Positions 1 to 64,000 of a stretch of DNA of 64,000 nucleotides are shown here, in pieces. The position numbers and the translations under genes were made by a program. The notes under the pieces are model-generated. The model was not told the DNA's origin and made no database searches. It saw only the letters and a program-made list of their open reading frames with translations. How positions within the stretch are numbered: the first letter of the stretch is position 1; every line of letters starts with the position of its first letter. The stretch is from Patescibacteria group bacterium (GTDB lineage: Bacteria; Patescibacteriota; JABMPQ01; JAHIRA01), in the NCBI GenBank assembly GCA_018818205.1, contig JAHISJ010000012.1, forward strand, positions 21,523 through 85,522, read 5' to 3'.

Positions 1-2093
1 TACTGTTTAAACGATACAAAATCGACACGTCGTTTATTCAAGAGCAATTGGAAAATATCCTAGAGAGTACCGCAAAATTTTCTGATATGACCACCATGTT
101 TAGCCTGGGAAAAAAGAAAACAATGGATTCTCAGTCAGCGCTTAAAGAATATTGCGATGACCTAACCACAAAAAAAGCGGTAGTCTCTATTGATCCGGTC
201 ATTGGAAGAAAAAACGAAATAAAACGAATTATTCATATCTTGGGAAGACGAAACAAAAACAACGTACTTGTCGTTGGCGAGCCGGGCGTTGGCAAAACGG
301 TGCTTATTGAAGGCCTCGCCAAAAAAATAGTTGAGGGAGATGTGCCTCCTATTTTAAAAAAGAAAAAAATACTACGTCTTGATCTTGCGAAGATTATTGC
401 AGGGACCATGTTTAGAGGTGAATTTGAAGGACGTCTAAAAAGCTTAATTGACGCTGCACAAAAAAATCCTGATGTTATCATTTTTGTTGATGAAATTCAC
501 TCGATTATTGGTCTTGGCAATGCGCAAGGGAGCCTTGACGCAAATAATATCTTAAAGCCTGCGCTTACATCGGGAGCGTTTCAATGCCTTGGCACTACTA
601 CCTTTGATGAGTATAGAAAACATATAGAAAATGATTCCGCTTTTGAGAGACGATTCCAGATGGTTAAGGTAGAAGAACCTACACCAAAGGAAACAAAAGA
701 AATACTGAGCGGCATCAAAGATGAGTACGAATCGTACCATCAAGTAGCCTTTACGCCAGGAGCGGTTGATAGCGCAATAGCACTTTCTGAGAGATACATG
801 CCTGAGAAAAGGTTTCCTGATAAAGCGATTGATGTTCTTGATGAGGCTGCCGCACACATTAATATCACCAGTTTTGACAACACGCTCTATGAAAAGATTG
901 AGAAAAAAAGAAAAGAACGAGAAGCAATCCATGAAAAGAAAAATACCATGGTCGTAGAGGAAAACTTTCAGGAAGCGCTTAAGCTCCAGGCAAAACAACA
1001 ACAAGTCGAAAAAGAACTGAAAACCTTACAAAGTAAGGAAAAGAAAAATAAGAAGAACTGGCCACAGATTGATGAGGAACACATCGCGGAGGCAGTCTCT
1101 GCGGCAACGGGAATTCCACTACAATCAATGCTTAAAACTGAAAAAGAAAAGCTTTTGAAGCTAGAAGGAACGCTCAAGAAAAAGATTGTCGGTCAGGATG
1201 AGGCGGTAAAAACAATCGCACAGTTTATTAGACGCGCAAAATCAGGATTAAAACATCCCAATAGACCAATTGGCTCTTTTATGTTTTTAGGTCCCACGGG
1301 AACAGGAAAAACAGAGCTTGCAAAAGTTATTGCCAAAGAGATATTTGAGGATAAAGATGCGCTTATCAGAATCGACATGTCTGAGTTTTCAGAAAAATTC
1401 AACGCGTCTAAATTAATTGGCGCACCTGCCGGATATATTGGTTTTGAAGAAGGCGGAAAGCTCACAGAAGCGGTGCGAAAAAAGCCCTACTCTGTGGTAC
1501 TCTTTGACGAGATAGAAAAAGCACATCCGGATATCTTCAATCTGCTCCTCCAAATTCTTGACGACGGATTTATTACGGACGCCGCGGGAAGAAAGATAAA
1601 TTTCAGAAACACCATTGTGATCATGACCTCAAACACCGGCACCAAATCAATTATGGAAGCAGCGCCAGGATTTAAGGATCAATCAGATGAAGAAAAGACC
1701 AAAGAAACCGACTACAATCAATATAAAGGCAAGGTACAAAAGGAACTCAAAGATACTTTTAGACCGGAATTTTTAAACAGAATTGATAGAATTATTGTCT
1801 ATAAGCCACTCTCGAAAGAATCCATCAAAAAAATTGTAACGATCCAGATTAATGAGCTAAAAAAGCGTCTTAAGACTGAAAAGAAAGTGACGCTTGATGT
1901 ATCAAAAAGTATTGAAGACGAGGTCGTAAAAAGTGGATTTAATCCTGAACTTGGTGCGCGTCCATTGCGGAAAGCAATTCAAGAGATTATAGAAGATGCT
2001 CTTGCAGAAGAAATTCTAAAGGAAACGATTTCTGAGAATGATTCGGTGAGAGTAACAAAAAAGGGTGGCTCTATAGTCGTAGAGAAAAAATAG
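1..2093 (+). CDS. clpC: ClpC-type AAA+ Clp chaperone ATPase, 5'-partial (frame open to window start)
   Basis: Two Walker A boxes (GEPGVGKT, GPTGTGKT) and Walker B boxes (IIFVDEIH, VVLFDEIEKAH). Short middle linker, as in ClpC rather than ClpB. No stop codon in frame between nt 3 and the listed TTG at 48. Confidence 0.85.
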   Translation, partial: LFKRYKIDTSFIQEQLENILESTAKFSDMTTMFSLGKKKTMDSQSALKEYCDDLTTKKAVVSIDPVIGRKNEIKRIIHILGRRNKNNVLVVGEPGVGKTVLIEGLAKKIVEGDVPPILKKKKILRLDLAKIIAGTMFRGEFEGRLKSLIDAAQKNPDVIIFVDEIHSIIGLGNAQGSLDANNILKPALTSGAFQCLGTTTFDEYRKHIENDSAFERRFQMVKVEEPTPKETKEILSGIKDEYESYHQVAFTPGAVDSAIALSERYMPEKRFPDKAIDVLDEAAAHINITSFDNTLYEKIEKKRKEREAIHEKKNTMVVEENFQEALKLQAKQQQVEKELKTLQSKEKKNKKNWPQIDEEHIAEAVSAATGIPLQSMLKTEKEKLLKLEGTLKKKIVGQDEAVKTIAQFIRRAKSGLKHPNRPIGSFMFLGPTGTGKTELAKVIAKEIFEDKDALIRIDMSEFSEKFNASKLIGAPAGYIGFEEGGKLTEAVRKKPYSVVLFDEIEKAHPDIFNLLLQILDDGFITDAAGRKINFRNTIVIMTSNTGTKSIMEAAPGFKDQSDEEKTKETDYNQYKGKVQKELKDTFRPEFLNRIDRIIVYKPLSKESIKKIVTIQINELKKRLKTEKKVTLDVSKSIEDEVVKSGFNPELGARPLRKAIQEIIEDALAEEILKETISENDSVRVTKKGGSIVVEKK

Positions 2094-2116
2094 CACACGT
2101 GTTAATTGAGTATAAA

Positions 2117-2146
2117 AAGCGGAGAATGGGACCCGCTTTTTTATTT
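2117..2146 (+). terminator. intrinsic terminator after clpC
   Basis: AAAAGCGG...CCGCTTTTTTATTTTTT hairpin followed by a T-tract. Confidence 0.5.
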
Positions 2147-2162
2147 TTTAACTTTTTTACTG

Positions 2163-2855
2163 ATGCAAAAAATCTACGAGTATATACTCGATACACTCTT
2201 TCCCAAAAAATGCTTTTCATGTGGCAAAGAAGATACGTGGCTCTGTGAGTCATGCAAGAAAAAAATAGCTCTTTGCACAACGTTTACTTGTCCACTATGC
2301 GGAAAAGGAGATGGCCCTACACTATGTGCATCATGCAAAGAGAAGTCCCCTCTTGATGAACTTATCTATGCGGTTGATTACAATGAAAGCGAGATTGTAA
2401 GGCGAATAATCCATGCGTACAAATACAAATCAATAAAAAGTCTCGATTCTCCTTTGGGTCATATTCTGATCACTGCACTTGAGAAAAACAACTATACACC
2501 TTCAGCCGATTACATTACATCGGTTCCCCTCCACAAACGAAGAACAAAGGAACGAGGGTTCAATCAGGCAACCCTCATTGCCCTGTTTATTTCCAAAAAA
2601 TACCAGATTCCCTTTAGCGATCTACTTACCCGCACGCAAAACACCACTCCACAAATGTCTCTAAATAAAGAAGAACGGAAAAGAAACATAGCAGGAGCAT
2701 TCCACTGTACCACTACTCTTCCTCTCAAAAACAAAACAATCATAATTGTTGATGATGTTGCAACAACGCTTTCAACCTTAGAAGCATGCGCAAAAGAACT
2801 CAAAAAATGTGGTGCAAAAAAAGTCATCGCCCTCTGCATTGCAAGAGACCGTTGA
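2163..2855 (+). CDS. comFC: ComF family protein (Cys-rich N-terminus plus phosphoribosyltransferase domain)
   Basis: Four CxxC pairs at the N-terminus. C-terminal PRTase motif IIIVDDVATTLSTL. ATG at 2163 lies after the clpC terminator; the ORF track starts at 2106. Confidence 0.7.
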   Translation: MQKIYEYILDTLFPKKCFSCGKEDTWLCESCKKKIALCTTFTCPLCGKGDGPTLCASCKEKSPLDELIYAVDYNESEIVRRIIHAYKYKSIKSLDSPLGHILITALEKNNYTPSADYITSVPLHKRRTKERGFNQATLIALFISKKYQIPFSDLLTRTQNTTPQMSLNKEERKRNIAGAFHCTTTLPLKNKTIIIVDDVATTLSTLEACAKELKKCGAKKVIALCIARDR

Positions 2856-2954
2856 CTTTACTCCCCTTTTCTCAGATAATAATAAGCGTAGACAGATGAT
2901 CTGCGTGTCACTGTTTTTCTTGGCTGACTCTGAAGGAACACGCACAGATTGGTC

Positions 2955-3208
2955 TATTGTATGAGAAAATGGAGGGGCCCCCATTAAATTCTGATTTCAT
3001 GGGGAGGAGGAAAAACATTCTGGAAGCTGGAGTGGGTTCCGAAGGCTTTGCGAAGGAGCACACGTAAGCTGGAAGAATGTATGAAAAAATGGAGGGGCCC
3101 CCGAAAAGTTCCTACTTTTTGGGGAAGAGGAGGAACAATATGGAAGCTGGAGCGGGCTCCGAAGGCTTTGCGGAGGAGCACGCGTAAGCTGGAATATTGT
3201 TCCGACGA
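2955..3208 (+). repeat. tandem duplication (2 x ~121 bp) of a GC-rich element ending CTGGAATATTGTTCCGACG, directly abutting the tRNA-Ser 5' end
   Basis: Copy A 2955-3074 and copy B 3075-3208 are about 85% identical. Both share an internal GGAGGGGCCCCC palindrome. A third copy, inverted, lies at 26565-26690. Confidence 0.8.
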
Positions 3209-3295
3209 GGAGAGGTGGCTGAGTGGTCTAAGGCGACGGTCTTGAAAACCGTTAGGCCCTTACGGGTCTCGTGGGTTCGAATCCCACCCTCTCCG
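3209..3295 (+). tRNA. tRNA-Ser (anticodon TGA), class II with long variable arm, no encoded CCA
   Basis: Acceptor GGAGAGG/CCTCTCC, anticodon stem ACGGT/ACCGT, loop CTTGAAA, T-arm GTGGG-TTCGAAT-CCCAC. Confidence 0.85.
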
Positions 3296-3424
3296 ATTAA
3301 AAATATGCGTGTTCAATTAGAAGTAAAAGCTTTTGGTTTATATCATACTGGCTGAAGGCTTTTTTTGTTGTTTAGTAATCTTGTGTCGCATACGCTTTGT
3401 GTTACTATTATACACAGATGATTA

Positions 3425-3531
3425 CCCTAACAAACATATTCTTACTTGCCAGCATTTCTATTTTGAAGTTCGGATATGATGCTAGATTTGGTATTTATTG
3501 GTAAAGAGTTCGGGTATACGCTAGTTGTATG
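3425..3531 (+). repeat. possible first attC-like site (CCCTAAC ... GTTGTAT)
   Basis: Terminal motifs match the array consensus, but the right part is an inverted copy of the E element seen at 7800-7892. Confidence 0.3.
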
Positions 3532-3893
3532 ACATACATGTTTTCCTTTCGGGGCTATCGCCCCGGCTCTTAAAAAGAATCCGATTTTGTTTTTCTACAT
3601 TACAGAAGGGGTGTATGGTGTTTTCTCCGCTATCGCTCCGAAAACAATTTTATTTATAAGGGGAAAAGAAATTCAATTTTCCAGGTTTAAGTGATTTTAA
3701 AATACGTTATGAAGGCGGAAAAATACCGTTTTTTTGTTTCAAAAAAACGACTTTATTTATAGCAAAAAGGAGATTTATTAGTTATAATTAAAGCAAAATC
3801 TAACCATTCGTTTTTTGCAAAAACAATGAAAAAAATAGCGGAGATAATAAAGGACACAAATTACAGATTCTCATTATTAGATGAGATGTCCTT

Positions 3894-4235
3894 TTGCAAA
3901 ATAACCTTATTGAATTATTTATAAGATATCAATCTATGGATATTTTATATTTAATAATTCCTTCGGTAATTGCTTTTGCAATTATATACTATACCGTTTA
4001 TTACCTTCTCTCTTTAAGAGAACAAAAAATTAGAGATAAGGTGGCCAATGAATTGCTGAGCGATTTTGACTATGAAAAAGAAAAAAAGGAAATTAAATCC
4101 TATGCAAATCTTTTCCAGGTAATTCAAATGTGTCCTATTTGTATCTCATCTTTGGTCTTAAGAGATGGAAAATATGGAGAATTTTGGGGTTGCTCAAGCT
4201 TTCCAAAATGTAGATTTACTAAGAACAAATTTTAA
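3894..4235 (+). CDS. membrane protein with C-terminal topoisomerase-type C4 zinc ribbon
   Basis: N-terminal TM helix and C-terminal CPICISSL...GEFWGCSSFPKC. The stop overlaps the ATG of the next gene. Confidence 0.55.
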   Translation: MQNNLIELFIRYQSMDILYLIIPSVIAFAIIYYTVYYLLSLREQKIRDKVANELLSDFDYEKEKKEIKSYANLFQVIQMCPICISSLVLRDGKYGEFWGCSSFPKCRFTKNKF

Positions 4236-4236
4236 A

Positions 4237-5355
4237 ATGGGCTATTACGAAGACAAAAAACAAGAGTTAGAAGAGTTACTTATCCTAATAAAGGGCGAAA
4301 AAGAGAAGTTAAGAGTTGCTGCACTAAGCGAAAGAAAACAACTAGACGAAGAATTAGAGAAATGTGAAATGATTGAAAATGGTGTAAAGCAACTTACTAA
4401 AGAACGACAAATTGGATTCCCTTGGTTAGCGAAGGCATATGAAGAATTGTTTGCCTTGAGAGATTATGAGCTAGTAAGTTTTCTAAGAAATAAAAGCAAA
4501 CCAGCGTTGAGGGCGAGTGAAATCGTTAAAGAGCAAACCGGGCTTAGAAGAGAAGCAGAGAGCAAAAGGAAAGTTGCTGAATATCTGGTCGAATATTATG
4601 AGTCAATCGCTCCTTTTTTAATAGACTTGAAAGAAGAGGTTGATGATGGTTCTACTGAAGACGGTAAAAGGGTGAACATGGACTATACAAAAGAGGAGAG
4701 AAGTGATGCTGTTTCGGATTATTTAACAAAAGAGGAATATAGGAAGCTTTCGACGGAAAAGAAAAATCAACTTGCTTTAGATAGATTTTGGAAAAGAAGA
4801 AAGTCAAAACAGTTTATTGGTAAACTTTATGAGAGGTATGTAGGTTATCTTTATGAAGAAAAAGGATATGATGTTGATTATGTCGGTATCTTCAAAGGCT
4901 ATGAAGACTTAGGCAGGGACTTAATTTGTGAAAATAAAGATGAAATGGTAGTTATTCAATGTAAAAATTGGTCTAAGTTTAGAACTATTTATGAAAAACA
5001 CATCTTTCAATTTTTTGGAACCGTTTTTCAATATGAAGATGAAAATCCAAATAAGAAAATTAGGGCAATTTTTTACACCTCGACAAGCTTATCAGATTTG
5101 GCTTCAAGATTTGCAAAAAAGCTCGGAATTGAATTAATCGAAAACTTCAAATTAGATCAAAATTATCCATCAATAAAGTGCAATATTTCCAGATCTTCTG
5201 GGGATAAAATTTATCATTTACCCTTTGATCAGCAATATGATAAAACGAAAATAGAAAAAGATAAGGATGAGTTTTATTGTAAAACGATAAAGGAGGCAGA
5301 GAGAGCGGGATTTAGAAGAGCTTTTCGTTATTCGAAATTAGGTAGTCGGAAATAA
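4237..5355 (+). CDS. Mrr-cat type restriction endonuclease domain protein
   Basis: C-terminal block YERYVGYLYEEKGYDVDYVG...DLGRDLICENKDEMVVIQCKNW matches the Mrr-like PD-(D/E)xK pattern. The ORF track starts at 4165; ATG 4237 is coupled to the upstream stop. Confidence 0.55.
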   Translation: MGYYEDKKQELEELLILIKGEKEKLRVAALSERKQLDEELEKCEMIENGVKQLTKERQIGFPWLAKAYEELFALRDYELVSFLRNKSKPALRASEIVKEQTGLRREAESKRKVAEYLVEYYESIAPFLIDLKEEVDDGSTEDGKRVNMDYTKEERSDAVSDYLTKEEYRKLSTEKKNQLALDRFWKRRKSKQFIGKLYERYVGYLYEEKGYDVDYVGIFKGYEDLGRDLICENKDEMVVIQCKNWSKFRTIYEKHIFQFFGTVFQYEDENPNKKIRAIFYTSTSLSDLASRFAKKLGIELIENFKLDQNYPSIKCNISRSSGDKIYHLPFDQQYDKTKIEKDKDEFYCKTIKEAERAGFRRAFRYSKLGSRK

Positions 5356-5405
5356 GAAGATTAAAATTTATCAGATGAAAATTAAAGAGAAAGAGGATAC
5401 TTGGA

Positions 5406-6344
5406 ATGAAAAACTCAATAATCAAATTAGTGAAAGATGAGATTAGGTGGCTTCTAAATTGCAGGTTTTTCTGGATTTTCACAATTATCATTTTAATAAT
5501 TTCTCTTATACTGGAAATTCTTCTTGATTTTGTGAGTGTGCTTGCTAAAGGAATTTTGAAATATTTCATTTTATGCCAAGGTGAGGGAATCGAAGTAAAA
5601 ATAGGTCTTGTGATTGCAATAGGTGCATTATTTGTTGGCATCCAAGAATATATTAGGAAGGATAAAGAAAAGCGTGAATTGCAAAAACAGCATAAGAGAG
5701 CTATTTTAAACGCAATAAAACAGGAACTCTCAATAATGGGTAGCTGGTTAAGAACTGATTATACAAAAGAAAAACTTAATTCTGATAAGAATTATCGGTG
5801 GCATCCTTTTTCTATGGTTCTTCACCCAACAGGCTCAAACTACACTGTTAGGTCTATAGATCCTATCAAATCATATTTATTTTCTGATGATTATATTTTC
5901 GCATTAGTAAAATTTAACCAATATGTTGAAAATTTTCGGAGATTAATTGAAAGAGACATGCTTTATTCTTTTTCTTTTCCTGTACTTCTGCTTCGAGCAG
6001 AAGAAATATTAGACAAAAAAAATCACAAAGCCGCTGATTATATTGATGATTTAAGAGAAAAAAAGAATAAGAAAAAGAAATTAAATCTAGTAGAACTATT
6101 TATTGTGAAAAAGCAGGAATCTATGTTTGCTGTTCATATTGATGGAATAGGTGAGAAATCATGTGAATCGCTTTGCAAGAGTTTTCATGAACTTGAAGAT
6201 TTGACTGAAAAAGAAATCAACAATATTAATGATAATCAAGGATTTAATAAACCAAACTATTTTATTTTTGTTTATTTATTTCAACTTATTTTAATTTCGT
6301 TTGTAATACTTTTATTTATATCTTTATACATCTGCTTTAGTTGA
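5406..6344 (+). CDS. hypothetical membrane protein (TM segments at both ends)
   Basis: Hydrophobic N- and C-termini. No recognisable catalytic motif. Confidence 0.4.
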   Translation: MKNSIIKLVKDEIRWLLNCRFFWIFTIIILIISLILEILLDFVSVLAKGILKYFILCQGEGIEVKIGLVIAIGALFVGIQEYIRKDKEKRELQKQHKRAILNAIKQELSIMGSWLRTDYTKEKLNSDKNYRWHPFSMVLHPTGSNYTVRSIDPIKSYLFSDDYIFALVKFNQYVENFRRLIERDMLYSFSFPVLLLRAEEILDKKNHKAADYIDDLREKKNKKKKLNLVELFIVKKQESMFAVHIDGIGEKSCESLCKSFHELEDLTEKEINNINDNQGFNKPNYFIFVYLFQLILISFVILLFISLYICFS

Positions 6345-6356
6345 AAACAATAGAAA

Positions 6357-6968
6357 ATGGGCAAAAACCAAAAAGAGATAATAGAGAAGTTCAAAAAATT
6401 TACAAGGTGGATGCAAGGTGACATAGAAAAAGCATTGTTTAAGGCCAATGCTAATTTTCTTGTAACTATGGGTATTATGAATTACATCGAAATACTTGGC
6501 GGTTTCATTATTGGTTATTATCAAAAGGATAATCAGGATCAAATAGAAATTAATACAAAAGGTAGAAAACTTGAAACTCTTACTAAATATAGGTTTGGGA
6601 GTTTTTTTTCAAAATTAGGTAGTGATTATGAAAATCTTCTAAATCAAAAAAATTTAAACGTGTATAATGAATTACGGTGTGGTCTAACTCATGAATATTT
6701 ACCTAAAAAGAAAAAATTTTGTATTTACGGACCTGATAAACCGATGGAAGAAAACGAAATAAAGGTGTTGATGAAGAAGTATAAAGACATCGAGGTTGCA
6801 ATTACGTATTCTGCTAGAAAATGGGAGATAAACAACCCAATTCTTTATCGAGATTTTTCAAAGGCCATCGAGGTATTAACAGAGAACATTGTAAATTCAA
6901 AGAAAGATATTTTTAGAATTAATTTCTTTGAGATGGCTCGAAAAATCAATCTTAATAACTTTAATTAA
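6357..6968 (+). CDS. hypothetical protein with a HEPN-like Rx4H motif
   Basis: NELRCGLTHEY contains R-x4-H. Otherwise unassigned. Confidence 0.3.
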   Translation: MGKNQKEIIEKFKKFTRWMQGDIEKALFKANANFLVTMGIMNYIEILGGFIIGYYQKDNQDQIEINTKGRKLETLTKYRFGSFFSKLGSDYENLLNQKNLNVYNELRCGLTHEYLPKKKKFCIYGPDKPMEENEIKVLMKKYKDIEVAITYSARKWEINNPILYRDFSKAIEVLTENIVNSKKDIFRINFFEMARKINLNNFN

Positions 6969-7008
6969 GAAGAAGCCTTAGAAAGTATTACCCTAAACTA
7001 CTAATAAC

Positions 7009-7758
7009 ATGACCTCCTTCTACAAAATCCCTCGTCAACCCTCCTGGAACTACCCCGGCCCAAACTGGAACCTCTCCCGCTCCAAAATCGATTTATTCCT
7101 AAAATGCCCGAAGTGCTTTTATCTTGATAACAAACTTGGCCTCAAGAGACCTCCGGGCTATCCTTTTAATCTAAACACCGCCGTCGACACCCTCCTTAAA
7201 AAAGAATTCGACATCCACCGGGCAAAAAACACAAAACACCCCCTTCAAGAAAAATACGGCATCGACGCTCGGCCGGTTGCTCATGATGAGCTTGATGAGT
7301 GGAGAGAAAATTTCAAAGGGGTGCGTTATTTTCATGAGCAAACGGGCATGACGGTCACCGGGGCGATAGATGATCTTTGGATCAATTCAAAAGATGAATA
7401 TATGGTCGTTGATTATAAGGCGACGAGTAAGGAAGCGGTTATTGATGAACTTAATGAAGATTGGCAGGATGGGTATAAAAGACAGATGGAAGTTTATCAG
7501 TGGCTGCTAAGGAAGAAAGGTTTGAAGGTTTCAAGGACGGGTTACTTTGTTTATTGTAATGGAATCACCGATAAAAAAGCTTTTGACGGGAAGTTGGAAT
7601 TTGATATAACTTTAATTGACTACCGGGGAAACACGACTTGGATTGAACCGACGCTTCTTGAAATAAAAAAATGCCTCAAGAGCAATAAGATTCCAAAGTC
7701 AGACAAAGAATGTGACCATTGTAAATGGTATGACGCACGAAAAGAATATGAAAAATAA
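7009..7758 (+). CDS. PD-(D/E)xK nuclease, Cas4/RecB-like, with terminal Cys pairs
   Basis: IDDLWI...EYMVVDYKAT gives a D...ExK core. CPKC is near the N-terminus and CDHCKW near the C-terminus, suggesting an Fe-S or Zn site. Confidence 0.5.
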   Translation: MTSFYKIPRQPSWNYPGPNWNLSRSKIDLFLKCPKCFYLDNKLGLKRPPGYPFNLNTAVDTLLKKEFDIHRAKNTKHPLQEKYGIDARPVAHDELDEWRENFKGVRYFHEQTGMTVTGAIDDLWINSKDEYMVVDYKATSKEAVIDELNEDWQDGYKRQMEVYQWLLRKKGLKVSRTGYFVYCNGITDKKAFDGKLEFDITLIDYRGNTTWIEPTLLEIKKCLKSNKIPKSDKECDHCKWYDARKEYEK

Positions 7759-7884
7759 GGAGTTTGGGGTAAGGGGCATTCACCCCTTTAATTCCCCTCT
7801 GCCCCTTACCCCAAACAGAAAAACAAAATCGGATTCTTTTTAAGAGCAATCCCGCTAAAGCGGGATAAAAGGAAAACATGTACG
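7759..7884 (+). repeat. E element (stop-proximal repeat starting AGGAGTTTGGGG...GGGCATTCACCCCT)
   Basis: A homologous copy lies at 13270-13392, and an inverted partial copy at 3525-3595. Contains an 11-bp perfect inverted repeat GGGGTAAGGGG/CCCCTTACCCC. Confidence 0.6.
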
Positions 7885-7958
7885 TCATACAACAGTGAGT
7901 ATCAGACATTTATCTTCGCTTCGCTACGATAAACGTCTGATACTCACGAACGTTAGGT
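7885..7958 (+). repeat. attC-like site (TCATACAAC ... GTTAGGT)
   Basis: 20-bp near-perfect stem GTGAGTATCAGACATTTATC/GATAAACGTCTGATACTCAC flanked by AAC and AACGTT. Confidence 0.6.
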
Positions 7959-8844
7959 GAAATATTTTTGCGACAATAACCAGAGAGTTAAGATGGAATA
8001 CCAAGAAGTGACAGTACTAATAATCGATCAATGCAGAAGTGCGACTCTGGTACTTTCTGAATTAGATAAAACAAACAAGGAGCAAGATCCTTCCACAAAA
8101 AAACACATGACTGATAAAGTCACTGAATCAATTAGTAAGTGGGAAGAAAAATCCGCTGAAATTCTTGAGGAACATGAACTAATAATTGAATTAGAACTCT
8201 TTTCCAGTCGACAAGTCAACATTGTGGAAAAAACTGGATGGGATAAGACACTAAATAATTACTGGTTATATTTAAATAAGAAAAGGAAGATTTTACTCGA
8301 AATTGTCCAAGCCATTGAAAGCAAGAAGTCAGGGATAGAGTTAATAAGTATTACGCTAGATGATATTGATAATTTCTCTGCCATTCATGCCGTGAAACCT
8401 GAAGACGTTACTGACTACACCAACAGTGCTTTTTTGGAAGACGACGTTGAAGAATGCTTTTTGGAAGCCATTGGTGAACCATACAAAGAAGCTGACTCTG
8501 GTTCTGAGACACGAGACCTATTCACAGACAAGCTTTTGATAAACGGAAAAAGACTGGGTACAGCGGTAATGTTTAAGGGTCGAGGAGTAAAATCTCCCCT
8601 TAGCATAGACAAGTGCGGATCTAAAGGGAATCAGCTTCTTAAGCTAGCGAAAAACAATGCTGCAGAGTGTTTTATAGTACAACACGTCAATAAAATTGAA
8701 CCAGATGTTAAAGAAATGCTAATTGATTCCGTATTAACAAATACTCGATTTGCAAAAGTATATGTATGTTTTATTGACGGTGTTGATACTGCCAGGCTTC
8801 TAAGGAGCATGAGGAAGGATCTTGCAGAATTGAAAGACAAATAG
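7957..8844 (+). CDS. hypothetical protein
   Basis: Long ORF with no recognisable motifs. The start may be ATG 7993. Confidence 0.4.
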   Translation: MKYFCDNNQRVKMEYQEVTVLIIDQCRSATLVLSELDKTNKEQDPSTKKHMTDKVTESISKWEEKSAEILEEHELIIELELFSSRQVNIVEKTGWDKTLNNYWLYLNKKRKILLEIVQAIESKKSGIELISITLDDIDNFSAIHAVKPEDVTDYTNSAFLEDDVEECFLEAIGEPYKEADSGSETRDLFTDKLLINGKRLGTAVMFKGRGVKSPLSIDKCGSKGNQLLKLAKNNAAECFIVQHVNKIEPDVKEMLIDSVLTNTRFAKVYVCFIDGVDTARLLRSMRKDLAELKDK

Positions 8845-8861
8845 TCGCAAAAAATACATCA

Positions 8862-8932
8862 TTTAACAGTGAGTATCAGACATTTATCTTCGCTTCGCTA
8901 CGATAAACGTCTGATACTCACGAACGTTGTAT
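8862..8932 (+). repeat. attC-like site (TTTAAC ... GTTGTAT), near-identical to the 7885 site
   Basis: Same stem sequence as at 7893-7949. Confidence 0.6.
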
Positions 8933-8957
8933 GTCATTTCACCATTAAGTTATAAGT

Positions 8958-9578
8958 ATGAAAGCATTAATAAATTTCTACGCAACAGTCAATGAGAATA
9001 CAATTAACCAACTGCTGAATTTTATTACTCAACAAATCCATATAGGGACTCAGCAACCTGAAAATCCTTTAGAAGAAATTATTATTCAAATTTCTAGTTC
9101 TGGAGGATCTTCAGACCATGGCTTGCTGGCGTACAACTATCTGCAACAAGTAAATGTTCCTAAAACTACAATAGGCATGGGCAATGTAGACAGCGCCGCA
9201 GTAATGATCTTTGCATCAGGCGACAAGCGCTTAACAATGCCTAGTTGCAGATTTTTATTACATGAAGCCCTAACCACCATTAGTGGACAATTCAATGGAA
9301 CAAAACTTCATGAGATCGCTAATCTAAATGAAAGAATAACAACTGACTATTGTAAAGTAATTTCTAAGGCAACTGACAAGAAGACTTTTAGCGTAGAAAA
9401 AAAAGTTAAAGAGGGTCAAGTGATGTCGTCAGAACAAGCGAAAAAATATGGATTAGCACAGGATTTTCAAAATGAGCCATACGTGAAGGACCTTAAGAAT
9501 CTTAATATTCTCATCATAAACAACGTGAAAGATGCAGCTGCGCCACCTCCAAAAAATAAGAACCAGGTTAAAACTTAA
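8958..9578 (+). CDS. ClpP/S14 peptidase-fold protein
   Basis: SSGGSSDHGLLAYNYLQQ...GMGNVDSAAVMIFASG...LLHEA aligns with the ClpP Ser/His regions. Confidence 0.45.
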   Translation: MKALINFYATVNENTINQLLNFITQQIHIGTQQPENPLEEIIIQISSSGGSSDHGLLAYNYLQQVNVPKTTIGMGNVDSAAVMIFASGDKRLTMPSCRFLLHEALTTISGQFNGTKLHEIANLNERITTDYCKVISKATDKKTFSVEKKVKEGQVMSSEQAKKYGLAQDFQNEPYVKDLKNLNILIINNVKDAAAPPPKNKNQVKT

Positions 9579-9590
9579 TGGTGAAACGAC

Positions 9591-9661
9591 ATATAACAAA
9601 GAATATCAGAAATTCATTCCGTTCTACTCCGTGAACTTCTGATATTCTCAAACGTTGTACG
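9591..9661 (+). repeat. attC-like site (CATATAAC ... GTTGTAC)
   Basis: Stem GAATATCAGAAATTCA/TGAACTTCTGATATTC. Confidence 0.6.
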
Positions 9662-9693
9662 CCATAAATTTTAAATAATTTTTCTCTACCGAT

Positions 9694-10163
9694 ATGATAA
9701 GAATAACCAAAACAAAAAAAGAAGACCTAGAACAAATCCGCCGCCTTTTCAATGAATATGATTATGATATTGAAAAACACTTCCCCAAAGATCATTAAAG
9801 CTATTGCAACGATTAAACCCTGAGCATAGTGACAATCCAAAACGACGGAAAAACATTCTTCAAGCGATTACTGATAATAAACAAATGTTTCTTGTTGCCA
9901 AAGAACACGAAACTATAATTGGCTGTGTAATTGGGTGGATAGAGCCACTAAAAAATGTAGGGAAATTTGATCAGCTGATTCTATCTAGCCAATCTAAGAA
10001 AAAGGATGCTTTAAATCAACTGTACAATGAGTTAGAAAAATGGTTTAAAACCAAAAAATGTCCTTATGTAATTGTAGACGTGGTTACAAAGAATCCACGC
10101 AAAGAATTATACAAAGAATTTGGCTTTGATACAGTCCTTGAGGAAATGAGAAAAATCATCTAA
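9694..10163 (+). pseudogene. GNAT acetyltransferase, disrupted by a frameshift or stop
   Basis: The N-terminus MIRITKTKKEDLEQIRRLFNEYDYDIEKHFPKDH ends at a stop at 9796. The GNAT core continues in another frame from 9804. Confidence 0.5.
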
Positions 10164-10167
10164 AAAT

Positions 10168-11190
10168 TTACATCGTACAACTAACTATATCTCCATCAAC
10201 CCCTTTTCCGTGGACAACTAGCTCAAGACTCTGAGCTAGTTTTCTTTTCTTTGAAAGAGGAGTCCCTCTGGTCCAAACAGCATGTATAACGTGAGCCATT
10301 TTATTCATAGTGGCAACTAGAGCAACACGGTAAGGCTTGCCTTCGGAGATCTTCTTTTGGAAGAAATCTTGAAAAAGATTAGGTCTTTGCACCGCTACGG
10401 AAGCGGCGTTGTAGAGTCTGGTTCTTAAGATCTTATTGCCTCTTTTAGTAATGTAGCTTTTGCCTTTGACGCTGGTCCCACTCTCGTGGACCCTGGGGTC
10501 TATTCCTACGTAGGCGGTAAGTTTCTTTGCTTTTTTGAAGCGATCGATGCTACCTAATTCCGAAATGAAGCTGATGGCGGTGATAGGACCAACTCCGGGG
10601 ATGGTCCTTAAAAGCGCTTGCTCCTCTTTTCTGTATTCTTTGAGTTTCTTCTCCAGCTCTTTAATCTTTTGGGTTAACGTTTCGTTAACCTCTTGATAGA
10701 CGGAGTTGATCTTCCTTTTAAGGCATTCTTCCTTGTTAACTATCTCATTTTGCTGCAATCTCAGTTTAAGCTTAATAGCGCTGAGATTGTCCCTTTGTCT
10801 AACAAGGCTTTTTAGGACAACTGAATCGGTTGTTTCACTGAATTCGTAACCCGTTCCGGTTGTCAGACAATACCTAATTAAAAGAGCGTCTTTCTTATCG
10901 GTTTTTACGCTTCTAAGGCTTGTTTGGCTTTGTTTTTTGACTATCAGAGGGTTCATGACATTGATTTTGTAGCCACTTTTTTTGCAATCAAAACAAAGTC
11001 TTAAATGATAGCCTCCCGTTGATTCCACGCCAAGAAGAGTTTCTTGTTTTTGATAGTTATTCTTTTTAAGAACGGTTAAGAAGTTTCCAATGCCTTGATT
11101 GTTGTTTAGAAATTTTCTTGGCTCTGAGGCTTCATTAAAACATGCCCAAAAGTCCGCTTTAGCCATATCAATACCTACATATTTATTCAT
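10168..11190 (-). CDS. IS110 family transposase (DEDD N-domain plus Transposase_20 C-domain)
   Basis: N-terminal VGIDMAK. C-terminal IPGVGPITAISFISELGSIDRF. Confidence 0.8.
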   Translation of the reverse strand: MNKYVGIDMAKADFWACFNEASEPRKFLNNNQGIGNFLTVLKKNNYQKQETLLGVESTGGYHLRLCFDCKKSGYKINVMNPLIVKKQSQTSLRSVKTDKKDALLIRYCLTTGTGYEFSETTDSVVLKSLVRQRDNLSAIKLKLRLQQNEIVNKEECLKRKINSVYQEVNETLTQKIKELEKKLKEYRKEEQALLRTIPGVGPITAISFISELGSIDRFKKAKKLTAYVGIDPRVHESGTSVKGKSYITKRGNKILRTRLYNAASVAVQRPNLFQDFFQKKISEGKPYRVALVATMNKMAHVIHAVWTRGTPLSKKRKLAQSLELVVHGKGVDGDIVSCTM

Positions 11191-11393
11191 ATGTTTGTTT
11201 TTAGTTTTACATTTCTACTTACCTAAGATAAAATGTACAAAGAGAAAAAGAAGAAAGAAAAGAAAGAAGAAAAAGAGAAAAAAGTGAGCAGGTGGTCACC
11301 ACCTTTTAAAAGCTAAAGCAGGTTCGTGTGTTATCCGGGGCTACGTCCCCAACTAGCTTATTCGCTTATTAAGGCTTTTAAAGGAGGCTGCAC
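10182..11393 (-). mobile_element. IS110-family insertion sequence lying inside an attC-like site
   Basis: Flanked by CGTACAAC (10174-10181) and GTTAGGC (11394-11400). No obvious terminal inverted repeats, as expected for IS110. Confidence 0.55.
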
Positions 11394-11714
11394 GTTAGGC
11401 GACGGGACTAAAATCCCAACAGCGAATTCGCAGAGCCTCACTTGATAAAAGCATACCAGATGGTATGCTTTTATTATACGAACAGCGTATATGAGGTTCA
11501 AGAAAAAGTGCGTTAATAATTTTCAAAGGTTGCACTTTTTCTTTCACCCAAATTTCGCCTCCTCTATAATAAATCATAAGGAAGTCGGCGAAACTTCTCA
11601 TACACGCATACATTGTGCGAAATAAATTTTTTATCTTGGTGGTAATTTAAAGATTTTGTGATTTAAACAGGGACAGAAAATTTGATTTTTAATTCATTTA
11701 TATAGGGGTAAAAA

Positions 11715-11747
11715 GGTGTTTTCTCCGCTAGGGTTGCGAAAACGATT
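11715..11747 (+). repeat. conserved hairpin motif GGTGTTTTCTCCGCT-N-CGAAAAC upstream of a cassette ORF (second copy at 3617-3649)
   Basis: Both copies lie 20-250 bp upstream of an ORF start. Confidence 0.5.
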
Positions 11748-11767
11748 TATCTACTAATATATTCTAT

Positions 11768-13270
11768 ATGACAAAATACGATGCAATCATAATCGGCGCT
11801 GGTCTAGGTGGACTGGTTGCCGGGGCTAAGTTAGCCAAGGAGGGCAAAAAGATTTTATTAATCGAGCAACATAATATTCCAGGCGGGTGTGCTACCAACT
11901 TTAAACGTGTTGGTTCCAGTATGGATGTTGGACTGCATGCCCTAGACGGCATGGATGATGGTGATTTGAAAAAAGAAATTTTTGATGAGTTGAAAGTTTT
12001 TGGAAATGTGGAGTTTGCTAAATTGCCGGAATTTTATCGATTTGTAAATGAGCGATTCGATATTGTAATCCCAGATAATTACAAGGAGGCAGAAAAAATA
12101 TTGATAAGTAATTTTCCAAAAGAAAAAAGTGGTATAAAGAAATTTTTTAGTACAATCTTGAATTATCGTAAAGAATTAAAAAGAATGCCAACAACTGGCA
12201 TTAAACTGTATTTGCAATTGCCGTTATTCCCTCTGTTGTATCCCGGAATTGTTTTAACGATGAAAAAAACGGTTGAGCAATTCTTGGATGAAATCACCAA
12301 AAATGATGATTTAAAATTAATTTTGGCTGCGAATATCGGGTATTATCATGACAATCCAACAACTATGGCTTATTCATATTTTGCCATAGCGCAGGCAAGT
12401 TATTATTCGGGTGGTGGCCATTATGTCAAGGGTGGATCTCAAAAATTATCTGATTATTTCGCTAAATTTATCAAAGATAACGGCGGAGAAGTTTTATTGA
12501 GCCATAAGGTAATTAAAATTTTGACCGAAAACAATAAGGCGGTCGGAATTGAGTATAAAAAAATGTCAGGCGATGGCATTGATAGGGCGTATGGCATAAA
12601 TATAATCGCCAATGCAGCTATCCCGAATGTTGTTAATAATTTATTACCCAAAGAGCTTAATGCTGGAATGAAAACAAAAATAAATAAAATGGAAATAGCC
12701 CATTCTATTTTATCAATATATCTATTTTTTAAAAAACCGGTCAAAGAATTGGGTAATAAATATTACTCGACATTTGTCGCCAATCCAAATGTGTACACCT
12801 TGAAAGATGTAAATTTTCACGTTGACCACAAAGATAGAGGATTTACTTTTGTTGATTACAGTCAGATTGATTCACAATTAGCGGCACCAGGAAAAGGAGT
12901 GGGAGTTATTACTACGTTAGATTATCTTGATCAGTGGAAAGAATTAAGCGAAACAGGATACAAAAATAAAAAAAATGAAGTCGCTCAAATATACATTAAG
13001 AGATTAAATAAGCTGATTCCTGGCATTAAAGATCAAATTGAATATTATGAAGTTGGTACGCCAAAAACGATTGAGCGCTATACCATGAATCCCCAAGGAG
13101 CAGTTTATGGGTTTGCTCAAATACCTAGTCAGGCCGGCATAAAAAGAATGTCGCAAAAATCATCAATTGAGAATCTTTACTTTGCTTCGGCTTGGACTAT
13201 GCCAGGTGGCGGTTTCACTGGCGCAATGCTAAGTGGTTGGTTTTGTGCGAATAAAATTCTAAAACAATAA
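11768..13270 (+). CDS. FAD-dependent oxidoreductase (phytoene desaturase / amine oxidase family)
   Basis: N-terminal dinucleotide-binding motif DAIIIGAGLGGL, about 500 aa. Confidence 0.65.
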   Translation: MTKYDAIIIGAGLGGLVAGAKLAKEGKKILLIEQHNIPGGCATNFKRVGSSMDVGLHALDGMDDGDLKKEIFDELKVFGNVEFAKLPEFYRFVNERFDIVIPDNYKEAEKILISNFPKEKSGIKKFFSTILNYRKELKRMPTTGIKLYLQLPLFPLLYPGIVLTMKKTVEQFLDEITKNDDLKLILAANIGYYHDNPTTMAYSYFAIAQASYYSGGGHYVKGGSQKLSDYFAKFIKDNGGEVLLSHKVIKILTENNKAVGIEYKKMSGDGIDRAYGINIIANAAIPNVVNNLLPKELNAGMKTKINKMEIAHSILSIYLFFKKPVKELGNKYYSTFVANPNVYTLKDVNFHVDHKDRGFTFVDYSQIDSQLAAPGKGVGVITTLDYLDQWKELSETGYKNKKNEVAQIYIKRLNKLIPGIKDQIEYYEVGTPKTIERYTMNPQGAVYGFAQIPSQAGIKRMSQKSSIENLYFASAWTMPGGGFTGAMLSGWFCANKILKQ

Positions 13271-13392
13271 GGAGTTTTGAATTTTGGGCATTCACCCCTG
13301 ACCCCTCTGCCCAAAATCCAAAAAGAAAAAGAAATTTGAAATTTTTTTAAAACATGTTTTCTTATCAGAAAACAAAAGAATAAGGGATACAT
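13270..13392 (+). repeat. E element copy 2
   Basis: AGGAGTTTTGAATTTTGGGCATTCACCCCTGACCCCTCTGCCC... begins at the stop codon. Confidence 0.55.
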
Positions 13393-13482
13393 CAGCTAAC
13401 ACGGCATATCTGGTTACGGTTCGCCTCCGGCGAGCCTCTACCCAAATTGCTACGCAACTTCAGATATGAATAACATTGTAGG
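13393..13482 (+). repeat. attC-like site (CAGCTAAC ... ATTGTAG), homologous to the 17425 site
   Basis: Shares TAACACGGCATATC and CCCAAATTGCTACGCAACTTC with the 17425 site. The right core is degenerate. Confidence 0.5.
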
Positions 13483-13556
13483 AAATAAGCAAACCTTTTA
13501 AGTTATTTTGAAAATGGTATAATTTTAATGAATACTAGAAATTACTAGAAATTTAT

Positions 13557-14645
13557 ATGAAAGCATTCGTACCTCACTCATTACCACTAAAGAATCTAGA
13601 CTGGACACAGTTTGTCCACCTTATTGGAAAGGCTAATGCAGATGTAGCACGATTCGATGGATTACTACAGAGTATGCAAAATCCAGTCGTTCTACTTTCC
13701 CCACTTACCACACAAGAAGCTGTTCTTTCTTCTAAAATTGAAGGTACTCAAGCTACCCTAGAGGAAGTACTTGAATTTGAGGCAGACCCTAAAAAGAGAA
13801 CTAAAAAATATGATGACATACAAGAAATTCTGAATTACAGAAAGGCAATGCGTTTCTCTGTAAAAGAATTAGACAAGAAACCCTTGTGTATCAATTTGCT
13901 AAAGAGCATTCACGCTATTCTGCTAGACAGTGTTCGTGGTAAAAATCGAGATCCTGGAAATTTCAGAAAAAGCCAGGTTTATATTGGTAAACCTGGTGCT
14001 GGACTAGAAGCTGCTACTTACATTCCACCGGAACCACACAGAGTTTTAGACAATTTATCAAGCCTAGAAAAATATATTAATTCTGACGAAAAAGATGTTC
14101 TTGTTCAACTTGCAATTATCCATGCACAATTTGAAATCATTCATCCATTCCTTGATGGTAATGGTCGTATGGGTAGAATTCTGATGCCATTATTTTTATA
14201 TAGCAAAAAGGCGTTATCCTCACCAATGTTATACCTGAGCGCTTATTTCGAAAGAAATCGTGATGATTACTATGATAGACTCTCTGGAATTTCTAAAGAA
14301 AATGCTTGGGAAGAGTGGATTATTTATTTTCTTAATGCCGTCATTGAACAGTCTCAGATTAATATCAAAAAAGCGAAATCTATACATGAATTATACGATC
14401 ATAAAAAAATAAAAATTGTTGACTTGACACATTCGCAATTTGCAATAAAGACTTTGGACTTTATTTTCTCTTTTCCAATTTTCAACAGCTCTCAATTTGT
14501 AAAGAAATCTAGAATTCCAAGGGCAAGTGCTGCAAGAATTCTTGGCATATTAGAGAGAGGAGGGGTAATCAATGTGGCAGAAAAGGGCTCAGGGAAAAGG
14601 CCCACAATTTATACTTTTCCAAAATTATTAAGCATTACCGGATAA
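13557..14645 (+). CDS. Fic family protein
   Basis: Fic motif HPFLDGNGRMGR. Confidence 0.8.
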   Translation: MKAFVPHSLPLKNLDWTQFVHLIGKANADVARFDGLLQSMQNPVVLLSPLTTQEAVLSSKIEGTQATLEEVLEFEADPKKRTKKYDDIQEILNYRKAMRFSVKELDKKPLCINLLKSIHAILLDSVRGKNRDPGNFRKSQVYIGKPGAGLEAATYIPPEPHRVLDNLSSLEKYINSDEKDVLVQLAIIHAQFEIIHPFLDGNGRMGRILMPLFLYSKKALSSPMLYLSAYFERNRDDYYDRLSGISKENAWEEWIIYFLNAVIEQSQINIKKAKSIHELYDHKKIKIVDLTHSQFAIKTLDFIFSFPIFNSSQFVKKSRIPRASAARILGILERGGVINVAEKGSGKRPTIYTFPKLLSITG

Positions 14646-14650
14646 TTTCT

Positions 14651-14730
14651 TGTATCTCATGTAATATGCATAATGTTTTTAGTGTCTCATATAATTTAAA
14701 ATGTAAGACATAAAATTTCTAGTGTCTCAT
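14651..14730 (+). repeat. three direct repeats (T/A)GTRTCTCAT spaced 30-40 bp apart, downstream of the Fic gene
   Basis: Repeat copies at 14651, 14681 and 14721. Confidence 0.5.
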
Positions 14731-14753
14731 TTGATAAAAAGGTTTGCATGCTA

Positions 14754-14902
14754 CCTACAACAGCAACTGTAAGGTAAAAAAATGGCGCCTATTTGATTCG
14801 CTGACGCTTTAGATAGAGTCGCCATTTTTTTACCCAAATTTTGCACTTTATTGATATTAAATAGCGGATGTGCAAAACTTCTTACAGTCGCAAACGTTAG
14901 GC
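14754..14902 (+). repeat. attC-like site (CCTACAAC ... GTTAGGC)
   Basis: Stem GCAACTGTAAGG/CCTTACAGTCGC. Confidence 0.55.
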
Positions 14903-15026
14903 GAAAGTACATTTTTTTATGCCTTTCTAGTCAACTTTCTTGAAGTGAAAAATGTGCAAATTTGGAGGGTTTGATTGATTCAAAGCAAATTCTTTATAAT
15001 GAGGCCGGTACCGTAACAAAATATTT

Positions 15027-15530
15027 ATGAATAAATCTGAAAAATCAAAGAATCCAAATTCATTCGAAAAACTCCCACGATCCAAGAGGCCTGCAGAAGC
15101 TTATGACGGTTCCCAAAGTCCAGAAGAGATTGGACAAAAAAGCAAATTAGAATCCGTACGACAAGCTGAAGAGAAAGAAAGAAAATTTGCTATTCGCGAG
15201 GGTCTTTACAAGGATGAAAATGCTCCTGATCATGTTAATTGTTTTGGTTATGTTTTTTATAAGCTAGGCTTAGATCCAGAAGAGGCTGGATTAGGAAGTG
15301 ATATAGAAAAATATCTTGAAACTGTTCAGAGCATTGAAGAAGCAGATGCTATTGCGTTTCGAAGTTTAGCCGACAGGACTATTCATCATATGACTTATGT
15401 CGGTCCCAATTCTACAATTTCTGACAAAGGCAATGTGGGCTGGTCAACAGAAAAAACATCCTTTGATGAGTTAAGAAAAAAATACACACAGGATAAGTAC
15501 GAAACAATCTTTCTTAAACTGAAAAATTGA
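15027..15530 (+). CDS. hypothetical protein
   Basis: ORF only. Confidence 0.4.
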   Translation: MNKSEKSKNPNSFEKLPRSKRPAEAYDGSQSPEEIGQKSKLESVRQAEEKERKFAIREGLYKDENAPDHVNCFGYVFYKLGLDPEEAGLGSDIEKYLETVQSIEEADAIAFRSLADRTIHHMTYVGPNSTISDKGNVGWSTEKTSFDELRKKYTQDKYETIFLKLKN

Positions 15531-15699
15531 ATAAAGTCCTAGATAATAGGAATTGGCTCTTCTTTTCAATCCTTGACATCTCAAGTCCTCCATGTTATAA
15601 TACTGACTAAATCTGTCTCTATTTTTAAACTTCGCCTAACAGAGAGTATCAGAAATTCATCTCCACTCCGTTCCGATAAACTTCTGATACTCTCGAACG

Positions 15700-17025
15700 C
15701 ACTAGTGTTGCGTCAAAACTCCCCCGGTTTAAGCCGTTTTTGATGATTATTCTCTAGAGTTTGTAATCCAGATTGTGCAATTAGTGTAGTTAAAGGGGTT
15801 TTCTCAAATTGAGAGACCTGTAAAATTTGTAGAATTTCGTAGAGATTTCGTTTGATCTTTAGTTTCTTTTTCATAATAGCTACTAGAAGAAAGGTGGATA
15901 TTGCAATGCAAATTTGTGTTTTTACTGCATTGAACGAATAGCCCCAGAAGACTTGAATTTTAAGATGCTGCTTTATCCATTTGAAAAAGAGTTCTATCTG
16001 CCAACGATGTTTGTAAAGGTTGGCTATGGTTTTAGCCGGTATGTTGAAATTGTTAGTAAGATAAATATAGGATCTGTTTGTTTCCCGGTCAACGTATTTA
16101 ATACGTCTCAGTTTCTCCGGATAGTGCTTACGTGAATAAAAATGTTTTAGTTTAATTATTTGGTCGCATCTAAGTCCGGTGGCTTTATCTACTTTGTTTG
16201 AATAAATTCTTTTAAACGATAAGCTTTTTTTTGAGCGGACAATGAAAAACGCTTCATGCCGGTTAACAGTCATTAACCTTTTAAAATCGAGATAGCCTCG
16301 ATCCATAATATATATTGCGTCTTTTTCAAATTCGATATTGTCCAGGAAATTCACATCATGTGTTTTCGCTTTGGTTATGAGGAAAAATGAAGGAATGGTG
16401 CCTTTTAAATCAAGTTGCGTGTGAATCTTTACCGCTGATTTTTGAAGTTCAAAGTATGCCCACTTGAATGTTGCTAAACACAGATCTATTACCGTTGAAT
16501 CAAGAGCATAGACAGAATTTTCAAGCTCGATTGAAAACTCATTGTCATAAAGGTACAGACGACGTGTGATGCCAATGAGATACTCGGTAAAATCACGATG
16601 AATTCTCCAGTCACGAAATTGGTTAGCACGCGATAATGTGGAAAGGACGAATTTCCTTGCCCTAAAGCCTAGATGATACAGTTGGTTGGGATGGGCATTC
16701 AAACACAGAACTATTCCACGCAGACTTTTTAAAGCAGTTAGTTGTCCAAACATCAATGAGAGGAATTGGTCGCGGCAAGTTAGATTATATATATTTTTGT
16801 TTCCATTGTATCTCTCAACACATTTTTCAAATTCGTACCCGGAAACATATTCTACAACTTGAGAAAAGATATATTTTTCCTTGTTCATAGATAATTAGCA
16901 AATTAATTGAAAAACACGCTAATTATCCCATTCCAAGTTCAAATCGTAAAATTGTAAAATAGCTGGATTTGATGTAGTGTTAGGTAAAATACTTGATACT
17001 ATTCGTGGAAGACGCAACGCTAGTG
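15700..17025 (-). mobile_element. IS4-family insertion sequence
   Basis: Termini CACTAGTGTTGCGTC and GACGCAACGCTAGTG form an imperfect inverted repeat. Alternatively the element is TTGCGTC...GACGCAA with an 8-bp target duplication. Confidence 0.55.
15713..16888 (-). CDS. IS4 family DDE transposase
   Basis: YKHRWQIELFFKWIK matches the Y(2)R(3)E(6)K signature. Confidence 0.75.
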   Translation of the reverse strand: MNKEKYIFSQVVEYVSGYEFEKCVERYNGNKNIYNLTCRDQFLSLMFGQLTALKSLRGIVLCLNAHPNQLYHLGFRARKFVLSTLSRANQFRDWRIHRDFTEYLIGITRRLYLYDNEFSIELENSVYALDSTVIDLCLATFKWAYFELQKSAVKIHTQLDLKGTIPSFFLITKAKTHDVNFLDNIEFEKDAIYIMDRGYLDFKRLMTVNRHEAFFIVRSKKSLSFKRIYSNKVDKATGLRCDQIIKLKHFYSRKHYPEKLRRIKYVDRETNRSYIYLTNNFNIPAKTIANLYKHRWQIELFFKWIKQHLKIQVFWGYSFNAVKTQICIAISTFLLVAIMKKKLKIKRNLYEILQILQVSQFEKTPLTTLIAQSGLQTLENNHQKRLKPGEF

Positions 17026-17057
17026 ACTGGAACGTTATCGGAAATAAATTCTAGCCT

Positions 17058-17402
17058 ATGAGTAAAAAAACAAGCTTTTCGTTCAAAAGAGATAAATATA
17101 AGGCTACTAGGGGCGGTCATTCGCGATTATTAAATGTTTGCTGTCGTAAGTGCGAGAATATTGTTGCCGTTTATCAAAAAGATGGTCCAGGCGATTTGCG
17201 ACGTATGTACATGGACAGAATTTTCGCTCCTGCGGAGTTAACAGACTTACAGGATTTAAGCATAAAAGACGCTCCCATGTTAAAATGTAAAAAATGTGGT
17301 GAAGTGCTTGGAACGCCTTATATTTATCCAAAGGAAAAACGAAAAGCTTTTCGGCTTTATCAAGACGCAGTTATTAAGCGACTAAGAAAGTTAAGCGAAT
17401 AA
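17058..17402 (+). CDS. zinc-ribbon protein (CxxC...CxxC)
   Basis: CCRKCEN ... CKKCGE. Confidence 0.4.
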   Translation: MSKKTSFSFKRDKYKATRGGHSRLLNVCCRKCENIVAVYQKDGPGDLRRMYMDRIFAPAELTDLQDLSIKDAPMLKCKKCGEVLGTPYIYPKEKRKAFRLYQDAVIKRLRKLSE

Positions 17403-17424
17403 CCACGACGGCTAGAATTTACAT

Positions 17425-17503
17425 CCGATAACACGGCATATCCGGTTCCGCTTCGCTACACCCCAATTGCTACGCAACTTCGGATGATCCGCAAACGTTA
17501 GAA
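17425..17503 (+). repeat. attC-like site (CCGATAAC ... GTTAGAA)
   Basis: Stem CATCCG/CGGATG plus a conserved inner block. Confidence 0.55.
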
Positions 17504-17521
17504 GCAATAAAATTTGAAAAC

Positions 17522-17920
17522 ATGAAAAGCTATACACTTGTAACAGCAGCATTGATTCTCGACAACGATGAGAAAAATATTTTACTAGTACTAAATAAAA
17601 AGGATCCAACAAACACACAGCATGGATTCCCTGGAGGAATTGGTGGTTTCGAAAAATACGACGATCCAGCCCAAGCAGTAAAAGAAGAAGTACGTGGAGA
17701 CACAGGGTGTATATTTGAGGGTGAATTTTACACATATCGATTCCGAATGGACGATATACCAACCATAACACTCTTCTTTGTAGGAAAGATTACTGGTCAG
17801 CCTCGGCCAGTATGCAAAAATATCAAGGACGTAAAATATTTTCCTCTAGAAAATGCAACGAAAATGAAATTAATGTATGAAGGAAACAATGTGCTTGAAC
17901 AATACATAGACAGACAATAG
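17522..17920 (+). CDS. NUDIX hydrolase
   Basis: Nudix box GGIGGFEKYDDPAQAVKEEVRGDTG. Confidence 0.7.
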   Translation: MKSYTLVTAALILDNDEKNILLVLNKKDPTNTQHGFPGGIGGFEKYDDPAQAVKEEVRGDTGCIFEGEFYTYRFRMDDIPTITLFFVGKITGQPRPVCKNIKDVKYFPLENATKMKLMYEGNNVLEQYIDRQ

Positions 17921-17948
17921 GAAACTAATAAACATTCAAATTTTACAG

Positions 17949-18087
17949 CTTCTAACAAAGCATAAAAGGCGAAACGGTATGTGTGGAAAGTAAAAGAATT
18001 GACAGCATCGTTCGCCCAAATTTCGCACACCTCAATTGAAAGAATTCATAGAGTGTGCGAAACTTCTTCTACACTTGAACGTTGTAC
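17949..18087 (+). repeat. attC-like site (TTCTAAC ... GTTGTAC)
   Basis: Terminal motifs match, and the conserved CCCAAATTTCGCAC inner block is present. Confidence 0.5.
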
Positions 18088-18125
18088 GCCATTCGCCTTA
18101 GCCCTAATGCCACTAAAAACGTTTT

Positions 18126-18629
18126 ATGAAAATATTAATCTTTACAGAGGGTACGATAATAATACATCAAAGCGCACTTGGATGTGATCGTGAGGATGTT
18201 GATAAGCAAGTAAAAAATGAAGATCCGTCGGTACATGACTTCAAGAATTATATCCCTGTAAACAATGCTCCTGATAAAATCAAGGCTTGGCATGATCAGG
18301 GTGTTCAAATTATCTACCTTACATCACGCAAGAAGCAAAACGAGGTTCGACAAATAGAGAATGTCTTAAAAAAACATGGTTTTCCTTCGGGTAAACTACT
18401 GAAGCGAGAAGGTAAGGAGAAATATAAAGACGTTGCCGAAAAGATCATGCCTGATATCATTATTGAAGATGATTGTGAAAGCATTGGGGGCATTAACGAA
18501 GTGACTTTTACTCATATATCGCCGAAAAAGAGAGTGAAAATAAAATCGATTCCTATACAAGAATTTGATGGAATCGATCATTTACCTAACAGCATTTCCA
18601 AGCTCAAACAATATTCGACGACGGGCTAA
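18126..18629 (+). CDS. hypothetical protein (possible HAD-like fold)
   Basis: Weak resemblance only. Confidence 0.35.
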   Translation: MKILIFTEGTIIIHQSALGCDREDVDKQVKNEDPSVHDFKNYIPVNNAPDKIKAWHDQGVQIIYLTSRKKQNEVRQIENVLKKHGFPSGKLLKREGKEKYKDVAEKIMPDIIIEDDCESIGGINEVTFTHISPKKRVKIKSIPIQEFDGIDHLPNSISKLKQYSTTG

Positions 18630-18638
18630 GGCGAACGG

Positions 18639-18699
18639 CGTACAACAGCGCATTATCCTAAATCGCTTCGCGACTTCGGATAATGCGCGAACGTTAAGT
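18639..18699 (+). repeat. attC-like site (CGTACAAC ... GTTAAGT)
   Basis: Stem GCGCATTATCC/GGATAATGCGC. Confidence 0.6.
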
Positions 18700-18725
18700 G
18701 AAATACATAATTATTTTTTTATTAA

Positions 18726-19253
18726 ATGGAAAAGTTAGTGCAAAATATGCTATTTGAAAGAATAATGGAGCAATTTTTTGGCGCTCGCACACGCGGGATT
18801 GCCACTTCAAGAGAAAACAATCGTGAGGTAAAAAAAAGGTTCAAAGAAGCGATTAGAAAGCTTATAAAACATGCAAATACAATAGAGACAAATATTGATT
18901 ACAAAGAAAAAATATTATCACAACTTGAATCCCTCGAAAAGAAAGCAGGAAAGGAATATTTATCCCAAGAAACAATTCTAAGACTTCTAAGTTTGTGTGG
19001 TCTACTATTTGGTTACGACGAATTTGATGGCAAGATACACACCAACGTTTACTACTGTCAAAGATCTGGCAAAGAGTATACGGGATTTAGTGGTTTGGAC
19101 TTATTAAGGAAAATGGAGTCTAATGAAAATAACATTATTGCTTACAGAAAGAAGTTAGTTAAGAGCTTGAAGGAAGAAAAGCTTTCAAATTATAAAATTT
19201 CAGTAATTCTAAACACTTCAGAAAAAGAAATCGGTAAATTGACGAAAAAATAA
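18726..19253 (+). CDS. hypothetical protein
   Basis: ORF only. Confidence 0.4.
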   Translation: MEKLVQNMLFERIMEQFFGARTRGIATSRENNREVKKRFKEAIRKLIKHANTIETNIDYKEKILSQLESLEKKAGKEYLSQETILRLLSLCGLLFGYDEFDGKIHTNVYYCQRSGKEYTGFSGLDLLRKMESNENNIIAYRKKLVKSLKEEKLSNYKISVILNTSEKEIGKLTKK

Positions 19254-19264
19254 TTATGTACTTC

Positions 19265-19388
19265 ACTTAACAAGGTATAAGCGGTTCCGTTCAGTCGTTT
19301 CACTCCTTCACTTCACCCATATTGCACGGGTGTACGCTTTCAGCGTATTATACACCCGCGCAACATCGCTTGCACCTAGACGTTATCG
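19265..19388 (+). repeat. attC-like site (ACTTAAC ... GTTATCG)
   Basis: Long imperfect palindrome GGTGTACGC.../...GTATTATACACC. Confidence 0.5.
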
Positions 19389-19428
19389 GAAATTAAGAAA
19401 AGTCTCCGTTTGGTGATTTTAAATTTTT

Positions 19429-20028
19429 ATGGAAGACAAAATAGTCAAGAACAAAATAAAAGATTTAGTTGCTTCGGTTGTCCCATATGATCAATTAGAA
19501 AAAGATCACATAGAAAATATCTGTGACTGGATTTCAAGCGATGCAAACATTTTTCGTATGCAAAAAGATGCTGTTCCTCCAAAACATCTTGTAAGCTATA
19601 CTCCTGTTGTTGATTCTGCCCAGGAAAAGGTGTTTCTTTTTGACCATAAAAAGGCAAAACTTATGTTGCCTAGCGGTGGACACATCGAAGTCAATGAAAT
19701 GCCTCTAGTTGCTGCAAAGAGAGAACTTAAGGAAGAATTGGGGTTATCCCTTGAAAAATATTCACCAGATAATAAACAGACAGAAGCACCTTTTTTCGTT
19801 ACAGTTACTCAAACAGTTGGAATTAGTGAGCCTCACGCAGATGTTTCTTTGTGGTACTTATTCAAAGAAGACGCAACTAAATCTTTTAAGTCAGATGGCG
19901 ATGAATACAGCAAGGAGTTTGATGATTTTCATTGGCTCAGCTTTGACGAAGTGCTTGAATCTTCAATTGAAAAGTTTGATCCACATATGCATCGACTAAT
20001 CCAGAAAATCAGAAAATATAAAAAATGA
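19429..20028 (+). CDS. NUDIX hydrolase
   Basis: GGHIEVNEMPLVAAKRELKEELGL. Confidence 0.7.
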   Translation: MEDKIVKNKIKDLVASVVPYDQLEKDHIENICDWISSDANIFRMQKDAVPPKHLVSYTPVVDSAQEKVFLFDHKKAKLMLPSGGHIEVNEMPLVAAKRELKEELGLSLEKYSPDNKQTEAPFFVTVTQTVGISEPHADVSLWYLFKEDATKSFKSDGDEYSKEFDDFHWLSFDEVLESSIEKFDPHMHRLIQKIRKYKK

Positions 20029-20053
20029 GGTATGGAGAGCTGAACCGACTTTT

Positions 20054-20256
20054 TCTTAACATCTGATAACAATGAACAACTGGTTTCAGAAAATTGACTC
20101 TTTGTAATTTTAAAGGACTGTCAATTTTCTTCCACCCATATTTTTCGCCTCCGAATGGTGGTAATTCAACGCTACTGCTCGATAAACAATTGTACTAAAA
20201 TGGCCGAAAGTGCAATAGTAACGGCGAAAAACATCAGATATTCACGAACGTTATAC
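20054..20256 (+). repeat. attC-like site (TCTTAAC ... GTTATAC), long
   Basis: Terminal motifs match, and CACCCATATTTTTCGCCTCC inner block is present. Confidence 0.45.
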
Positions 20257-20320
20257 GACATATTTTGATGGCAATAAAAAACGAATGTTTTAAAAACTTT
20301 TATTAAGATACAATATTATT

Positions 20321-21004
20321 GTGAAAACAGCAGGGATAATTGGAGGTCTTGGTCCAGAAACTACAGCAAAGTTTTATTTAGAAGTTATTTTTTCTTGCCA
20401 AGAACTTAATAAATCAAACAGACCTCCACTTGTTATTACGAGCGTCCCTCTTCCATATGCACTGGAAAAAGACGCAATTGTAAATAATTCTAATCTGCAA
20501 AAATGCTTACCATATCTTGTTGCAGAAGCTAAAAGATTAGAAAAAGCAGGTGCCGATTTTATTGTTATGCCCTGTAATTCACTATATCTGTTTATTGATG
20601 ATATTCGTAAAAATGTTGGCATTCCTGTTTTAAGCATCATTGAGAAAACGGCAGAATTTTTGCAAAAAAAGAGGTTCAACTACGTAGGCATTGTCTCTAC
20701 AGCAATCACCGCACAACACAAATTATATGAAAATGAATTGTCTGGAAGAGGCATGCGATATGTTTCTCCAAATGAGAATGATCAAGTCAAACTTAATCAA
20801 ATTGTTTACAAATTGGTAGTTAGAGAAAAAGACGACTCGCTGAAAAAACAACTACTGGACATTATGAGTAAGTTTGACAAACCTGATTGTGTTGTGCTTG
20901 CGTGTACGGATTTACAATTGCTTAAACCCGTATTAGAAAAAATAGATGTGTTTGATACAATGAAGATACTGGCGGACGCTACAGTTAAAGAAATATTGAA
21001 ATAA
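20321..21004 (+). CDS. Asp/Glu racemase family protein
   Basis: GIIGGLGPETT N-terminus and a conserved Cys-containing block VLACTDL. Confidence 0.65.
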   Translation: MKTAGIIGGLGPETTAKFYLEVIFSCQELNKSNRPPLVITSVPLPYALEKDAIVNNSNLQKCLPYLVAEAKRLEKAGADFIVMPCNSLYLFIDDIRKNVGIPVLSIIEKTAEFLQKKRFNYVGIVSTAITAQHKLYENELSGRGMRYVSPNENDQVKLNQIVYKLVVREKDDSLKKQLLDIMSKFDKPDCVVLACTDLQLLKPVLEKIDVFDTMKILADATVKEILK

Positions 21005-21086
21005 AAGTTTTTAAAATTATTATGAAATTTCCATCAAAATACGCTAAAGCCACGCTGCGCTCTCACTCCACTTTGTTCCGTTCGGG

Positions 21087-21188
21087 TCATATAACAAGGG
21101 ATATACGGATTAGCCCTCGGCTCGGGCTTCACCCAAATTTTTCTTCCGCTTCGCTACAGAAAAACTTCGTATATCCTTAACGTTGTGT
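21087..21188 (+). repeat. attC-like site (TCATATAAC ... GTTGTGT)
   Basis: Stem GGATATACG/CGTATATCC. Confidence 0.55.
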
Positions 21189-21218
21189 GTAATTCAAATT
21201 GTTTCTAAATATTTTTCT

Positions 21219-21677
21219 ATGATTAAAATTCGGACATTCAGAAATAGTGACACTTCTGAAATAATCAGACTTACTACCACGGTAGTAAAGGAATTTCTAG
21301 ATTATACCGATGAGGACTTGCAAGATTTAATCACTGATTTATCTGATATAAAGAAAAACTATCTTGATAAGGGCGGAAATTTTATTGTATGCACAATCAA
21401 TGATAATATTATTGGAACTATCGCATTACTACCTCAGAAAAAACATGTAGTTAAATTAAAAAGAATGTACTTATACAAAGCATACCGAGGGAAAGAGCAT
21501 GGTTCAAACATTTTTAATTTTGCGGAAAACTGGTGCAAGGACAATGATTTTAATAAAATAATTTTATCAACCTACCCGCCTTTTACTGGTTCAAAATTTT
21601 ACAAAAAAATGGGATTCAATATATACAAAAATATTGGTAAAAAAACGTTTTACGAAAAATATTTAGAAACAATTTAA
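21219..21677 (+). CDS. GNAT family N-acetyltransferase
   Basis: KRMYLYKAYRGKEHGSNIF acetyl-CoA binding region. The ORF track starts at 21183; the likely ATG is at 21219. Confidence 0.6.
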   Translation: MIKIRTFRNSDTSEIIRLTTTVVKEFLDYTDEDLQDLITDLSDIKKNYLDKGGNFIVCTINDNIIGTIALLPQKKHVVKLKRMYLYKAYRGKEHGSNIFNFAENWCKDNDFNKIILSTYPPFTGSKFYKKMGFNIYKNIGKKTFYEKYLETI

Positions 21678-21705
21678 ACTCTCCGCTGTCGCTCCGCTCT
21701 TCGGG

Positions 21706-21766
21706 TCATACAACAGCGCATATCCAAAATCGCTTCGCGACTTCGAATGAAACGCAAACGTTATGT
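21706..21766 (+). repeat. attC-like site (TCATACAAC ... GTTATGT)
   Basis: Stem GCGCATATCC / GAATGAAACGC (imperfect). Confidence 0.55.
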
Positions 21767-21832
21767 GACATGCCATTAATTTTTAATGTTCAATAGAGCC
21801 TAGAATGATATAATTATTAAATATTAATTAAA

Positions 21833-22939
21833 ATGATGGGTATCGAAGATGCAAAAAATCCAGAAATTATAGATCAATCGATAGAACATCCTGTTGCCGA
21901 TATTCCAAAGTCAGAAAAACAAACTGCGCAAAAAGAAGCTTCACCAGAAAAAAGAATGCAAGCTGAAAAAACAGTGTTGGATACACTTGGGATTGGATCA
22001 GATGAAAAGTTAGATGATTTTGATAAAAAACTAAATGAAGCAACAAAATCATTGCCCAGATACCAACAAATTGAGAAAAAGCTTGAAGGAATTGAACGAC
22101 AAAATCTGCCTTATGAACTATTCAAAGCGTTAAAGAGAGATTCAGATGAAGAACAGATTGATCAGAATGCGCCAAAAGACGGGGTTTTGATTCAATCAAT
22201 GAAACAAGGACCACTTGCGTGCGCAGGCAGAACCTTAATAGCCTCATCTCTTTTACAAGAACATGGGATAGGCCACGTGCCTGTTTCTGCGCCAAAACAT
22301 GCTTTAATAATTATTGAGCAATCGCCAGATACGATGGCATATTTTGACGCTAACAATAATCTTTTCTTCACATTTCCAAAATCAGCCCTTGACGGCTATG
22401 AAGGGTTAGAAACATCTGCAGAATGTAGGCTCAAGGAATACACTCCAAGAGAAACGGATTTTAATGACGGAATAACGACAGCTTATTCTCACTTTGTTGC
22501 AATGCCTGCAAAAGAAGCTATTGGAAGGCAATATTTGGGCAACGTTGCGGCAGCTCTAAATGGAAATGAAGAATTTGAGTCAAGTGGCATTACGAAAGAT
22601 GAAGAAGCCTCTGAAGCCACTCATCAAATTGAAACCGAAGTATATGGCGTAAACCCAGTACTCGTTAGTTTCCATTCAAGAGTCGAGACACTTTATAAGA
22701 AAGAAAAGGCACGAACTGCAAGCTATAGAAAAGTAGCAAGTGAAGTTTTGCAAACACACCCCACACATGATGATTTTGTTTCTTTTTTTACAAAGGTTTT
22801 AGACGGAAATATCAGCGACGGAATTCCCTTTATTAAAAATGCTTCTCCTGAACGAAAAAGAGTATACGCTGACAATGTCTGGGATTTTCTGCAGAAAGAA
22901 ATAAAGACGAAAGCAAAAGAGGAAGATAAAAATATTTAA
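21833..22939 (+). CDS. hypothetical protein
   Basis: ORF only. Confidence 0.4.
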   Translation: MMGIEDAKNPEIIDQSIEHPVADIPKSEKQTAQKEASPEKRMQAEKTVLDTLGIGSDEKLDDFDKKLNEATKSLPRYQQIEKKLEGIERQNLPYELFKALKRDSDEEQIDQNAPKDGVLIQSMKQGPLACAGRTLIASSLLQEHGIGHVPVSAPKHALIIIEQSPDTMAYFDANNNLFFTFPKSALDGYEGLETSAECRLKEYTPRETDFNDGITTAYSHFVAMPAKEAIGRQYLGNVAAALNGNEEFESSGITKDEEASEATHQIETEVYGVNPVLVSFHSRVETLYKKEKARTASYRKVASEVLQTHPTHDDFVSFFTKVLDGNISDGIPFIKNASPERKRVYADNVWDFLQKEIKTKAKEEDKNI

Positions 22940-22946
22940 TGGCACA

Positions 22947-23017
22947 TCATATAACAAGGTTTATCTGAAATTCACTCCACTACGTTCCATGATCTTCAGA
23001 TAAACAATACGTTGTCT
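22947..23017 (+). repeat. attC-like site (TCATATAAC ... GTTGTCT)
   Basis: Stem GTTTATCTGAA/TTCAGATAAAC. Confidence 0.6.
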
Positions 23018-23157
23018 GAAATACATTTTTTATACTACTTAAATGCTTTGTGTGCACAAGTAGTGTTTGCCTAATTGCTACATATATGATACAATTGACA
23101 GCAATAAAATGGCTTTAATAAGACATATTTAGTAACTAAATGCTACATAATTAATGT

Positions 23158-24312
23158 ATGGTTGTTACATCTAAACATTCAAAAATCACACTCTTTGAAC
23201 CAGATTTCGGGTCAAGTCTTACTGATCTAATTATTGAGCTTGATTATCTTCGTAAAAAACCTCTTGGTGGAACTACTCACCCAGTGATTTTTTTTCAACT
23301 AAAAAATATATTCCATATGCTTGAGAGCATTGGTTCTTCTAGAATCGAGGGGAACCACACAACAGTAGCTGAGTATATTGAGACAAAGATAGAAGGGAAA
23401 AAATCTAAAAATGAAAAAGATATAGAAATTCAGAACCTTGAGAAAGCAATGGAATTTATTGATAAAAATGTCAAAAAATATAAAGTAAACAGAATTTTTC
23501 TAAGCGAGCTACATAAACAAGTAGTAAAAGATCTTACCTCACCTCCTAGTGGCGAAGGAAGTGTAGATCCTGGTCAATACAGAGCGAAGAATTGTGAAAT
23601 TGTGAAATCTAAACATATTCCGCCAGACTTCACACAAGTAGATGATTACATGAAAGAATTTTTTAACTTTATCAATAAAGAGAGTGCTGCAAAATACGAT
23701 TTGTTAAAAGTTGCCGTTTCTTATCATCGTTTTGCATGGATTCATCCATTTGATAATGGGAATGGAAGAACCGTTAGATTACTAACATATGCGATGTTAG
23801 TAAAACAAGGATTCAATGTAAACGTTGGAAGAATTTTGAATCCAACGGCTATTTTTTGTATTGATCGCAAGAAATACTATGATGCACTTTCTTGGGCCGA
23901 TAGGGGTACAAAAAAAGGAGAACTTGAATGGTGTGAATACGTTCTGTCAGGACTCAAGAAAGAAATAGAAAAAATTGATAAGCTTTCTGACTATGAATAT
24001 CTTGCAAATAAAATTCTGATTCCCATGATATCATACTCTTTAGATAGGAAGACTATTACAGATCTAGAGTCTAAAATATTGCGAATTGCTGTTGAGAAAC
24101 AGGTTTTTATGTCTTCAGATATAAAAACACTTATGCCTAATAAAGTATATACTGAGAGATCTAGAGTTTTACGAAAACTAAAGAACAAGAAGATGATTGC
24201 CCCCGAAAAGGGTAAATCAAGGAAGTATACCCTAAGATTTGATAATAACTATCTCCTAAGAGGTGTCATTGATGCTTTAGAAAAAGAGGGATTTATTCCA
24301 ATTAGAAATTAA
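23158..24312 (+). CDS. Fic family protein
   Basis: HPFDNGNGRTVR. Confidence 0.8.
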   Translation: MVVTSKHSKITLFEPDFGSSLTDLIIELDYLRKKPLGGTTHPVIFFQLKNIFHMLESIGSSRIEGNHTTVAEYIETKIEGKKSKNEKDIEIQNLEKAMEFIDKNVKKYKVNRIFLSELHKQVVKDLTSPPSGEGSVDPGQYRAKNCEIVKSKHIPPDFTQVDDYMKEFFNFINKESAAKYDLLKVAVSYHRFAWIHPFDNGNGRTVRLLTYAMLVKQGFNVNVGRILNPTAIFCIDRKKYYDALSWADRGTKKGELEWCEYVLSGLKKEIEKIDKLSDYEYLANKILIPMISYSLDRKTITDLESKILRIAVEKQVFMSSDIKTLMPNKVYTERSRVLRKLKNKKMIAPEKGKSRKYTLRFDNNYLLRGVIDALEKEGFIPIRN

Positions 24313-24331
24313 ATAGAAGAGAATTTACTTC

Positions 24332-24397
24332 AGACAACTAAGAATATCAGAAATTCATTCCGCTCCGATAAGCTTCTGTTACACACAAACGTTAGGC
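24332..24397 (+). repeat. attC-like site (AGACAAC ... GTTAGGC)
   Basis: Homologous to the 9591 site. Confidence 0.55.
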
Positions 24398-24417
24398 GAT
24401 GTAATTATTAAATTTTT

Positions 24418-24954
24418 ATGAAATTATTAGAACTAGCTACCGATGAGGTAGTGACAATGGATGATTATCCAATACATGATTTATTAGACGGTGATAGTGT
24501 AATAATAAAACTGTATTTTAGAATTTTTCAAAAAAAGTGCACAAGTATTATTGCTAGAGTTATTGTTCTCCCAAAAGAATTGATAGTGTCTTCTTTCACT
24601 GAAGCAACAAAGAAAAATTTTGCAAATTTTGAAAAGAGCCACCCAAAAGTAAAATACTTTGCACTAGATGGTAATCATCGAACTACTGCTGCATCACTCA
24701 CGCAATCCAAAATTCCAGCACTACTTCTTAAAAATGATAAGGATTGTAAAGATATACAAAAAATGAATGATAGCGCTGGTGTTTTTAGACCTTATACTAA
24801 TAATACGCTCAATGAATGTGTTCTTGAGTTAAAAGATCATTTTTTAAAAGTTGATCAGTTTTATACTGTAAGAGAAAAAACTAGAATGATGGTTGAAGAT
24901 ATATCAATAGATATGCCTCAATACATGAGGGATAGCTTTAACCGAAAAATATAA
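24418..24954 (+). CDS. ParB/Srx-like nuclease domain protein (tentative)
   Basis: ALDGNHRTTAA resembles the ParB N-terminal domain core motif. Confidence 0.35.
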   Translation: MKLLELATDEVVTMDDYPIHDLLDGDSVIIKLYFRIFQKKCTSIIARVIVLPKELIVSSFTEATKKNFANFEKSHPKVKYFALDGNHRTTAASLTQSKIPALLLKNDKDCKDIQKMNDSAGVFRPYTNNTLNECVLELKDHFLKVDQFYTVREKTRMMVEDISIDMPQYMRDSFNRKI

Positions 24955-24978
24955 TAATTACATCGCCTAACGTTCGAG
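24955..24978 (+). repeat. minimal junction TAATTACATC-GCCTAAC|GTTCGAG; its left part is the inverted partner of 24388-24407
   Basis: A 20-bp perfect inverted repeat (AACGTTAGGCGATGTAATTA / TAATTACATCGCCTAACGTT) flanks ORF 24418-24954. Confidence 0.6.
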
Positions 24979-24991
24979 AATATCATAGAAC

Positions 24992-25672
24992 ATGAATATT
25001 AAAAAACATAGCACAGCAAAAGGCTCACAACGCGCCACCGGCATTGTTGTGATCATTGACGTCCTTCGAGCATGCACAACTATTCCTATACTTCTGAAGA
25101 ACGGTGCAGACACCATTATCCCTGTAAAAACCATTGATGATGCTCAGAAATATCTAAACCGTGGTTATGTGCTTATAGGAGAAGGTAAAAATGGTTGTAT
25201 CCACGATTCATTCCATTATTGCAACTCACCTTCTGAAATTCACTCGATAGATTTTACAGAAAAAAATTTAGTAATTAGAAGTAACAACGCAACACAAGCA
25301 ATTCTCAATATTGAGAAGGCTACAGACATTATTTTAGCTTCATTTGTTAATCTTGAAGCGATAGTAACCTACATCAATGATCACTACGCCAAAGATGTGG
25401 CGCTTGTCCCTCTTGGCAGATTAAACCAAGAGGGGTTGGAAGATGAATTATGCGCTGAAGCAATCAAATTGCGTCTCGAGAATACCTTTTTTGATTTCGA
25501 AAAGATGAAAAAAGAGATAAATGACTGTCCTTGTGCAAAGCTCGTCAGAGATACGCTAGATAAACCAGAAGATGTGGCATTTGCATTAGAACTTAATTCA
25601 TATCCAATAGTTCCCAAAGTCTATACAGAAGACGGGCAAAAAGTTATCAAAAATGCTAGCCTTAATGACTAA
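24992..25672 (+). CDS. ComB-like 2-phosphosulfolactate phosphatase family protein
   Basis: N-terminal GIVVIIDVLRACTT is typical of the family. Confidence 0.45.
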   Translation: MNIKKHSTAKGSQRATGIVVIIDVLRACTTIPILLKNGADTIIPVKTIDDAQKYLNRGYVLIGEGKNGCIHDSFHYCNSPSEIHSIDFTEKNLVIRSNNATQAILNIEKATDIILASFVNLEAIVTYINDHYAKDVALVPLGRLNQEGLEDELCAEAIKLRLENTFFDFEKMKKEINDCPCAKLVRDTLDKPEDVAFALELNSYPIVPKVYTEDGQKVIKNASLND

Positions 25673-25682
25673 GAAACAAACA

Positions 25683-25765
25683 TCATATAACAAGTCCATC
25701 AAAAACTCACTCCACGTCGCTCTATGAACTTCGGGTACTCTCGGGCACTAGGCAAACTGTTAACC
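25683..25765 (+). repeat. attC-like site (TCATATAAC ... GTTAACC), last in array
   Basis: Homologous to the left half of the IS-split site at 15634. Confidence 0.5.
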
Positions 25766-25827
25766 ACAATCTCCTTCTCCCCTTTTAAAAACTATGCTAC
25801 TATATAATTGAAAATTAAATTACATGT

Positions 25828-26415
25828 ATGCCTGAAGAAGAAACAAAAGATCCAAACCCAGAGCAAAAAAGAGAAAAAGCGCCTTCGCGTCTTACGAGTG
25901 AAGACATTAAAGAGTATTTGCAGTCAACGGAGCAAACGACCGAGCCTCAAAATATACTCATGCAATGGGAGGCACCTGAGTTTAAGCAGGTTTCAAGACC
26001 ACGACAATGGTACATTCTTTTTGGAATTGTAGGCGTAGCCATTGCAATATTCGCAGTCATAACTGCAAACTACCTCTTTGCCCTTATAATCGTGCTTCTT
26101 GCGGTTGTTTTAAACTCATTTTTTAGTAAAAAACCAAAGAAACTTTCCTTTGCCATTACCCCTGAAGGTATAGTTGTCAATAAGAAACTGTATGTATTTG
26201 GACAAGAGGTTCAATCATTTTGGATACTCTATGATCCCCCAAATTTAAAATCACTTCACTTTGGAAAACGATCATCACTCCAACCAAGCATTACTGTTGA
26301 GCTTCAGGATCAAAATCCACTTAAAGTAAGAGAAATTCTGCTTAACTACCTCCCAGAAGATGTTGAACGAGAAGAGCATCCCGTTGATTCAACTTTTAGA
26401 AACTGGGGATTTTAG
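25828..26415 (+). CDS. hypothetical membrane protein (two TM helices)
   Basis: Central hydrophobic pair. Own promoter-like TATAAT at 25803-25808. Confidence 0.45.
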   Translation: MPEEETKDPNPEQKREKAPSRLTSEDIKEYLQSTEQTTEPQNILMQWEAPEFKQVSRPRQWYILFGIVGVAIAIFAVITANYLFALIIVLLAVVLNSFFSKKPKKLSFAITPEGIVVNKKLYVFGQEVQSFWILYDPPNLKSLHFGKRSSLQPSITVELQDQNPLKVREILLNYLPEDVEREEHPVDSTFRNWGF

Positions 26416-26443
26416 CAAAAAAGTCTTCAAACTAGTTCTAAAA

Positions 26444-26469
26444 AATGCTACTCTATTGGAGTAGCTTTT
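26444..26469 (+). terminator. intrinsic terminator
   Basis: GCTACTCTATTGGAGTAGC followed by TTTTT. Confidence 0.55.
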
Positions 26470-26491
26470 TATGTGTGGAAATACTTTTGAT

Positions 26492-26564
26492 GCCCCGATA
26501 GCTCAGTGGATAGAGCGCTTCCCTGCGGAGGAAGAGGTCGGACGTTCGAGTCGTCCTCGGGGCA
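26492..26564 (+). tRNA. tRNA-Arg (anticodon GCG), no encoded CCA
   Basis: Acceptor GCCCCGA/TCGGGGC, anticodon stem CTTCC/GGAAG, loop CTGCGGA, T-arm GGACG-TTCGAGT-CGTCC. Confidence 0.8.
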
Positions 26565-26690
26565 CGTCGGAACAATATTCCAGTCTGCGCATGCACCTTC
26601 GCTACGCTACGGTGCCTGCTCCGACTTCCATATTGTTCCTCCTTCTCCCCAAGAAATCAGAATTTCTCGGGGGCCCCATTCTCTTGTTTT
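26565..26690 (-). repeat. inverted copy of the ~120-bp tRNA-linked element, abutting the tRNA-Arg 3' end via the same CTGGAATATTGTTCCGACG terminus
   Basis: The reverse complement aligns to copy B at 3075-3208, including the GGGGCCCCC palindrome and GGAGGAACAATATGGAAG. Confidence 0.75.
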
Positions 26691-26906
26691 ATGTTCTCAT
26701 CCGCTGCATTACGAAATTGACTCCACCTTCCAAAGTGTTTCTCATTACTCCCCATTCCCTCCTATATCATCCCGGAATTCACTTTCTTAAGTGGAAATCC
26801 GGGATCTCGTAGTTTACCTGTAAGCACGGAGATCCCGGATCAGTCTTCAAAAAACTGTCCATGATGACAGCTACCCATTCTCTTACATTTTCAGTAACCA
26901 TTTCTC

Positions 26907-28991
26907 ATGAAAGAGTCTCGTAAAAAAGATATTACTCTGGACTCTCCGCTTACTGATGTTCGAAAGATAGATACAAAACATAAGGAAGCATTAAAAAGGC
27001 TCGGACTCAAAACGGTACGAGACCTTCTTTTTTATTTTCCGGTAAAATATGAGGACTTTAGCACTATCACACCAATCAACAAAATGGTGATTGGAAAGAA
27101 AAATACCATCCAAGGAGTGATTAAAGAGATCAAAAACAGCACAACCAGAAGAAAAAACATGGTCATTACAAACGCCATGCTTGAGGATGATACCGGTGCC
27201 TTGCCGATAGTATGGTTTAGACAGCCCTATCTTGAGTCATTTCTAAAAACGGGTACATACGTGACACTTACGGGTACCATTGAGCATGGCTACAACGGAC
27301 TTCAGATGACCAGCCCTGCATATGAAAAATATAAAGAAGAATCAATTCACTCCGGAAGAATCGTCCCTGTTTATTCAGAAACGGCAAATATTACGTCAAA
27401 ATGGTTACGTTTTTTTCTAAAACCATTGCTTAAACATGCAAAAGAGTGCCCGGAATTCATTCCAAAAAGTATCATTGATTCATATGCTCTTATTCCACTA
27501 GACCTAGCGCTAAATGAAATTCACTTTCCGAGTTCTAAAAAAGAACTGGGGAAAGCAAGAAAACGGCTTGCGTTTCAAGAGATGTTCTTGCTTCAAATTG
27601 CACATTTATTTAAAAGAGCCCGCTTTCAAAAAGAACGTGCTACAGCTATTCCGTTTGACGAAGAACTAATACGTGACTTTGTGACCACGCTTCCATTCAC
27701 ACTAACGGATGATCAAAAAAAGACTGCGTGGCAGATCTTTAAAGACATAGAAAAAGATGAGCCTATGAATCGACTGTTGGAAGGCGATGTAGGTTCTGGG
27801 AAAACAGTAGTTGCAGCGCTTGCACTCTTTCTCACAAGTAAAAGATCACTACAAAGCCTTGTCCTTGCCCCTACTGAAATTCTTGCAATGCAGCACTTTA
27901 ACAGTCTAAAAAAGCTTTTTAGAAAAAGCCCTATTGAGCTCGCACTCTATACGAGAACCCAGCACCATACTAAAGATGGCGAAACCACAGAAGAAGAACT
28001 AATTGAAAAACTTGCGGGTGGTCACATAGATGTTGCTGTTGGCACGCATACACTTTTAAAACAGGAAGTGTCCGGGAAAAATATCGGCCTTGTTATTGTC
28101 GATGAGCAACATCGTTTTGGTGTTAAGCAACGTGCAGAACTTAAAAAAAGCAGTACATCAAAGACTAAGCCACACTTTCTTTCTATGACTGCAACTCCCA
28201 TACCCCGCACACTCGCACTGGCACTGTATGGTGATTTGGACATCTCGATCATAAAAGAGATGCCAAAAAATAGAAAGACTGTACAAACGCAACTTGTTTC
28301 ACCGTATGACCGAGAAAAAATGTATGACTTCATCAAAGAAAAAATTGATCAAGGAGAGCAAGCTTTTGTTGTTTGCCCACTTATTGAAGAATCAGATACA
28401 CTTGGAGTCAAATCTGTGACAGAAGAATACAAGAAACTAAATACCCACGTGTTTCCTGACGTATCAATCGATCTCTTGCACGGTAAATTAAAAAAGGATG
28501 AAAAAGAATCGGTTATGCAAAGGTTCATGGCTAAAAAGACAAGCATACTTGTCTCTACTTCTGTTATTGAAGTGGGTATAGACGTACCCAACGCAACGAT
28601 AATGATGATAGAAGGCGCTGAACGATTTGGCCTCTCTCAACTACACCAGTTTAGAGGTCGCGTTGGTAGGGGTGACAAACAATCCTACTGCTTCCTCTTC
28701 TCGGAATCCCCCAGTAACACGTCGTTTGAACGACTTAAAACATTAGAATCAGTACATTCCGGGTTCGAACTTTCAGAGAAAGATTTAGAGATGCGTGGGC
28801 CTGGAGAAGTATACGGTGTAAGGCAGTCTGGACTCCCGGACCTTAAAATGGCGTCGCTTTCTGACGCTACCCTTATTGCTGAAACAAGAGAAGCAGCAAG
28901 CACAATAATTAAAGAAAGTGCCTCACTAAAAAAGTTCCCTGCACTTAAGAGAGAACTTAATTCTTTTGAGAAGACGGTTCATTTTGAGTAA
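26907..28991 (+). CDS. recG: ATP-dependent DNA helicase RecG
   Basis: Helicase motifs GDVGSGKT and VIVDEQHRFG, N-terminal wedge domain, about 694 aa. Confidence 0.85.
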   Translation: MKESRKKDITLDSPLTDVRKIDTKHKEALKRLGLKTVRDLLFYFPVKYEDFSTITPINKMVIGKKNTIQGVIKEIKNSTTRRKNMVITNAMLEDDTGALPIVWFRQPYLESFLKTGTYVTLTGTIEHGYNGLQMTSPAYEKYKEESIHSGRIVPVYSETANITSKWLRFFLKPLLKHAKECPEFIPKSIIDSYALIPLDLALNEIHFPSSKKELGKARKRLAFQEMFLLQIAHLFKRARFQKERATAIPFDEELIRDFVTTLPFTLTDDQKKTAWQIFKDIEKDEPMNRLLEGDVGSGKTVVAALALFLTSKRSLQSLVLAPTEILAMQHFNSLKKLFRKSPIELALYTRTQHHTKDGETTEEELIEKLAGGHIDVAVGTHTLLKQEVSGKNIGLVIVDEQHRFGVKQRAELKKSSTSKTKPHFLSMTATPIPRTLALALYGDLDISIIKEMPKNRKTVQTQLVSPYDREKMYDFIKEKIDQGEQAFVVCPLIEESDTLGVKSVTEEYKKLNTHVFPDVSIDLLHGKLKKDEKESVMQRFMAKKTSILVSTSVIEVGIDVPNATIMMIEGAERFGLSQLHQFRGRVGRGDKQSYCFLFSESPSNTSFERLKTLESVHSGFELSEKDLEMRGPGEVYGVRQSGLPDLKMASLSDATLIAETREAASTIIKESASLKKFPALKRELNSFEKTVHFE

Positions 28992-29005
28992 ATTCTACAA
29001 ACACT

Positions 29006-30346
29006 TCACTGCAACGTTTTTTTAACAATGTCAGCAATCGACTGAGAAGAGATGGCATTCCCTGAAAAATCTACTTCGGTTCTGCTTGGTACAATAACTG
29101 TTTTAAACCCCAACTTTTCTGCTTCTTTAAGCCGATTACTACTTTGCGCAACGCTCCGTAACTCTCCGGAAAGACCAACCTCACCAAACGCCAAGGTAGT
29201 ATCATCAATAGGTCTTCCAAGAAGCGACGAGGCAACAGCAAGGCATACAGGAACATCAGCCGCAGGCTCTTTGATTGAAAACCCACCAACAACATTAACA
29301 TACACATCCTGGTCCTCAAGTTTTAACCGTGCTCTTTTTTGCAGCACTGCTATCAAAAGCTCAAGCCTCCTTTGGTCAAAGCCTGATGCTGTTCTTTTAG
29401 GGTACCCAAAATTAGTTCTGGTGGTAAGTGCTTGTACCTCAAGCAAGAACGCTCTGTTTCCTTCCATGATTGCGGTTACCACTGACCCCGTTGATCCTTC
29501 TGTTCTCTCCGCTAAAAAGAGTTCGGATGGATTTTTCACTTCAATAAGTCCTTTTTCTGCCATCTCAAAGACTCCTGCTTCATTGGTAGAGCCAAACCTA
29601 TTCTTAACACCTCTGAGTACTCTCAATGTATGATATCTATCTCCTTCTAGATACAAAACCGTATCCACAAGATGCTCGAGTGTTTTGGGCCCCGCAACAT
29701 TCCCCTCCTTTGTAACATGACCAATCAAAACAAACGCAATGTTATGTGCCTTAGCATACGGAATAAGTCGCGCTGCAGATTCCCTCACTTGCGCGACGCT
29801 CCCCATGGACGAGGCAACATCACTGGTTTGAAGCGTTTGAATAGAGTCCACCACAACCATTGCCGGCTTTTCTACTTCAACCATAGCAAGAATACTATCG
29901 ACATCATTTTCTGAGGCAAATAGTACGTTTTTCTCTCTTGCTCCGAGCCGCTTTGCACGCATAGATACCTGATACGCCGATTCCTCTCCGGAAAAATAGA
30001 GTACCGTGTTTGCTTTTGAAAGGTTTGAGAGAAACTGTAACACTAAAGTCGATTTACCTATGCCTGGATCTCCGGAAAGAAGTGTCACACTCCCCCTTAC
30101 AAACCCACCGCCAAGTACCTGGTCAAGCTCGCCAATGTCAGTTTTAAACCGCGTTAAGCCTGTTGATTTTATATCAGAAAAAAGAACGGGTTTACAAGCC
30201 GCCTTTTGTGTTGGTTGATTATTTTTTCCGGAAACAACTGTCTGCTCTTCTAGTGTGTTCCATTCTTCGCACTGCTCACACTTTCCTGACCATCTTAGTG
30301 CTCTAGTACCACATGAAGAACAAACAAAGACTGTTTTCTCTTTCAT
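29006..30346 (-). CDS. radA: DNA repair protein RadA/Sms
   Basis: N-terminal C4 zinc finger CSSCG...CEQC. RecA-like GDPGIGKST. KNRFG motif. Lon-like C-terminus. Confidence 0.85.
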   Translation of the reverse strand: MKEKTVFVCSSCGTRALRWSGKCEQCEEWNTLEEQTVVSGKNNQPTQKAACKPVLFSDIKSTGLTRFKTDIGELDQVLGGGFVRGSVTLLSGDPGIGKSTLVLQFLSNLSKANTVLYFSGEESAYQVSMRAKRLGAREKNVLFASENDVDSILAMVEVEKPAMVVVDSIQTLQTSDVASSMGSVAQVRESAARLIPYAKAHNIAFVLIGHVTKEGNVAGPKTLEHLVDTVLYLEGDRYHTLRVLRGVKNRFGSTNEAGVFEMAEKGLIEVKNPSELFLAERTEGSTGSVVTAIMEGNRAFLLEVQALTTRTNFGYPKRTASGFDQRRLELLIAVLQKRARLKLEDQDVYVNVVGGFSIKEPAADVPVCLAVASSLLGRPIDDTTLAFGEVGLSGELRSVAQSSNRLKEAEKLGFKTVIVPSRTEVDFSGNAISSQSIADIVKKTLQ

Positions 30347-31504
30347 TTACGAAATATCGAGTGTATAAAATTTACTGTCAAGCCCGTTAATGTAATATAA
30401 CACCTTTTCATCTTGGTTGTAAAACATTTGATGGTAATTAACCGGCTTTTCTGGATCTGCAACAGGAAGGGTTGTTTCTTGTTCTGTTGGAATATTATAC
30501 CTAATCAAAAGCTCCGGTGCCGTATCACTCCACATATCAAAGGAAACGGCACAAACCATATTTTGGTCATCCTCAAAAACACATTTATTCGCAAACGTTT
30601 CCAGATTGGTTTCTTTAAACGACTCATCCTTGAGATTGTAGAGTACAACATTTGTTGCCGCCCTATCGTCATCGTCTGTTCGCCTGTCTGCAATAAGAAA
30701 GGTTCTATCTGGAGAAAGAAAAAAGTTAACCACAGGGCCGATAACGGAAAGTACCGTTTCTTCTTTATTATCAAGCGTTAGCTTAGTTAACAGCGCACCA
30801 TCAGTTGCTGAAAACTCATTTTGATAAATAATATAATTATCAGCCACCCACACAAAGGTAAGCCCCTGATAATACTCATCCGTGTTTGGGAATGAATAGA
30901 CTTCTTCCCAATTTTTTCCATCTGGATCAGCAATATTAAGTGTATTTTTTCGCTTAAACGCGTTCACGAACTGATACATAATTTTTTTTGAATCGGGTGA
31001 CCATGTTATTCCCTGTGTATCTTCAGGAAGTACTGCTGTATCCTTGCTAGTTAAGTTTACATATAGCTGCTTCCCTTCAGGATTTGTTGCAATTGCTTTA
31101 GTTCTGTCAGGTGAGAAAGAAACATCACTCATCTGCTCTTCAAACGTATACACTGTTTCCTGTCCAGTTTGAGAGAACTTCATAATAGCATTGCTGCTTG
31201 GAGAGAAGTAATAAAAACTACCATCGGGTTGATAAGATAATTGCTCATCTTGAAATGTCTGATCAGGAGTGGCATCACTTGGCTTAGTAAGTGGGCCGAT
31301 TGCCCCCTGGTTCACTTCTTCTTGTCGCTTTACAATTACCGCTGATGACTCAATAAAGTTTTCTGACGTATTTTCTGTTACTACCTCTTCAGTCTTTGAA
31401 TCACTACGTGTAAGCAATACACTGATGATAATAACACCGCCAACAACCACAAAAGCTACAGCGATGATGATGATAACCAGTTTTCTTTTCTTAAAAAACC
31501 CCAT
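30347..31504 (-). CDS. membrane-anchored PD40/TolB-like beta-propeller protein
   Basis: N-terminal TM helix. Repeated SPDxx motifs (SPDRT, DPDGK, SPDSKK). Confidence 0.45.
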   Translation of the reverse strand: MGFFKKRKLVIIIIAVAFVVVGGVIIISVLLTRSDSKTEEVVTENTSENFIESSAVIVKRQEEVNQGAIGPLTKPSDATPDQTFQDEQLSYQPDGSFYYFSPSSNAIMKFSQTGQETVYTFEEQMSDVSFSPDRTKAIATNPEGKQLYVNLTSKDTAVLPEDTQGITWSPDSKKIMYQFVNAFKRKNTLNIADPDGKNWEEVYSFPNTDEYYQGLTFVWVADNYIIYQNEFSATDGALLTKLTLDNKEETVLSVIGPVVNFFLSPDRTFLIADRRTDDDDRAATNVVLYNLKDESFKETNLETFANKCVFEDDQNMVCAVSFDMWSDTAPELLIRYNIPTEQETTLPVADPEKPVNYHQMFYNQDEKVLYYINGLDSKFYTLDIS

Positions 31505-32628
31505 TATTTTTGTTTACGGTAAACAGATAACGTTCCACCAGCTGGTGCGGTTATCCCCGTTGTGCCAATGCACTGTAATTTTGTAGTACCAGCGCTTTTG
31601 GTAAAAGTACTTTTAACATTGTCATTGTAATTCCCCGGACCATGATTTTGCCATTCAGGATATGCCGCAAGCTTGTTTTCACACTCAAACGTTTTCCCTT
31701 TTGAATTTTTTGACATATAAGTGTCACTGGTGGTACCCTTTCCGGTTCTAGTAAGATTGCAAGCCGCACCGGGAGATGGCGTGTATGAATGAATTACTTT
31801 TCCGCCTCCCACAGCCAACATTGAATGCTGAGAAGTCCCACTTGACGATACTCGTATAACAATATCACCTGCCTGAATTGAGTTAGGATCACCATTATAC
31901 GCAATTTTCTTAAACCCATTTGTCACAAGATCATTTTCGTGATACCCACGTGACACTGAAGGCGAGATTTGCTTTGAACACCCACTACCAGAGTTTAACG
32001 CCCAGCCCACAAAGTATGCACAGTGGTTACCGACTACGCACGCCCCATCAAGTTCCTTAGCCTTTGCAATAGTTGACTGAGGATCCCCACACTTTGTTGT
32101 ACACCACTTATTGTCTTTCCCCTGTGCACACTCCTCACCACTTTGCTTTGCTTTCTCACACGCATCCTTTGAAGCATAAGTAGTTCTTCCTTTACAAACA
32201 TCAGTGAAACTACCACTCGTACCAGATCCTGTACCCGCTCCCGGAACGTTATATCCTCCCGCAGAACCAAGAAGCTGTGGTTCTTTACAGACCAAAATAT
32301 TTGGTGCCAGCGTACTAAAAACAAGCCACGAGGCAAGGACTAATATGACACCAATAATAGCACCTAGAATAACTTCCTTTGCTTTAGTCATCTTCTCCGG
32401 ATTGCCACCGCTCATCATGTACATAGAGCCGCCAATAATCACCGCAATCACCGCCAAAATTCCTACCACACTTACTCCAAAGTTAAAAAGGTTCTTTGCA
32501 TACTGACAAAACGTGCTTCCCTGAAAAAATATATTTGCGGCGAATGCAGAAATAGGCGCAACCAAAACCGCAACACTTACCGTGCCTAAAAATAAACCAT
32601 ACATCTTTTTAACGCTTCTTCTCTGCAT
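31504..32628 (-). CDS. membrane protein with C-terminal CHAP/NlpC-P60-like peptidoglycan hydrolase domain
   Basis: Signal peptide plus two hydrophobic segments. C-terminal Cys (CAYFVGWAL) and His (HSMLAVGGG) blocks. Confidence 0.45.
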   Translation of the reverse strand: MQRRSVKKMYGLFLGTVSVAVLVAPISAFAANIFFQGSTFCQYAKNLFNFGVSVVGILAVIAVIIGGSMYMMSGGNPEKMTKAKEVILGAIIGVILVLASWLVFSTLAPNILVCKEPQLLGSAGGYNVPGAGTGSGTSGSFTDVCKGRTTYASKDACEKAKQSGEECAQGKDNKWCTTKCGDPQSTIAKAKELDGACVVGNHCAYFVGWALNSGSGCSKQISPSVSRGYHENDLVTNGFKKIAYNGDPNSIQAGDIVIRVSSSGTSQHSMLAVGGGKVIHSYTPSPGAACNLTRTGKGTTSDTYMSKNSKGKTFECENKLAAYPEWQNHGPGNYNDNVKSTFTKSAGTTKLQCIGTTGITAPAGGTLSVYRKQK

Positions 32629-32644
32629 TTTTACTCACGCTTAC

Positions 32645-33892
32645 CTACTTATTTTCAGGAACAATAAGTCCATACAGTCTATCATCTTGACGTCTTTTGA
32701 AATACATCGTTCTGCCACTTTCAGAAATAAATGGATCAAAGACATCATAAGCGAGATTAAACTCTGTTGGCCCGGCAAGACGTTCTTTTTTGCCGGTATC
32801 AGTATCAATTCTAAAAAATGAATCTTCAGTTACATAATTTTCTTGCAGGTAATCATCTGGAAGAACAAACTCAACATTTTTATTCTGTGGAACTCCACAG
32901 TAAACAGTTTTATTATCCGGAGCAAACGCACACTTCTCTGCCATGGTAGAAAGTCCTAAATCTTTGTGCTCATTTCCTTCAATATCGGTCATGTATAAGA
33001 ACACTTCATTAGGACGCGCAGAGGACGCGGTGTAGAGGAGTTTTTTACCATCGGGTGAGAGAGTATATGAAAGACCATACGCATCTCCCACAACTGTCGT
33101 CATAGTGTCTCCTGATGTCTCGAGTGAGAAGAGTGACGTCATATCGTATCCTGTTGGTTCCTCAGCAACCACAAATTTAAATGGGTCAGGCCATGCAAGT
33201 GACACATTATCCATGTGATACGGACGTACTATCTTCCACTTTGACCCATCAAAATCAGCCGATGAAATATTTGAAACGTCATTATTTTGATCAACAAAGA
33301 GATAGACTATCTTTGAACCATCGGGAGATACTGCTGCATCAGCTACATTGTTTCCAAGGTCGTTAAATGCCTGATTGTTAAAGTTAAAAGAAATAAAACG
33401 CTTCGTAGTACCCGCATCACCAGAAAAGACCACAATCGCTGCATCTTTTGAATCGCCCCATTTGACATTGTACACATTATTGAATCCACCACTCGTGATG
33501 GCTTCTACCGATGATCCATCCGGGTTGCTTTGATAGAACTCGTTATTCACCGAGTCGAAGTACAAAATCTTTTGTCTATCTTTAGAAAGTGTTGGTGAAA
33601 GAACATCGCTGTCGAGTACCTTTCGCACTGTTACCTCAGATACATCTTCAAAGCCAGGCCTGTTTGCGTCTTGCTGCGACTGTAATTCTTTTTGTTTGTC
33701 TGCCTCTGTTTTCCCCTGTGCTATTTCCTCATCGGTAAGCCTAATACGAATATCCTCACTACCTACAAGAGGTGTTATTGCTCCTTGCTCAGTCACCACT
33801 TCTTTTGGCCTCAGCCACGTATACAAGACAATACCAATTATCACAACGGCAACCGCACTGCCTATTATTATGTACAAACGCTTTTTAGTCAT
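32645..33892 (-). CDS. membrane-anchored PD40/TolB-like beta-propeller protein (paralog of 30347-31504)
   Basis: N-terminal TM helix. SPDGSK and SPDGKK repeats. Confidence 0.45.
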   Translation of the reverse strand: MTKKRLYIIIGSAVAVVIIGIVLYTWLRPKEVVTEQGAITPLVGSEDIRIRLTDEEIAQGKTEADKQKELQSQQDANRPGFEDVSEVTVRKVLDSDVLSPTLSKDRQKILYFDSVNNEFYQSNPDGSSVEAITSGGFNNVYNVKWGDSKDAAIVVFSGDAGTTKRFISFNFNNQAFNDLGNNVADAAVSPDGSKIVYLFVDQNNDVSNISSADFDGSKWKIVRPYHMDNVSLAWPDPFKFVVAEEPTGYDMTSLFSLETSGDTMTTVVGDAYGLSYTLSPDGKKLLYTASSARPNEVFLYMTDIEGNEHKDLGLSTMAEKCAFAPDNKTVYCGVPQNKNVEFVLPDDYLQENYVTEDSFFRIDTDTGKKERLAGPTEFNLAYDVFDPFISESGRTMYFKRRQDDRLYGLIVPENK

Positions 33893-33928
33893 AAGAAGAC
33901 TTGCTAGAACTAAAGTTAGATAGGTATA

Positions 33929-36900
33929 TTATTTTTTTAATTCGGGACGCCCTTTGTACATCATGTACACTATTGCGGCAAGAAGGGCAAAACCACCAAG
34001 AGCGAAGGTAACATTAAAGACGTTCTTGTAGTGTTCCGGAATAAATTTGGATATTGATCCGGAAATAAATTCTTCTTCATTAATTTCAACACCCTCAGCC
34101 AACTCAAATTCAAATGCAGAGGAGAACCTCAGTGTCTGAGTCGCACTTTGCTGTAACACATTATCATAATCTCCAGTCACTTCTCCCTCAGTTGATACCT
34201 CAAATGTAATTTCATCAATATCTCCATCGGTTGCGGACGCCGTGAATGTATATGATCCTGGTGATGGATTTGATCCTTGAATTTTTCGTGTTGCATTTTC
34301 ATCAATAACACCGTTTCTAGACCACGCATACTCAAAGCCTAAACCCTCAGCGCCACCACCCGGAAGCGGTCTAAAATACTGCGGTGAAACAAACACGGTT
34401 ACTTCAGAACCGGGAACCACTTTGTATTTTGATTCAGAAGTATTTGTATTATCACCACCCGTTGAAACAAGCTGTGCACCATCTACTTTTGCTTCAACGT
34501 ACGGTCGAACTACTCTGAGTTCTTTAATATCTCTTGCAAAAAGTTCACCGGTCCCTGTGTTTATTACTTCAAGCCTAAGATAATGACTACTATCATCATC
34601 TACTTGCCTCAAATCAGAGCCCTCGCTAGTCATTGCGACCTGGATACCTGACATACCGGCACCGCTCTTTTCTTCTTGGATTAAATCGTCAAAGTACCAG
34701 TTGTACACAAGTTTTTCCGCTAAGTCATCTGGACACTGTTTGCCAGCACCCTTTGCAATATCTGTTTCTAAATCATCAAGTTTTGCAGTGACACGTACAA
34801 CATCACCCACTCTATATCCCTTTCTTGGATCAACGGTGGTGTTTGCATTTTTCTTAAACTCACCGTTATCAATCGCGTTTTCTACATCTAGAGAATTATC
34901 CTTATCAACACCATCTTTAAGTGCAGCTTCTAACGAGGTGTCTCTTATTTCATTAATTGCTGAGGGATCGTTAAGATTATACGCTTGAAGCACGGTATCT
35001 CCAGCCGGGTCTACATTGGTAATTAATGCTTCTGTCAGTGAAACATCTGAGCCAATAGGAATCTTGACGTCACCATGTGTGGTTGTACCTGTCTTATCAT
35101 CCACCAAATCAAGACCAACTGTACGTGAGGTACAGACTCCAAGAGTCTTCCCTGGATTTAATTTTCCCCAAATGGTTTCTCCGTCATCAATATTGAACTC
35201 TAAGTTCTTTTTATTTGTGCCTGACGGCGCAAACATATCGGTACCCAGTTCCTTCTTACTCTTTACCATAAAAGCACTAGCAAATTCAAATGGGCCCACT
35301 AGCTCAGATTCGGGTGCCGGAAGCGGTACATTGTCTAAATACCATTGGTAAAAGAGGGGTACCGTTGTTTCATCTGTTGATGTTGCCCCCGCGGTTACTA
35401 ACACTGGGTTTCCTGAACTATTTCCTGAATTCTTATTTATTTTTGTCACCGGATACGGTGCATATACAAGCCTCACTGGAATAGGTAGCCCCCCACCTAC
35501 ACGAAGCGACTTTTGATCATCGGCTGATTCAATCCACCATTTGCTTACATTTTGAGAAGCATTAGGCGCGGCATCAGCTCCTCTCACCTGTGAACCTCTT
35601 GTGCTATCACCGACTACATGTACCTGTACTTGTATGTTGTCACCTGCTTTTTTATTAAATACAACCGGAACCGCCTGTTGTTTTAGGCCTATATAATCTG
35701 CTCCATCGGGAATACCATCAGCGTCTGTATCAGCATTTTGTGGATCGGTCCCCGCAATATATTCCATAAAGTTTGCAAAGATGCCTCCACCCGAGACCAC
35801 CTCAATGGTATTATTTTTGGCGGTAGATTTAAAATTTGGCGCTCCAAGTTGCCATCCTTCAGTTACTATAGGTGACAGCTGTTTGCCTGCACTAATCATA
35901 CACGATTCATTCTCAAGAAGTTGAATCCACTTAGAGCCAGGAGTTTTATCCGGATATTCATTCTTAAAATCATAATTACAATTGTTGAGCACATCATTTA
36001 CATGCACTCCATCACCATCAGGGTCTTCCAGTGGACTCACGGATCTTAAGAAATTCCCATACATTTTTTCAGCATTGTCTTTTTCTCCAATATCAATCTT
36101 GCCGTACTTTTGATTTTCTTTAACCGGCCAATTACCCCCGGCGGCAAAACCTAAATAGGGTGAAAAGAGAATAAATTTTTTGGCAGCAGGTGGCTGAACC
36201 TTTTTGTCTTGCCCCGCGTATTTACCAAAATACAAAAGTTCCCATGAATCTGCCATACCATCGGCATCTATATCATCATCCGCGTTAACCGTTCTCTCAA
36301 ATGCAAGAGAATCGCGTATATCTTTCTTTAAAAATTGAGAAGATCGTGCCGCTTGTTGTAAAAAATACTGCTGCAGGTTCTGGTTCTGTGGTTGATCTAA
36401 TCCATACTTATTTTCAACTGCTGCAAGTTTTTGTGCAAGCGCTTCTTGCTTCTTTTGATCTTTGGGATTATTTTGAGCAGATATAACTAAATTGGCATAC
36501 TCTGTTGAAAGCTCACGTGCCTTTTTCTCCCATAAAAGGTCCGGATCTTTTTGAGCTTCGGTAAGCTTTTTCAATTCTTCTTTTGAATAAACGCCTTCCA
36601 AATTTCGTGCAAGCTTACTTTGAACACTAATATCTTTATTAAACAAAATATATCGAGCTACGTCAGCATACTGTGCTGGAACTGCAGGTACGAGAGGGGC
36701 AATAAAATAATTATCATTATGTATCCGAGCGTCACCGGATCCATCCATACCAAGCACATCTGTAGCAATATACTCAAAATTGTAAATGTTTTTAATATTG
36801 CATGCACCTTTGCCTCCTTTAAGCTCTCCATATTGGTTCTTAATGGCATAGGTATCATCATCTTTTTTGACAAATTCGTCCGCAGAGCCTGTTATAAATG

Positions 36901-37198
36901 TATTGACCGGAATATCATCAAAACACCAATTATAAAAAAAGTCAGTTGCAATACCTCTACCACCAAAGTTATTTATCTGTGCAAAAACCGTTGCCTCTGA
37001 CCCCGGCGAAACATAAAAAGATGGTTGTGCCTCAATAGCAACTGAAGGAGGATCGGCTTCAGTTGCTTGCTTTAATTTTTCGGCTTTTATTTCCGGTTCT
37101 CCATAGGCAAAAATCGATGAAGGACGTATTAAAACAAGACTCAAAGCACAAAGTCCTAAGACTACTCCAACAAACAATAAAACTTTTTTTTGTGACAT
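33929..37198 (-). CDS. large (1089 aa) secreted surface protein with Asp-rich Ca-binding-like repeats and a C-terminal TM anchor
   Basis: Signal peptide. DxDxDG motifs (DDDIDADGMAD, DPDGDGVHVND, DTDADGIPDGADY). C-terminal hydrophobic helix plus KGRPELKK tail. Confidence 0.5.
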   Translation of the reverse strand: MSQKKVLLFVGVVLGLCALSLVLIRPSSIFAYGEPEIKAEKLKQATEADPPSVAIEAQPSFYVSPGSEATVFAQINNFGGRGIATDFFYNWCFDDIPVNTFITGSADEFVKKDDDTYAIKNQYGELKGGKGACNIKNIYNFEYIATDVLGMDGSGDARIHNDNYFIAPLVPAVPAQYADVARYILFNKDISVQSKLARNLEGVYSKEELKKLTEAQKDPDLLWEKKARELSTEYANLVISAQNNPKDQKKQEALAQKLAAVENKYGLDQPQNQNLQQYFLQQAARSSQFLKKDIRDSLAFERTVNADDDIDADGMADSWELLYFGKYAGQDKKVQPPAAKKFILFSPYLGFAAGGNWPVKENQKYGKIDIGEKDNAEKMYGNFLRSVSPLEDPDGDGVHVNDVLNNCNYDFKNEYPDKTPGSKWIQLLENESCMISAGKQLSPIVTEGWQLGAPNFKSTAKNNTIEVVSGGGIFANFMEYIAGTDPQNADTDADGIPDGADYIGLKQQAVPVVFNKKAGDNIQVQVHVVGDSTRGSQVRGADAAPNASQNVSKWWIESADDQKSLRVGGGLPIPVRLVYAPYPVTKINKNSGNSSGNPVLVTAGATSTDETTVPLFYQWYLDNVPLPAPESELVGPFEFASAFMVKSKKELGTDMFAPSGTNKKNLEFNIDDGETIWGKLNPGKTLGVCTSRTVGLDLVDDKTGTTTHGDVKIPIGSDVSLTEALITNVDPAGDTVLQAYNLNDPSAINEIRDTSLEAALKDGVDKDNSLDVENAIDNGEFKKNANTTVDPRKGYRVGDVVRVTAKLDDLETDIAKGAGKQCPDDLAEKLVYNWYFDDLIQEEKSGAGMSGIQVAMTSEGSDLRQVDDDSSHYLRLEVINTGTGELFARDIKELRVVRPYVEAKVDGAQLVSTGGDNTNTSESKYKVVPGSEVTVFVSPQYFRPLPGGGAEGLGFEYAWSRNGVIDENATRKIQGSNPSPGSYTFTASATDGDIDEITFEVSTEGEVTGDYDNVLQQSATQTLRFSSAFEFELAEGVEINEEEFISGSISKFIPEHYKNVFNVTFALGGFALLAAIVYMMYKGRPELKK

Positions 37199-37224
37199 AA
37201 CACTTCTATGAAAAATTGTTCAAA

Positions 37225-37929
37225 TTATCCTAAAAGGAGCTTGCTAATGCCGTTTAATGCTGTAATCATTGCACTCGTACTAAACGTTCCAAGCCACAAT
37301 GCAACTTTAAACGTCTTAGGCCATTCAACTGCTGCATACATTATAACAAAAACAACTAACACTGTAATCACTAAACCAAGAATAATCTCCGGTGCGGCCG
37401 CAATGATCATTGGACCAAATTTCTTCCAGATCGTCTCTTTTACTTTTTTTGAAACGGTTCCTTTTCCCTTCTTGCCCTTTCCCGCTCCCTTTTGTACATT
37501 TTTTAATGCGTCTTGCTGTTTTTTTCTGAGCTTTGCCGCAACGCCACCCTGGTCTTTGGAAGGGACAGTATCACCACTTGCTTGTTTTGCTGGACTTGAA
37601 GATGTTTCTGCTTGCGCAGGCTGATCAGGCATAGGCTGCTCGGGTTCCGCAGCACCCGCCTGGTTTCTCGACGTTTGTACCGGTTCTTGCGAATCTTCTG
37701 GAGAAGCGGAAGGCGTGATTGACTGCACCGGTTTGTTCTGCCTAGCAGAACGCATTCCCCCACCTGGAGCACCCATTTGCTGCCCTAAATTTTGAGATCT
37801 CTGCGCTGACCCTGCAGAAGACTCTTGCATTGGCTCTGGAAGTTTGGTCGGTCTATTGGGGAGTACACCTCTTCTTACTTGTACCATGTTCTTTTTTATT
37901 CCTGCCAATAAAGACCATTTGCTTTCCAC
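37225..37929 (-). CDS. membrane protein with low-complexity N-terminal region
   Basis: Pro- and Gln-rich region followed by 2-3 C-terminal TM helices. Confidence 0.4.
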   Translation of the reverse strand: MESKWSLLAGIKKNMVQVRRGVLPNRPTKLPEPMQESSAGSAQRSQNLGQQMGAPGGGMRSARQNKPVQSITPSASPEDSQEPVQTSRNQAGAAEPEQPMPDQPAQAETSSSPAKQASGDTVPSKDQGGVAAKLRKKQQDALKNVQKGAGKGKKGKGTVSKKVKETIWKKFGPMIIAAAPEIILGLVITVLVVFVIMYAAVEWPKTFKVALWLGTFSTSAMITALNGISKLLLG

Positions 37930-38663
37930 TCACCACCTTCTTTCACCATTTCTATTACTATCATAGCATAAAACGTCCGCGCTGCCTGACTGGTCTCCGT
38001 AATTTCTTCACGTTTTGTCGTTACTAAGATTGTAGCACTATTTGGTGTAGATTCCAAGACCGCTGAGGATAACGCTTTTGTGGTTATTCCATAGAATGCA
38101 TCGTTTGGATCAAGAGTATCTTCTTGCAGATTATCAAGCCATGATTTAAACGAGGTTGTCGCGTACCCTTCAATATCTTTGATATTTGAGTAGGGCTCTT
38201 TCCCTTTATTGGTGTATGACCCAAAAATCTCAACTATTTTTTCAGAAAGATCTAGCACTTCCCGATCCTCTCCATTTGCTGTGTCTTTTGCTTCCGTAGA
38301 GTCAGAAGCCTCATTAGTGTTAGTATTTGTATTCTCATTTACATTTGTATTTTCTGTAGACGCTTCTGCATTTGTGTTTTCTGTACTTTCTTGATTAGCA
38401 TTCTCAGCATCGTACGTCACGGTTCCCGTGGTATCTTCGGTGGGCGTGTCTGTGGTATCGGGATTGATATTATACGTAACTTGTGTTGACTGATCATTGG
38501 TAGCTTCAGTATTTTCATTTGCTGCCTCATCCTGCTTACATCCAAAAGCGGTAAGCAACACAAGGAGCATACTAAATGAAACAACGACACCTATTTTACG
38601 AACTATATTCATTGCTAACATCTTATACTTGTTGCGCTTCACCCTCACCCTCGCTGTATTCAT
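37896..38663 (-). CDS. putative lipoprotein with Thr/Asn/Glu-rich linker
   Basis: Signal peptide with lipobox-like LTAFGC. Confidence 0.4.
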   Translation of the reverse strand: MNTARVRVKRNKYKMLAMNIVRKIGVVVSFSMLLVLLTAFGCKQDEAANENTEATNDQSTQVTYNINPDTTDTPTEDTTGTVTYDAENANQESTENTNAEASTENTNVNENTNTNTNEASDSTEAKDTANGEDREVLDLSEKIVEIFGSYTNKGKEPYSNIKDIEGYATTSFKSWLDNLQEDTLDPNDAFYGITTKALSSAVLESTPNSATILVTTKREEITETSQAARTFYAMIVIEMVKEGGEWKANGLYWQE

Positions 38664-40518
38664 CCTGTGCTTCTTGGATTTCTAACATTTGTTTTGGATC
38701 CGTGGTAATAAGTTGATCTTCCGAATATGACGCATATACCTTAATGGCAACATGCTTTGAGCCGGCAAAAAAGAGTCCTTCACCCACATCACTCTCAAGC
38801 AACAGAAGCTTTTCTTCCTCGGTTAAATTAAACGTTTCCATAATGCGCTTAATTCCTGAGGTAGCCTGTCTCAGCAACACCTTCATTGCCGAGTTGTTGA
38901 CAATAGCCTTGCCATAATCAGACATCAAAAAGTCATTAACATCCTGACTAATAGTGGTTGTGCCAAGATAGTATTTACGACCACGTTTTACTATACCAAA
39001 CATAAACCGCGCCGAGTCCTCGTACTGCATCATGACCCATGCTTCATCAACAATGAGAATTCTTTTTTTAAGCTCTTGCCGTACGATATTCCAAATGTAA
39101 CTGACAATAACGTGCATTGCAATGGGCCGCAGCTCATCTTCCAAATCCCTAATGCTAAAAACGACCAACTGATTATCTAAGTCAATATTGGTTGGTTCAT
39201 TAAAGAGTCCGGCAAATGTTCCTTCAGTAAATTTTTTAACCCGAGCTACTAAGCTATCCGACCCTTCCATGCTTTCTAGGATTTCCTGAAAGTCCGTCAT
39301 GGTTGGTGGAATAACGTCCATCAAGTCAGATGCCGGCGTAATGTCCTTTTTTGCATAGGTCTCAATAAGTGCTCTATCAACCAGTGAGTCCTCTTCTTTG
39401 GTAAGCCGCCCCAACATAAGCCGCATAAGTCCTTTTAAACTGATGACTGCACTTCGTAAGACATCCTCGGTTGTCATGTCGCCCACTTTTTTTGGTAAAT
39501 CAAACGGATTGATTCTAAACTGTGCGTTAAGTGCAAGCCGCAAATATGCTCCGTCTACCGCTTCCGCCAAATGCTGATATTCGTTTTCCGGATCAATAAC
39601 GAGTATATCCGTGCCAAACATCATACTTCTTAAAATCTCAAGTTTGATCGTATAACTTTTACCCGCACCGGAGGTAGCAAACACAACGCTGTTTGCATTG
39701 GGAAGAGTAAATCTATCAAATAAAATCAAACTGTTATTATGACGATTTATTCCATATAAAATGCCATCATCGCTCGTAAGTTCAGATGATACAAATGGAA
39801 ACGTAGTAGAAAGCGGCGCCGTGTTCATGTTTGACGAGACGTCGAGTTTGTCGTTACCCATTGGCGTCGTCGACATAAACCCTTGCTCAGACTGATAGCT
39901 GGCACGCTTTGAATACACAAGCCTTTGGCCAAGCAAATCTTCCACCGCTTTGGTTGTTTCATCGAGTGCTTCCTTGCTTTGCTCATAAATGGTTACATAG
40001 AGCGACAGTCTAAAGAATTTCTCTGTGCCTTGCACCAGCTCATCTCTCAGACGTTCCACATCCTCCATAGCAGTTTCCAGCATTGGATCTCTCACCTGAC
40101 CTTTTTCCGCGTTCGCTGAAATAGTTGAATGAATCTGGCCAGACTTATTTCTAAGCACCTTCAAAATACGCTCAGAGCTTACAGGCGTAATAAAGAAAGA
40201 AATATCAAGTTCGAGGTTTAAGTTGATTATTGGCGCAAACCAGCCGGTGGTAACATATCGCGGATACGTAAAGATAAAGAGTGTTCTCACATATTTTCCA
40301 TCAAGCACTATGAGATCAGGAAGTACCTCAATTGACGATGGAGCAATGACGTCTCTGAGTGCTACAACACCTTTTTTATACACCTTTTCCGCGGCAAGAA
40401 GTTGCTCTCGTTCTTTTTGCGTAAGCCCCTTCATGTTTAAATCAGAAACCTCGGTAGCGTTGTCTACCTCTGTTTTCCCTTCTGAGCCTCGTTTTAAAAA
40501 CCTATCTAAGAAAGCCAT
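38623..40518 (-). CDS. VirB4/TrbE/CagE-family type IV secretion ATPase
   Basis: Walker A ATSGAGKSYT. Walker B ILIVDEAW. Family-typical N-terminal DGKYVRTLFIFTYP. Confidence 0.75.
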   Translation of the reverse strand: MAFLDRFLKRGSEGKTEVDNATEVSDLNMKGLTQKEREQLLAAEKVYKKGVVALRDVIAPSSIEVLPDLIVLDGKYVRTLFIFTYPRYVTTGWFAPIINLNLELDISFFITPVSSERILKVLRNKSGQIHSTISANAEKGQVRDPMLETAMEDVERLRDELVQGTEKFFRLSLYVTIYEQSKEALDETTKAVEDLLGQRLVYSKRASYQSEQGFMSTTPMGNDKLDVSSNMNTAPLSTTFPFVSSELTSDDGILYGINRHNNSLILFDRFTLPNANSVVFATSGAGKSYTIKLEILRSMMFGTDILVIDPENEYQHLAEAVDGAYLRLALNAQFRINPFDLPKKVGDMTTEDVLRSAVISLKGLMRLMLGRLTKEEDSLVDRALIETYAKKDITPASDLMDVIPPTMTDFQEILESMEGSDSLVARVKKFTEGTFAGLFNEPTNIDLDNQLVVFSIRDLEDELRPIAMHVIVSYIWNIVRQELKKRILIVDEAWVMMQYEDSARFMFGIVKRGRKYYLGTTTISQDVNDFLMSDYGKAIVNNSAMKVLLRQATSGIKRIMETFNLTEEEKLLLLESDVGEGLFFAGSKHVAIKVYASYSEDQLITTDPKQMLEIQEAQDEYSEGEGEAQQV

Positions 40519-40533
40519 ACACGCATAAAATGT

Positions 40534-41271
40534 CTAAATGTTTTCTAATCTGAGCTTTTCAATCTCCCCTAATATCTGATTTTGGGCAACCGTTGGATTA
40601 TAGACGGAGTACAAAAGTTCAACAATCTCCTCTGTATCAAGTACCGCTGCTTTTACCCCAATCCCCTGGAGACCTGAGAGTACTGTCTGCATACGAAGTA
40701 CGAGCTCCTTCTTATCTTGTTCAAATGTGGTAAGTTTAGCCTGCACGCCTTTTGCTGGAGAAAAAATATTTTTAATCTTATCAGTAATGCCCTCATCAGA
40801 GGTATGAAGCGGATTTGCGTATTGCACCACTACATAAAAATGATTCGTGGTAATATTGGCAAGCTCAACAAGTGAGGCAACAAACTCTGCATATGACGCC
40901 GTTTCCATTTTAAGTGAGTAGTTTTCTTGAAGTCGCTCCGCCTCTTTAACCTTAAGTAAATAGCGTTTGATATTTAACTTCTTTGACTGAATAACTATTT
41001 GAACAGGAAAATTGAGTGAATTTAAGAAATCTTGATACCCAAAAAGCTTTGCCTTCTGTTCATCCTCAGACATCAACGCAAAGTTGATGCTTGAGCACAT
41101 AATCACCGCTCTAATTCCCTTATCTTTAAGAACTATTACTCCATCCTTTATTGCTTCAACATCTAAAAGTCGCTGAGTGCTCGTTGCCTCTTTTTGCTTT
41201 GAAGCCTTTGCATCTGCCATTGACTCAGGAGGCTTTTCGCTTGTCTTTTGACCCTTCTGTTGATTCGGCAT
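40534..41271 (-). CDS. T4SS-associated protein resembling a VirB4 N-terminal region
   Basis: IKDGVIVLKDKGIRAVIMCSSINFALMSEDEQ parallels the N-terminus of 38623-40518. The true start may be ATG 41219. Confidence 0.3.
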   Translation of the reverse strand: MPNQQKGQKTSEKPPESMADAKASKQKEATSTQRLLDVEAIKDGVIVLKDKGIRAVIMCSSINFALMSEDEQKAKLFGYQDFLNSLNFPVQIVIQSKKLNIKRYLLKVKEAERLQENYSLKMETASYAEFVASLVELANITTNHFYVVVQYANPLHTSDEGITDKIKNIFSPAKGVQAKLTTFEQDKKELVLRMQTVLSGLQGIGVKAAVLDTEEIVELLYSVYNPTVAQNQILGEIEKLRLENI

Positions 41272-41680
41272 AGTATCTAGCGCTAGTATCTAATAGTACT
41301 GATAACTCATGAAGCTTACTTCTGGTAACTTCCTCTTTATACTCCGTTTTAAGCGTTACTGTTCTTCTCTCGGCATTGGACAACGTTTGTAGCTTTGCCG
41401 AAGTATCTTTTGCCCAAAGCCTGACCTTTGGATTGGTAGAAAACAGAATAAAATTCACTAAGAACTTCTCAAATTTTTGACCATTGATTTTTACAAAGGC
41501 AAACGTACACGCAATACCCATTAATATAATACCAGAAAATATAAAAAGACTTAAATCAAAAACCGTATACCCCGCTGTGGTAATAAGACCACCACCGAGG
41601 ATAAAAAGAAACTGTCTGATAGTAAGTGGACCTATGACACGGTCTTCAATATCGACAAATTGTGGAATTGCGTATTGCAT
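41225..41680 (-). CDS. VirB3/PrgI-like small membrane protein
   Basis: 151 aa, two TM helices, positioned immediately upstream of the VirB4 gene. Confidence 0.4.
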   Translation of the reverse strand: MQYAIPQFVDIEDRVIGPLTIRQFLFILGGGLITTAGYTVFDLSLFIFSGIILMGIACTFAFVKINGQKFEKFLVNFILFSTNPKVRLWAKDTSAKLQTLSNAERRTVTLKTEYKEEVTRSKLHELSVLLDTSARYYAESTEGSKDKRKAS

Positions 41681-41740
41681 ACGCTCTTTTTACATGAAGA
41701 GCCCCACTGGGGCCCTTTAAAAAAACTATTCAAAATCGTA

Positions 41741-43129
41741 CTAGAAGTGCGCGCTCAGCTCTGCAATCATTTCAAATTCTCGTTCTGTTAAATAAGGCTT
41801 ACCCTCGTTAAAGAGCTCTTTTCCGATGTCGGCGACCGTTTTATCTGAGGACATGCTCCGTCTTCCAATTTCTAAGTAGAGCAAATAGAGTGAACTTTTA
41901 CGCCATGCGCTTTGCAAAATATCAGATGACGTATTTTTCTTAAGATCATCTATCTGCGATTTAATGTGAGTTAACCTTTCAGCATCGGATGACCCTAAAG
42001 ATCTAAAATAATCTATAGTGATTTTTTGCAAATCATTCAGATCTTGTAGTGTTGAAAGTTTTTTTTCCGAGTTTTGCTCAATCACTCGCTTTGGTACCGG
42101 TGGTTTCCTTGGAGCTGCTTGTTCCGGTCTCCGTGCCGGCTCAGGCTTTACTTGCGGAGATGGTTTACCCTCTTCCTGCTTTTTCTTATCAGCAATAAGT
42201 GTATCTATAGAGACAACCGGAGATGCAAGTGGTGCTGGTACAACAGAAGGTTTAACTTCTGGCTTTCTTTGTAGTGGTGCTTGAGGTGCTGGTTTTTTTG
42301 CTATAGGTGGTTTTGTAGGTAGCGCAGGGGTGCTGGAAGCAGATTTTTGCGCAAGACGAGCCTCCTCTTGCAGCTGAACATCTATATTATACTCAGGCTC
42401 AGGAACCTTGAGTCTAAAGGGGTCCGAATTCACCCGTTTCTCATCATCAATAGAAACATCCCAATCAGTCATATTAATCCCTAAGCAACCGACGTCATTT
42501 ATCCGTAACTTCAACAGTTCGTAATACCTAAGTGCTCTGCTCAATACTTTTCTATCCCACTGAGAAAGTAATCGTACATTTGGAGAAGAAGTGAGATATT
42601 TACGAATTATTGTAACAATCTTTTTTCCTGTACCTACTTCATTAGTATAATCCTTAATCCAATTTTCAACCGTAGACTTTACTTTTTTTCCATCAAGCGT
42701 AATTGGATTTTTGCCAAGCTCTTCTTTGCATCGCATAACACGTTTACGCACACTCTCAAGCCGTGCTTCAAGTGAAAATATATCTATACTCATCGCATAC
42801 TGATCAAGGTTAGAGTAAAACGGCGTTTCAGCTTTTGCGTCCTGCTTCACCGCACTTAGGAAATAAAGCTCAATTGCATGTTCTGCTTGCTCCTGAAGAA
42901 AAGTGGAAAACAAATTAATCCTGAGATCTGCAACAATAGTATTGTAATGTTGTTTCGTTTCCGGATCTTTGACATGTTCAAACTTGATCTTCTCTTCAAG
43001 AGAATGCAAAAGGTCCAAACCGTCATTAACGTCATTTTGCCCCCAAAAGTAACTTTGCTTAAGACGATCCACTTCTTTTTGAACGCTTTCCAAAGTTTCA
43101 TTACTGTTCAATGATTGTTTCACTTTCAT
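41741..43129 (-). CDS. hypothetical protein with Pro/Lys-rich linker
   Basis: PTKPPIAKKPAPQAPLQRKPEVKPSVVPAP. Confidence 0.4.
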   Translation of the reverse strand: MKVKQSLNSNETLESVQKEVDRLKQSYFWGQNDVNDGLDLLHSLEEKIKFEHVKDPETKQHYNTIVADLRINLFSTFLQEQAEHAIELYFLSAVKQDAKAETPFYSNLDQYAMSIDIFSLEARLESVRKRVMRCKEELGKNPITLDGKKVKSTVENWIKDYTNEVGTGKKIVTIIRKYLTSSPNVRLLSQWDRKVLSRALRYYELLKLRINDVGCLGINMTDWDVSIDDEKRVNSDPFRLKVPEPEYNIDVQLQEEARLAQKSASSTPALPTKPPIAKKPAPQAPLQRKPEVKPSVVPAPLASPVVSIDTLIADKKKQEEGKPSPQVKPEPARRPEQAAPRKPPVPKRVIEQNSEKKLSTLQDLNDLQKITIDYFRSLGSSDAERLTHIKSQIDDLKKNTSSDILQSAWRKSSLYLLYLEIGRRSMSSDKTVADIGKELFNEGKPYLTEREFEMIAELSAHF

Positions 43130-43138
43130 ATGTGGCAG

Positions 43139-45664
43139 TTAACGCTTAACGGTTACTAAGTGAGATGTTTTATGTAACTCTTTTCTGCTATCACCAAAGA
43201 GTTCCTCAAGTTGACCCAGTGCCTTTACCTGATTTTTCTTCATATCACTAACTAAAGTATTCCATTCTGTAGTGTCTTTATACTTCACATCAACTTTGAT
43301 CATCTCTTTCCTAAAAGCTTCATGTGCTTCAGTTCCAACAGAAACAACATCTGCTAAATTCGCACGTACATCAGGAATTAAATCCCTTAATTGCTCCTCT
43401 TTTAATCCCCGTCCGTTTGCGACCAAACTGAAAGATAGTGCAGCTCCATTTCTTCCGGTATTATCGCCTTTAACATTAGCAAGCATAGAACCTGCTCCCA
43501 TAGCTAACCGTATTTTCTGCATTTCTTCTGTGGCTTCCAACTTCTTGCGAGCTTCATTCATAAATTGTGCTTCCGTTCCTATGGTATTAACATCAACGTC
43601 ACCATGAGCTATACGTTGTGCTTCATTTTGACGAAGGCCAACCACATTACCATCTGAATCAACTATCATAACTGTCTGTTGATTTTGTCCTGCCATGCTT
43701 CGCGCTGTTTGCCCAAGCTTTCGCATAGCCAATCCGGCTTCGCCTTGCCGCATTATCAAATAATCATCCACGTCCTCTACCTTGAGTTTCTTTTCTTTGA
43801 CTAACTGTTCTGCATCAGCTTGTCCTCGCCACATGGTTTTACCATTTACATTCTCTGTTACTCCTAAGTACGCTGCATTTCCCTTGCTGCCTTGGAGGTT
43901 GCCAACATTTCTTCCTTGGACAATACCCAATTTTTGGCCAAACATATGTTCCATACCTCTCATATATCCAATATAGTCATCAGACGTATTGTACGTTTTT
44001 CTTCCGTTTTTATCTAAAACTTCGTTTCCCGTTGAATCTTTAATTGCTTCATATCGACTCTTAAACCAATCTTGATTTTCTGCATCAGCTCCCCATACCG
44101 CATCGCGTACTTTTGAATCTCCACCTGCAGCATGCACCGTATCGTTCCAATTAATTCCCATACCTAGTGCTTTAGTAATCGCAAGCATTCGAATTTGTTG
44201 ATTTCTTCCACCTTTCTCTGCACCTACTACTGCAAGCTCTCCAATTAAATCATCTGATTGTAAATCAGGATGTCTAACCTTCAAATCTTCAAGTTCCTCA
44301 TCAGCAGCTTTCATTACCTCTTGTGTCTCATAATCTGTTTCATCTTTAGACCAAGGAAGTATCTTGTTGAGTTTGTTTTCAACGTATCCTCTTGAGCCTG
44401 CAGCTGCCTGGCGCTCAATCCTACCAGCTCTATTCATCCACGCATCCTTAAGCACAGTAGGACTTGCAAACTGGACCCAGCTACCAGATCTACCCTCCAA
44501 ATCTTTCTGTTTTTCTTCGTATGACTGCCCTTCCCCCGCACCAAACGCAGCACCAATACGCGAAGTCACTCTACCGGCAGTATTTTTCCAAGCCCAACCA
44601 TATGCTCCCTCATTACCCTTCATTAAAGACCGTCTATTAAGTGCTGATGCGCCCTTCCAACCTAAACCTGCTGCCCCTTTCCACAAGTTCCCATACATAC
44701 CAACACCACGTCTCAAACCCGACGTCGCCATACCGATTAACGCACCCGCACCAAAGCTTCCCACACCCTTTGCAATCATATACGTCGCAAGCAGCATCGT
44801 AACAATAAGCATGTACGTTAAGAAATGTTCTTTGGAGAAATTGGTCGGTAAAAAACTTTCCTTAAACGCCCGCTGAAGATCAGCTTTGCTTAATTGATTT
44901 GTCGAAGCACCTGCTCCAAATAACGCCTCAACACCTTTTGCGGACATACTGTTTGCCACACGCATAGTCAGATAGACACAAAATGTGGCAGCAGGACCAT
45001 ATAATACAAATTTAAAGAATTCTGACCACCACCGCTTAGCATATTGCTGCGTTGACGGAAGCACATCAAGCAAAAAGGCAAATGGTGAAACAATCGTCAA
45101 AAACATAAGTGCCGCAAATCGTACAAGAAGTAAAATCGAAATGACCAGAAGTGCAAGGACAAACACACCAACAAACACAACCAAAAAGAAAAGTGAGCCC
45201 GCAATAGAAATATCAGTAATACTCGAAGCAGAAACAGTTTCACTGATATTTGTTAAATCAGTTAACTTGAGTGATGAAAGTAACGCCGCCGATGGTTTCC
45301 CTTGATTACCAAAGGTGAAGGTCTTCATTAAGAGATCACTAATCTCTATAAAAAACGCGCAGATTGCTCTAGAGAAGTTAACAAGGAGTATTGCAATAAT
45401 AAGACGCGGCAGTATCTTTTTGTATTGATAGTTCTCTACCCGCAGAATAGTTGCAAAGGCAATAACCAGAAGAATCAATATAAAAAACATGTTCAAAATA
45501 TCGCGCACCGTAACCCACCCAAGCTGTACTGCATCGTGCGTTGCTACATTAGAAGGAACCATAACAAGAATATCAAAAAGGTCAGCAACAGCATTAAGAG
45601 CATGTCCTTCTATCCAAAGGAATAACTTCAGGATTGCACCAATTATCAAATAGACAACGGACAT
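43139..45664 (-). CDS. VirB6/TrbL-like polytopic membrane protein with long C-terminal hydrophilic domain
   Basis: At least six N-terminal TM helices in about 330 aa, then a ~500-aa soluble extension. Confidence 0.5.
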   Translation of the reverse strand: MSVVYLIIGAILKLFLWIEGHALNAVADLFDILVMVPSNVATHDAVQLGWVTVRDILNMFFILILLVIAFATILRVENYQYKKILPRLIIAILLVNFSRAICAFFIEISDLLMKTFTFGNQGKPSAALLSSLKLTDLTNISETVSASSITDISIAGSLFFLVVFVGVFVLALLVISILLLVRFAALMFLTIVSPFAFLLDVLPSTQQYAKRWWSEFFKFVLYGPAATFCVYLTMRVANSMSAKGVEALFGAGASTNQLSKADLQRAFKESFLPTNFSKEHFLTYMLIVTMLLATYMIAKGVGSFGAGALIGMATSGLRRGVGMYGNLWKGAAGLGWKGASALNRRSLMKGNEGAYGWAWKNTAGRVTSRIGAAFGAGEGQSYEEKQKDLEGRSGSWVQFASPTVLKDAWMNRAGRIERQAAAGSRGYVENKLNKILPWSKDETDYETQEVMKAADEELEDLKVRHPDLQSDDLIGELAVVGAEKGGRNQQIRMLAITKALGMGINWNDTVHAAGGDSKVRDAVWGADAENQDWFKSRYEAIKDSTGNEVLDKNGRKTYNTSDDYIGYMRGMEHMFGQKLGIVQGRNVGNLQGSKGNAAYLGVTENVNGKTMWRGQADAEQLVKEKKLKVEDVDDYLIMRQGEAGLAMRKLGQTARSMAGQNQQTVMIVDSDGNVVGLRQNEAQRIAHGDVDVNTIGTEAQFMNEARKKLEATEEMQKIRLAMGAGSMLANVKGDNTGRNGAALSFSLVANGRGLKEEQLRDLIPDVRANLADVVSVGTEAHEAFRKEMIKVDVKYKDTTEWNTLVSDMKKNQVKALGQLEELFGDSRKELHKTSHLVTVKR

Positions 45665-45690
45665 ATCTGGCTGGTATTAGTTTTTGTTAC

Positions 45691-46725
45691 TTAATTAGCC
45701 GGCTGCTCTTGTGGGATTGGGATTGACCTATTTTGTCCGCTTCTATCAAATCCTGACCCTTGTGTTTGTTCCTGTTTTTGATCTGGCGTACCTGCATTTG
45801 AAAGTGAATTCCAGATTCCGGTCACCGATGTTTCAAGAACCTGGTCTATAAACAACGCAGTAAGTGCAACTAGATCTTCAAGCACCACTGATTGAATCGT
45901 ACCTTTCTTTAAATCTGCAATACTCTTTTTTGCATCTTCCGCAAACATTAAACCGGGTGTCTTAATACGACAATCTTTGTATTTATCTACCGGTTTTTTT
46001 GGTGTTGCTGTCTTTTTAACTTTCTTGCTGGTCTTTGCCTGCTGTGCTTTGGTTGTTTTTTGCTGGTTCACATTTTTGCAATCCCTAGCCCCAAAAAACC
46101 CTTGATTAACCAGTAGCTCAAAGCGATAGTTTTGCTCAGACTTTTGGAACTGCTGAGATGCATTTGAACGTATACCAAACCACGTACTTAAATCGTTGTT
46201 TTCACCCTCAAGTTTAATCGTAAACCGATTCATAAATTCACGCTCCGCTTGCTTGAGCAATTCCGGCGTTACCCCTCCTGCTTTATTAATTGCGGCCATA
46301 GCGTCTACGGACTTTTTTATTAAACTCCTGTCAAACGTACATTCGGGCTTATAGGTACCCGGTACTCCCGCCTTGGCAAACGCAACGCGCACATTGGCTT
46401 TAATATCAGAACACAGTGAAAAACCGGTATAGGTAAGTAACACTGCCTGAAACGACTGAAAATAAAGATCCTTAATAAACCACGTCAAAATTTCCATACC
46501 ATTTATACTCAAATCGCCCGTTGCAAACTTCATAACAAACTTTTTGACCAGTGGAAAGATGGCAAATTTCCAAATCATAACTAAGACCTTGTTAAGCCTC
46601 GCATCAAGATCAATAGTTAGCCACGTTGCTGCGTGCGCGGTTTTTGGTTGCGAAAGAATTGCCAGTCCACTTGAGACAAAAACAACGCTTACAATGAGTA
46701 CAATGAGAAGAACTTTTTTGAACAT
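45691..46725 (-). CDS. secreted protein with Lys-rich C-terminal region
   Basis: Signal peptide MFKKVLLIVLIVSVVFVSSGLAILSQPKTAHA. Confidence 0.4.
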   Translation of the reverse strand: MFKKVLLIVLIVSVVFVSSGLAILSQPKTAHAATWLTIDLDARLNKVLVMIWKFAIFPLVKKFVMKFATGDLSINGMEILTWFIKDLYFQSFQAVLLTYTGFSLCSDIKANVRVAFAKAGVPGTYKPECTFDRSLIKKSVDAMAAINKAGGVTPELLKQAEREFMNRFTIKLEGENNDLSTWFGIRSNASQQFQKSEQNYRFELLVNQGFFGARDCKNVNQQKTTKAQQAKTSKKVKKTATPKKPVDKYKDCRIKTPGLMFAEDAKKSIADLKKGTIQSVVLEDLVALTALFIDQVLETSVTGIWNSLSNAGTPDQKQEQTQGSGFDRSGQNRSIPIPQEQPAN

Positions 46726-46735
46726 AGTCCAAATG

Positions 46736-47998
46736 TTACTTAGAAACAGTTATGGTATCCACAATGTCCTGCAAACCAAACTCGTTAATAACCGCAGTCA
46801 TCTCCGGAACGATTTGCCCGGCAAACACATCGTGGGCTAAATAATTAACTCGTGGGATAACCTCTGTTACAGCGTAAAGACCCTCGGCGTCGCTAAAATT
46901 TACTTGTTCTATTTGATCCAAAAGTCCCATAGACGCTAAAATGAATCCAATACTTTTTTTGTGCAGTGCAATTATCCGCTCATTATCCGGCACTTCCATA
47001 GCCTTCATTCGATCTAACACATCGCCCATAATTTTCTTAACCTTACCGGTATCTTGCTTACTGTGTAGCCTAATAGATAATGCGTATCTCTCAAACGACT
47101 CCGTGTCGGAAAAGGGTAAATCCCGTGAGAGCATAAGTGACGCGTCACTTGCATAGCGCACTACATCATCTTGTGTGTAGTTTTCTTTAATATTGATTTC
47201 GTTATCAGAAACTTCTGGAATCTCTACTTCAGTAGTGGAGCTTGATACATCCAAATCAAGACTACTATCTGCAATAAAATCGGTAACACTTTGCTCAAGT
47301 GAGTCAAGATCCGTACTATTTATGGTGTTTTCTATATTTGCAACTGATGAAGAGTTTAGGGTGAATCCACTTGCTTGTTCCATGTCAAGATCGGAGTAGG
47401 CCACTTCTTCCTCGCCAGTTATCACGTCGCTTCCACCAAAAGAATCAAACTCATCACCTGTATCAAGATTATTTTCTTCTGACGCCTCAGCATCTTCTTC
47501 TTCCATGACCTCTAATTCTTCCGTTTTTGCCTGGCTTTCTGCAATTTGTAAAAAGTATGAGAGATCCGCTTTAAGAGGGTCTGACCCGGCAATGACTTCA
47601 CGACCGTCCTCGGTGCCATCAAAATCAGTGTCTGCAACATAAGCACTCGTGCCAAATTTCTCTTCTTCTTCATCATTTAGTCCATCACCGTCTGAATCTA
47701 CTTTTTCTACACTTTTTATCTCAAGCGGATCATAGCCAGCAATAACCTCTACATTGTCGGTATACCCATCCGAGTCGGTATCAACATTGTATGGATCAAT
47801 GCCAAGCTCACGCTCTTCTTTATCAGAAATGCCATCGCCATCTGAGTCGGTAGAATCAGAGAGAAGCACGGTTGCCTTTGATGCTTTTGAGTGAAAGAGC
47901 TCATCGCTATGTGACACAAAATAATATCCTACAGCCCCAATTGCAAAAAAACCAACGATGGCCATGAGCACATATTTAAACGCACTTCTGTTATACAT
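46736..47998 (-). CDS. membrane-anchored acidic protein with thrombospondin-type-3-like Asp repeats
   Basis: N-terminal TM helix. DSDGDGISD, DTDSDGYTDN, DSDGDGLNDEEE. Confidence 0.45.
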   Translation of the reverse strand: MYNRSAFKYVLMAIVGFFAIGAVGYYFVSHSDELFHSKASKATVLLSDSTDSDGDGISDKEERELGIDPYNVDTDSDGYTDNVEVIAGYDPLEIKSVEKVDSDGDGLNDEEEEKFGTSAYVADTDFDGTEDGREVIAGSDPLKADLSYFLQIAESQAKTEELEVMEEEDAEASEENNLDTGDEFDSFGGSDVITGEEEVAYSDLDMEQASGFTLNSSSVANIENTINSTDLDSLEQSVTDFIADSSLDLDVSSSTTEVEIPEVSDNEINIKENYTQDDVVRYASDASLMLSRDLPFSDTESFERYALSIRLHSKQDTGKVKKIMGDVLDRMKAMEVPDNERIIALHKKSIGFILASMGLLDQIEQVNFSDAEGLYAVTEVIPRVNYLAHDVFAGQIVPEMTAVINEFGLQDIVDTITVSK

Positions 47999-48191
47999 GG
48001 GGTAATTTAGTCTTCTTTTTCACTCTCTGTAAGTTACAGGAACTATAACACATTTCAAAAGGGGGGTCAAAATGGTGTGGATAAGAAATAAAAAAAGCCT
48101 AACGTATGTAGACACACGCTAGGATAATTTTCTTGGATGACAGGAATATGCTTAGTTAAATTGAACAATGCTGCAGTAGCCTGAAATAAAA

Positions 48192-48854
48192 TTATTTGAA
48201 CATACAGTTAAGCCCACCAGTAACAACCATATATATTAAATATATAAAAGCGATCAAGGCAAAAAGCATAATTAAAAAAAGCTCGTCCATTTCATTCAGG
48301 CCAAAGTGCTTCTGCAGGAAACTTTTATTTGCTTCCTTTTCACGTTCTCTTGCGACTTTTTGTCGCTGCCTTTTCATTCGCTCTTCTTTTGCCTGAGGTG
48401 AGCCATGGGGAATTTCACTGAAATTGGCAATATCACGTACCATTTTTTGATCTGACAAAGAGAGTGAACCAAAATGTCTATCACCCAACAACCACCTTGC
48501 ACTAATTTGCCGATCATTAAACTGAGGATTCATAATCTTACCAGTAGGAGCACTTTTAGGATTAGGATACGGAACCATCCTTTCCGAAGGCTGATTTCTA
48601 AGTTGGTCGACTTTACTTCTAAGCACTCGAATCTCTTGCAGCTCCTTATACTTCTCAAGCTCCCCACCATCCTTAATCCACCAAATTCTTTCTTCAACAC
48701 CAGTTGCATCTTGTTCAAGTCTGTGAATATACGAGTCAACAATTTTTTGCGCCTTTTCTTGTCTGGATTTAATCAATTGGTAGTCGGAATACGAACTCGG
48801 TTCTCGCATCAACTCATCACGAAGTCTCTCATACATACCCTGTCGTTTTGTCAC
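48192..48854 (-). CDS. tail-anchored membrane protein
   Basis: Single C-terminal TM helix. Confidence 0.35.
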   Translation of the reverse strand: MTKRQGMYERLRDELMREPSSYSDYQLIKSRQEKAQKIVDSYIHRLEQDATGVEERIWWIKDGGELEKYKELQEIRVLRSKVDQLRNQPSERMVPYPNPKSAPTGKIMNPQFNDRQISARWLLGDRHFGSLSLSDQKMVRDIANFSEIPHGSPQAKEERMKRQRQKVAREREKEANKSFLQKHFGLNEMDELFLIMLFALIAFIYLIYMVVTGGLNCMFK

Positions 48855-48869
48855 TATTTGCTAACCTCC

Positions 48870-49742
48870 TTACCTAACGTTCATTGTGGCTGCATTATAG
48901 GTCAAAGTAACAAAATCGTCAAGCGTAAGCCGCTCCGGCCGCGTGCCCGGATTAATACCAATTGACTCAAGCCACGCTCTTGCCGCTTCCTTCTCCATAT
49001 GAAAAAGCGCCGCTACACTGTTTCTAAGCTGCTTCCTTTTGCCGGCAAAAACACCTCTTAGAATGCTGAAAAAAAGTTTTTGGTCAACATCCGGAACCGC
49101 ACTTTTTATCTCCATATGAATCACCGCAGAATCAACAGCGGGTACCGGAAAAAAGTGCTCTCTTGAGACATCAAAACAGTACGAGACTTCTGCAAAAAAC
49201 TGAGCTGCAATAGAAGGAATGCTGCTCTTCCCTTCTACCTCCGTAAGCCTCATCGCAACTTCTTTTTGTACCATAAGTGTGAGTGAACGAGGCTTGAGCG
49301 TATTTTCTAAAAAGTAAGGGATGAGCTTCCCGGTAAGATAGTACGGAATATTGGACACCACATGATACGACCCGATTGACCTGTTTAAATCGTGCACAAT
49401 TGGTTCTTTTTTTTGATCCCTAAAAAGAGTGTCTATATGTAGCTTCAAAATATCCTCGTGAATAAGAGTCAGTTTCGCGTTGTTGTTATATTTTTTTGAC
49501 AGAAATCCGTAGAGATCATCAGACAGTTCTATAGCATAGACATGCTTAACCTTTCTCAGAAGCTCTTCGGTTAAAAAGCCAATGCCGGGACCAACCTCAA
49601 GAACCGTACCATCACTCTTTACGCCAGATACTTCTACTACCGCATCTCTCATTTCTTCCGAAATCAAAAAATGCTGACCGAGGGTTTTGTTTGCCCTGAG
49701 ACCTGCCTTTTTTAGTTCTTGTTTAATGTGTTCCTCTAACAT
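48870..49742 (-). CDS. rsmA: 16S rRNA (adenine1518/1519-N6)-dimethyltransferase
   Basis: LGQHFL...VLEVGPGIGFLT. Confidence 0.8.
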   Translation of the reverse strand: MLEEHIKQELKKAGLRANKTLGQHFLISEEMRDAVVEVSGVKSDGTVLEVGPGIGFLTEELLRKVKHVYAIELSDDLYGFLSKKYNNNAKLTLIHEDILKLHIDTLFRDQKKEPIVHDLNRSIGSYHVVSNIPYYLTGKLIPYFLENTLKPRSLTLMVQKEVAMRLTEVEGKSSIPSIAAQFFAEVSYCFDVSREHFFPVPAVDSAVIHMEIKSAVPDVDQKLFFSILRGVFAGKRKQLRNSVAALFHMEKEAARAWLESIGINPGTRPERLTLDDFVTLTYNAATMNVR

Positions 49743-49744
49743 GA

Positions 49745-50746
49745 TTAGTGTGATCGATTACTAATAAAATCAATGCATGACCTAAGCTCATCAGTGCATT
49801 TGAAATCCAGTGTAGCAAGCAGCGTATCAATATCTTTTCTGTATTGTTGAGCCAAACATGAGATCTCCTGCTGTATTGCCAGTATATCACTCTTTTTAAG
49901 TTCATCTAGGGAAGTACTATCCATGCCCCTATTTCGCAAAAGCAGGGTGACATAGGTCGCCTTTTTTTGACTCAAGTCGCTTGAAACCCCCTTCCCCGTT
50001 TTGTTACTTTCACCCAAGACAGAGAGATAATCATCTGTCATTTGATACAGCTGTCCGAGCAGATAGGAAACTTTTTTAAGCGACTCGAGTGTTTTAGGAG
50101 ATGCACCGGCCATATGTGCGCCAAGCACCAGCGTTGCGTTAAGCGAATAGCTCGTTGTTTTGAGATCAACAAGAAGTGCGACATCCTCCTGAGTAAGTCC
50201 TTGAGCACTATCTATGGTTATGTCTTTAAACTCTCCCACGCCAGCTCTCACCGCCTGGGAATTTAGATATGACAGCGCAGACATTTTTGTGTCAGGGGGG
50301 ACAGAAGACGTAAGCATGATATCATACGCGTGTGTAATAAGGATATTTGACAGTACTATCGCTTCCCGCACGGACGTTCTCTCAAAGCTGCTGTGGTTTT
50401 CGGCTGATTCATCTGCGCCAGATGTAATGTGAAACGCATTTTTTGAACGACGAATCTTGTCCTCATCAAAAATATCGTCTTGTATAAGCAGTGCCGCATG
50501 ACCAAACTCAATACCAAGTGAAAAATCAAAGACGCCATCCGGCACCGAATCGGTAATAAGTCGATACCCAAGGCACGTTAAATAGCCTCGTAGTCTCTTG
50601 CCGCCTCTTTGCACATACTCACACAATCTTTTTTCTTCTTCCTGCAACTTATCTCTTTTAAGCACATCATCAAAAAAACGCGCTGCTTGCTCCGCAAATC
50701 GTTTTTGATACTCAGCTAGATTGTTTTCAAAAGAATGGCTATTCAC
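49745..50746 (-). CDS. polyprenyl diphosphate synthase (trans-IPPS)
   Basis: Two Asp-rich motifs: LLIQDDIFDED and YQMTDDYLSV. Confidence 0.75.
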   Translation of the reverse strand: MNSHSFENNLAEYQKRFAEQAARFFDDVLKRDKLQEEEKRLCEYVQRGGKRLRGYLTCLGYRLITDSVPDGVFDFSLGIEFGHAALLIQDDIFDEDKIRRSKNAFHITSGADESAENHSSFERTSVREAIVLSNILITHAYDIMLTSSVPPDTKMSALSYLNSQAVRAGVGEFKDITIDSAQGLTQEDVALLVDLKTTSYSLNATLVLGAHMAGASPKTLESLKKVSYLLGQLYQMTDDYLSVLGESNKTGKGVSSDLSQKKATYVTLLLRNRGMDSTSLDELKKSDILAIQQEISCLAQQYRKDIDTLLATLDFKCTDELRSCIDFISNRSH

Positions 50747-50812
50747 AGGATAAGAAAAAAACGTATAATAATTTCATATTGATATATCACTACCTTACCA
50801 AAACACACACCC

Positions 50813-52393
50813 ATGTTAAAAGGGCTTTTACACAAAATTGAAACGAGCAAGGTCTCTCTCAAAACGTGGATAGCGAGCTTTTTTTCTATAATCATGCTCA
50901 GAGTCATGCTTGAGAGCTTTTCTGCAAAGCAGGGTGACTTATTTACGATTACCTCGTTTGCGCATCTCTTCTTCTTTTTTATAAGCGCGATACTCACGCT
51001 TATTTTGATTATGCGGCTCTTTACTAAAGAGAGTATTGTTTCGATTAGTATTTTGGCGATGTGCGGATGGTTTGTCTCACTCACTCCTCCCATTGTTGAT
51101 CTGTTTGTCTCAAAAGGCAAGGGAGGCTATATCATTAGCTACCTCTTTGAACCAACGGACAATCTCTTCCATTCATTTATTACCTTTTTTGGTCCATCGC
51201 TTCAAAACGGAATGACATACGGGATTAGAACGCAGACTATACTGGCAATGCTCCTTGTGGGACTCTACGTCTATATAAAGACACGGGGAATACTGAGGAC
51301 TATATGCGCAGTCATTTTAGTGTACATTACGATTTTTTTCTTTGCGATTTTGCCCACCCTTCTTACCATGCTTGAAAAATGGTCATTTACCGTTACCAAA
51401 GCAGACGTAGTTGACTTTGCATTTTTGCCGCAAAAGATTTTTGGTATCTCTCTTATAAACCCCGCTAAGATTTTTGACTTTAAAATAACACTCGTTTTGA
51501 CTCTGATTGTCGCACTTGAACTTGCACTGTGGTTTTTTCTCTACAATAAAGAAAAGTGGATTGCGCTTATTAAAAATTTTCGATACTCGCGGTTTCTTCT
51601 AAGTATTACCGCCCTTGGAACCGGCATGTATATTGGACTTAAAATAACCCAAAGCGCGTTTGTGCCGAGTTTTATGCACTGGATCGTTACAATAAACGCG
51701 CTGCTTATTCTCTTTGCTGCATGGATCTACTCTATTTGTACAAACGATATCACCGACCAAAAAATCGACAAAATCTCAAACCAAAAACGACCACTCATTA
51801 CCCGCATTCTTTCAACAAACGAAGTTGCAAACGTTGGACTTGTAGTAATGCTCCTTGCAAATGGAGTCGCGTTTACCCTTGGACTGAGGTTTCTAACCGT
51901 ATCGCTCACGCTTACCGCACTGACGTATCTTTACTCTGCCCCTCCCATTAGACTCAGACGATTTCCGTTTATATCGTCGCTCATTATTGCGCTCTCCGTG
52001 CTTTTGGCGCTTTTTCTTGGGTTTATGCTTATCTCAAAAGATCAGTCTCTTGTTGACTTCCCCAGCAGCATTATGATCACGGCAATAGTCCTCTTTACTC
52101 TGGTTGCTAATGTTAAGGATATTAAGGACTATAAAGGAGATAAAGAAGCAGGAATTATGACTATCCCCACAATCCTTGGACAAAAAAGGGGAAAGCTCGT
52201 TTTAGGTATATTAAACTTTATTTCGTTTATCCTCTTTGCAGCACTCCTTTCCTCAAACCGATTTTTGCTGCTAATTGCGTTTTGCTTTGGAGTACTCGCG
52301 TTTCTCCTTACGTATGATAAAAAAACACGGGAAGCGCCGCTTTTTGTCTTGTACTCCGTGTTTTTTGCGATAATGGTGGTGTTTTTGTATTAG
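50813..52393 (+). CDS. UbiA-family prenyltransferase with ~260-aa N-terminal polytopic extension
   Basis: NDITDQKIDK and KDIKDYKGDKEAG Asp-rich motifs in the C-terminal half. The N-terminal half is hydrophobic and unassigned. Confidence 0.6.
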   Translation: MLKGLLHKIETSKVSLKTWIASFFSIIMLRVMLESFSAKQGDLFTITSFAHLFFFFISAILTLILIMRLFTKESIVSISILAMCGWFVSLTPPIVDLFVSKGKGGYIISYLFEPTDNLFHSFITFFGPSLQNGMTYGIRTQTILAMLLVGLYVYIKTRGILRTICAVILVYITIFFFAILPTLLTMLEKWSFTVTKADVVDFAFLPQKIFGISLINPAKIFDFKITLVLTLIVALELALWFFLYNKEKWIALIKNFRYSRFLLSITALGTGMYIGLKITQSAFVPSFMHWIVTINALLILFAAWIYSICTNDITDQKIDKISNQKRPLITRILSTNEVANVGLVVMLLANGVAFTLGLRFLTVSLTLTALTYLYSAPPIRLRRFPFISSLIIALSVLLALFLGFMLISKDQSLVDFPSSIMITAIVLFTLVANVKDIKDYKGDKEAGIMTIPTILGQKRGKLVLGILNFISFILFAALLSSNRFLLLIAFCFGVLAFLLTYDKKTREAPLFVLYSVFFAIMVVFLY

Positions 52394-52672
52394 CACTTCT
52401 TGCTCATTTACTACATACCTACTACATCATTTTTGGTCTAGCATAAAGCATTTTATAGTATTCTGACGAACATCTTCGTGAAATCGCTACATACTTTTGT
52501 GCTCAAGTTGGAACATAGTTTTTCGGTTTTTCTGATTGTTTTATAAGCTCATTTTTATTGTACTCTTAAGTAATTGCCGAGATAGCTTGATAGCTCTTTT
52601 CACCAATACCAAGCCGTTCTCTAAGCATTGCACTTGTCATTCTTAATTCTTCTACATATCTCAATGAAGAAG

Positions 52673-52702
52673 TATTGAAAAAAAATGTAACTATGCTATA
52701 AT
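52673..52702 (+). promoter_or_regulatory. sigma70-like promoter (TTGAAA, 16 nt, TATAAT)
   Basis: Near-consensus -35 and -10 elements. Confidence 0.5.
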
Positions 52703-52708
52703 GAACTC

Positions 52709-52780
52709 GGAATTGTTTCCGCTCCAAACTGTAGCGTTTATCGCTGCGTTCCCTAAAGGGATAGGAGCGGAATTTTTTTA
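52709..52780 (+). ncRNA. candidate small RNA (~70 nt) ending in a strong hairpin plus T7 terminator
   Basis: TTCCGCTCC...GGAGCGGAA stem followed by TTTTTTT. Lies about 7 nt downstream of the promoter -10. Confidence 0.3.
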
Positions 52781-53413
52781 TACAGGAGGCCATATTTGAA
52801 CTCGAATTTCACGATGTGAAATTAGTTTTCGAAACACGTTGTAATGCTTTTTTCTCTCAGATAACGATCTATTTATTGAACCCGCAACATAATCTGCTAA
52901 TTGCAAGAGATTGTTTGATTCCGATCTCTGCATTTTTACCTTTCTTATTACCTTCGTTTTATCATAGTTCATTTTTCTTCTAAGATATGTTCCGAGTTGT
53001 CTCTTGAAATCAAGGGAACCGGTCTGATCTATAATGACAGTAGAGTTTTGTAACTGCTGAGATGCGTTTTGAAAAACCAATCCACATGTATATTTATAGA
53101 ATGAACTCTTATCTTTAAACCCTTCTCCCCACAATTTTTTTGGGTTTTTATTAATCACTATTCCGTAATAGAAGAAATTATACTTAGCGATCGATCGAAG
53201 AAACATTTCTCTTACCTTATTTGAATTTACTTTAAAATGAAACTCACTGTTTTGTCTCCAGTCAAGTTTTCTTTTGAGTTCGTCAATGCTTCGATCGCAA
53301 GCTATTGCTTCCTCCTTGTCCTCAAAAACAACCAAAGCTACAGTAAAAAACTTACTGGATCCTTGTTTTTGATTCATACCAGAATCACCTGATTCGTCAA
53401 TAAAAACTAACAT
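52778..53413 (-). CDS. DUF3800 family protein
   Basis: Family-typical N-terminus MLVFIDESGDSG. Confidence 0.6.
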   Translation of the reverse strand: MLVFIDESGDSGMNQKQGSSKFFTVALVVFEDKEEAIACDRSIDELKRKLDWRQNSEFHFKVNSNKVREMFLRSIAKYNFFYYGIVINKNPKKLWGEGFKDKSSFYKYTCGLVFQNASQQLQNSTVIIDQTGSLDFKRQLGTYLRRKMNYDKTKVIRKVKMQRSESNNLLQLADYVAGSINRSLSERKKHYNVFRKLISHREIRVQIWPPV

Positions 53414-53443
53414 CGTTCTAAAAATTAACCTATAAATATCATA

Positions 53444-53956
53444 TCAATCAATTCTATTAAATAAATCATAGTTAGTCGCTAAGTACGATTCTTGTTCAAT
53501 AAACCCTTTATCAGGATTCCTAAGTAAAAATATAGCGTATCCAAGACATCTGTGGTTACCGTCTTGAATATAATAATTTGAGCCATGATTCTGTTCTCCA
53601 TTTTTTGCATCTCTAATAATCAAAGGTAAGAAACTTGGCAAATTACTTACTTTTAAAGTATAAATTGTAGTTTTTATAGTTTTTTTAAGATCCCAGTTAC
53701 TACTTAAAATGCCGTCATTATTTTCAAGCAACTTCATAGAGGTTTTTGCTACATTCTCAAGACGCCTGCCATTTTTTGTAATATCTTTTACTTCATCATT
53801 ATCTAGAAAACATAAATTCAAAAAATCGTTCTTTCCAAGTTTAACTAAATAATAGAACTTAAATTTATTCAGAGCTTCTTGATTGTCTTTATGATTACCT
53901 TGCTCTGCTAAGCAACTTTGAATAATAGATCTGCAGACTTTTTTTACTACAAGCAT
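53444..53956 (-). CDS. hypothetical protein
   Basis: ORF only. Confidence 0.35.
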   Translation of the reverse strand: MLVVKKVCRSIIQSCLAEQGNHKDNQEALNKFKFYYLVKLGKNDFLNLCFLDNDEVKDITKNGRRLENVAKTSMKLLENNDGILSSNWDLKKTIKTTIYTLKVSNLPSFLPLIIRDAKNGEQNHGSNYYIQDGNHRCLGYAIFLLRNPDKGFIEQESYLATNYDLFNRID

Positions 53957-54144
53957 AATCCCATATTAACCTTCATTTCATTCCTTGCATAACTAATTAA
54001 TGTATTAATACCATTTTCTCTTTTTAAATACACAAGTTACTACTAGGTTCCAACCGAGAAACTGGAACCAATACTATTATATCTCGAATTTATTTTGCCA
54101 CAAATAATATCAATCTATCGTATTTCCTTGTTTAAGCCAAAAAA

Positions 54145-56355
54145 CTACTCCTTCTTCAACCCTGCAAAATCCGCCGCAATCTTCTTTACCCCATGTTGCG
54201 CAAACGCAATCTCAAGCACCGACCCATCTTCCTTAATCACAACCCCTTTACCAAATGCCGGATGCATCACTAAATCTCCTTGGTGGATATCGCTAATAAC
54301 GGTTTGAGGCTCTTCATTACTCTCTTCAACTTCTGGCACAGGGGTAAGATTGATATCACTATATTCTTTGAGTCCAAGCTCCTCTACATGCTCAGCAGGA
54401 ATATCCTCCAAAAACCGCGATGGTGCGTTATTTTGCGTTGCTCCAAAAAGCTCACGGTAAAGGGCTCTCAGCATAAACAAACGTTTTTTCGCACGAGTCA
54501 TTCCAACATAACAAAGACGCCTTTCTTCATCGAGTTCCTTCATATCAAAAAGCGACCGTGAATGGGGGAAAAGTGACTCCTCCATACCTATCAAGAACAC
54601 TTCGTCAAATTCAAGTCCTTTGGCACTATGGACAGTCATCAGCAGCACACGGTCATCATCAGATGCCCGCGCAACTGAAGAATTCTTGTCTGTTTCATCA
54701 ACATCACTCATAAGGCTAATTTCTTGGAGTAATGCCTCTAAATTCTCTCGCGTTGATTCAAACGTAAACTTTGACGTAACACTCTTAAGCTCCATAACAT
54801 TTTCATAGCGTATCTCCCCTTCATCACTCCCATCACGCAAAAAGGAACCAAGACCAGACGCGGTAACAATGTACTCAATAAGCTCATCAAGCGACAGTGT
54901 ATCGAGCTTCTCTTGGCCTTTTAAAATGATGTTTCTAAATGTAACGAGTCCATTTTTTGCAGCCCCCCTCAGTCCCGAGACAACGGTATCATTGCAGATA
55001 AGTGAAAAGAGTGATTGTCTGGTTGCGAGAGCCTCTTCCTCTAAAACAGCCAGTGTTTGCTTACCGATTTTTCGTGAAGGTACATTAACCACGCGAAGCA
55101 AACCAACCGTATCGTTTGGATTTAAAAGAAGCCGTAAATACGCCACTACATCTTTAATCTCTTTTCTATCATAAAACCGAACACCTCCCACAATTTTGTA
55201 GGGAATGCTGTGCTCCAAAAAGATCTCTTCAAGAACCCGTGATTGCACATTAGTGCGGTACAAAACGGCATGTTCAGCATTACGCTTTCCGTGGATATTC
55301 ACATTTTCTAAAATTCTGTCAGCCACAAATTGTGCTTCCTCAAATGCCGATTCTGAGGTATACAGCCCCACTCTGTCACCCTCGCCGGCTTCAGTCCACA
55401 GTTCCTTTTCCTTTCGCTCCTCAGCACCAAGGATAACCCCGTGCGCTGCGTCCAAAATGTTCTTGGTTGACCGATAATTTTGCTCAAGTTTAATAACTTT
55501 GGCGTTTTTAAAGTCCTTTTCAAAGTTCAAAATGTTGCGAATATCCGCACCCCGCCAACCGTAAATCGACTGCCAGTCGTCACCCACCACAAAGAGATTC
55601 TGATACTTTTCTGAAAACAGACGTAAAAATTCATACTGCGCTTTGTTGGTATCCTGATACTCGTCAATAAGAATATATCTAAAACGCTCCTGATACCGCT
55701 CAAGCGCCTTCTTATTATTAGTAAAAAGCGTAACGGATTGCATAATTAGGTCATCAAAATCAAGTGCATCTGCCTCCTGTAAAAAAGCCTGATACTCTTT
55801 ATATATCTTTGCTACCCGCTCAGTAAAATAATCGCCTCCCGCCTGTTTTAAGACATCTTCTGAGGTGAGCAGTTCATTTTTTGCCTGAGAAATAGCATGT
55901 TTTGCTGCATGGGGGTTAATGTCATTTTTTGCAATTCCCATCCGTTTTAGAACCTTTTTAACCGCAGAAAGTTGGTCATCTGAATCATAGACCACAAAAT
56001 GACGACTATACCCTAAACTCTGGGCTTCTCGCCTTAAAATCTGCACGGCAAGAGAGTGAAACGTGCCTACGTAAGGGTTATGGGGTGAAATAAATGGAGG
56101 GATCGAGGCATTACCAGGGGTTCCAAGCAAGCTAACAATACGGTCTTTCATCTCACTTGCCGCTTTGTTGGTAAACGTAACGGCAAGAATCGTCGCAGGA
56201 GCAACACCTGAATCAATAAGCTGAGCAACTCTATGAGTCAAAACACGCGTTTTCCCAGACCCTGCACCGGCAAGGACTAAAAGAGGACCGTCCTTGTGCA
56301 AAACGGCTTTTTTTTGTGGTTCGTTTAAGCTCTCTAAAATGTCAGTTTTTAGCAT
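54145..56355 (-). CDS. pcrA: ATP-dependent DNA helicase PcrA/UvrD
   Basis: AGAGSGKTRVLTHR Walker A. UvrD motifs through to C-terminus. Confidence 0.85.
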   Translation of the reverse strand: MLKTDILESLNEPQKKAVLHKDGPLLVLAGAGSGKTRVLTHRVAQLIDSGVAPATILAVTFTNKAASEMKDRIVSLLGTPGNASIPPFISPHNPYVGTFHSLAVQILRREAQSLGYSRHFVVYDSDDQLSAVKKVLKRMGIAKNDINPHAAKHAISQAKNELLTSEDVLKQAGGDYFTERVAKIYKEYQAFLQEADALDFDDLIMQSVTLFTNNKKALERYQERFRYILIDEYQDTNKAQYEFLRLFSEKYQNLFVVGDDWQSIYGWRGADIRNILNFEKDFKNAKVIKLEQNYRSTKNILDAAHGVILGAEERKEKELWTEAGEGDRVGLYTSESAFEEAQFVADRILENVNIHGKRNAEHAVLYRTNVQSRVLEEIFLEHSIPYKIVGGVRFYDRKEIKDVVAYLRLLLNPNDTVGLLRVVNVPSRKIGKQTLAVLEEEALATRQSLFSLICNDTVVSGLRGAAKNGLVTFRNIILKGQEKLDTLSLDELIEYIVTASGLGSFLRDGSDEGEIRYENVMELKSVTSKFTFESTRENLEALLQEISLMSDVDETDKNSSVARASDDDRVLLMTVHSAKGLEFDEVFLIGMEESLFPHSRSLFDMKELDEERRLCYVGMTRAKKRLFMLRALYRELFGATQNNAPSRFLEDIPAEHVEELGLKEYSDINLTPVPEVEESNEEPQTVISDIHQGDLVMHPAFGKGVVIKEDGSVLEIAFAQHGVKKIAADFAGLKKE

Positions 56356-56696
56356 AAATAAGGTAAAATGTTAGTATTTGATAGGGTGTGTGCTTAACCA
56401 AGGGTAAAAACAGCGATTTACCCCTTTATTGGCTTATTTAAGGGATAAAACACCTATTTACCACGCCCTTTCATTATAGAATGTGTGGACAGTATGGGCA
56501 AGATGACTTCATGAAGGGCCGCTTTTTGGCTTAAACAAGGGGAAAACAAAATGTATTGACTAAATTTTGGATTCCCATTAGTATGTGTACCACGAAAGTA
56601 AAATGATTTGCTTTCGTAAATACGTTCATTTAATAATAATAGAGCGAACGTATTTAAGTCTTTTAGCCGGATAGTTGTTGCTTTGCTGTTTTACGC

Positions 56697-58019
56697 TTGA
56701 ACTGGTTACCGGTTAGAGGAAGGGTGTCTACTATTACTAGTAGAAACAAGTACCCAACTTTTCTAAAATCTCCTTTTAAGGAGACAAGTTGGTTTACACG
56801 CACCGTACGCAACACAAAACAGTCACTCAAAAAATCAAAAGAACAACTAGTCTCCTATCTAAAACGTCTTCTTTCAGAAGAGAATAGACGATTTGTGATG
56901 GCGCTCGTATTGCTACTTGCAGTAGTTATTGCCGTAGTAAACATCATAAGTAAAGAAAACGAGCAGATCACCGTAAAGCCTGAGGAAAATAGTGTATTAG
57001 TATCACTCCTCTATGGTGACAACGGTATTGAGACCGTAACCAATGAGACACCGGTCTTAGTAAAAGAACAACGTCTCTCACCTATTGCTATTGCAAAGGC
57101 AGCTCCCGCAGAAGCTGAAAGCAGCAAGTCTGCTGTAGATAGCGCTGTTCCTCCTCCAGCAAATGACATGCAAAGCACCGTACAATTGCTGGGAAGCGAC
57201 ACGCTAGTCAGAAACAGTGCCGTTGATACGGTGGTCTCTGATAAGCCTCGTGAAGACATTGTTCAATATAAGGTAAGAACCGGCGATACGGTAACCTCAA
57301 TTGCTAAAAAGTTTAGCGTTGATGAGGGTACCATCCTTGAAGAGAATAAGCTCTTTGCCGATGATTACATCAAACCTGGTGACACCTTAACGATTCTACC
57401 CGTTGCCGGTACAACCGAGCGTGTAGACAAAGGTGAAACGCTTGAGAGTATTGCAAAAAAACATGGTGCCGACATGAATGAAGTGATGGCATTTAACGAC
57501 ATAGAAAATGCCGACGATGTTGAGTTTGCAGAAATACTCCTCATTCCCGGCGGTAAAAGAGAAGTCAAGAACAGACCAAAACCTGAACCAGTTCAAACTG
57601 TTGCTGCTGCACCAACACGCCAGCAAGCAAGCACTCGTACTTCATCTTCAAGCAGCCAGACCTCAACGTCTAAGTCAACGCAAAAACCTGTTGTTAAAAA
57701 AGGTTCACGCGTAGGCAATAGATTCCCTTGGGGTTGGTGTACCTGGTACGTTGCTGAAAAACGTGGTGATGTTACCTGGCGTGGAAACGCAGGTACCTGG
57801 CTCGGTGGTGCAAGAAGCTCTGGACGTGCAACAGGTTCTGTCCCTGCCGTTGGCGCCATTATGGTGACCGGTGAGAGTGGCTATGGACACGTTGCCTATG
57901 TTGAAGCGGTCAACGGTAGCCAGGTCACGGTCTCAGAAATGAACTATCGTGGATTTGGTGTCGTGAGTAGCAGAACCATTTCTTCGGGTAGTCGTGTTAT
58001 TAAGGGGTACGTGTATTAA
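56697..58019 (+). CDS. LysM-repeat plus CHAP-domain cell-wall hydrolase (start uncertain)
   Basis: Two LysM-like segments (YKVRTGDTVTSIAKKF; VDKGETLESIAKKH). C-terminal CHAP region (WGWCTWYV...GYGHVAYVEAV). The true start may be ATG near 56896, before the TM helix. Confidence 0.65.
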   Translation: MNWLPVRGRVSTITSRNKYPTFLKSPFKETSWFTRTVRNTKQSLKKSKEQLVSYLKRLLSEENRRFVMALVLLLAVVIAVVNIISKENEQITVKPEENSVLVSLLYGDNGIETVTNETPVLVKEQRLSPIAIAKAAPAEAESSKSAVDSAVPPPANDMQSTVQLLGSDTLVRNSAVDTVVSDKPREDIVQYKVRTGDTVTSIAKKFSVDEGTILEENKLFADDYIKPGDTLTILPVAGTTERVDKGETLESIAKKHGADMNEVMAFNDIENADDVEFAEILLIPGGKREVKNRPKPEPVQTVAAAPTRQQASTRTSSSSSQTSTSKSTQKPVVKKGSRVGNRFPWGWCTWYVAEKRGDVTWRGNAGTWLGGARSSGRATGSVPAVGAIMVTGESGYGHVAYVEAVNGSQVTVSEMNYRGFGVVSSRTISSGSRVIKGYVY

Positions 58020-58020
58020 A

Positions 58021-58095
58021 AAACGGGTGGGCATAAAGCCCTCCCCTACGAATCATTTCTGTGTACGGGTGGGCTTTATGCCCACCCGTTTTATT
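58021..58095 (+). terminator. long perfect hairpin terminator
   Basis: ACGGGTGGGCATAAAGCCC...GGGCTTTATGCCCACCCGTTTTATTT. Confidence 0.6.
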
Positions 58096-58434
58096 TGCAT
58101 TATTTTTATCCACACCTTTGGCCATAATGCCTTAAAAATGGCACCATTGTGTAAAAATAGCGCTTATTTAAAGGCTTAAACTGGGGTTTATTAAAATGTA
58201 TTGACATTATTTTATAGATATGCTAATATAGACTTTGTCATTATAGGTCAGGGCGATAAGCCCTGTTTTTTCTTTCTAAAAATACTTAAGTCAATAGAAA
58301 CGCCACGTGCCTTTAAAGCACGTGGGAAGAGGGATCTTCTATTAAAGAAAGCTTTACTAGAAGAGTGGTGAGATTTAAGTAGCCGGGAATAGTCTCCTGG
58401 TAAGTAGAAACCCTAGAGTGGCACGTACTACACT

Positions 58435-59082
58435 ATGATTACAATGTTTGCAAGTGCACTTGGTGTTATGATGCTTGTCTCCCCCACTATTATGAATGAA
58501 CCTGACACCAAGGCATATGAGACAGAAGCAGTTGTAGAACAGTCGCATGGCGAAACTGAACATATTCGCCCACTCGAAGAAAGAATAGATCTTTCAAAAT
58601 CTATAGAGACTACTGAAGGTACCGCAACCGGTGCGACGGTAGTCTTAGAACAGAAGTCACTTGAACGTGTCAAAAACGCTGAGAAGCTTGCCTATGAAGA
58701 AGCTAAGCGCAATGATACCACTGGGTTTGACCTTGTATATAGGGCAGCCGGTGAAAAGTATGGTATTCCATGGGAAGTGCTTTCTGCGGTTCATAAAGTA
58801 GAAACCGGCAGACGTGGTAATACCGGAATCGCAAGTTATGCTGGTGCAACCGGACCTATGCAATTTTTACCCTCAACGTTTAGACGCTACGGTGTCGACG
58901 GTGATGGTGACGGCGTTGCAAGCATAAATGATTCCGATGATGCCATCTACTCAGCAGCGAACTATCTTGCTGCAAGTGGCGGTAGCTCAAGCATCAGACG
59001 AGGACTCTATGCATACAATCACTCAGATGCGTATGTAAACAAAGTCCTCGGTGTTGCACGATCTATTGGATATAGAGGATAA
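58435..59082 (+). CDS. lytic transglycosylase (SLT domain)
   Basis: GIPWEVL...VETG...GATGPMQFLPSTF. Confidence 0.7.
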   Translation: MITMFASALGVMMLVSPTIMNEPDTKAYETEAVVEQSHGETEHIRPLEERIDLSKSIETTEGTATGATVVLEQKSLERVKNAEKLAYEEAKRNDTTGFDLVYRAAGEKYGIPWEVLSAVHKVETGRRGNTGIASYAGATGPMQFLPSTFRRYGVDGDGDGVASINDSDDAIYSAANYLAASGGSSSIRRGLYAYNHSDAYVNKVLGVARSIGYRG

Positions 59083-59148
59083 GTAAAAATTAGTTGAACG
59101 AAGATAAAACACCCCTACACATGTAGGGGTGTTTTTGTTTCTTGATAC

Positions 59149-60663
59149 TCACTCCTTATCTAACCGATACTGAAGTGCCTCAGCGATATGATCCTCTCCA
59201 ATATCCTTGACGCCAGATAAATCAGCAATAGTACGGGACACCTTAATAATCCTAAAATACGACCGTGCAGAGAGCTTTAAACGCTTTGCTGCTTGTTGCA
59301 GCAACAATTCTGAAGGAGATGATAGCGCACAAAACGCTTTAATGTGCTTGCTATGCATTTCAGAGTTGGTAAAAACTTGAGTGTCTTTAAATCGATTTTT
59401 TTGAACTTTCCGTGCAGCTTCCACTCTTTTACGAATACTGCTAGATGCTTCATTATCTTGCGTTACGGTCAATTTATCGTAATCAACTCTAGGTACATCT
59501 ACATGCAAATCTATGCGATCGAGCAGTGGTCCAGAGATCTTTTTTTGATACCGTTCTACTTGAGTAGGAGCACACCTGCAATCATGCTCAGGGGAGCCTA
59601 AATAGCCACATGGGCATGGATTCATGGAAGCAACTAAAGAGAACTGTGCAGGAAAACTTAGCGTCTGTCTGGCCCTTGAAATCTGAATCACTCCATCTTC
59701 AAGTGGCTGTCTTAAATTCTCAAGCACCGATCTATCAAACTCCGGAAGCTCGTCTAAAAAGAGAATGCCTCTATGCGCAAGACTTACCTCGCCGGGGCGG
59801 GGAAACGCACCACCACCGACAAGAGAAACACCGGATGCGGAATGATGTGGTGATCTAAATGGACGTTCACAAATAAGCGGTTGTTCACGAGAGAGAAGGC
59901 CAGTAACGCTATGAATCCTACTCACCTCCAGTGCCTCATCAAACGTAAGCTCAGGCATTATTGATGGCAGAGAACGCGCCATAAGCGTCTTTCCGGACCC
60001 TGGAGGCCCCGTAAGCAGAATATTATGTCCACCGCTTGCAGCGATCTCTAACGCTCGTCTAACATGCTCTTGCCCGTTTATATGCTTAAAGTCAGCATCA
60101 TGTGCGTCATTTTTATGAGAAACAAAGGTGTGCTTTTCTTTGACTATCTGTTCCTTTTTATTTAAATGAGCAACAACGTCTGATATATGTGAAGCGCCAT
60201 AAACAGTAAGTCCTGGGATTAAAGCAGCCTCTCTCGCATTCTCTTTTGAAACAAAAAGGGCCTCAACATTTGCGTTCTTTGCAAACGCCGCAATAGACAA
60301 GATCCCCTTGCTCGGCCGCACTGAGCCATCAAGAGATAGTTCCCCCACAAAGATGTTATTTTGAAGCTCCTCATGAATAAACCCCTGCGTATGCAAAATA
60401 CCAAGCGCAATCGCAAGATCGTACGAAGGTCCCTCCTTTTTCAAATCGGCTGGAGCTAAATTTACAGTGATTTTCCCTCGCGTAATACAATCAAACGAGT
60501 TTTTAAGCGCCGCCTTTATGCGATCACGTGACTCCTGCACAGCAGTATCGCCAAGACCAACTATCGTAAATGCCGGAAGACCGGGGCTAATATCGACCTC
60601 AACATACACATCTGTTGAGTCTATACCCATAAGTGCTGCCGAACGTACTGTTATAGTCTGCAT
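59149..60663 (-). CDS. comM: Mg-chelatase-like AAA+ protein ComM/YifB
   Basis: Lon-like N-domain, GPPGSGKT, ILFLDELPEF, C-terminal ChlI domain. Confidence 0.8.
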   Translation of the reverse strand: MQTITVRSAALMGIDSTDVYVEVDISPGLPAFTIVGLGDTAVQESRDRIKAALKNSFDCITRGKITVNLAPADLKKEGPSYDLAIALGILHTQGFIHEELQNNIFVGELSLDGSVRPSKGILSIAAFAKNANVEALFVSKENAREAALIPGLTVYGASHISDVVAHLNKKEQIVKEKHTFVSHKNDAHDADFKHINGQEHVRRALEIAASGGHNILLTGPPGSGKTLMARSLPSIMPELTFDEALEVSRIHSVTGLLSREQPLICERPFRSPHHSASGVSLVGGGAFPRPGEVSLAHRGILFLDELPEFDRSVLENLRQPLEDGVIQISRARQTLSFPAQFSLVASMNPCPCGYLGSPEHDCRCAPTQVERYQKKISGPLLDRIDLHVDVPRVDYDKLTVTQDNEASSSIRKRVEAARKVQKNRFKDTQVFTNSEMHSKHIKAFCALSSPSELLLQQAAKRLKLSARSYFRIIKVSRTIADLSGVKDIGEDHIAEALQYRLDKE

Positions 60664-60729
60664 GTAGTTTCTTTTTAGATAATAAAAAAGCAGAGATATC
60701 TCCGCTTTTTATTATGAAATGGTAAGGCG

Positions 60730-61206
60730 CTACACTGACTTCTGCCAAAAAAATTCTTTAGCACCCAGAAGCAACACACCGCAGACAATGGCAACGTCCG
60801 CAATGTTGAATACCGGCCAAATAAGTACCCCCAGATAATCGGTGACGTAGCCCAAAGTCACTCGATCAACAATATTGCTCAGTGCCCCACCAGCAATACA
60901 GGAAACAATCACCGCATAAAAAGGATTATTAAGCTTTTCACGGTAATAATAGAGTAGAAGTGCCGTTACGACACCAATCAAACTATACAGTATAAACTGT
61001 GGCACAGGAATACCAAACGCGATTCCACTATTTTGATAGTGTGAAACGTTAACATACTCTGACCCAATACTGTCTCCAATCTTGATGTTTTCTCGAACAA
61101 AATACTTTGCTATCTGATCTACACAAAAAACAATACTCCCCGGTAAAAGAAGTAATACAACCTGAACTAAACGGCTACTTTGTGTCTTCTTTGTCTGCAT
61201 CAGCAA
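60730..61206 (-). CDS. lspA: lipoprotein signal peptidase II
   Basis: NSGIAFG and FNIADVAIVCG. Confidence 0.75.
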   Translation of the reverse strand: MLMQTKKTQSSRLVQVVLLLLPGSIVFCVDQIAKYFVRENIKIGDSIGSEYVNVSHYQNSGIAFGIPVPQFILYSLIGVVTALLLYYYREKLNNPFYAVIVSCIAGGALSNIVDRVTLGYVTDYLGVLIWPVFNIADVAIVCGVLLLGAKEFFWQKSV

Positions 61207-61540
61207 TGGTCTCTGCCCATGGGATCGCTTTTAAACGCTCAAGGGGAATTTCTTTACCGGTCTTCTCACAAATACCATACGTACCTTCACCCATTTTTTT
61301 GAGCGCCTTTTTCACCTTCACGAGCTGAACTTCCATCTTCGCTTCAAGATCAAGCCTGACATCATAATCTGCAACCTCTGTGGCATTCTGCTCCTCCTCG
61401 TCTCCATAATTTGGAAACTTGGCATCATAATCATTAGGAACATGTTCGTCCTTTTTTGCTATTTCTGAAAGCTGGCCTTCAAGCATTGTTTCTTGCTCCT
61501 CAAGTTTTGTGCGAAGCAGATCTAATGTTTCTTTATCCAT
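61175..61540 (-). CDS. DksA/TraR-family C4 zinc-finger protein
   Basis: C-terminal C4 finger region (CEKTGKEIPLERLKAIPWAE) after a coiled-coil. Confidence 0.5.
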   Translation of the reverse strand: MDKETLDLLRTKLEEQETMLEGQLSEIAKKDEHVPNDYDAKFPNYGDEEEQNATEVADYDVRLDLEAKMEVQLVKVKKALKKMGEGTYGICEKTGKEIPLERLKAIPWAETIADADKEDTK

Positions 61541-61558
61541 GGTAATCGATTTTAAGGT

Positions 61559-62308
61559 TTATGTATTCTTAACTTCTCTTACTCTCATTATCAGGCCTAT
61601 GGTCGACGCAGTCAAGATAAGAACTGAAAGTAGAAGAGAAAGAATAAACGAACCAGTGTAATTTGCAGTAGAAAGGGCAAGTAGAAGTACTACCAAAAAG
61701 TGCAAAACAGTAATAACAATCAATAGATAATAAAAATAAATACCGCTTTGAATCTTCCTTTTGGACATCTTCCTATATATGAGCGTCCCAATAAAGAGAA
61801 GGATTAAACCAAATGCCTGTGCAAGGTACAGTGAACCGCTCTGGAGTAGCGTAGATGATGTGGTATGACTTTTCCACTCAGACATACCTGCCATAAACCT
61901 GCCAAGCGTTGCCAAGGAAAGTCCTGGAAGACTCGCAAATAGCGCAGCATCAAGCCATGGAAAAAGCTCATCTCTCTTTTTATAGTAAAGCCACAGAAAG
62001 AGGTACCCAAACGCGCCAATAAGTGCGCCTTCCAATGAAAATCCTCCGTACCAATACGTTGCCATTTCACGTGGATTGCTCAGATAATATGAGCAATGCG
62101 CAACGACAAAAAAGAATCTTCCAAGAATAATCCCCAAAAGAACTGCCCAAAAAACATTGTCAAATATACGCTTTGTAGAAAGTGACAGTCTGCGTAACTG
62201 AAGATACAAAACAAACACAGACACTAAAAGCCCCAATAACAAAAAGAACCCAAAATAATAAAGGGTAAATTCTTGATTGAGTAATGAAAAAGAGACAAAT
62301 GCCTGCAT
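61559..62308 (-). CDS. lgt: prolipoprotein diacylglyceryl transferase
   Basis: Polytopic. YWYGGFSLEGALIGAF resembles the Lgt signature. Confidence 0.6.
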   Translation of the reverse strand: MQAFVSFSLLNQEFTLYYFGFFLLLGLLVSVFVLYLQLRRLSLSTKRIFDNVFWAVLLGIILGRFFFVVAHCSYYLSNPREMATYWYGGFSLEGALIGAFGYLFLWLYYKKRDELFPWLDAALFASLPGLSLATLGRFMAGMSEWKSHTTSSTLLQSGSLYLAQAFGLILLFIGTLIYRKMSKRKIQSGIYFYYLLIVITVLHFLVVLLLALSTANYTGSFILSLLLSVLILTASTIGLIMRVREVKNT

Positions 62309-63099
62309 GATAGAAACGATTATGCTTTCAGCCTACACGCTACCATAAAAGCGAAAAAAGGTGAAGAGCGAGAAAAAAAGGAGCACAAATTCAAGAGGGC
62401 GCCGGTTAGGCGCCCCGATAAAATTAATTCATAGGCACTTCCGACGCCCTACTCGTCCTAATCCTCTTAGCAATTTCCTCCGTAAAAACGGAAGAGCATG
62501 CTAACATGGGGATAAGGACGGGACGCATTCAAGTACCGATTTAACTTGAAAGATATACTCCAACCATTCTTATGGATACATAGTCTATTTTGGACTAAGA
62601 ATCCTAATTTTGTTTTTGTTGAACGAACAAGGCCCTTAATAAAGGGCGGGAGAATCGGCTCCCAGACGAACAGTAGGAGAGAAATGAAACGAATGCTTTT
62701 CGTATCGTTTCACTCCTACCATCCGCTCCTTAGATTTTGGATGGATGTATGTTTGAGCTGTTTGTATAATGTTCTTCTTCACTACACTAAATGTATCACA
62801 TTTTTAGCACTTAGTCAACCCTAGCTGTGTTCATTAATCCACATGAGAACTATGCTTATTTAAGGCATTTCTGTAAAGTTATACACAATTTTTGTTCAGT
62901 TGTCCACATGGACCTCGAGCTTTTCCCATGGTTATGCACAGAATTCGATCGGTTATCCACACACGGACTGAACAAACCTTGTGTTTTACTTGAAGATTCT
63001 CTCAAAAAAACTGTATGCAGCCCATTTAAGCTCTTTCCTGAGACCGTCTCCTGTGGATAGATAGGGGGGGGGCACTGTACGATAAATACAAAGAAATCT

Positions 63100-63975
63100 T
63101 TAGGCGCTTTTTTTCGATTTCTCTTCCATAAGATCAGAGTGCGTCATAAATCGCATTGTCTGTTTAGGAATATGATCAAAAAACGCGGTAGCATACTGCT
63201 TCATTGCTCGTTGATCTAACACAATAAACTCTCCCGTATCTTCCTTTGAACCTAAAAGTGTTTGGAATATCTTATCAAAGACCATCACTGCCCGTGGCAT
63301 AACCAGTGTCCTAAAATAATTGTTAGAATCATCTATTTTCTCAATGGGCTTTGGTGGTTGGAACGGCAAGGTAGTTACAATAAATACATCAAATTGTTTT
63401 GCATCAATATCGGCATTAAGTAAAAATGGTGGAGAGCAAATCAGCAGTGGCTTCTTTGACCTTGCTGCATTACTTAATACTTTGTCCATACCACCTGATG
63501 CTCCTTGGAAAAAAGCATCAATATTACTTTCTCTAAACGCATTGGCATAGTACTTAAAAAAATCAGTAATGCTTCCTTTGTTTTTAAGGACGAGTACTAC
63601 TCCGCGTGAAGCTGATAAATAGACATCAGCCACGGTAGTGTGAAGCTTCTTGTAAAAGTTTCTATCGCTCTCTTCAGGAAAATCGGTTACGACAATAGTT
63701 TCTGTTTGAGTGCGCAAGTCAAGCTCTGGTGTAATACCCTCTGTTTCAAACTGCTTTACCTGCACGACAGGCTCAATGAGAGGAAATAGCCGCTTCTCGC
63801 TATATTTTGACAAAAGAATTGTTGACTGTGACCGCGTATCAAAGTACTCCCTGACATCTGGTATCTTCTCAAAAACAGGAGTCATAGTAAAAAGCAGAGA
63901 CGTTTCAAGTAAGACTATTTCATGCAAATACGTCTTACTTGTCGTGAAAAAAAGTTCCACTTCCTCATTGAACAC
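63100..63975 (-). CDS. hypothetical protein
   Basis: ORF only. Confidence 0.35.
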   Translation of the reverse strand: MFNEEVELFFTTSKTYLHEIVLLETSLLFTMTPVFEKIPDVREYFDTRSQSTILLSKYSEKRLFPLIEPVVQVKQFETEGITPELDLRTQTETIVVTDFPEESDRNFYKKLHTTVADVYLSASRGVVLVLKNKGSITDFFKYYANAFRESNIDAFFQGASGGMDKVLSNAARSKKPLLICSPPFLLNADIDAKQFDVFIVTTLPFQPPKPIEKIDDSNNYFRTLVMPRAVMVFDKIFQTLLGSKEDTGEFIVLDQRAMKQYATAFFDHIPKQTMRFMTHSDLMEEKSKKSA

Positions 63976-64000
63976 ACTCAGTAGATCTGTATACCCACTC

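What the first reader, a model, noticed from the sequence alone, without database searches (positions are those of the whole stretch)
2955..26690. The same ~120-bp GC-rich element abuts both tRNAs in inverted orientation, bracketing the whole cassette region
A tandem pair at 2955-3208 ends CTGGAATATTGTTCCGACG directly at the 5' nucleotide of tRNA-Ser. An inverted copy at 26565-26690 ends with the same 19 nt directly at the 3' nucleotide of tRNA-Arg. The unit [repeat>][tRNA-Ser ... 23 kb array ... tRNA-Arg][<repeat] is therefore bounded by ~120-bp inverted repeats, each joined to a tRNA at the identical position. Each copy has an internal GGGGCCCC palindrome, and 160 bp of further hairpins follow the right copy. 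Possible roles are boundaries of an integrated or invertible island, tRNA-targeting recombination sites, or a structured RNA. The orientation is inconsistent with a simple shared promoter.
Basis: seen in the sequence. Interest (0 to 1): 0.55.

Follow-up and report, generated by a model that had tools for sequence, protein, structure and literature searches.

The report
Structured repeat docked on tRNA genes
A previously undescribed ~120-base folded DNA/RNA element sits exactly five bases outside the end of six different tRNA genes in one Patescibacteria genome; it therefore marks tRNA genes, not the gene-cassette island it seemed to bracket.

Summary
About 2.3 tandem units (2932-3207, +) end one base before tRNA-Ser(TGA). 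One inverted unit (26565-26686, -) starts right after the discriminator base of tRNA-Arg(GCG).

The unit is a strongly supported two-hairpin fold. On nine units, 94.7% of cells pair, 15 of 35 pairs show compensatory changes, and 0 of 500 shuffles reach this. G.U outnumbers A.C 12:1 on one ("sense") strand.

The same family sits at four more tRNA genes of the same MAG: Ser-GGA, Ser-GCT, Tyr-GTA and Pro-TGG. The geometry is always the same: closing helix, five nucleotides, then base pair 1-72 of a cloverleaf on the unit's own strand. That cloverleaf is a tRNA at the three Ser genes and the reverse complement of a tRNA at Arg, Tyr and Pro. About 133 kb of this genome holds no tRNA-independent copy. 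Syntenic sites in relatives are empty.

The "island bracket" is therefore incidental, because six of nine tRNAs seen carry units. The element matches no Rfam family, and this genome's attC models do not hit it. It shows no terminal inverted repeats and no general target duplication.

Best reading (about 0.4): a non-autonomous element, or RNA gene, that spreads through a single-stranded sense intermediate and docks at cloverleaf feet. At tRNA-Ser it would be expressed as an RNase-P-released leader. The mechanism is unproven.

The parts
2852..2880 (+). Sigma-70-like promoter candidate (TTGACT-17-GATAAT). It lies just after the comF stop, about 50 nt upstream of the array, and is a possible start of the unit-plus-tRNA-Ser transcript.
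   Evidence: 10 of 12 matches. This is a consensus match only.
2932..2964 (+). Oldest remnant of the array: the 3' part of a unit (3' half of hairpin 2).
   Evidence: It aligns to the 3' third of units A and B.
2965..3084 (+). Unit A, the tRNA-distal copy. It is intact except for a weakened closing helix and has no GACG tail.
   Evidence: 131 bits; MFE -36.9; 31 Watson-Crick pairs, 1 G.U, 3 mismatches.
3085..3207 (+). Unit B, the tRNA-proximal copy. It comprises an A-rich lead, hairpin 1 (11 bp), a GGGGARRAGGA linker, hairpin 2 (10+4+3+5+2 bp with GGA/GGA and GGA/GUA 3x3 loops) and the tail GACG (3204-3207).
   Evidence: MFE -54.1, z -5.6; 148 bits.
3209..3295 (+). tRNA-Ser(TGA). Its G1 lies 5 nt (GACGA) after the closing helix of unit B.
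   Evidence: It is syntenic with tRNA-Ser(TGA) after comF in relative L015.
26447..26465 (.). Bidirectional terminator-like hairpin, 26 nt upstream of tRNA-Arg. It would also end any sense-strand transcript running unit C then mirror tRNA-Arg.
26492..26564 (+). tRNA-Arg(GCG). All stems are Watson-Crick, so its reverse complement also folds as a cloverleaf.
   Evidence: In relative L013 the same tRNA lies 12 nt before the recG ATG with no element.
26565..26686 (-). Unit C, opposite-strand copy. Its tail GACG abuts the complement of discriminator A26564.
   Evidence: 138 bits; MFE -53.1, z -6.7; 34 Watson-Crick pairs, 1 G.U.
26687..26764 (-). Decayed unit upstream (in the sense direction) of unit C. 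The linker and the 5' strand of stem a are recognisable; the middle of hairpin 2 is deleted.
   Evidence: Reading. It scores below the CM threshold.
26765..26872 (-). 'X' module: overlapping, mutually exclusive hairpins built around GAGATCCCGGAT / ATCCGGGATCTC. Homologous copies lie upstream of the units at the tRNA-Ser(GGA) and tRNA-Ser(GCT) loci.

Best explanation
What it is (well supported). This is a lineage-restricted family of non-coding units of about 120 nt. Each folds on one strand only (the 'sense' strand) into two hairpins. Each terminal unit is docked at the outer edge of a tRNA gene, so that exactly five nucleotides (GACG or GAAC plus one) separate its closing helix from base pair 1-72 of a cloverleaf on the same strand.
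- At the three tRNA-Ser genes the cloverleaf is the tRNA itself. The units lie upstream, co-oriented and in tandem.
- At tRNA-Arg, tRNA-Tyr and tRNA-Pro the cloverleaf is the reverse complement of the tRNA. A single unit lies downstream on the opposite strand.
- The window's two copies bracket the attC cassette array only because that array lies between two occupied, ancestral tRNA genes.

How it most likely works (inferred).
- It is a non-autonomous element that propagates within the genome through a single-stranded sense intermediate, RNA or ssDNA.
- It is inserted at the foot of a cloverleaf-forming sequence, which it recognises by structure rather than by sequence.
- At tRNA-Ser genes the units are necessarily transcribed as the pre-tRNA 5' leader. 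RNase P would release them with a defined ...GACGA 3' end. These copies are the plausible sources.
- Repeated insertion or duplication at one tRNA builds arrays. In these the tRNA-proximal unit is intact and the distal ones decay.
For: Shown:
1. Fold. RNAalifold gives 35 pairs, 11 of them compensatory among three copies. On nine units 94.7% of cells pair, 15 of 35 pairs have double changes, 0 of 500 shuffles reach this, and slid registers pair only 33-47%.
2. Strand specificity. The sense strand folds about 10 kcal/mol better. G.U to A.C is 12:1 in intact units, and 7:0 in the opposite-strand copies.
3. Docking rule at 6 of 6 junctions. These are Ser-TGA and Arg-GCG, Ser-GGA, Pro-TGG, and Ser-GCT and Tyr-GTA.
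4. No tRNA-independent copy in about 133 kb of the MAG, using two models.
5. All loci belong to one MAG: protein accessions MBU1118619 to MBU1118932, locus-tag prefix KKH43.
6. Orthologous sites are empty in relatives whose RecG is 62% and 56% identical.
7. In all four arrays the tRNA-proximal unit scores highest and the distal ones are truncated or decayed.
8. Unit identities show no clustering by locus type, so units have moved or converted between configurations.

Inferred: the single-stranded intermediate, structure-based targeting, and RNase P release.
Against: - No transposase, reverse transcriptase, HUH or TnpB-like gene lies next to any copy or in about 150 kb searched. That search was a crude tblastn, plus Pfam tables.
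- No two units are more than 89% identical, so there is no sign of recent transposition.
- Opposite-strand copies show no stem mismatches other than G.U. That looks like selection in place rather than dead insertions.
- There are no terminal inverted repeats and no general target-site duplication.
- All upstream arrays are at tRNA-Ser (p about 0.012). Pure structure-based targeting does not predict this.
- Internal array junctions mostly lack the old GACG tail that serial insertion predicts.
- The family has so far been seen in a single MAG.
Confidence: 0.4

Rival explanations
1. Resident functional small RNA. The sense strand is a GGA-rich structured RNA, possibly a protein sponge of the CsrB/RsmZ type. 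Its gene must be fused to a cloverleaf because RNase P cleavage at the tRNA, or at the mirror tRNA, makes its 3' end. On this view the copies are paralogues kept by selection, not transposition products.
For: - Units are old (69-89% identical) yet keep 32-34 of 35 pairs, with many compensatory changes.
- G.U versus A.C bias holds on the sense strand even at opposite-strand loci.
- Only the cloverleaf-adjacent unit of each array stays intact.
- The 5-nt spacing is constant and the GACG tail is conserved.
- The mirror tRNA-Arg is predicted to fold as a cloverleaf and is followed by a terminator on that strand.
- The X module lies upstream in the sense orientation at three loci.
- There are 18 GGA against 4 TCC in the 276-nt array.
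- Precedents from my own knowledge: plant tRNA-snoRNA genes, MALAT1-mascRNA, and leader- or trailer-derived bacterial sRNAs.
Against: - At the Tyr and Pro loci the evident transcription unit (promoter, tRNA, unit, then terminator or the next tRNA) produces the antisense strand.
- At the Pro locus there is no room for a sense promoter.
- No convincing sense promoter was found.
- The mirror tRNA-Tyr would carry an A.C mismatch in its acceptor stem.
- RNase P cleavage of mirror tRNAs is unproven in bacteria.
- No csrA was seen.
- One unit replaces the GGA/GGA loop by Watson-Crick pairs.
Confidence: 0.3
2. Cis-acting part of tRNA transcription units. A bulky helix placed next to the acceptor stem, in the 5' leader at Ser or the 3' trailer at Arg, Tyr and Pro, would tune processing or stability, or insulate the tRNA from neighbouring transcription.
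For: - The units lie inside the obvious tRNA transcription units.
- At tRNA-Arg the insert sits between the tRNA and recG. In a relative these are 12 nt apart and presumably co-transcribed.
- The distance from the acceptor stem is constant.
Against: - The transcribed RNA would be sense at Ser but antisense elsewhere, and the antisense fold is the one that tolerates mismatches.
- No U-tract follows the hairpins, and at the Tyr locus a separate terminator follows the unit.
- Relatives and three tRNAs of the same genome do without it.
Confidence: 0.1
3. Boundary or recombination sites of the cassette island. On this view the inverted units are sites for inversion or excision of the tRNA-bounded segment, or non-canonical integron (attC/attI-like) sites used by the XerA/IntI-like recombinase of this genome.
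For: - Inverted pairs enclose a tRNA-bounded segment twice: Ser-TGA to Arg (23 kb attC array) and Ser-GCT to Tyr (5.2 kb).
- The Ser-GGA locus lies beside an integron-integrase-like gene and an attC array.
- An invariant AACA/UGUU core sits inside a covarying stem. Folding on a single strand is also how attC sites work.
Against: - Two attC HMMs built from this genome hit 17 attC sites (13 in the window, 4 in L030) and never a unit.
- Architecture differs. Units have no R/L boxes with extrahelical bases and do not sit at cassette 3' ends.
- The Ser-GCT to Tyr segment has no attC site.
- The Pro unit sits alone between two tRNAs.
- The flanking tRNAs are ancestral.
- With 6 of 9 tRNAs occupied, pairing is expected by chance.
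Confidence: 0.08
4. Generic intergenic repeat or assembly artefact with no real link to tRNAs.
For: Short-read unitig assemblies break inside units. One JGI contig start disagrees with the ENA assembly.
Against: - The loci are identical in the NCBI, ENA and JGI assemblies.
- Six of six junctions are in the same register, p about 1e-25.
- No non-tRNA copy was found in about 133 kb.
Confidence: 0.01

Closest known systems
Small RNAs fused to tRNAs or tRNA-like structures and matured by RNase P or RNase Z (plant tRNA-snoRNA dicistrons, MALAT1-mascRNA, gammaherpesvirus tRNA-miRNA, E. coli 3'ETS-leuZ). This comparison rests on my own knowledge.
   Same: A structured RNA directly abuts a tRNA, so a tRNA-processing enzyme would define its end. 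At the three tRNA-Ser genes the units are, by position, pre-tRNA leader.
   Different: - Half of the copies here abut the reverse complement of a tRNA.
- The element is multi-copy, tandem and present or absent between relatives.
- No expression data exist.
Bacterial structured dispersed repeats and MITEs (REP/BIME/REPIN, BOX, RUP, Correia, ERIC)
   Same: They are short, non-coding, multi-copy and intergenic, with stable hairpins and modular or tandem arrangement, and they are restricted to a lineage.
   Different: - These units have no terminal inverted repeats and no general target duplication.
- Copies are only 69-89% identical, with compensatory changes.
- The fold is strand-specific.
- Every copy lies in one exact register against a tRNA gene end, which is not described for those families.
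Integron attC sites
   Same: - They work as hairpins folded from one DNA strand.
- They have a conserved AAC/GTT core inside variable stems.
- They occur in the same genome, next to two of the loci.
   Different: - The genome's attC HMMs do not match the units.
- Helix and loop architecture differs.
- Units do not lie at cassette 3' ends.
- Units also occur where there is no array.
IS200/IS605-derived non-autonomous elements and TnpB omega-RNA loci
   Same: Their biology is single-stranded and strand-specific, with a hairpin near each end and a structured 3' part that ends exactly at the element-flank junction.
   Different: - No conserved target motif lies on the 5' side.
- No tnpA or tnpB was seen.
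- The two hairpins are unrelated to each other.
- Specificity lies on the 3' flank and is structural.
tRNA-gene-targeting retrotransposons of eukaryotes (Ty3, Dictyostelium TRE5/TRE3). This comparison rests on my own knowledge.
   Same: They integrate in fixed positions next to tRNA genes of many specificities, either upstream or downstream.
   Different: - Those elements are autonomous.
- They are guided by RNA polymerase III factors.
- They land tens of bases away from the tRNA, not at a 5-nt register, and they are eukaryotic.

Membership tests
Any Rfam RNA family | Covariance-model match at or near the gathering score | tested here: not met
   (gathering) found only the two tRNAs and DUF3800-IX. 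(E up to 10) found nothing credible over the units or X.
Integron attC site | Sequence and profile similarity to the attC sites of the same genome | tested here: not met
   nhmmer with two attC subtype HMMs finds 13 sites in the window and 4 in L030, and none at 2932-3207 or 26565-26872. R1 gives attC sites at most 14 bits.
Integron attC site | Conserved AAC...GTT core triplets paired at the base of the hairpin | tested here: inconclusive
   AACA/UGUU is invariant in stem a while neighbouring pairs covary. However, the flanks do not fit RYYYAAC/GTTRRRY, and there is no asymmetric spacer or extrahelical base.
Integron attC site | Located at the 3' end of a gene cassette within an array | tested here: not met
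   Units lie outside the array, against tRNAs. The Tyr, Ser-GCT and Pro loci have no attC nearby.
MITE (DDE-transposon derived) | Terminal inverted repeats | tested here: not met
   The 5' end (A-rich lead plus GGGGCCCCC) and the 3' end (GTTCCGACG) are unrelated.
MITE (DDE-transposon derived) | Target-site duplication | tested here: not met
   No shared flank duplication exists at the Arg, Tyr and Pro loci. Only the Ser loci show GGAG on both sides, which is also part of the unit start.
Genomic-island att sites at tRNA genes | Direct repeat of the tRNA 3' segment at the far end of the island | tested here: not met
   The 21-nt 3' ends of both tRNAs occur once each in the window, allowing up to 3 mismatches.
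Genomic-island att sites at tRNA genes | tRNA plus flanking element delimits DNA that is absent from relatives | tested here: inconclusive
   The interval between the tRNAs is variable between relatives. But the units lie outside the tRNAs, and they also occur where no island is evident.
IS200/IS605 derivative or TnpB omega-RNA | Associated tnpA(Y1) or tnpB gene, or a conserved 4-5 nt target 5' of the left end | tested here: not met
   There are no such ORFs next to any copy, and tblastn was negative (low sensitivity). The 5' flanks share no motif.
IS110 bridge RNA | Encoded in the non-coding end of an IS110 element, with two large programmable internal loops | tested here: not met
   The only IS110-family gene (10168-11190) lies 7 kb from the nearest unit and its flanks score no more than 10 bits with R1. 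The unit's loops are 3x3 and conserved, not variable.
Type III toxin-antitoxin RNA repeats (ToxI-like) | Tandem repeats of about 35-45 nt directly upstream of an endoribonuclease toxin gene | tested here: not met
   The period is 120 nt and the repeats are followed by a tRNA, not an ORF.
tRNA-linked RNA matured by RNase P or RNase Z | Stable RNA whose end coincides with the tRNA processing site | not testable with these tools
   The junction geometry fits (6 of 6), but no transcript data are available.
CsrB/RsmZ-type sponge RNA | Multiple exposed GGA motifs plus a CsrA-family partner | tested here: inconclusive
   There are 6-8 GGA per unit on the sense strand. No csrA was found in about 150 kb, which is only about 15% of a typical genome of this group, and Rfam Csr/Rsm models do not match.

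The most novel reading that the evidence does not exclude
A new class of bacterial element that reads the shape of a tRNA gene rather than its sequence. It would be a small RNA or ssDNA module that homes to, or can only function at, the foot of a cloverleaf on its own strand. It would treat a tRNA and the mirror image of a tRNA alike. RNase P cleavage at true and mirror tRNAs, or a still unknown structure-specific integrase, would define its end. This would be the first structure-guided tRNA-homing element, or the first mirror-tRNA processing signal, in bacteria.
Probability: 0.3. Interest if true: 0.85.

Novelty: new variant of a known kind. Interest (0 to 1): 0.6.

Why it matters
- If the docking rule reflects a mechanism, something in this cell recognises the base of a cloverleaf on either strand and places or trims a 120-nt structured module there. 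In bacteria, tRNA-directed integration is known for integrases that use tRNA sequence. It is not known for elements that use tRNA shape.
- It would also give a concrete, testable case of 'mirror tRNAs' acting as signals outside mitochondria.
- Practically, the family explains contig breaks at tRNA loci in this MAG.
- It shows that the cassette array is not delimited by special repeats.
- It supplies a covariation-supported RNA motif from the poorly known Patescibacteria.

Tried and rejected
- **Rfam.** Gathering and permissive searches gave nothing.
- **GTDB species representatives.** I scanned with TGGAAGNNGGAGN{33,38}CTGGAANANTGT. All 10 hits were chance, being CM-negative. In hindsight the pattern was too strict: it misses the Ser-GGA, Pro and Tyr units. 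Absence from other genomes is therefore not shown.
- **Other collections.** Two IMG/VR scans gave only chance hits. PLSDB and phage blastn gave no match.
- **Coding potential.** AGGAGG-N6-ATG followed by a 9-15 codon ORF occurs in some units, but the ATG is CTG or CCG in three. Substitutions are compensatory in stems, so this was rejected.
- **Intrinsic terminator.** No U-tract follows either hairpin on either strand, and the Tyr locus has its own terminator after the unit.
- **Promoter inside the unit.** No consistent -35/-10 motifs were found.
- **Single-stranded exposure on the lagging-strand template.** Rejected, because co-linear loci carry units on opposite strands.
- **Cruciform in duplex DNA.** Rejected because of the 12:1 G.U to A.C bias.
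- **A CM hit at L027 131-253.** This is an unrelated 64-nt perfect palindrome.
- **'JGI contigs end at units'.** My early inference was wrong for two of the three loci, because the stored loci were pieces of longer contigs.

Full report
**Observation.**
- The window has two tRNA genes: tRNA-Ser(TGA) at 3209-3295 and tRNA-Arg(GCG) at 26492-26564, both on the plus strand.
- A tandem array with a 120-nt period occupies 2932-3207. Its last 19 nt, CTGGAATATTGTTCCGACG, end at 3207, one base before G1 of tRNA-Ser.
- The reverse complement of the same 19-mer starts at 26565, directly after the discriminator base of tRNA-Arg. It opens an inverted unit at 26565-26686.
- The three copies show 78% mean column identity.
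- A covariance model built from them (R1) finds only these three in the 64 kb, even with all filters off.

**Structure.**
- Each unit folds into an 11-bp hairpin, a purine-rich linker (GGGGARRAGGA) and a long interrupted hairpin. The long hairpin has helices of 10, 4, 3, 5 and 2 bp, separated by conserved GGA/GGA and GGA/GUA 3x3 loops.
- Among the three window copies, 11 of 35 pairs already show compensatory changes.
- The plus strand of A and B and the minus strand of C fold at -54 and -53 kcal/mol (z -5.6 and -6.7). That is about 10 kcal/mol better than their complements.
- With nine units from six loci, 94.7% of cells pair and 15 of 35 pairs have changes on both sides. No shuffle in 500 reaches this, and slid registers pair only 33-47%.
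- G.U outnumbers A.C 12:1 in intact units. The fold is therefore selected on one strand, as RNA or ssDNA, and not as a duplex cruciform.
- No Rfam family matches.

**Source and relatives.**
- The window comes from a Patescibacteria MAG. Its RecG is 100% identical to MBU1118619, and the nearest other RecG is 62% identical.
- In relatives the order comF, tRNA-Ser(TGA), variable DNA, a conserved 195-aa gene, tRNA-Arg(GCG), recG is kept. tRNA-Arg lies 12 nt before the recG ATG, and there is no unit there.
- The tRNAs are therefore ancestral, and the units are additions outside them.

**More copies.**
- A JGI metagenome pattern scan, followed by protein-anchored retrieval, gave four further loci.
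- Consecutive NCBI accessions and the KKH43 locus tags show that all four belong to the same MAG.
- The complete set is:
  - Upstream and co-oriented: tRNA-Ser(TGA), tRNA-Ser(GGA) and tRNA-Ser(GCT), each with 2-3 tandem units.
  - Downstream on the opposite strand: tRNA-Arg(GCG), tRNA-Tyr(GTA) and tRNA-Pro(TGG), with one intact unit each.
- In every case the closing helix is followed by GACG (GAAC at Pro) plus one base, and then position 1 of a cloverleaf on the unit's own strand.
- That one base is A before G1 of tRNA-Ser, or the complement of discriminator A73 at the other loci.
- tRNA-Thr(GGT), tRNA-Thr(TGT) and tRNA-Ala(CGC) carry none.
- An improved model (R2) finds no tRNA-independent copy in about 133 kb of the MAG, and none in the relatives' loci.

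- The inverted pair does bracket the attC cassette array, which spans about 3.5-25.75 kb (attC hits).
- However, the units are a property of tRNA genes, not of the array. They also flank a 5.2-kb attC-free segment (Ser-GCT to Tyr) and sit alone in the tRNA-Pro to tRNA-Ala spacer.
- There are no duplicated tRNA fragments.
- The genome's attC HMMs never hit a unit.
- With six of nine tRNAs occupied, neighbouring occupied tRNAs are expected.
- The extra hairpins to the right of unit C are a decayed unit plus a module ('X'). X recurs upstream of the units, in the sense direction, at the Ser-GGA and Ser-GCT loci.

**Mechanism: what each line of evidence favours.**
- Evidence for spread:
  - Orthologous sites in relatives are empty.
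  - Unit similarity does not cluster by locus type.
  - In all four arrays the tRNA-proximal unit is intact and the distal ones are truncated or decayed.
- Evidence for selection in place:
  - No two units exceed 89% identity.
  - The opposite-strand units have 32-34 Watson-Crick pairs, only G.U exceptions, and no A.C.
- The complication:
  - At the Tyr locus a promoter, the tRNA, the unit and a terminator form one plus-strand transcription unit. At the Pro locus the unit fills the spacer of a tRNA-Pro to tRNA-Ala operon.
  - The strand that is evidently transcribed at those loci is therefore the antisense one.
  - At tRNA-Ser the sense strand is necessarily the pre-tRNA leader, and RNase P would release it.
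- Supporting fold: the sense transcript of unit C is predicted to fold into the unit, then a mirror cloverleaf, then a terminator hairpin.
- My preferred reading (0.4): a non-autonomous element propagating through a sense single-stranded intermediate and docking at cloverleaf feet, with the tRNA-Ser leaders as expressed sources.
- The main rival (0.3): a resident, GGA-rich small RNA that needs a neighbouring true or mirror tRNA for RNase P to form its 3' end (GGA counts).
- A cis-acting role in tRNA transcripts (0.1) and an island or integron recombination role (0.08) fit less well.

**Limits.**
- All copies come from one MAG and one sample.
- My GTDB pattern was too strict, so absence elsewhere is not established.
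- No expression data exist and no partner protein was found.
- The restriction of upstream arrays to tRNA-Ser (p about 0.012) is unexplained.

**Verdict.** This is a real, covariation-supported and apparently undescribed tRNA-docked structured element. The island-boundary interpretation is not supported.

Noticed in passing
window 3500-25750: An integron-type cassette array with at least 13 attC sites of two subtypes: 7879, 8854, 9585, 13383, 15627, 17411, 18616, 20225, 21080, 21684, 22942, 24326 and 25679. No integrase lies inside it, so it is a CALIN in a Patescibacteria genome. Cassettes encode Fic, NUDIX, GNAT, an Mrr-like nuclease and others.
   Followed up: partly
L030 10712-11617 (-) and 12100-18220 (same MAG): A XerA/integron-integrase-like tyrosine recombinase: NF040815 at 212 bits (cut-off 220) and TIGR02249 at 175 bits. 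The ORF stops at LLGHI, before the catalytic tyrosine. It is followed by an attC array of the same subtypes as the window's, and it lies 770 nt downstream of tRNA-Ser(GGA).
   Followed up: partly
window 10168-11190 (-) and 15713-16888 (-): An IS110-family RNA-guided transposase (NF033542, 208 bits) and an IS4-like DDE transposase (DUF4372 plus DDE_Tnp_1) are inserted in the cassette array. The second abuts the attC site at 15627-15705. This is reminiscent of attC-targeting IS1111/IS110 elements.
   Followed up: no
window 3524-3596 and 7817-7893: Inverted repeats of 73 nt, 96-100% identical, flank a 4.2-kb block that carries Zn-ribbon, Mrr-like and PD-(D/E)XK nuclease genes. The left arm is an inverted copy of the R'' side of the attC at 7879. 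This may be an inversion or an inverted cassette junction at the very start of the array.
   Followed up: no
window 26765-26872; L030 about 9500-9620; L033 2748-2790: The 'X' module is a conserved core, GAGATCCCGGAT plus a hairpin, with an upstream segment (ATCCGGGATCTC) that can pair with it instead. This gives mutually exclusive hairpins. X always lies upstream of the units in their sense orientation. It has no Rfam match and its function is unknown.
   Followed up: partly
window 3090-3096 with 3288-3294; L030 and L033 equivalents: Units next to tRNA-Ser start with GGAGGGG, a near copy of the tRNA-Ser 5' acceptor strand GGAGAGG. RNAfold pairs this motif with the tRNA's 3' acceptor strand in the leader-tRNA transcript. 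It could be an acceptor-stem mimic, a microhomology for tandem duplication, or chance.
   Followed up: no
L033 3110-3165: In the unit next to tRNA-Ser(GCT) the conserved GGA/GGA internal loop is replaced on both sides by GUA/UAC, which are three Watson-Crick pairs. Helix continuity may therefore matter more than loop identity.
   Followed up: no
window 52715-52778 (+): A DUF3800-IX RNA motif (Rfam RF02968, 55.5 bits) lies immediately beside the 3' end of a DUF3800-family gene (52778-53413, -).
   Followed up: no
window about 25000-29000: Cumulative GC skew peaks at about 25-26 kb, and the gene strand switches from plus to minus at about 29 kb. This may be a replication terminus region, or simply an effect of coding strand.
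   Followed up: no
L027 144-207 (about window coordinate 72.1 kb, beyond the window): A 64-nt perfect palindrome lies between a xerC/D-like recombinase gene and rpsO. It gave a false weak hit with the unit model.
   Followed up: yes
L022 1-53 versus L033 8603-8620: The JGI contig Ga0180007_10004608 begins with a second unit joined at CTGGAAT|GACG|GGGCCCCC. The ENA assembly has tRNA-Tyr at that point instead. This is either a chimeric assembly through the repeat or a real copy-number or arrangement variant. Logan unitigs also break inside three units.
   Followed up: partly
L015 362-1332 (relative, RecG 56% identical): Three tandem GIY-YIG ORFs of about 100 aa lie between comF and a tRNA-Ser(GCT)-tRNA-Ser(TGA) pair. 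In the studied genome this place is occupied by the unit array.
   Followed up: no

Follow-up and report, generated by a model that had tools for sequence, protein, structure and literature searches.

Integrons are defined by an integrase, IntI, that carries a special domain, together with attC recombination sites; how they arose from Xer-type recombinases and how their cassettes are generated are standing questions. Among Xer systems, XerS/difSL has its site just upstream of the recombinase gene, and Xer-mediated integration of the CTX phage uses a hairpin as partner site. Sedentary chromosomal integrons and CALINs are built from IntI, attI and attC arrays (Cury et al., 2016; IntegronFinder 2.0, PMC9024848). 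A passage of PMC9668308 that cites Messier and Roy (2001) holds the additional domain of IntI to be necessary for its activity, and archaeal IntIs have been reported with this domain and with bacterial-type attC folds (Ghaly et al., 2022, PMC9668308). In a 2026 survey, 97% of contigs with 'integron-type' recombinases had no detectable attC, and novel attC were suggested as the cause (PMC13323075). In our literature search, no paper connected CPR with integrons or cassette arrays, and no published description of the type of site and recombinase reported here was found.

Genomic setting and content of the array

The array spans about 22 kb (3425-25765) of a 64,000-nt stretch of Patescibacteria (CPR) DNA, the whole of which was analysed and is referred to as the window. 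It lies between a tRNA-Ser(TGA) gene (3209..3295, plus strand), the left chromosomal anchor of the platform, and a tRNA-Arg(GCG) gene (26492..26565, plus strand) in the right chromosomal flank, both identified by ARAGORN and Rfam. The G+C content between the two tRNA genes was 0.32-0.38, compared with 0.40-0.44 in the flanks. A preliminary description, made from the sequence alone, had considered the host possibly CPR-like, and the closest species representatives to the RecG of the window were CPR genomes, yet at just 46-47% identity. It had also noted about 25 small plus-strand ORFs of unrelated function between the tRNA genes; we counted 24, along with two minus-strand transposase genes.

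About 18 cassettes were recognised, each closed by a hairpin site. Sixteen sites have both boxes (a1-a16), one is a collapsed R''|R' junction (a17) and one is degenerate and terminal (a18), which agrees with the at least 17 attC-like sites proposed before. The motifs and positions quoted at that time were all recovered (GCCTAAC at 15634; GTTAGGC at 11394, 14896 and 24391), including the repeated R''-end motifs CATATAAC (four times), TCATACAAC (twice) and CGTACAAC (twice). Most cassettes carry single accessory genes, and replication or phage functions were absent among their ORFs. Cassette 1 (3525..7952, plus strand; 4.4 kb) is a five-gene unit, with a Zn-ribbon protein, an Mrr-type nuclease, two unknowns and a Cas4-like PD-(D/E)XK nuclease according to Pfam and PADLOC. 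Its termini share about 75 nt of inverted complementarity (3528-3600 being the reverse complement of 7816-7893), and a shorter variant of it is found at locus L117.

Structure of the cassette recombination sites

The layout of a unit was TT-RNNNG, the gene or genes, RYYYAAC, A, a stem of 11-13 bp, a variable loop, the returning stem, RAAC and G. At 16 sites the R'' (RYYYAAC) and R' (GTTRRRY) boxes followed the cassettes in direct orientation, on the plus strand only. When the stems were compared, 81% of cells paired, against 29-37% in slid controls, and compensatory changes in 11 of 13 stem pairs indicated that structure is kept rather than sequence; folds reached z-scores of -7.8. A covariance model made from the array's own sites (R1) detected eight of them at E<5e-4, every one on the plus strand and inside the array; the remainder of the window gave no match, nor did 1.2 Mb of control loci. 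Scanning for structure alone (AAC, 12-nt stem, ..., stem, ACGTT) gave 10 matches inside the array, all on the plus strand, and one elsewhere in the window, compared with about 2.8 in shuffled windows and 29 in 1.2 Mb of control DNA; the sites are thus far more numerous than expected by chance. Several independent tests show that the hairpins of the array are recombination sites. The same family of sites was present in at least 119 metagenome loci and is common in groundwater and sediment metagenomes.

All sites lie on the plus strand. Cassette 1 ends in a1 (7887..7958), a site of the short type (R1 38.7 bits; bottom-strand fold -19.3 kcal/mol, z -7.2), the body of which recurs between different outer R boxes in a2 (8861..8932; motif, fold and R1). 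A ClpP-like cassette is followed by a3 (9591..9660; R1 41.9 bits, E 3e-7) and a SoFic cassette by the long-type a6 (14755..14902; fold -29.9 kcal/mol, z -7.0; 11/12 in the structure scan). The other long-type sites are a5 (13394..13481; motif and fold), with a CCCAAATT motif and a degenerate R' box, ATTGTAG; a9 (17950..18087; motif and fold); and, each supported by fold and structure scan, a11 (19265..19388), the 193-nt a12 (20064..20256) and a13 (21089..21188), which is near-identical to a site at L207. R1 scored a10 (18640..18699) at 41.1 bits and a15 (22949..23017) at 41.4 bits, as well as two sites with decayed stems, a14 (21708..21766; 39.5 bits, weak fold) and a16 (24332..24397; 38.4 bits). 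The partly decayed a8 (17426..17503; fold) closes the cassette at 17035-17497. In a17 (24965..24978) the hairpin body is gone and the R'' box GCCTAAC lies directly on GTT; the 17 nt preceding AAC match the cassette start at 17/17 positions. The degenerate last site, a18 (25685..25765; motif, no stable fold), forms the end of the array.

The site of the GNAT cassette, a4 (10175..11400; R'' 10175-10181, R' 11394-11400), is split by an IS110-family element, whose 340-aa transposase (10168..11190, minus strand) has both family domains, DEDD_Tnp_IS110 and Transposase_20 (PF01548, 6e-19; PF02371, 6e-26). The element had been placed exactly between an R''-like and an R'-like box; it does sit inside a4, but its transposase ORF reaches with its last codons into the R'' box (10175-10181). 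No match to any bridge-RNA family was obtained for this element. There is reportedly an IS1111-attC group of IS110-family elements (Tetu and Holmes, 2008); the likeness seen here, an IS110-family transposase gene inside a cassette recombination site, holds at the level of the IS110 family. A second insertion sequence, absent from the preliminary description, is IS4-like (15700-17029); it is flanked by a duplicated 5-bp target, GAACG, and has a 391-aa transposase gene (15713..16888, minus strand; Pfam DDE_Tnp_1 and DUF4372). It breaks a7 (15634..17040; motif, fold and R1), which folds as a 72-nt hairpin when the element is removed.

The inner architecture of the sites differs from that of class-1 attC. 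Stems run unbroken from 1 nt past R'' to 4 nt short of R'; the stretch separating the R box from the L box is base-paired, and no unpaired central spacer is present. The sole asymmetries are a recurrent A.C mismatch and a loop of 1 nt versus 4 nt. Folding of the bottom strand and extrahelical bases had been proposed as checks: at 12 of 15 sites the bottom strand had a small advantage in stability, whereas no conserved extrahelical bases were found in the array sites, a bulged base occurring in a13 only. A model made from 12 class-1 attC sites (R2), serving as a surrogate for the IntegronFinder attC covariance model, recovered eight class-1 sites and found no site in the window (best match 10.9 bits, E 2.4, at an unrelated position); R1, in turn, had no match among class-1 attC.

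Cassette boundaries and movement

When the R'' flank of a site was compared with the reverse-complemented R' flank of the preceding site, 12.4 of 17 positions agreed, compared with 5.9/17 for the R' flank of the same site and 6.7/17 for other sites. Over its first 17-30 nt, a cassette is reverse-complementary to its own end and not to that of its neighbour. Class-1 integron cassettes, used as positive control in the same test, gave 10-12 nt, compared with a complementarity between cassette start and end of 17-75 nt here. Cassette boundaries fell at G|TT. The cassette at 17035-17497 recurs in two metagenome contigs, behind a different attC in L113 and behind an attI-like site in L110, with homology ending at GTT on both sides. 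Loci L206 and L207, which have an identical integrase and a common chromosomal flank, differ by exactly one cassette, located at attI. Cassettes therefore move as units, and the variation between relatives that had been put forward as a check was observed both in this pair and in the three contexts of the 17035-17497 cassette. The gene-cassette array with attC-type sites first proposed is confirmed as an array, and its integron-type reading is supported by the structure, crossover and cassette-movement tests.

It is highly improbable that the region is instead a tRNA-targeted genomic island in which generic intergenic palindromes (terminators, REP or MITE-like) have been mistaken for cassette boundaries. 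Low G+C, two flanking tRNA genes, IS elements and, in relatives, a tyrosine integrase adjoining a tRNA gene would all fit such an island. However, no repeat of the tRNA-Ser 3' end was found anywhere within the window, the palindromes are strand-specific and covarying, T-runs are absent 3' of the hairpins, and the exact beginning and end of homology to other loci at the GTT of a site contradict it.

attI and the recombinase of related loci

An attI remnant (3470..3530, plus strand) was found beside tRNA-Ser, consisting of two repeats, TTCGGATATGATGCTAG and TTCGGGTATACGCTAG, and then a crossover G|TT at 3524; no hairpin fold was found for it. It is 82% identical to positions 2069-2135 of L186, about 117 nt upstream of the integrase start of that locus, with which the window also has its tRNA-Ser synteny in common. 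The preliminary description, which had the array begin at 3425, had seen no attI; this needs correction, the site at 3425-3530 being the attI remnant and not an attC. In relatives, attI is conserved about 110 nt upstream of the recombinase start, with two repeats followed by ...AACGA|GTTRNNNG. It adjoins a divergent integrase gene in 10 metagenome loci and in L206-L212, and the window keeps the attI remnant alone. As stated before for the window, no tyrosine recombinase was found there, nor in 7.8 kb further upstream.

In related metagenome loci, a gene for a 270-aa tyrosine recombinase lies between tRNA-Ser or tmRNA and the array, from which it is transcribed outwards; in 10/10 loci carrying an integrase, the gene is divergent from the array and of the 270-aa type. 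The tRNA-Ser (CGA, GGA or GCT) or tmRNA gene follows 70-770 nt past the integrase 3' end (about 2 kb in L153). The recombinase does not have the IntI-specific additional domain: at 32% identity to IntI1, it shows 38 gap residues over IntI1 196-250, and it scores 206-224 bits, in two stretches, with TIGR02249, below the cut-off of 265 bits. It is about equally near to IntI (IntI4, 2.5e-43) and to archaeal XerA (PDB XerA, about 1e-41), and the NCBIfam XerA model scores it as well as the IntI model does. At least 6056 homologues were found in CPR, the best 120 of which are 71-99% identical, and identities in this range extend across CPR classes with RecG less than 50% identical. Given how widely this family occurs in CPR and how well it is conserved there, a housekeeping Xer role is possible.

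The locus shares many properties with sedentary chromosomal integrons and CALINs, namely co-oriented and mostly single-gene cassettes, RYYYAAC/GTTRRRY boxes, imperfect hairpins conserved in structure, the G|TT crossover, strain-level cassette turnover, a site interrupted by an IS110-family element, cargo of defence and toxin types with SoFic among it and, in relatives, a divergent integrase with attI. It differs from them in the short recombinase of its relatives, in a platform adjoining tRNA-Ser or tmRNA and in its CPR host. With 16-18 sites it would be a CALIN (at least two attC, no nearby integrase) only on the premise that these sites count as attC. An ordinary array of that kind, served by a canonical IntI encoded elsewhere and with the relatives' short recombinase incidental, is very unlikely. 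The boxes, their orientation to the ORFs and the crossover are all canonical, and archaeal arrays, likewise recovered from MAGs beyond the classical bacterial hosts, also mostly have no nearby IntI (PMC9668308), but the adjacent, divergent 270-aa recombinase with conserved attI in 10/10 loci, the one-cassette difference between L206 and L207 exactly at the attI of this short integrase and the failure of the class-1 attC model to match in the window all argue against it. In contrast to the archaeal IntIs, the relatives' recombinase is missing the additional domain.

We also consider it unlikely, if less so, that the recombinase is the single Xer of the cell, 'attI' the chromosomal dif and the cassettes IMEX-like, Xer-exploiting elements piled at dif. 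The Xer-clade recombinase, which the XerA model scores as highly as the IntI model and whose family is so widespread in CPR, is consistent with this, as is an attI similar in layout to a Xer core site, with two inverted arms enclosing a short spacer, TGCGTATAA + AAACGA + GTTATATGAAA, presumably comparable with E. coli dif. Like difSL, it lies directly upstream of the recombinase gene, and, as in CTX-phage integration, the partner site is a hairpin. Against this, GC skew follows gene orientation (-0.108 in the left flank, -0.12 in the right) with no terminus-type switch over 72 kb, a length too short to place a terminus; the recombinase gene is missing from the locus in this genome; about 18 small units stand in one array, carrying single accessory genes but neither replication nor phage functions; and the recombinase is as near to IntI4 as to XerA. 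That the loci adjoin tRNA-Ser or tmRNA genes of varied kinds points to insertion and not to a fixed terminus.

A probable gene-capture platform of CPR

With a probability of about 80%, the region contains the cassettes of a gene-capture platform that is integron-like and typical of CPR/Patescibacteria, and from which the recombinase gene has been lost here. It is not a canonical integron, as the recombinase of related loci is of the short type without the IntI-specific domain and the inner site architecture differs from that of class-1 attC. In such a platform, cassettes would enter at attI and leave by excision between hairpin sites, the crossover falling at G|TT. We infer that the 270-aa recombinase catalyses cassette recombination, and its substrate is likely to be a folded single strand, probably the bottom one. 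In this genome, the attI and about 18 cassettes would have remained after loss of the recombinase gene, and the array would now be largely frozen, as insertion sequences have struck two of the hairpins, several are decayed and one is collapsed. Movement would still be possible with a recombinase copy acting from another place in the genome.

For the broader proposal, that CPR carry their own widespread integron-like lineage, in which a minimal IntI/XerA-type recombinase without the additional domain acts on hairpins without extrahelical bases and the platform beside tRNA-Ser or tmRNA is itself horizontally mobile, we see the odds as evenly balanced. If it is true, the platform would be a sister or precursor of classical integrons, and the additional domain would not be required for cassette capture. 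A large natural family in which both enzyme and sites are simpler, yet do the job of the integron, would render the questions of integron origin and cassette genesis testable, and its sites would explain part of the excess of recombinases without attC (PMC13323075). The cargo includes defence genes, with SoFic and the Mrr and Cas4-like nucleases in the array and restriction-modification and OLD systems in L212. CPR genomes are tiny, and the platform would provide them with a concrete mechanism by which accessory and defence genes are gained and lost at the level of strains.

Genomic context and cargo of the array

The array region is bordered by a tRNA-Ser(TGA) gene on the left (3209-3295) and a tRNA-Arg(GCG) gene on the right (26492-26565), and the ~23 kb between both tRNA genes have a G+C content of 0.32-0.38, compared with 0.40-0.44 outside. 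The left chromosomal flank contains ClpC-like and ComF-like genes; RecG, RadA and a pilin/TraG-type cluster are encoded on the right. The preliminary description had noted about 25 plus-strand ORFs of unrelated function; 24 were counted, in addition to minus-strand transposase genes of the IS110 family (10168-11190) and of IS4-like type (15713-16888). The cargo includes an Mrr nuclease, a Cas4-like PD-(D/E)XK nuclease, a Zn-ribbon protein, a ClpP-like protein, two GNAT proteins, an amine oxidase, two NUDIX proteins, a HAD-like phosphatase, an Asp/Glu racemase and ComB. Two Fic proteins of the SoFic type of anti-phage defence are encoded by the cassettes at 13557-14645 and 23158-24312 (PADLOC, 390 and 144 bits). 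The GNAT cassette gene at 9691-10163 looks broken, with an N-terminal piece (MIRITKTKKEDLEQIRRLFNEYDYDIEKHFPKDH) that stops at ~9797 and the remainder forming an ORF at 9804-10163.

The gene content fits a CPR host. Among 185,579 species representatives searched with RecG, no close representative genome was identified; the best matches were CPR MAGs (Staskawiczbacteria, Parcubacteria, Peribacteria and others) with 46-47% identity. As has been described for Patescibacteria, genes for a T4SS-type pilin and a DUF87/AAA_10/TraG-like ATPase are clustered on the minus strand (31504-40518). In gathering-threshold and E-value scans against Rfam, the sole matches were the two tRNAs and one DUF3800-IX RNA (RF02968, 55.5 bits; 52715-52778) directly upstream of a DUF3800 gene (52778-53413, minus strand); the hairpin sites, the attI region and the leader of the IS110 element gave none. 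Between ComF and tRNA-Ser, the intergenic sequence (2860-3205) has internal repeats and is rich in hairpins (for example, arms at 3132-3160 and 3175-3203); it shares 77-92% identity with positions 175-380 of the metagenomic contig L186, matched no Rfam family and may represent an undescribed structured RNA.

Architecture and detection of the hairpin sites

All motifs quoted in the preliminary description were present at the coordinates given there. The sites, designated a1 to a18 from left to right, share a common plan consisting of R'' (RYYYAAC), a single A, a stem of 11-13 bp, a loop varying between 20 and 150 nt, the returning strand of the stem, RAAC and R' (GTTRRRY); in a long site type, an CACCCAAATT motif is flanked by two inner hairpins. 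RNAalifold identified no structure in a full-length MAFFT alignment of the sites because the variable loops misalign, and covariation was instead measured using a trimmed alignment (15 sites) with a stated structure. In this alignment 81% of cells in the stems were paired, compared with 29-37% when the partner was slid, and 11 of the 13 stem pairs had compensatory changes.

Eight sites were detected at E<5e-4 by a covariance model built from the short sites of the window (R1). Every one of them lies on the plus strand within the array, and nothing convincing was detected in the rest of the window. The model gave no hits in 1.2 Mb around RecG of 77 other genomes, and arrays at the same RecG-side position were found in none of these 77 CPR loci. 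R1 is blind to the long site type, both in the window and in the metagenomic loci L206-L212; the long-type sites that it missed were recovered by a structure-only scan, which identified 10 plus-strand sites in the array and one elsewhere (shuffled windows, ~2.8). Sites a1 and a2 have the same body from AAC to GTT and different outer boxes.

Cassettes as moving units

The integron crossover lies between G and TT of R', and therefore it is the first bases of a cassette itself, rather than those of the next one, that should complement its own R''. The 17 nt located 5' of AAC in each site matched the reverse complement of the sequence following GTT of the preceding site at a mean of 12.4 of 17 positions, whereas the match to the R' side of the same site was 5.9 of 17 and that of unrelated pairs 6.7 ± 2.1. 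In 12 of 18 cassettes the terminal complementarity spanned 17-30 nt, and in cassette 1 it reached ~75 nt. The same computation gave 10-12 nt for class-1 cassettes (blaVIM-1, aac(6')-Ib, aph(3')-XV, aadA1), which validates the test. The outer boxes of a1 and a2 each fit their own cassette.

A cassette encoding 114 amino acids (17035-17497) occurred with 86% identity in two metagenome contigs, located 3' of a different long-type site in one and of an attI-like sequence in the other, and its homology was bounded by GTT at either side in both. The contigs L206 and L207, which both encode the integrase P0007, are the same through AAAAACGA and the following GTTATA, after which L207 has one additional cassette (PALP) terminating in CCCTAAC followed by GTTATACGCAATTC, while in L206 GTTATACGCAATTC directly follows the shared stretch; the two differ precisely by one cassette at attI. 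Four contigs share an identical integrase (P0007) and a common chromosomal side and have different arrays. Generic repeats (REP) or a plain tRNA island as an explanation of the array are excluded, since the homologies are cassette-exact and the 3' end of tRNA-Ser is not repeated in the window, as it would be in a classical tRNA island.

L206 also contains two hairpin sites with genes on the integrase strand (680-880 and 2758-2853), upstream of the usual divergent cassettes, which may be an inverted array segment. Genes for restriction-modification, OLD-type and RadC proteins are part of the array in L212. Parts of cassettes in two unrelated contigs from metagenomes (L161 and L195) are 96% identical to a 127-nt segment of the window (11481-11607), and L201 contains a weaker match; the segment overlaps a minus-strand ORF of 72 amino acids (11395-11613) and had no match in Rfam. 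A recurrent cassette 'leader' terminates in a hairpin (GTTTTCTCCGC..GCTCCGAAAAC) followed by AATTTTATTTATAA, with a matching 'trailer' containing a G-rich hairpin. These occur in the window at 3524-3668, 7753-7902 and 11714-11760, 3' of attI in L099, L206 and L212, and, in many loci from metagenomes (L152, L161, L195, L146, L164, L181, L107, L092), at the termini of large cassettes of defence type. They may act as a promoter or operator. A promoter scan gave counts no better than chance.

Recombinase and attI in related loci

The short-site pattern matched at least 119 metagenome contigs, and among those listed R1 identified 212 sites, often several per contig on a single strand. Many of the listed contigs originate from groundwater, including Hainich 0.2-um filtrate samples; the remainder are identified by JGI/ENA contig ids only. 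IntI1 (query sequence verified by 799 bits to NF011946 over 1-337) was used to search every ORF in these loci and in the window. Ten genes in the listed loci were matched (E 1e-33 to 1e-43), each adjoining the array on the opposite strand (10/10). No window ORF was matched, in line with the earlier statement that the window lacks an integrase. A canonical IntI encoded elsewhere in the genome is a possibility, but one with nothing in its favour.

The recombinases are ~270 amino acids long and align over their full length with IntI1 (32% identity), lacking its residues ~196-250, the IntI-specific domain. They scored 206-224 bits, in two stretches, against TIGR02249 (cut-off 265) and 218-234 bits against NF040815 (XerA/'integron integrase'; cut-off 220); solved structures matched were VchIntIA (2.5e-43), archaeal XerA (~1e-41) and XerD (1e-26). 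At E<=1e-30 the family comprises at least 6056 proteins, of which the best 120 had 71-99% identity; NCBI names include Patescibacteria, Portnoybacteria, Pacebacteria and Gracilibacteria.

A conserved attI is located ~110 nt upstream of the recombinase start, consisting of TTCGTATAAYATACAA, ~25 nt, and CGYATAAWAACGA followed by GTTRNNNG. A Xer/dif system, with attI as dif at the replication terminus, is attractive because this site resembles a Xer core site and the enzyme resembles XerA, but GC skew over 72 kb did not indicate a terminus and gave no support to dif at that position; a Xer/dif role and cassette capture could be compatible with each other. Beyond the 3' end of the recombinase gene, and convergent with it, is a tRNA-Ser gene (CGA, GGA or GCT), replaced by a tmRNA gene in a contig of GCA_021736215.1 whose integrase is named Candidatus Gracilibacteria by NCBI. 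The platform always adjoins tRNA-Ser (CGA, GGA, GCT, TGA) or tmRNA (L206/L207, L212, L200, L186, L153, L210 and the window).

Loss of the integrase and decay of the array

The contig L186 represents a close relative, the closest complete one, with a tRNA-Ser region 77-92% identical to that of the window and one site nearly identical to a3. In L186, tRNA-Ser is followed by one ORF, an integrase gene (minus strand), attI and cassettes; a 1-nt frameshift just 5' of the catalytic Tyr region (1201-1260) marks this gene as a pseudogene or reflects an assembly error. The preliminary description had seen no attI, but a remnant at 3470-3535 is 82% identical to the attI of L186, a match that takes in the two repeats as well as the crossover (TTCGGGTATACGCTA followed by GTTGT). 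As attI has been kept with just 175 nt of unrelated sequence between it and tRNA-Ser, the integrase gene has been lost from this locus. The same integrase-less arrangement is present in a second assembly (L004).

Stems are weak in a5, a8, a9, a12, a14 and a16, a17 is collapsed and the last site, a18, is degenerate. An IS4-like element is inserted at the L'/R' border of a7 with a GAACG duplication, and an IS110 element with no definable ends lies inside a4. These signs of decay are consistent with an array whose maintenance has ceased.

Comparison with classical integrons

The additional domain of IntI, absent from the recombinase of the CPR loci, is regarded as defining and necessary (PMC9668308). 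Unlike in classical attC, the stretch from the R to the L box is paired and contains an asymmetric loop (1 nt/4 nt), and the conserved bulged bases are absent; as in attI, the R arm has an effective length of 11-12 nt (GTTRNNNGNNAT). Complementarity between cassette termini is far longer than in class-1 cassettes, and the models do not cross-detect: R1 detected none of ~13 class-1 attC sites, and R2, built from 12 class-1 attC sites, detected no site of the window. A further difference is that this platform is bound to tRNA-Ser or tmRNA genes. We found no description in the literature linking integrons, attC or cassettes to CPR/Patescibacteria, which are not among the taxa listed in the IntegronFinder 2.0 survey (PMC9024848). 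In a 2026 permafrost study, 97% of contigs with 'integron-type' recombinases were without detectable attC, for which novel attC sites were proposed as the cause (PMC13323075).

The finding is real, and the integron-type reading was correct in kind; the system is best classed as a variant form of the integron kind, of which the window holds a partly decayed array without integrase. Its siting at tRNA-Ser or tmRNA genes, together with recombinase identities of 71-99% across CPR classes, suggests mobility of the whole integrase-attI-array platform, with these genes as its target.

Follow-up and report, generated by a model that had tools for sequence, protein, structure and literature searches.

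A relaxase-less chromosomal type IV secretion gene cluster in a bacterium of the Patescibacteria

The 64,000-nucleotide stretch of DNA analyzed here (the window) carries a genuine type IV secretion gene cluster at positions 30347-47998 of the minus strand. The cluster is an ordinary member of the known relaxase-less chromosomal type IV secretion systems (T4SSs) of the ultra-small Patescibacteria (CPR), and the source bacterium probably belongs to the class ABY1 and is Komeilibacteria-like. The core of the preliminary description of this DNA, a VirB4/VirB6/VirB3 T4SS-like cluster, held under profile, structure, and synteny tests, and agrees with previous studies (PMC12102498, PMC10633639, PMC12857230). 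The T4SS-like, non-conjugative reading of the cluster is not new, as it has already been published, while the fusion of a pilin with a hydrolase and the conserved partners (the PD40 propellers, the TSP3 protein, and a 462-aa protein) are mildly new. As an explanation of the whole, we favor, with moderate confidence, a chromosomal, vertically inherited Patescibacteria-clade T4SS, which was derived from the monoderm MPF-FATA conjugation machinery and would function in import.

Extent and genomic neighborhood of the cluster

The ORFs of the cluster all lie on the minus strand, with gaps of 0-60 nt. The co-oriented block had been described as extending to 48854, and this holds for 30347-47998 (-). 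The ORF at 48192-48854 is probably not in the operon, because a hairpin that resembles a terminator, and a site that resembles a promoter, separate the two. At this probable operon boundary (48042..48123, minus strand), upstream of the TSP3 gene, a hairpin with an 11-pair stem plus a T-run (48123-48098) precedes the region's best match to a sigma-70-like promoter (48070-48042; TTGACC-17-TATAGT, extended TG). Both elements are consensus matches only, and the promoter count across the region is not above that of shuffled sequences.

At the other end, the cluster's last gene is abutted, with zero intergenic gap, by the co-oriented radA (29006..30346, minus strand; KaiC-type ATPase, Zn-ribbon, ChlI, and Lon_C in Pfam), which belongs to the context and is not a T4SS part. 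The convergent recG (26907-28991, plus strand) follows, as it likewise does in the relative loci L001-L003, and comFC, comM, PcrA, and RecX are located nearby. The linkage to recG, radA, comFC, and comM noticed earlier is thus borne out, and the recG/radA/comF linkage has been published for the class ABY1 (PMC12102498).

Neither a coupling protein (T4CP, VirD4) nor a relaxase was matched by profiles among the window ORFs of at least 110 aa and in the ~8 kb beyond each end, and no oriT-like repeat was found in these ~80 kb. The absence of VirD4, relaxase, and oriT-like features reported in the preliminary description therefore extends past the window, where an adjacent VirD4 and relaxase would have indicated a conjugative element.

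Motor, translocon, and pilin

The signature T4SS motor is the VirB4-family ATPase of 631 aa (38623..40518, minus strand). It matches P-loop_TraG (3e-28), AAA_10, and CagE_TrbE_VirB in Pfam, conju_CD1110 in NCBIfam (2e-108; 363.6 bits, cutoff 325), and VirB4 in the PDB (4ag5, 2.7e-44). Walker A (ATSGAGKS from residue 281, with SGAGKS at 283) and Walker B (ILIVDE at 487) were both located. The VirB4 call, on which the earlier assignment depended, therefore withstood the profile search, in which curated cutoffs were exceeded. A tblastn search of GTDB species genomes detected 581 VirB4 relatives; the best 80 of them are almost all labelled Patescibacteria and share 49-65% identity with the query.

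Immediately upstream, the 245-aa ORF (40534..41271, minus strand) is shown by sequence and structure to be TrsD-like: the domain that forms the N-terminus of long VirB4 ATPases is here split off as its own gene. On the NCBIfam profile VirB4_plasma, this ORF covers positions 93-279 (1.1e-9) and the VirB4 ORF covers 282-893. It also matches TrsD (NF041427, 9.5e-5, below the cutoff), positions 10-95 of the CD1110 profile (3e-4), and, in precomputed annotation, the Pfam family PF26593 (TraC-like), and homologues are present in 72 of the 80 relative loci. The TrsD-like identity is an addition to the preliminary description.

Sequence and structure further show that VirB6-like, PrgI/VirB3, and PrgL/VirB8-like proteins constitute the cytoplasmic-membrane translocon. 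The PrgI/VirB3-like protein (41225..41680, minus strand; 151 aa, two TM segments) matches Pfam PrgI above the cutoff (4.6e-12), as anticipated from its VirB3-like appearance, and homologues occur in 67 of the 80 loci, invariably upstream of the TrsD-VirB4 pair. The VirB6/TrbL-like polytopic channel protein (43139..45664, minus strand; 841 aa) matches Pfam TrbL itself at only 1.7e-4, under the gathering score; at the family level, TrbL is matched by 11 of 28 CPR members (best 6.8e-10), which supports the earlier call, and the family profile weakly matches TrwI of R388 (E=0.1). Its TM segments lie within residues 1-305 and precede the long extension of ~535 hydrophilic residues, and homologues were found in 54 of the 80 loci.

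Searches by profile and structure for VirB8 and for VirB2 or pilin folds yielded a VirB8-like fold and a T4SS_pilin domain. The 255-aa bitopic membrane protein encoded at 37896..38663 (minus strand) is identified by sequence and predicted structure as a PrgL/VirB8-like NTF2-fold protein, with an N-terminal TM segment, a low-complexity linker, and a C-terminal NTF2-like domain. The profile of its 84-member family matches PrgL (PDB 7aed, E=0.0021), and the AF2 model built with the MSA (pLDDT 91.3, pTM 0.85) retrieves TcpC (3ub1), PrgL (7aed), TraH (5aiw), and CagV (6iqt) as the top folds in Foldseek. This ORF had been described as a lipoprotein, which is unsupported, since the Cys is absent from the homologues. 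Between the VirB6-like and PrgI genes, a 462-aa protein that has a Pro-rich linker and lacks predicted TM segments (41741..43129, minus strand) represents a CPR family conserved directly upstream of prgI. An iterative HMM search recovered the protein from 20 or more loci, where its gene stops shortly before PrgI, and the family has no Pfam or meaningful PDB match.

The T4SS_pilin domain resides in the ORF at 31504..32628 (minus strand), which had been regarded as a membrane-anchored CHAP hydrolase. The anchor is real and is a VirB2-like pilin domain that was overlooked earlier: residues 1-115 comprise a signal peptide and two TM helices, and match T4SS_pilin (PF18895) above the cutoff (7.2e-10), TrbC/VirB2 (0.004), and the NCBIfam Mbov_0395 pilin-like family (9e-6). 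The fused 254-aa Cys-rich extracytoplasmic domain has no CHAP match. Its ten best profile matches in the PDB are all NlpC/P60 endopeptidases (E 0.03-0.8), and it contains a GH..G.G motif and an invariant H-C pair, at residues 202-203 counted on the full protein. It is probably an NlpC/P60-type hydrolase, although the assignment is weak. True relatives number three among 1.84 billion representatives, two of which bear the same fusion. In the CPR loci, half of the nearby pilin-domain ORFs bear large Cys-rich extracellular extensions.

Surface and accessory proteins

The surface accessories, as shown by sequence and structure, are a pair of TolB-like propellers, a Ca-binding protein with TSP3 repeats, and an anchored protein of 1089 aa. 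The operon's first gene (46736..47998, minus strand) encodes the acidic 420-aa surface protein (D+E 22.4%), which begins with a TM/signal segment and contains four bacterial thrombospondin type 3 (TSP3) Ca-binding repeats (TSP3_bac 5.1e-17; motifs at 51, 73, 101, and 123); the relative locus L017 likewise has a TSP3-like protein at this position, after ksgA. The predicted 1089-aa surface protein (33929..37198, minus strand) starts with a signal and is anchored by a TM segment near its C-terminus (1059-1081). Both proteins had been described as giant, Asp-rich, and Ca-binding. The acidic, Ca-binding character holds for the 420-aa protein, while the 1089-aa protein is not particularly rich in Asp (D+E 14%), with only two TSP3-like DxDxDG motifs (residues 309 and 490) and no Pfam or PDB match. 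No relatives were found among the 80 loci, and the 1089-aa protein is considered lineage-specific.

The two propeller paralogs proposed earlier were recovered, both N-terminally anchored. PD40b (32645..33892, minus strand; 415 aa) matches Pfam PD40 (4.5e-9), DPPIV_N (8.6e-6), and, far below the cutoff, the TolB propeller TIGR02800 (1.9e-7). Its homologues lie near VirB4 in 33 of the 80 loci and, wherever loci were inspected, they adjoin the pilin gene. PD40a (30347..31504, minus strand; 385 aa) matches PD40 weakly (0.056) and is related to PD40b by BLASTP (E=2e-10).

Two further membrane proteins complete the cluster. The 344-aa protein just upstream of VirB6 (45691..46725, minus strand) has an N-terminal signal/TM segment plus two more hydrophobic segments, and no Pfam, NCBIfam, PHROG, or PDB match; N-terminally anchored ORFs of ~490-527 aa stand at its position in L017, L049, and L070, a likeness in place. 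The 220-aa protein (37225..37887, minus strand, with the gene-caller's start) has a Pro/Gln/Ser-rich N-terminus that is disordered and a TM region at its C-terminus, and belongs to no significant family in Pfam, NCBIfam, and further profile searches; a 161-aa two-TM ORF occupies its position in L001 and L003.

Relationship to known systems and proposed function

Among the best 80 VirB4 loci, the gene order ksgA-TSP3-X-VirB6-U462-PrgI-TrsD-VirB4-...-pilin-PD40 is conserved across classes, which answers the question of conservation in relatives. The cluster thereby resembles the Patescibacteria-clade T4SS (PMC12102498), including SEML1_0006-0019 of S. epibionticum (PMC10633639): VirB4 is 49-65% identical to the CPR homologues, and VirB6, PrgI/VirB3, TrsD, the VirB2-like PF18895 pilin, and the PrgL-like VirB8, reported mostly in ABY1 (PMC12102498), are shared. 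So are the chromosomal location beside ksgA, the lack of a nearby relaxase or T4CP, and the ABY1-type recG, radA, and comF linkage. Quinonero-Coronel et al. (2025) described the same clade, components, missing relaxase, and ABY1 linkage (PMC12102498); neither its main text nor its supplementary text takes up the PD40, TSP3, and 462-aa partners. In contrast to the published clade, with its array of short pilins, the present cluster has only one pilin gene, whose product is fused to a rare NlpC/P60-like domain, and the extra PD40 paralog and the 1089-aa protein are inserted.

The monoderm MPF-FATA systems (TrsC-TrsD-TrsE of pGO1/pIP501, PrgH-I-J-K-L of pCF10, CD1110 of C. difficile CTn2, and Mbov_0395/0397 of the Mycoplasma ICE) share the VirB4 type (above the NCBIfam CD1110 equivalog cutoff), the VirB3-TrsD-VirB4 order, the PrgL-type VirB8 fold, the Mbov_0395-family pilin-like match, and the absence of the VirB7/9/10 outer-membrane core proteins. 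Unlike them, the present cluster lacks a T4CP, relaxase, oriT, and PrgB-type adhesin, is not on a mobile element, and has its hydrolase fused to the pilin domain, whereas theirs is a TM-anchored SLT+CHAP protein. The closest plasmid-borne VirB4s, all from monoderms, are at most 36% identical. The nearest is on the 898-kb replicon of Pontibacillus sp. ALD_SL1 (NZ_CP062975.1; 36%), ordered as pilin-like (Mbov_0395 family) ... 779-aa protein ... TrsD-like - VirB4 - peptidoglycan endopeptidase; the gene upstream of its VirB4 is 27% identical to our TrsD-like ORF (E 1e-21). That replicon is typed non-mobilizable, with no T4CP or relaxase annotated in the 15 kb to each side, but it is a large replicon of a Bacillota host, and its uncharacterised cluster has no PD40/TSP3 partners.

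How might the machine function? It is probably not for self-transfer, because no coupling protein or relaxase is associated with it. A non-conjugative role in host interaction or uptake, as suggested earlier and as we infer here, matches published opinion. In Saccharibacteria, the system is essential for growth on the host bacterium: Tn-seq of S. epibionticum showed that the T4SS cluster, including predicted pilin subunits, is essential (Wang et al. 2023, PMC10633639). Most likely, the VirB4 motor would build a pilus, a short one, or a channel where the epibiont touches the host bacterium; there, the fused hydrolase may open the peptidoglycan locally and macromolecules needed by the epibiont may be moved. 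In the ABY1 lineage, we prefer import of host DNA or nucleic acid, by analogy to the archaeal Ced/Ted importers (PMC9905601), because these share VirB2, VirB6, and VirB4 without a relaxase, and because the cluster is tightly linked to radA, recG, comFC, and comM. Ced/Ted are also chromosomal and lack a coupling protein, and Ted loci co-occur with recombination/helicase genes (Rad50 and HerA), comparable to radA and recG here. However, Ced/Ted have no PrgI, TrsD, or VirB8-like parts, import has been demonstrated for Ced only, and by sequence they are connected to the present cluster only through a CedB match that is weak (8e-13) and far under the cutoff. The radA/recG linkage could also reflect conserved gene order without functional coupling. 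Furthermore, comEC is dispensable in S. epibionticum, so the essentiality of its T4SS is not explained by classical transformation.

Given the missing coupling protein and relaxase, Wang et al. lean toward protein export or an alternative role (PMC10633639). A VirB2-type pilus would then attach to the host bacterium and deliver proteins into or onto it, such as hydrolases including the fused NlpC/P60-like domain, to release nutrients, with DNA not being the substrate. The hydrolase-pilin fusion, the Cys-rich extensions on CPR pilins, the surface TSP3 and propeller proteins, and the existence of T4CP-less protein exporters (Ptl, Brucella VirB) are consistent with such export. Those exporters load from a diderm periplasm, though, which cannot simply be transferred to a monoderm; neither effector candidates nor secretion signals emerged, and the consistent ABY1 linkage to DNA-repair/competence genes is left unexplained. 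Export with adhesion is therefore possible but, in our estimation, rather unlikely, and the import reading is retained.

An ordinary conjugative or integrative element, with a T4CP and relaxase acting in trans from elsewhere in the genome, is very improbable. T4CP homologues are commonly found elsewhere in the genomes of Patescibacteria (5,713 in 2,918 genomes) and often lie far from virB4, relaxases occur in a minority of Patescibacteria (109 in 103 genomes; PMC12102498), the low-GC left 26 kb of the window carries IS110 and IS4 transposases, and a tyrosine recombinase lies ~8 kb beyond the right end. Nevertheless, no relaxase, T4CP, or oriT-like repeat was found in the ~80 kb, and the GC content of the cluster equals that of the flanking core genome. 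Moreover, the housekeeping genes ksgA, radA, and recG flank the cluster, its synteny is kept across CPR classes, and the nearest VirB4 relatives stay within the class, indicating vertical inheritance (PMC12102498). Finally, a decayed remnant with no current function, which the highly divergent or unassignable components might suggest, is scarcely credible, as the ORFs are all intact, the Walker motifs are preserved, and >580 species with reduced genomes have kept the cluster, which is essential to S. epibionticum.

Components of the secretion cluster

[quoted passage not shown] Its genes specify the parts of a translocon of the monoderm type, namely membrane proteins of the VirB6, VirB3 and VirB8-like kinds, a VirB4 motor split over two genes, a VirB2-like module and several surface accessories. 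The T4SS-like character proposed in the preliminary description is borne out for VirB4, VirB3 and VirB6 by profiles, orthologues and topology.

The VirB4 call (ORF 38623-40518, 631 aa) withstands profile search. The protein matches Pfam P-loop_TraG (3e-28), as well as AAA_10 and CagE_TrbE_VirB, and exceeds the curated cutoff of the NCBIfam equivalog “VirB4-like conjugal transfer ATPase, CD1110 family” (2e-108, 363.6 bits; cutoff 325). Among the PDB entries, it matches the solved VirB4 C-terminal domain (4ag5, 2.7e-44) and TrwK (2.7e-7). The Walker A (ATSGAGKS, from residue 281) and Walker B (ILIVDE, at 487) motifs of the proposed ATPase are both intact. Between prgI and virB4 lies a 245-aa ORF (40534-41271), which corresponds to positions 93-279 of the long Mycoplasma-ICE VirB4 model (NCBIfam, 1.1e-9), while the 631-aa VirB4 corresponds to positions 282-893. 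Weaker NCBIfam matches of this ORF are to TrsD (9.5e-5) and to the N-terminal 95 positions of the CD1110 model, and its precomputed Pfam family is the TraC-like PF26593. On the basis of these NCBIfam and Pfam matches, we assign it as a TrsD-like protein, the predicted split-off N-terminal domain of VirB4. The comparison of its family with the N-terminus of the cluster's own VirB4 was without significance, in both hhalign (E 0.52) and BLASTP.

The small membrane protein described as VirB3-like is a PrgI-family protein (ORF 41225-41680; Pfam PrgI, 4.6e-12). The VirB6-like protein (ORF 43139-45664) scores just under the Pfam TrbL cutoff (1.7e-4, 21.9 bits; cutoff 25.9 bits), and TrbL is matched by 11 of 28 orthologues from related loci, at best with 6.8e-10. 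Its hydrophobic segments lie within residues 1-305 and are followed by about 535 hydrophilic residues, a topology that fits VirB6. The orthologue matches and the topology together uphold the claim of a VirB6/TrbL-like polytopic protein with an extension of about 500 aa.

The product of ORF 37896-38663 had been labelled a lipoprotein. This label is unsupported, because its homologues lack cysteine and carry a plain N-terminal transmembrane helix; a VirB8-like fold is predicted instead. The family comprises 84 proteins, whose named members are Komeilibacteria or generic Patescibacteria, and its profile matches PrgL of pCF10 (PDB 7aed) with E=0.0021. We modelled the C-terminal 125 residues of the 255-aa protein in AlphaFold2 with the 84-sequence alignment (pLDDT 91.3, pTM 0.85); a model from the single sequence had too low a confidence for use (pLDDT 48). 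The best PDB matches in Foldseek are TcpC (3ub1), PrgL (7aed), TraH (5aiw) and CagV (6iqt), all of which are VirB8-like NTF2 proteins of T4SSs. NTF2 proteins from outside T4SSs (CaMKII hub, ARC6) score about as well, and the assignment therefore leans also on the PrgL sequence match and on the place next to virB4. A word-indexed homologue search with the C-terminal domain alone returned no match. With its bitopic topology, C-terminal NTF2-like domain and location in a T4SS cluster, the protein is modelled as PrgL/VirB8-like, and the gene context carries part of this call.

The region 30347-48854, to which the cluster was originally assigned, contains fourteen ORFs, all on the minus strand with gaps of 0-60 nt, and is indeed a co-oriented block. 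Its outermost ORF (48192-48854) is probably not part of the cluster, since it is set apart by a terminator-like hairpin (48123-48098) and by the region's best promoter-like site (48070-48042). The operon thus probably starts with the gene encoding thrombospondin type 3 (TSP3) repeats, at 47998. The counts of promoters and terminators did not exceed those in shuffled sequences, and, of these predictions, we drew cautiously on the intergenic pair at 48042-48123 alone.

Relatives and published systems

With one genome scanned for each GTDB species, 581 VirB4 relatives were confirmed. The best 80 share 49-65% identity with the window protein and almost all are labelled as Patescibacteria lineages (including Komeilibacteria, Saccharibacteria, Moraniibacteria, Peribacteria, Gracilibacteria, Azambacteria and Kazan); the closest are from Komeilibacteria-type genomes (61-63%). 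In contrast, the VirB4s of the plasmid collection reach at most 36%, the closest ones being from monoderms. Ranked by identity, the protein would thus fall among its Patescibacteria homologues and apart from the VirB4s of plasmids or ICEs.

The gene order is also shared. Among the loci around these 80 relatives, TrsD-like proteins were found in 72, PrgI in 67, VirB6 in 54, a PD40 propeller in 33 and ksgA in 24, and a pilin-domain protein in 28 by BLAST and in 50 by HMM. The TrsD-like and PrgI/VirB3 genes lie directly upstream of virB4 in the window, and this synteny is kept in 67-72 of the loci. The order ksgA, TSP3-like, X, VirB6, 462-aa family, PrgI, TrsD, VirB4, small transmembrane proteins, pilin (with or without an extension) and PD40 recurs in distant classes. 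In the three nearest relatives, recG is convergent and directly follows the pilin gene, and comFC is located within 5 kb in two of them.

These features coincide with a system already in the literature. In a survey of 3,035 Patescibacteria genomes, Quinonero-Coronel et al. (2025, PMC12102498) found VirB4 in 2,417, mostly in one monophyletic clade nested in MPF-FATA and associated with TrsD, PrgI/VirB3, VirB6 and VirB2-like PF18895 pilins. They reported that relaxases are rare, that coupling proteins (T4CPs) are rarely located near virB4, and that ksgA is a frequent neighbour. PrgL-type VirB8 is almost confined to the class ABY1, where the locus is linked to comF, recG and radA, exactly as in the window. 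Local orders in their supplementary table, for example VirB8(PrgL)-VirB4-TrsD and VirB6-x-VirB3-TrsD-VirB4-x-VirB2, are those of the window cluster, which also shares the VirB4 grouping, the upstream PrgI and TrsD, the PF18895 pilin and the lack of a detected associated relaxase or T4CP. The preliminary description was accordingly correct in observation and interpretation, but its reading had already been published, as PMC12102498, PMC10633639 and PMC12857230 describe the same system.

In principle, the locus brings nothing new, since the system has been published together with its lack of relaxase and T4CP and with the ABY1 linkage to recG, radA and comF. It provides a compact, contiguous ABY1 example in which every core part (VirB2-like, VirB3, split VirB4, VirB6 and VirB8-like) is assigned. 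Patescibacteria form a huge radiation of uncultivated bacteria, and their T4SS is one of a small number of machines known to be indispensable to its epibiotic lifestyle. This requirement for epibiotic growth is known only from Tn-seq in Southlakia epibionticum, in which Wang et al. (2023, PMC10633639) found the T4SS cluster, including predicted pilin subunits, to be essential, with the coupling protein and relaxase missing.

A more distant likeness is seen in Pontibacillus (NZ_CP062975.1, 341316-373109), the source of the closest VirB4 in the plasmid collection (36%), on a non-mobilizable 898-kb replicon. Its cluster order (pilin-like protein of the Mbov_0395 family ... TrsD-like - VirB4 - large peptidoglycan endopeptidase) can be likened to that of the window, and no T4CP or relaxase is annotated within 15 kb on either side. 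This cluster raises the possibility that Bacillota relatives of the Patescibacteria system, too, have VirB2-like pilins and layouts without a relaxase.

Direction of transport

What does the system transport, and in which direction? Uptake from the host and protein export have both been proposed; a 2025 review (PMC12857230) considers these systems a new T4SS type and possibly a conduit for uptake. We prefer the idea that, in the ABY1 lineage, the system would take up host nucleic acid, for two reasons. First, the archaeal DNA importers Ced and Ted (PMC9905601) share the minimal, relaxase-less set of VirB2, VirB6 and VirB4, and their loci lie beside recombination genes. Second, radA starts directly after the last cluster gene without a gap, recG converges on the operon, and comFC, comM, PcrA and RecX are nearby, in line with the originally described proximity of recG, radA, comFC and comM. 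The likeness to Ced/Ted is compositional and functional only: the CedB model NF041017 scores 47.8 bits in the window (cutoff 700), and the demonstrated DNA import and CedA/CedB orthology that define those systems do not extend to this cluster. The dispensability of comEC in S. epibionticum, where the T4SS is indispensable, counts against uptake, as does the preference of Wang et al. (PMC10633639) for export. We regard protein export or adhesion, in place of uptake, as the less probable reading. Patescibacteria T4SS identity and import direction, taken together as one statement, are at best moderately probable.

A self-transmissible element is very unlikely, because we found no T4CP or relaxase within about 80 kb and the housekeeping synteny is conserved; the GC content and the lack of an adjacent integrase also led us to reject a conjugative element or ICE. 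No T4CP or relaxase family was matched in Pfam by any window ORF of at least 110 aa, nor in NCBIfam by those ORFs without a Pfam match. In an ENA metagenome assembly that is the source of the sequence, the called genes about 8 kb past the right end (DinG-like helicase, two DUF3352 proteins, PNPase, NYN, S15 and a tyrosine recombinase) and the left end (ClpB, RecX and unknowns) include neither, which removes the possibility that an adjacent VirD4 and relaxase lie just beyond the window. Scanning the repeats for oriT-like structures turned up nothing notable, just short matches at the level of chance. The reported absence of VirD4, relaxase and oriT-like features thus holds over about 80 kb.

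Pilin fusion and conserved partners

The protein encoded by ORF 31504-32628 had been described as a membrane-anchored CHAP hydrolase. Its membrane anchor stands, and we assign it by sequence as a bona fide VirB2-like pilin domain, which had been overlooked (Pfam T4SS_pilin PF18895, 7.2e-10, 39.2 bits; cutoff 26.6). Further pilin matches are TrbC/VirB2 (Pfam, 0.004) and the Mbov_0395 pilin-like family (NCBIfam, 9e-6), and a word-indexed homologue search returned pilin-domain matches only. Unlike a plain PF18895 pilin, the protein is fused to a C-terminal domain of 254 aa with 13 cysteines. The preceding signal peptide, two transmembrane helices and basic loop place this domain outside the cell.

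The CHAP identity of the C-terminal domain gained no support, with neither a Pfam CHAP match nor a profile match to the window's own CHAP protein. In an exhaustive HMMER search of 1.84 billion cluster representatives, the domain proved rare, with only three true relatives; two of these share the pilin fusion. All four sequences have an invariant His-Cys and a GH..G.G..I motif that recalls the catalytic signature of NlpC/P60. Of the profile matches in the PDB, the best ten are all NlpC/P60 endopeptidases, although weak (E 0.03-0.8), and the Pfam NLPC_P60 matches are also weak (0.08 and 0.024). We tentatively call the domain a probable NlpC/P60-type hydrolase.

Fusions of a pilin to a further domain seem common in the relatives rather than peculiar to the window, because 41 of the 79 VirB2-like pilin-domain ORFs found by HMM near virB4, in 50 of the 80 loci, have C-terminal extensions of at least 100 aa. 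These extensions reach about 2,000 aa, mostly with several cysteines (for example, L072:14300-20641, L051:11803-15225 and L017:10853-11704, in three of these loci), and one pilin-domain match from the word search (P0003) bears a Calx-beta domain. It is conceivable, albeit improbable, that the pilin is a carrier displaying the NlpC/P60-type hydrolase outside (or, in relatives, other large Cys-rich domains), so that the T4SS pilus or channel presents enzymes breaching the host wall, and host nucleic acid is imported through the breach to the co-encoded RadA, RecG and ComFC. If true, the system would be a contact-dependent counterpart, in bacteria, of the archaeal Ced importer.

Two genes, encoding a LysM+CHAP protein (56697-58019) and an SLT transglycosylase (58435-59082), adjoin each other about 8 kb from the cluster. 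Because the pair (56697-59082) holds both domains of the monoderm VirB1-type hydrolases (PrgK/TraG), these genes are candidates for the T4SS cell-wall function.

Among the surface proteins, the two PD40 paralogs are confirmed: a PD40/TolB-like propeller of 415 aa (Pfam PD40, 4.5e-9) and a paralog of 385 aa (BLASTP, 2e-10). The PD40 gene adjoins the pilin gene in the related loci inspected. The 420-aa protein contains four TSP3 repeats (Pfam, 5e-17). The description as Asp-rich gains no support for the 1089-aa protein: its D+E content is an unremarkable 14%, and it has only two TSP3-like motifs, a C-terminal transmembrane anchor and no family match. Along with the 344-aa, 462-aa and 220-aa proteins, it matched nothing across Pfam, NCBIfam, PHROGs and PDB.

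The 462-aa protein (41741-43129) represents a family of 290-560 aa proteins without a predicted transmembrane segment, whose gene immediately precedes prgI in 20 loci or more (L001:7468-8811, L017:6446-7630, L024:6550-8241 and others). It is a conserved component of the Patescibacteria T4SS without a family assignment, as the whole family lacks Pfam and PDB matches; an unannotated slot is visible at its place in Table S3 of PMC12102498. In the main text of that study and the supplementary text consulted, we found no mention of the pilin-hydrolase fusion or pilin extensions, the PD40 propeller or the 462-aa family. The fusion and C-terminal extensions, the PD40 proteins near VirB4 and the pilin, and the 462-aa family upstream of prgI are therefore mildly new. 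These under-discussed partners, with the TSP3 protein, could guide work on the substrate moved.

Several minor features surround the cluster. DNA-processing genes are dense in the window (radA at 29006-30346, recG, comFC, PcrA/UvrD and comM; other coordinates 2163-2855, 54145-56355 and 59149-60663), and RecX and the DinG-like helicase lie just outside it; in other classes, about 10 of the 80 loci likewise have comM and pcrA close to virB4. Positions 1-26500 are probably a variable island, with a GC content of about 0.35 versus 0.41, IS110-family and IS4-type transposases, two Fic genes, Mrr and PD-(D/E)XK nucleases and several ORFs without a family; this low-GC stretch ends at a tRNA-Arg (26492-26565). 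The ENA contig with the T4SS stops within this stretch, near position 6706, and the window therefore derives from another, longer assembly. Finally, the Rfam DUF3800-IX RNA motif (52715-52778, plus strand, 55.5 bits) adjoins a DUF3800 gene on the minus strand (52778-53413).
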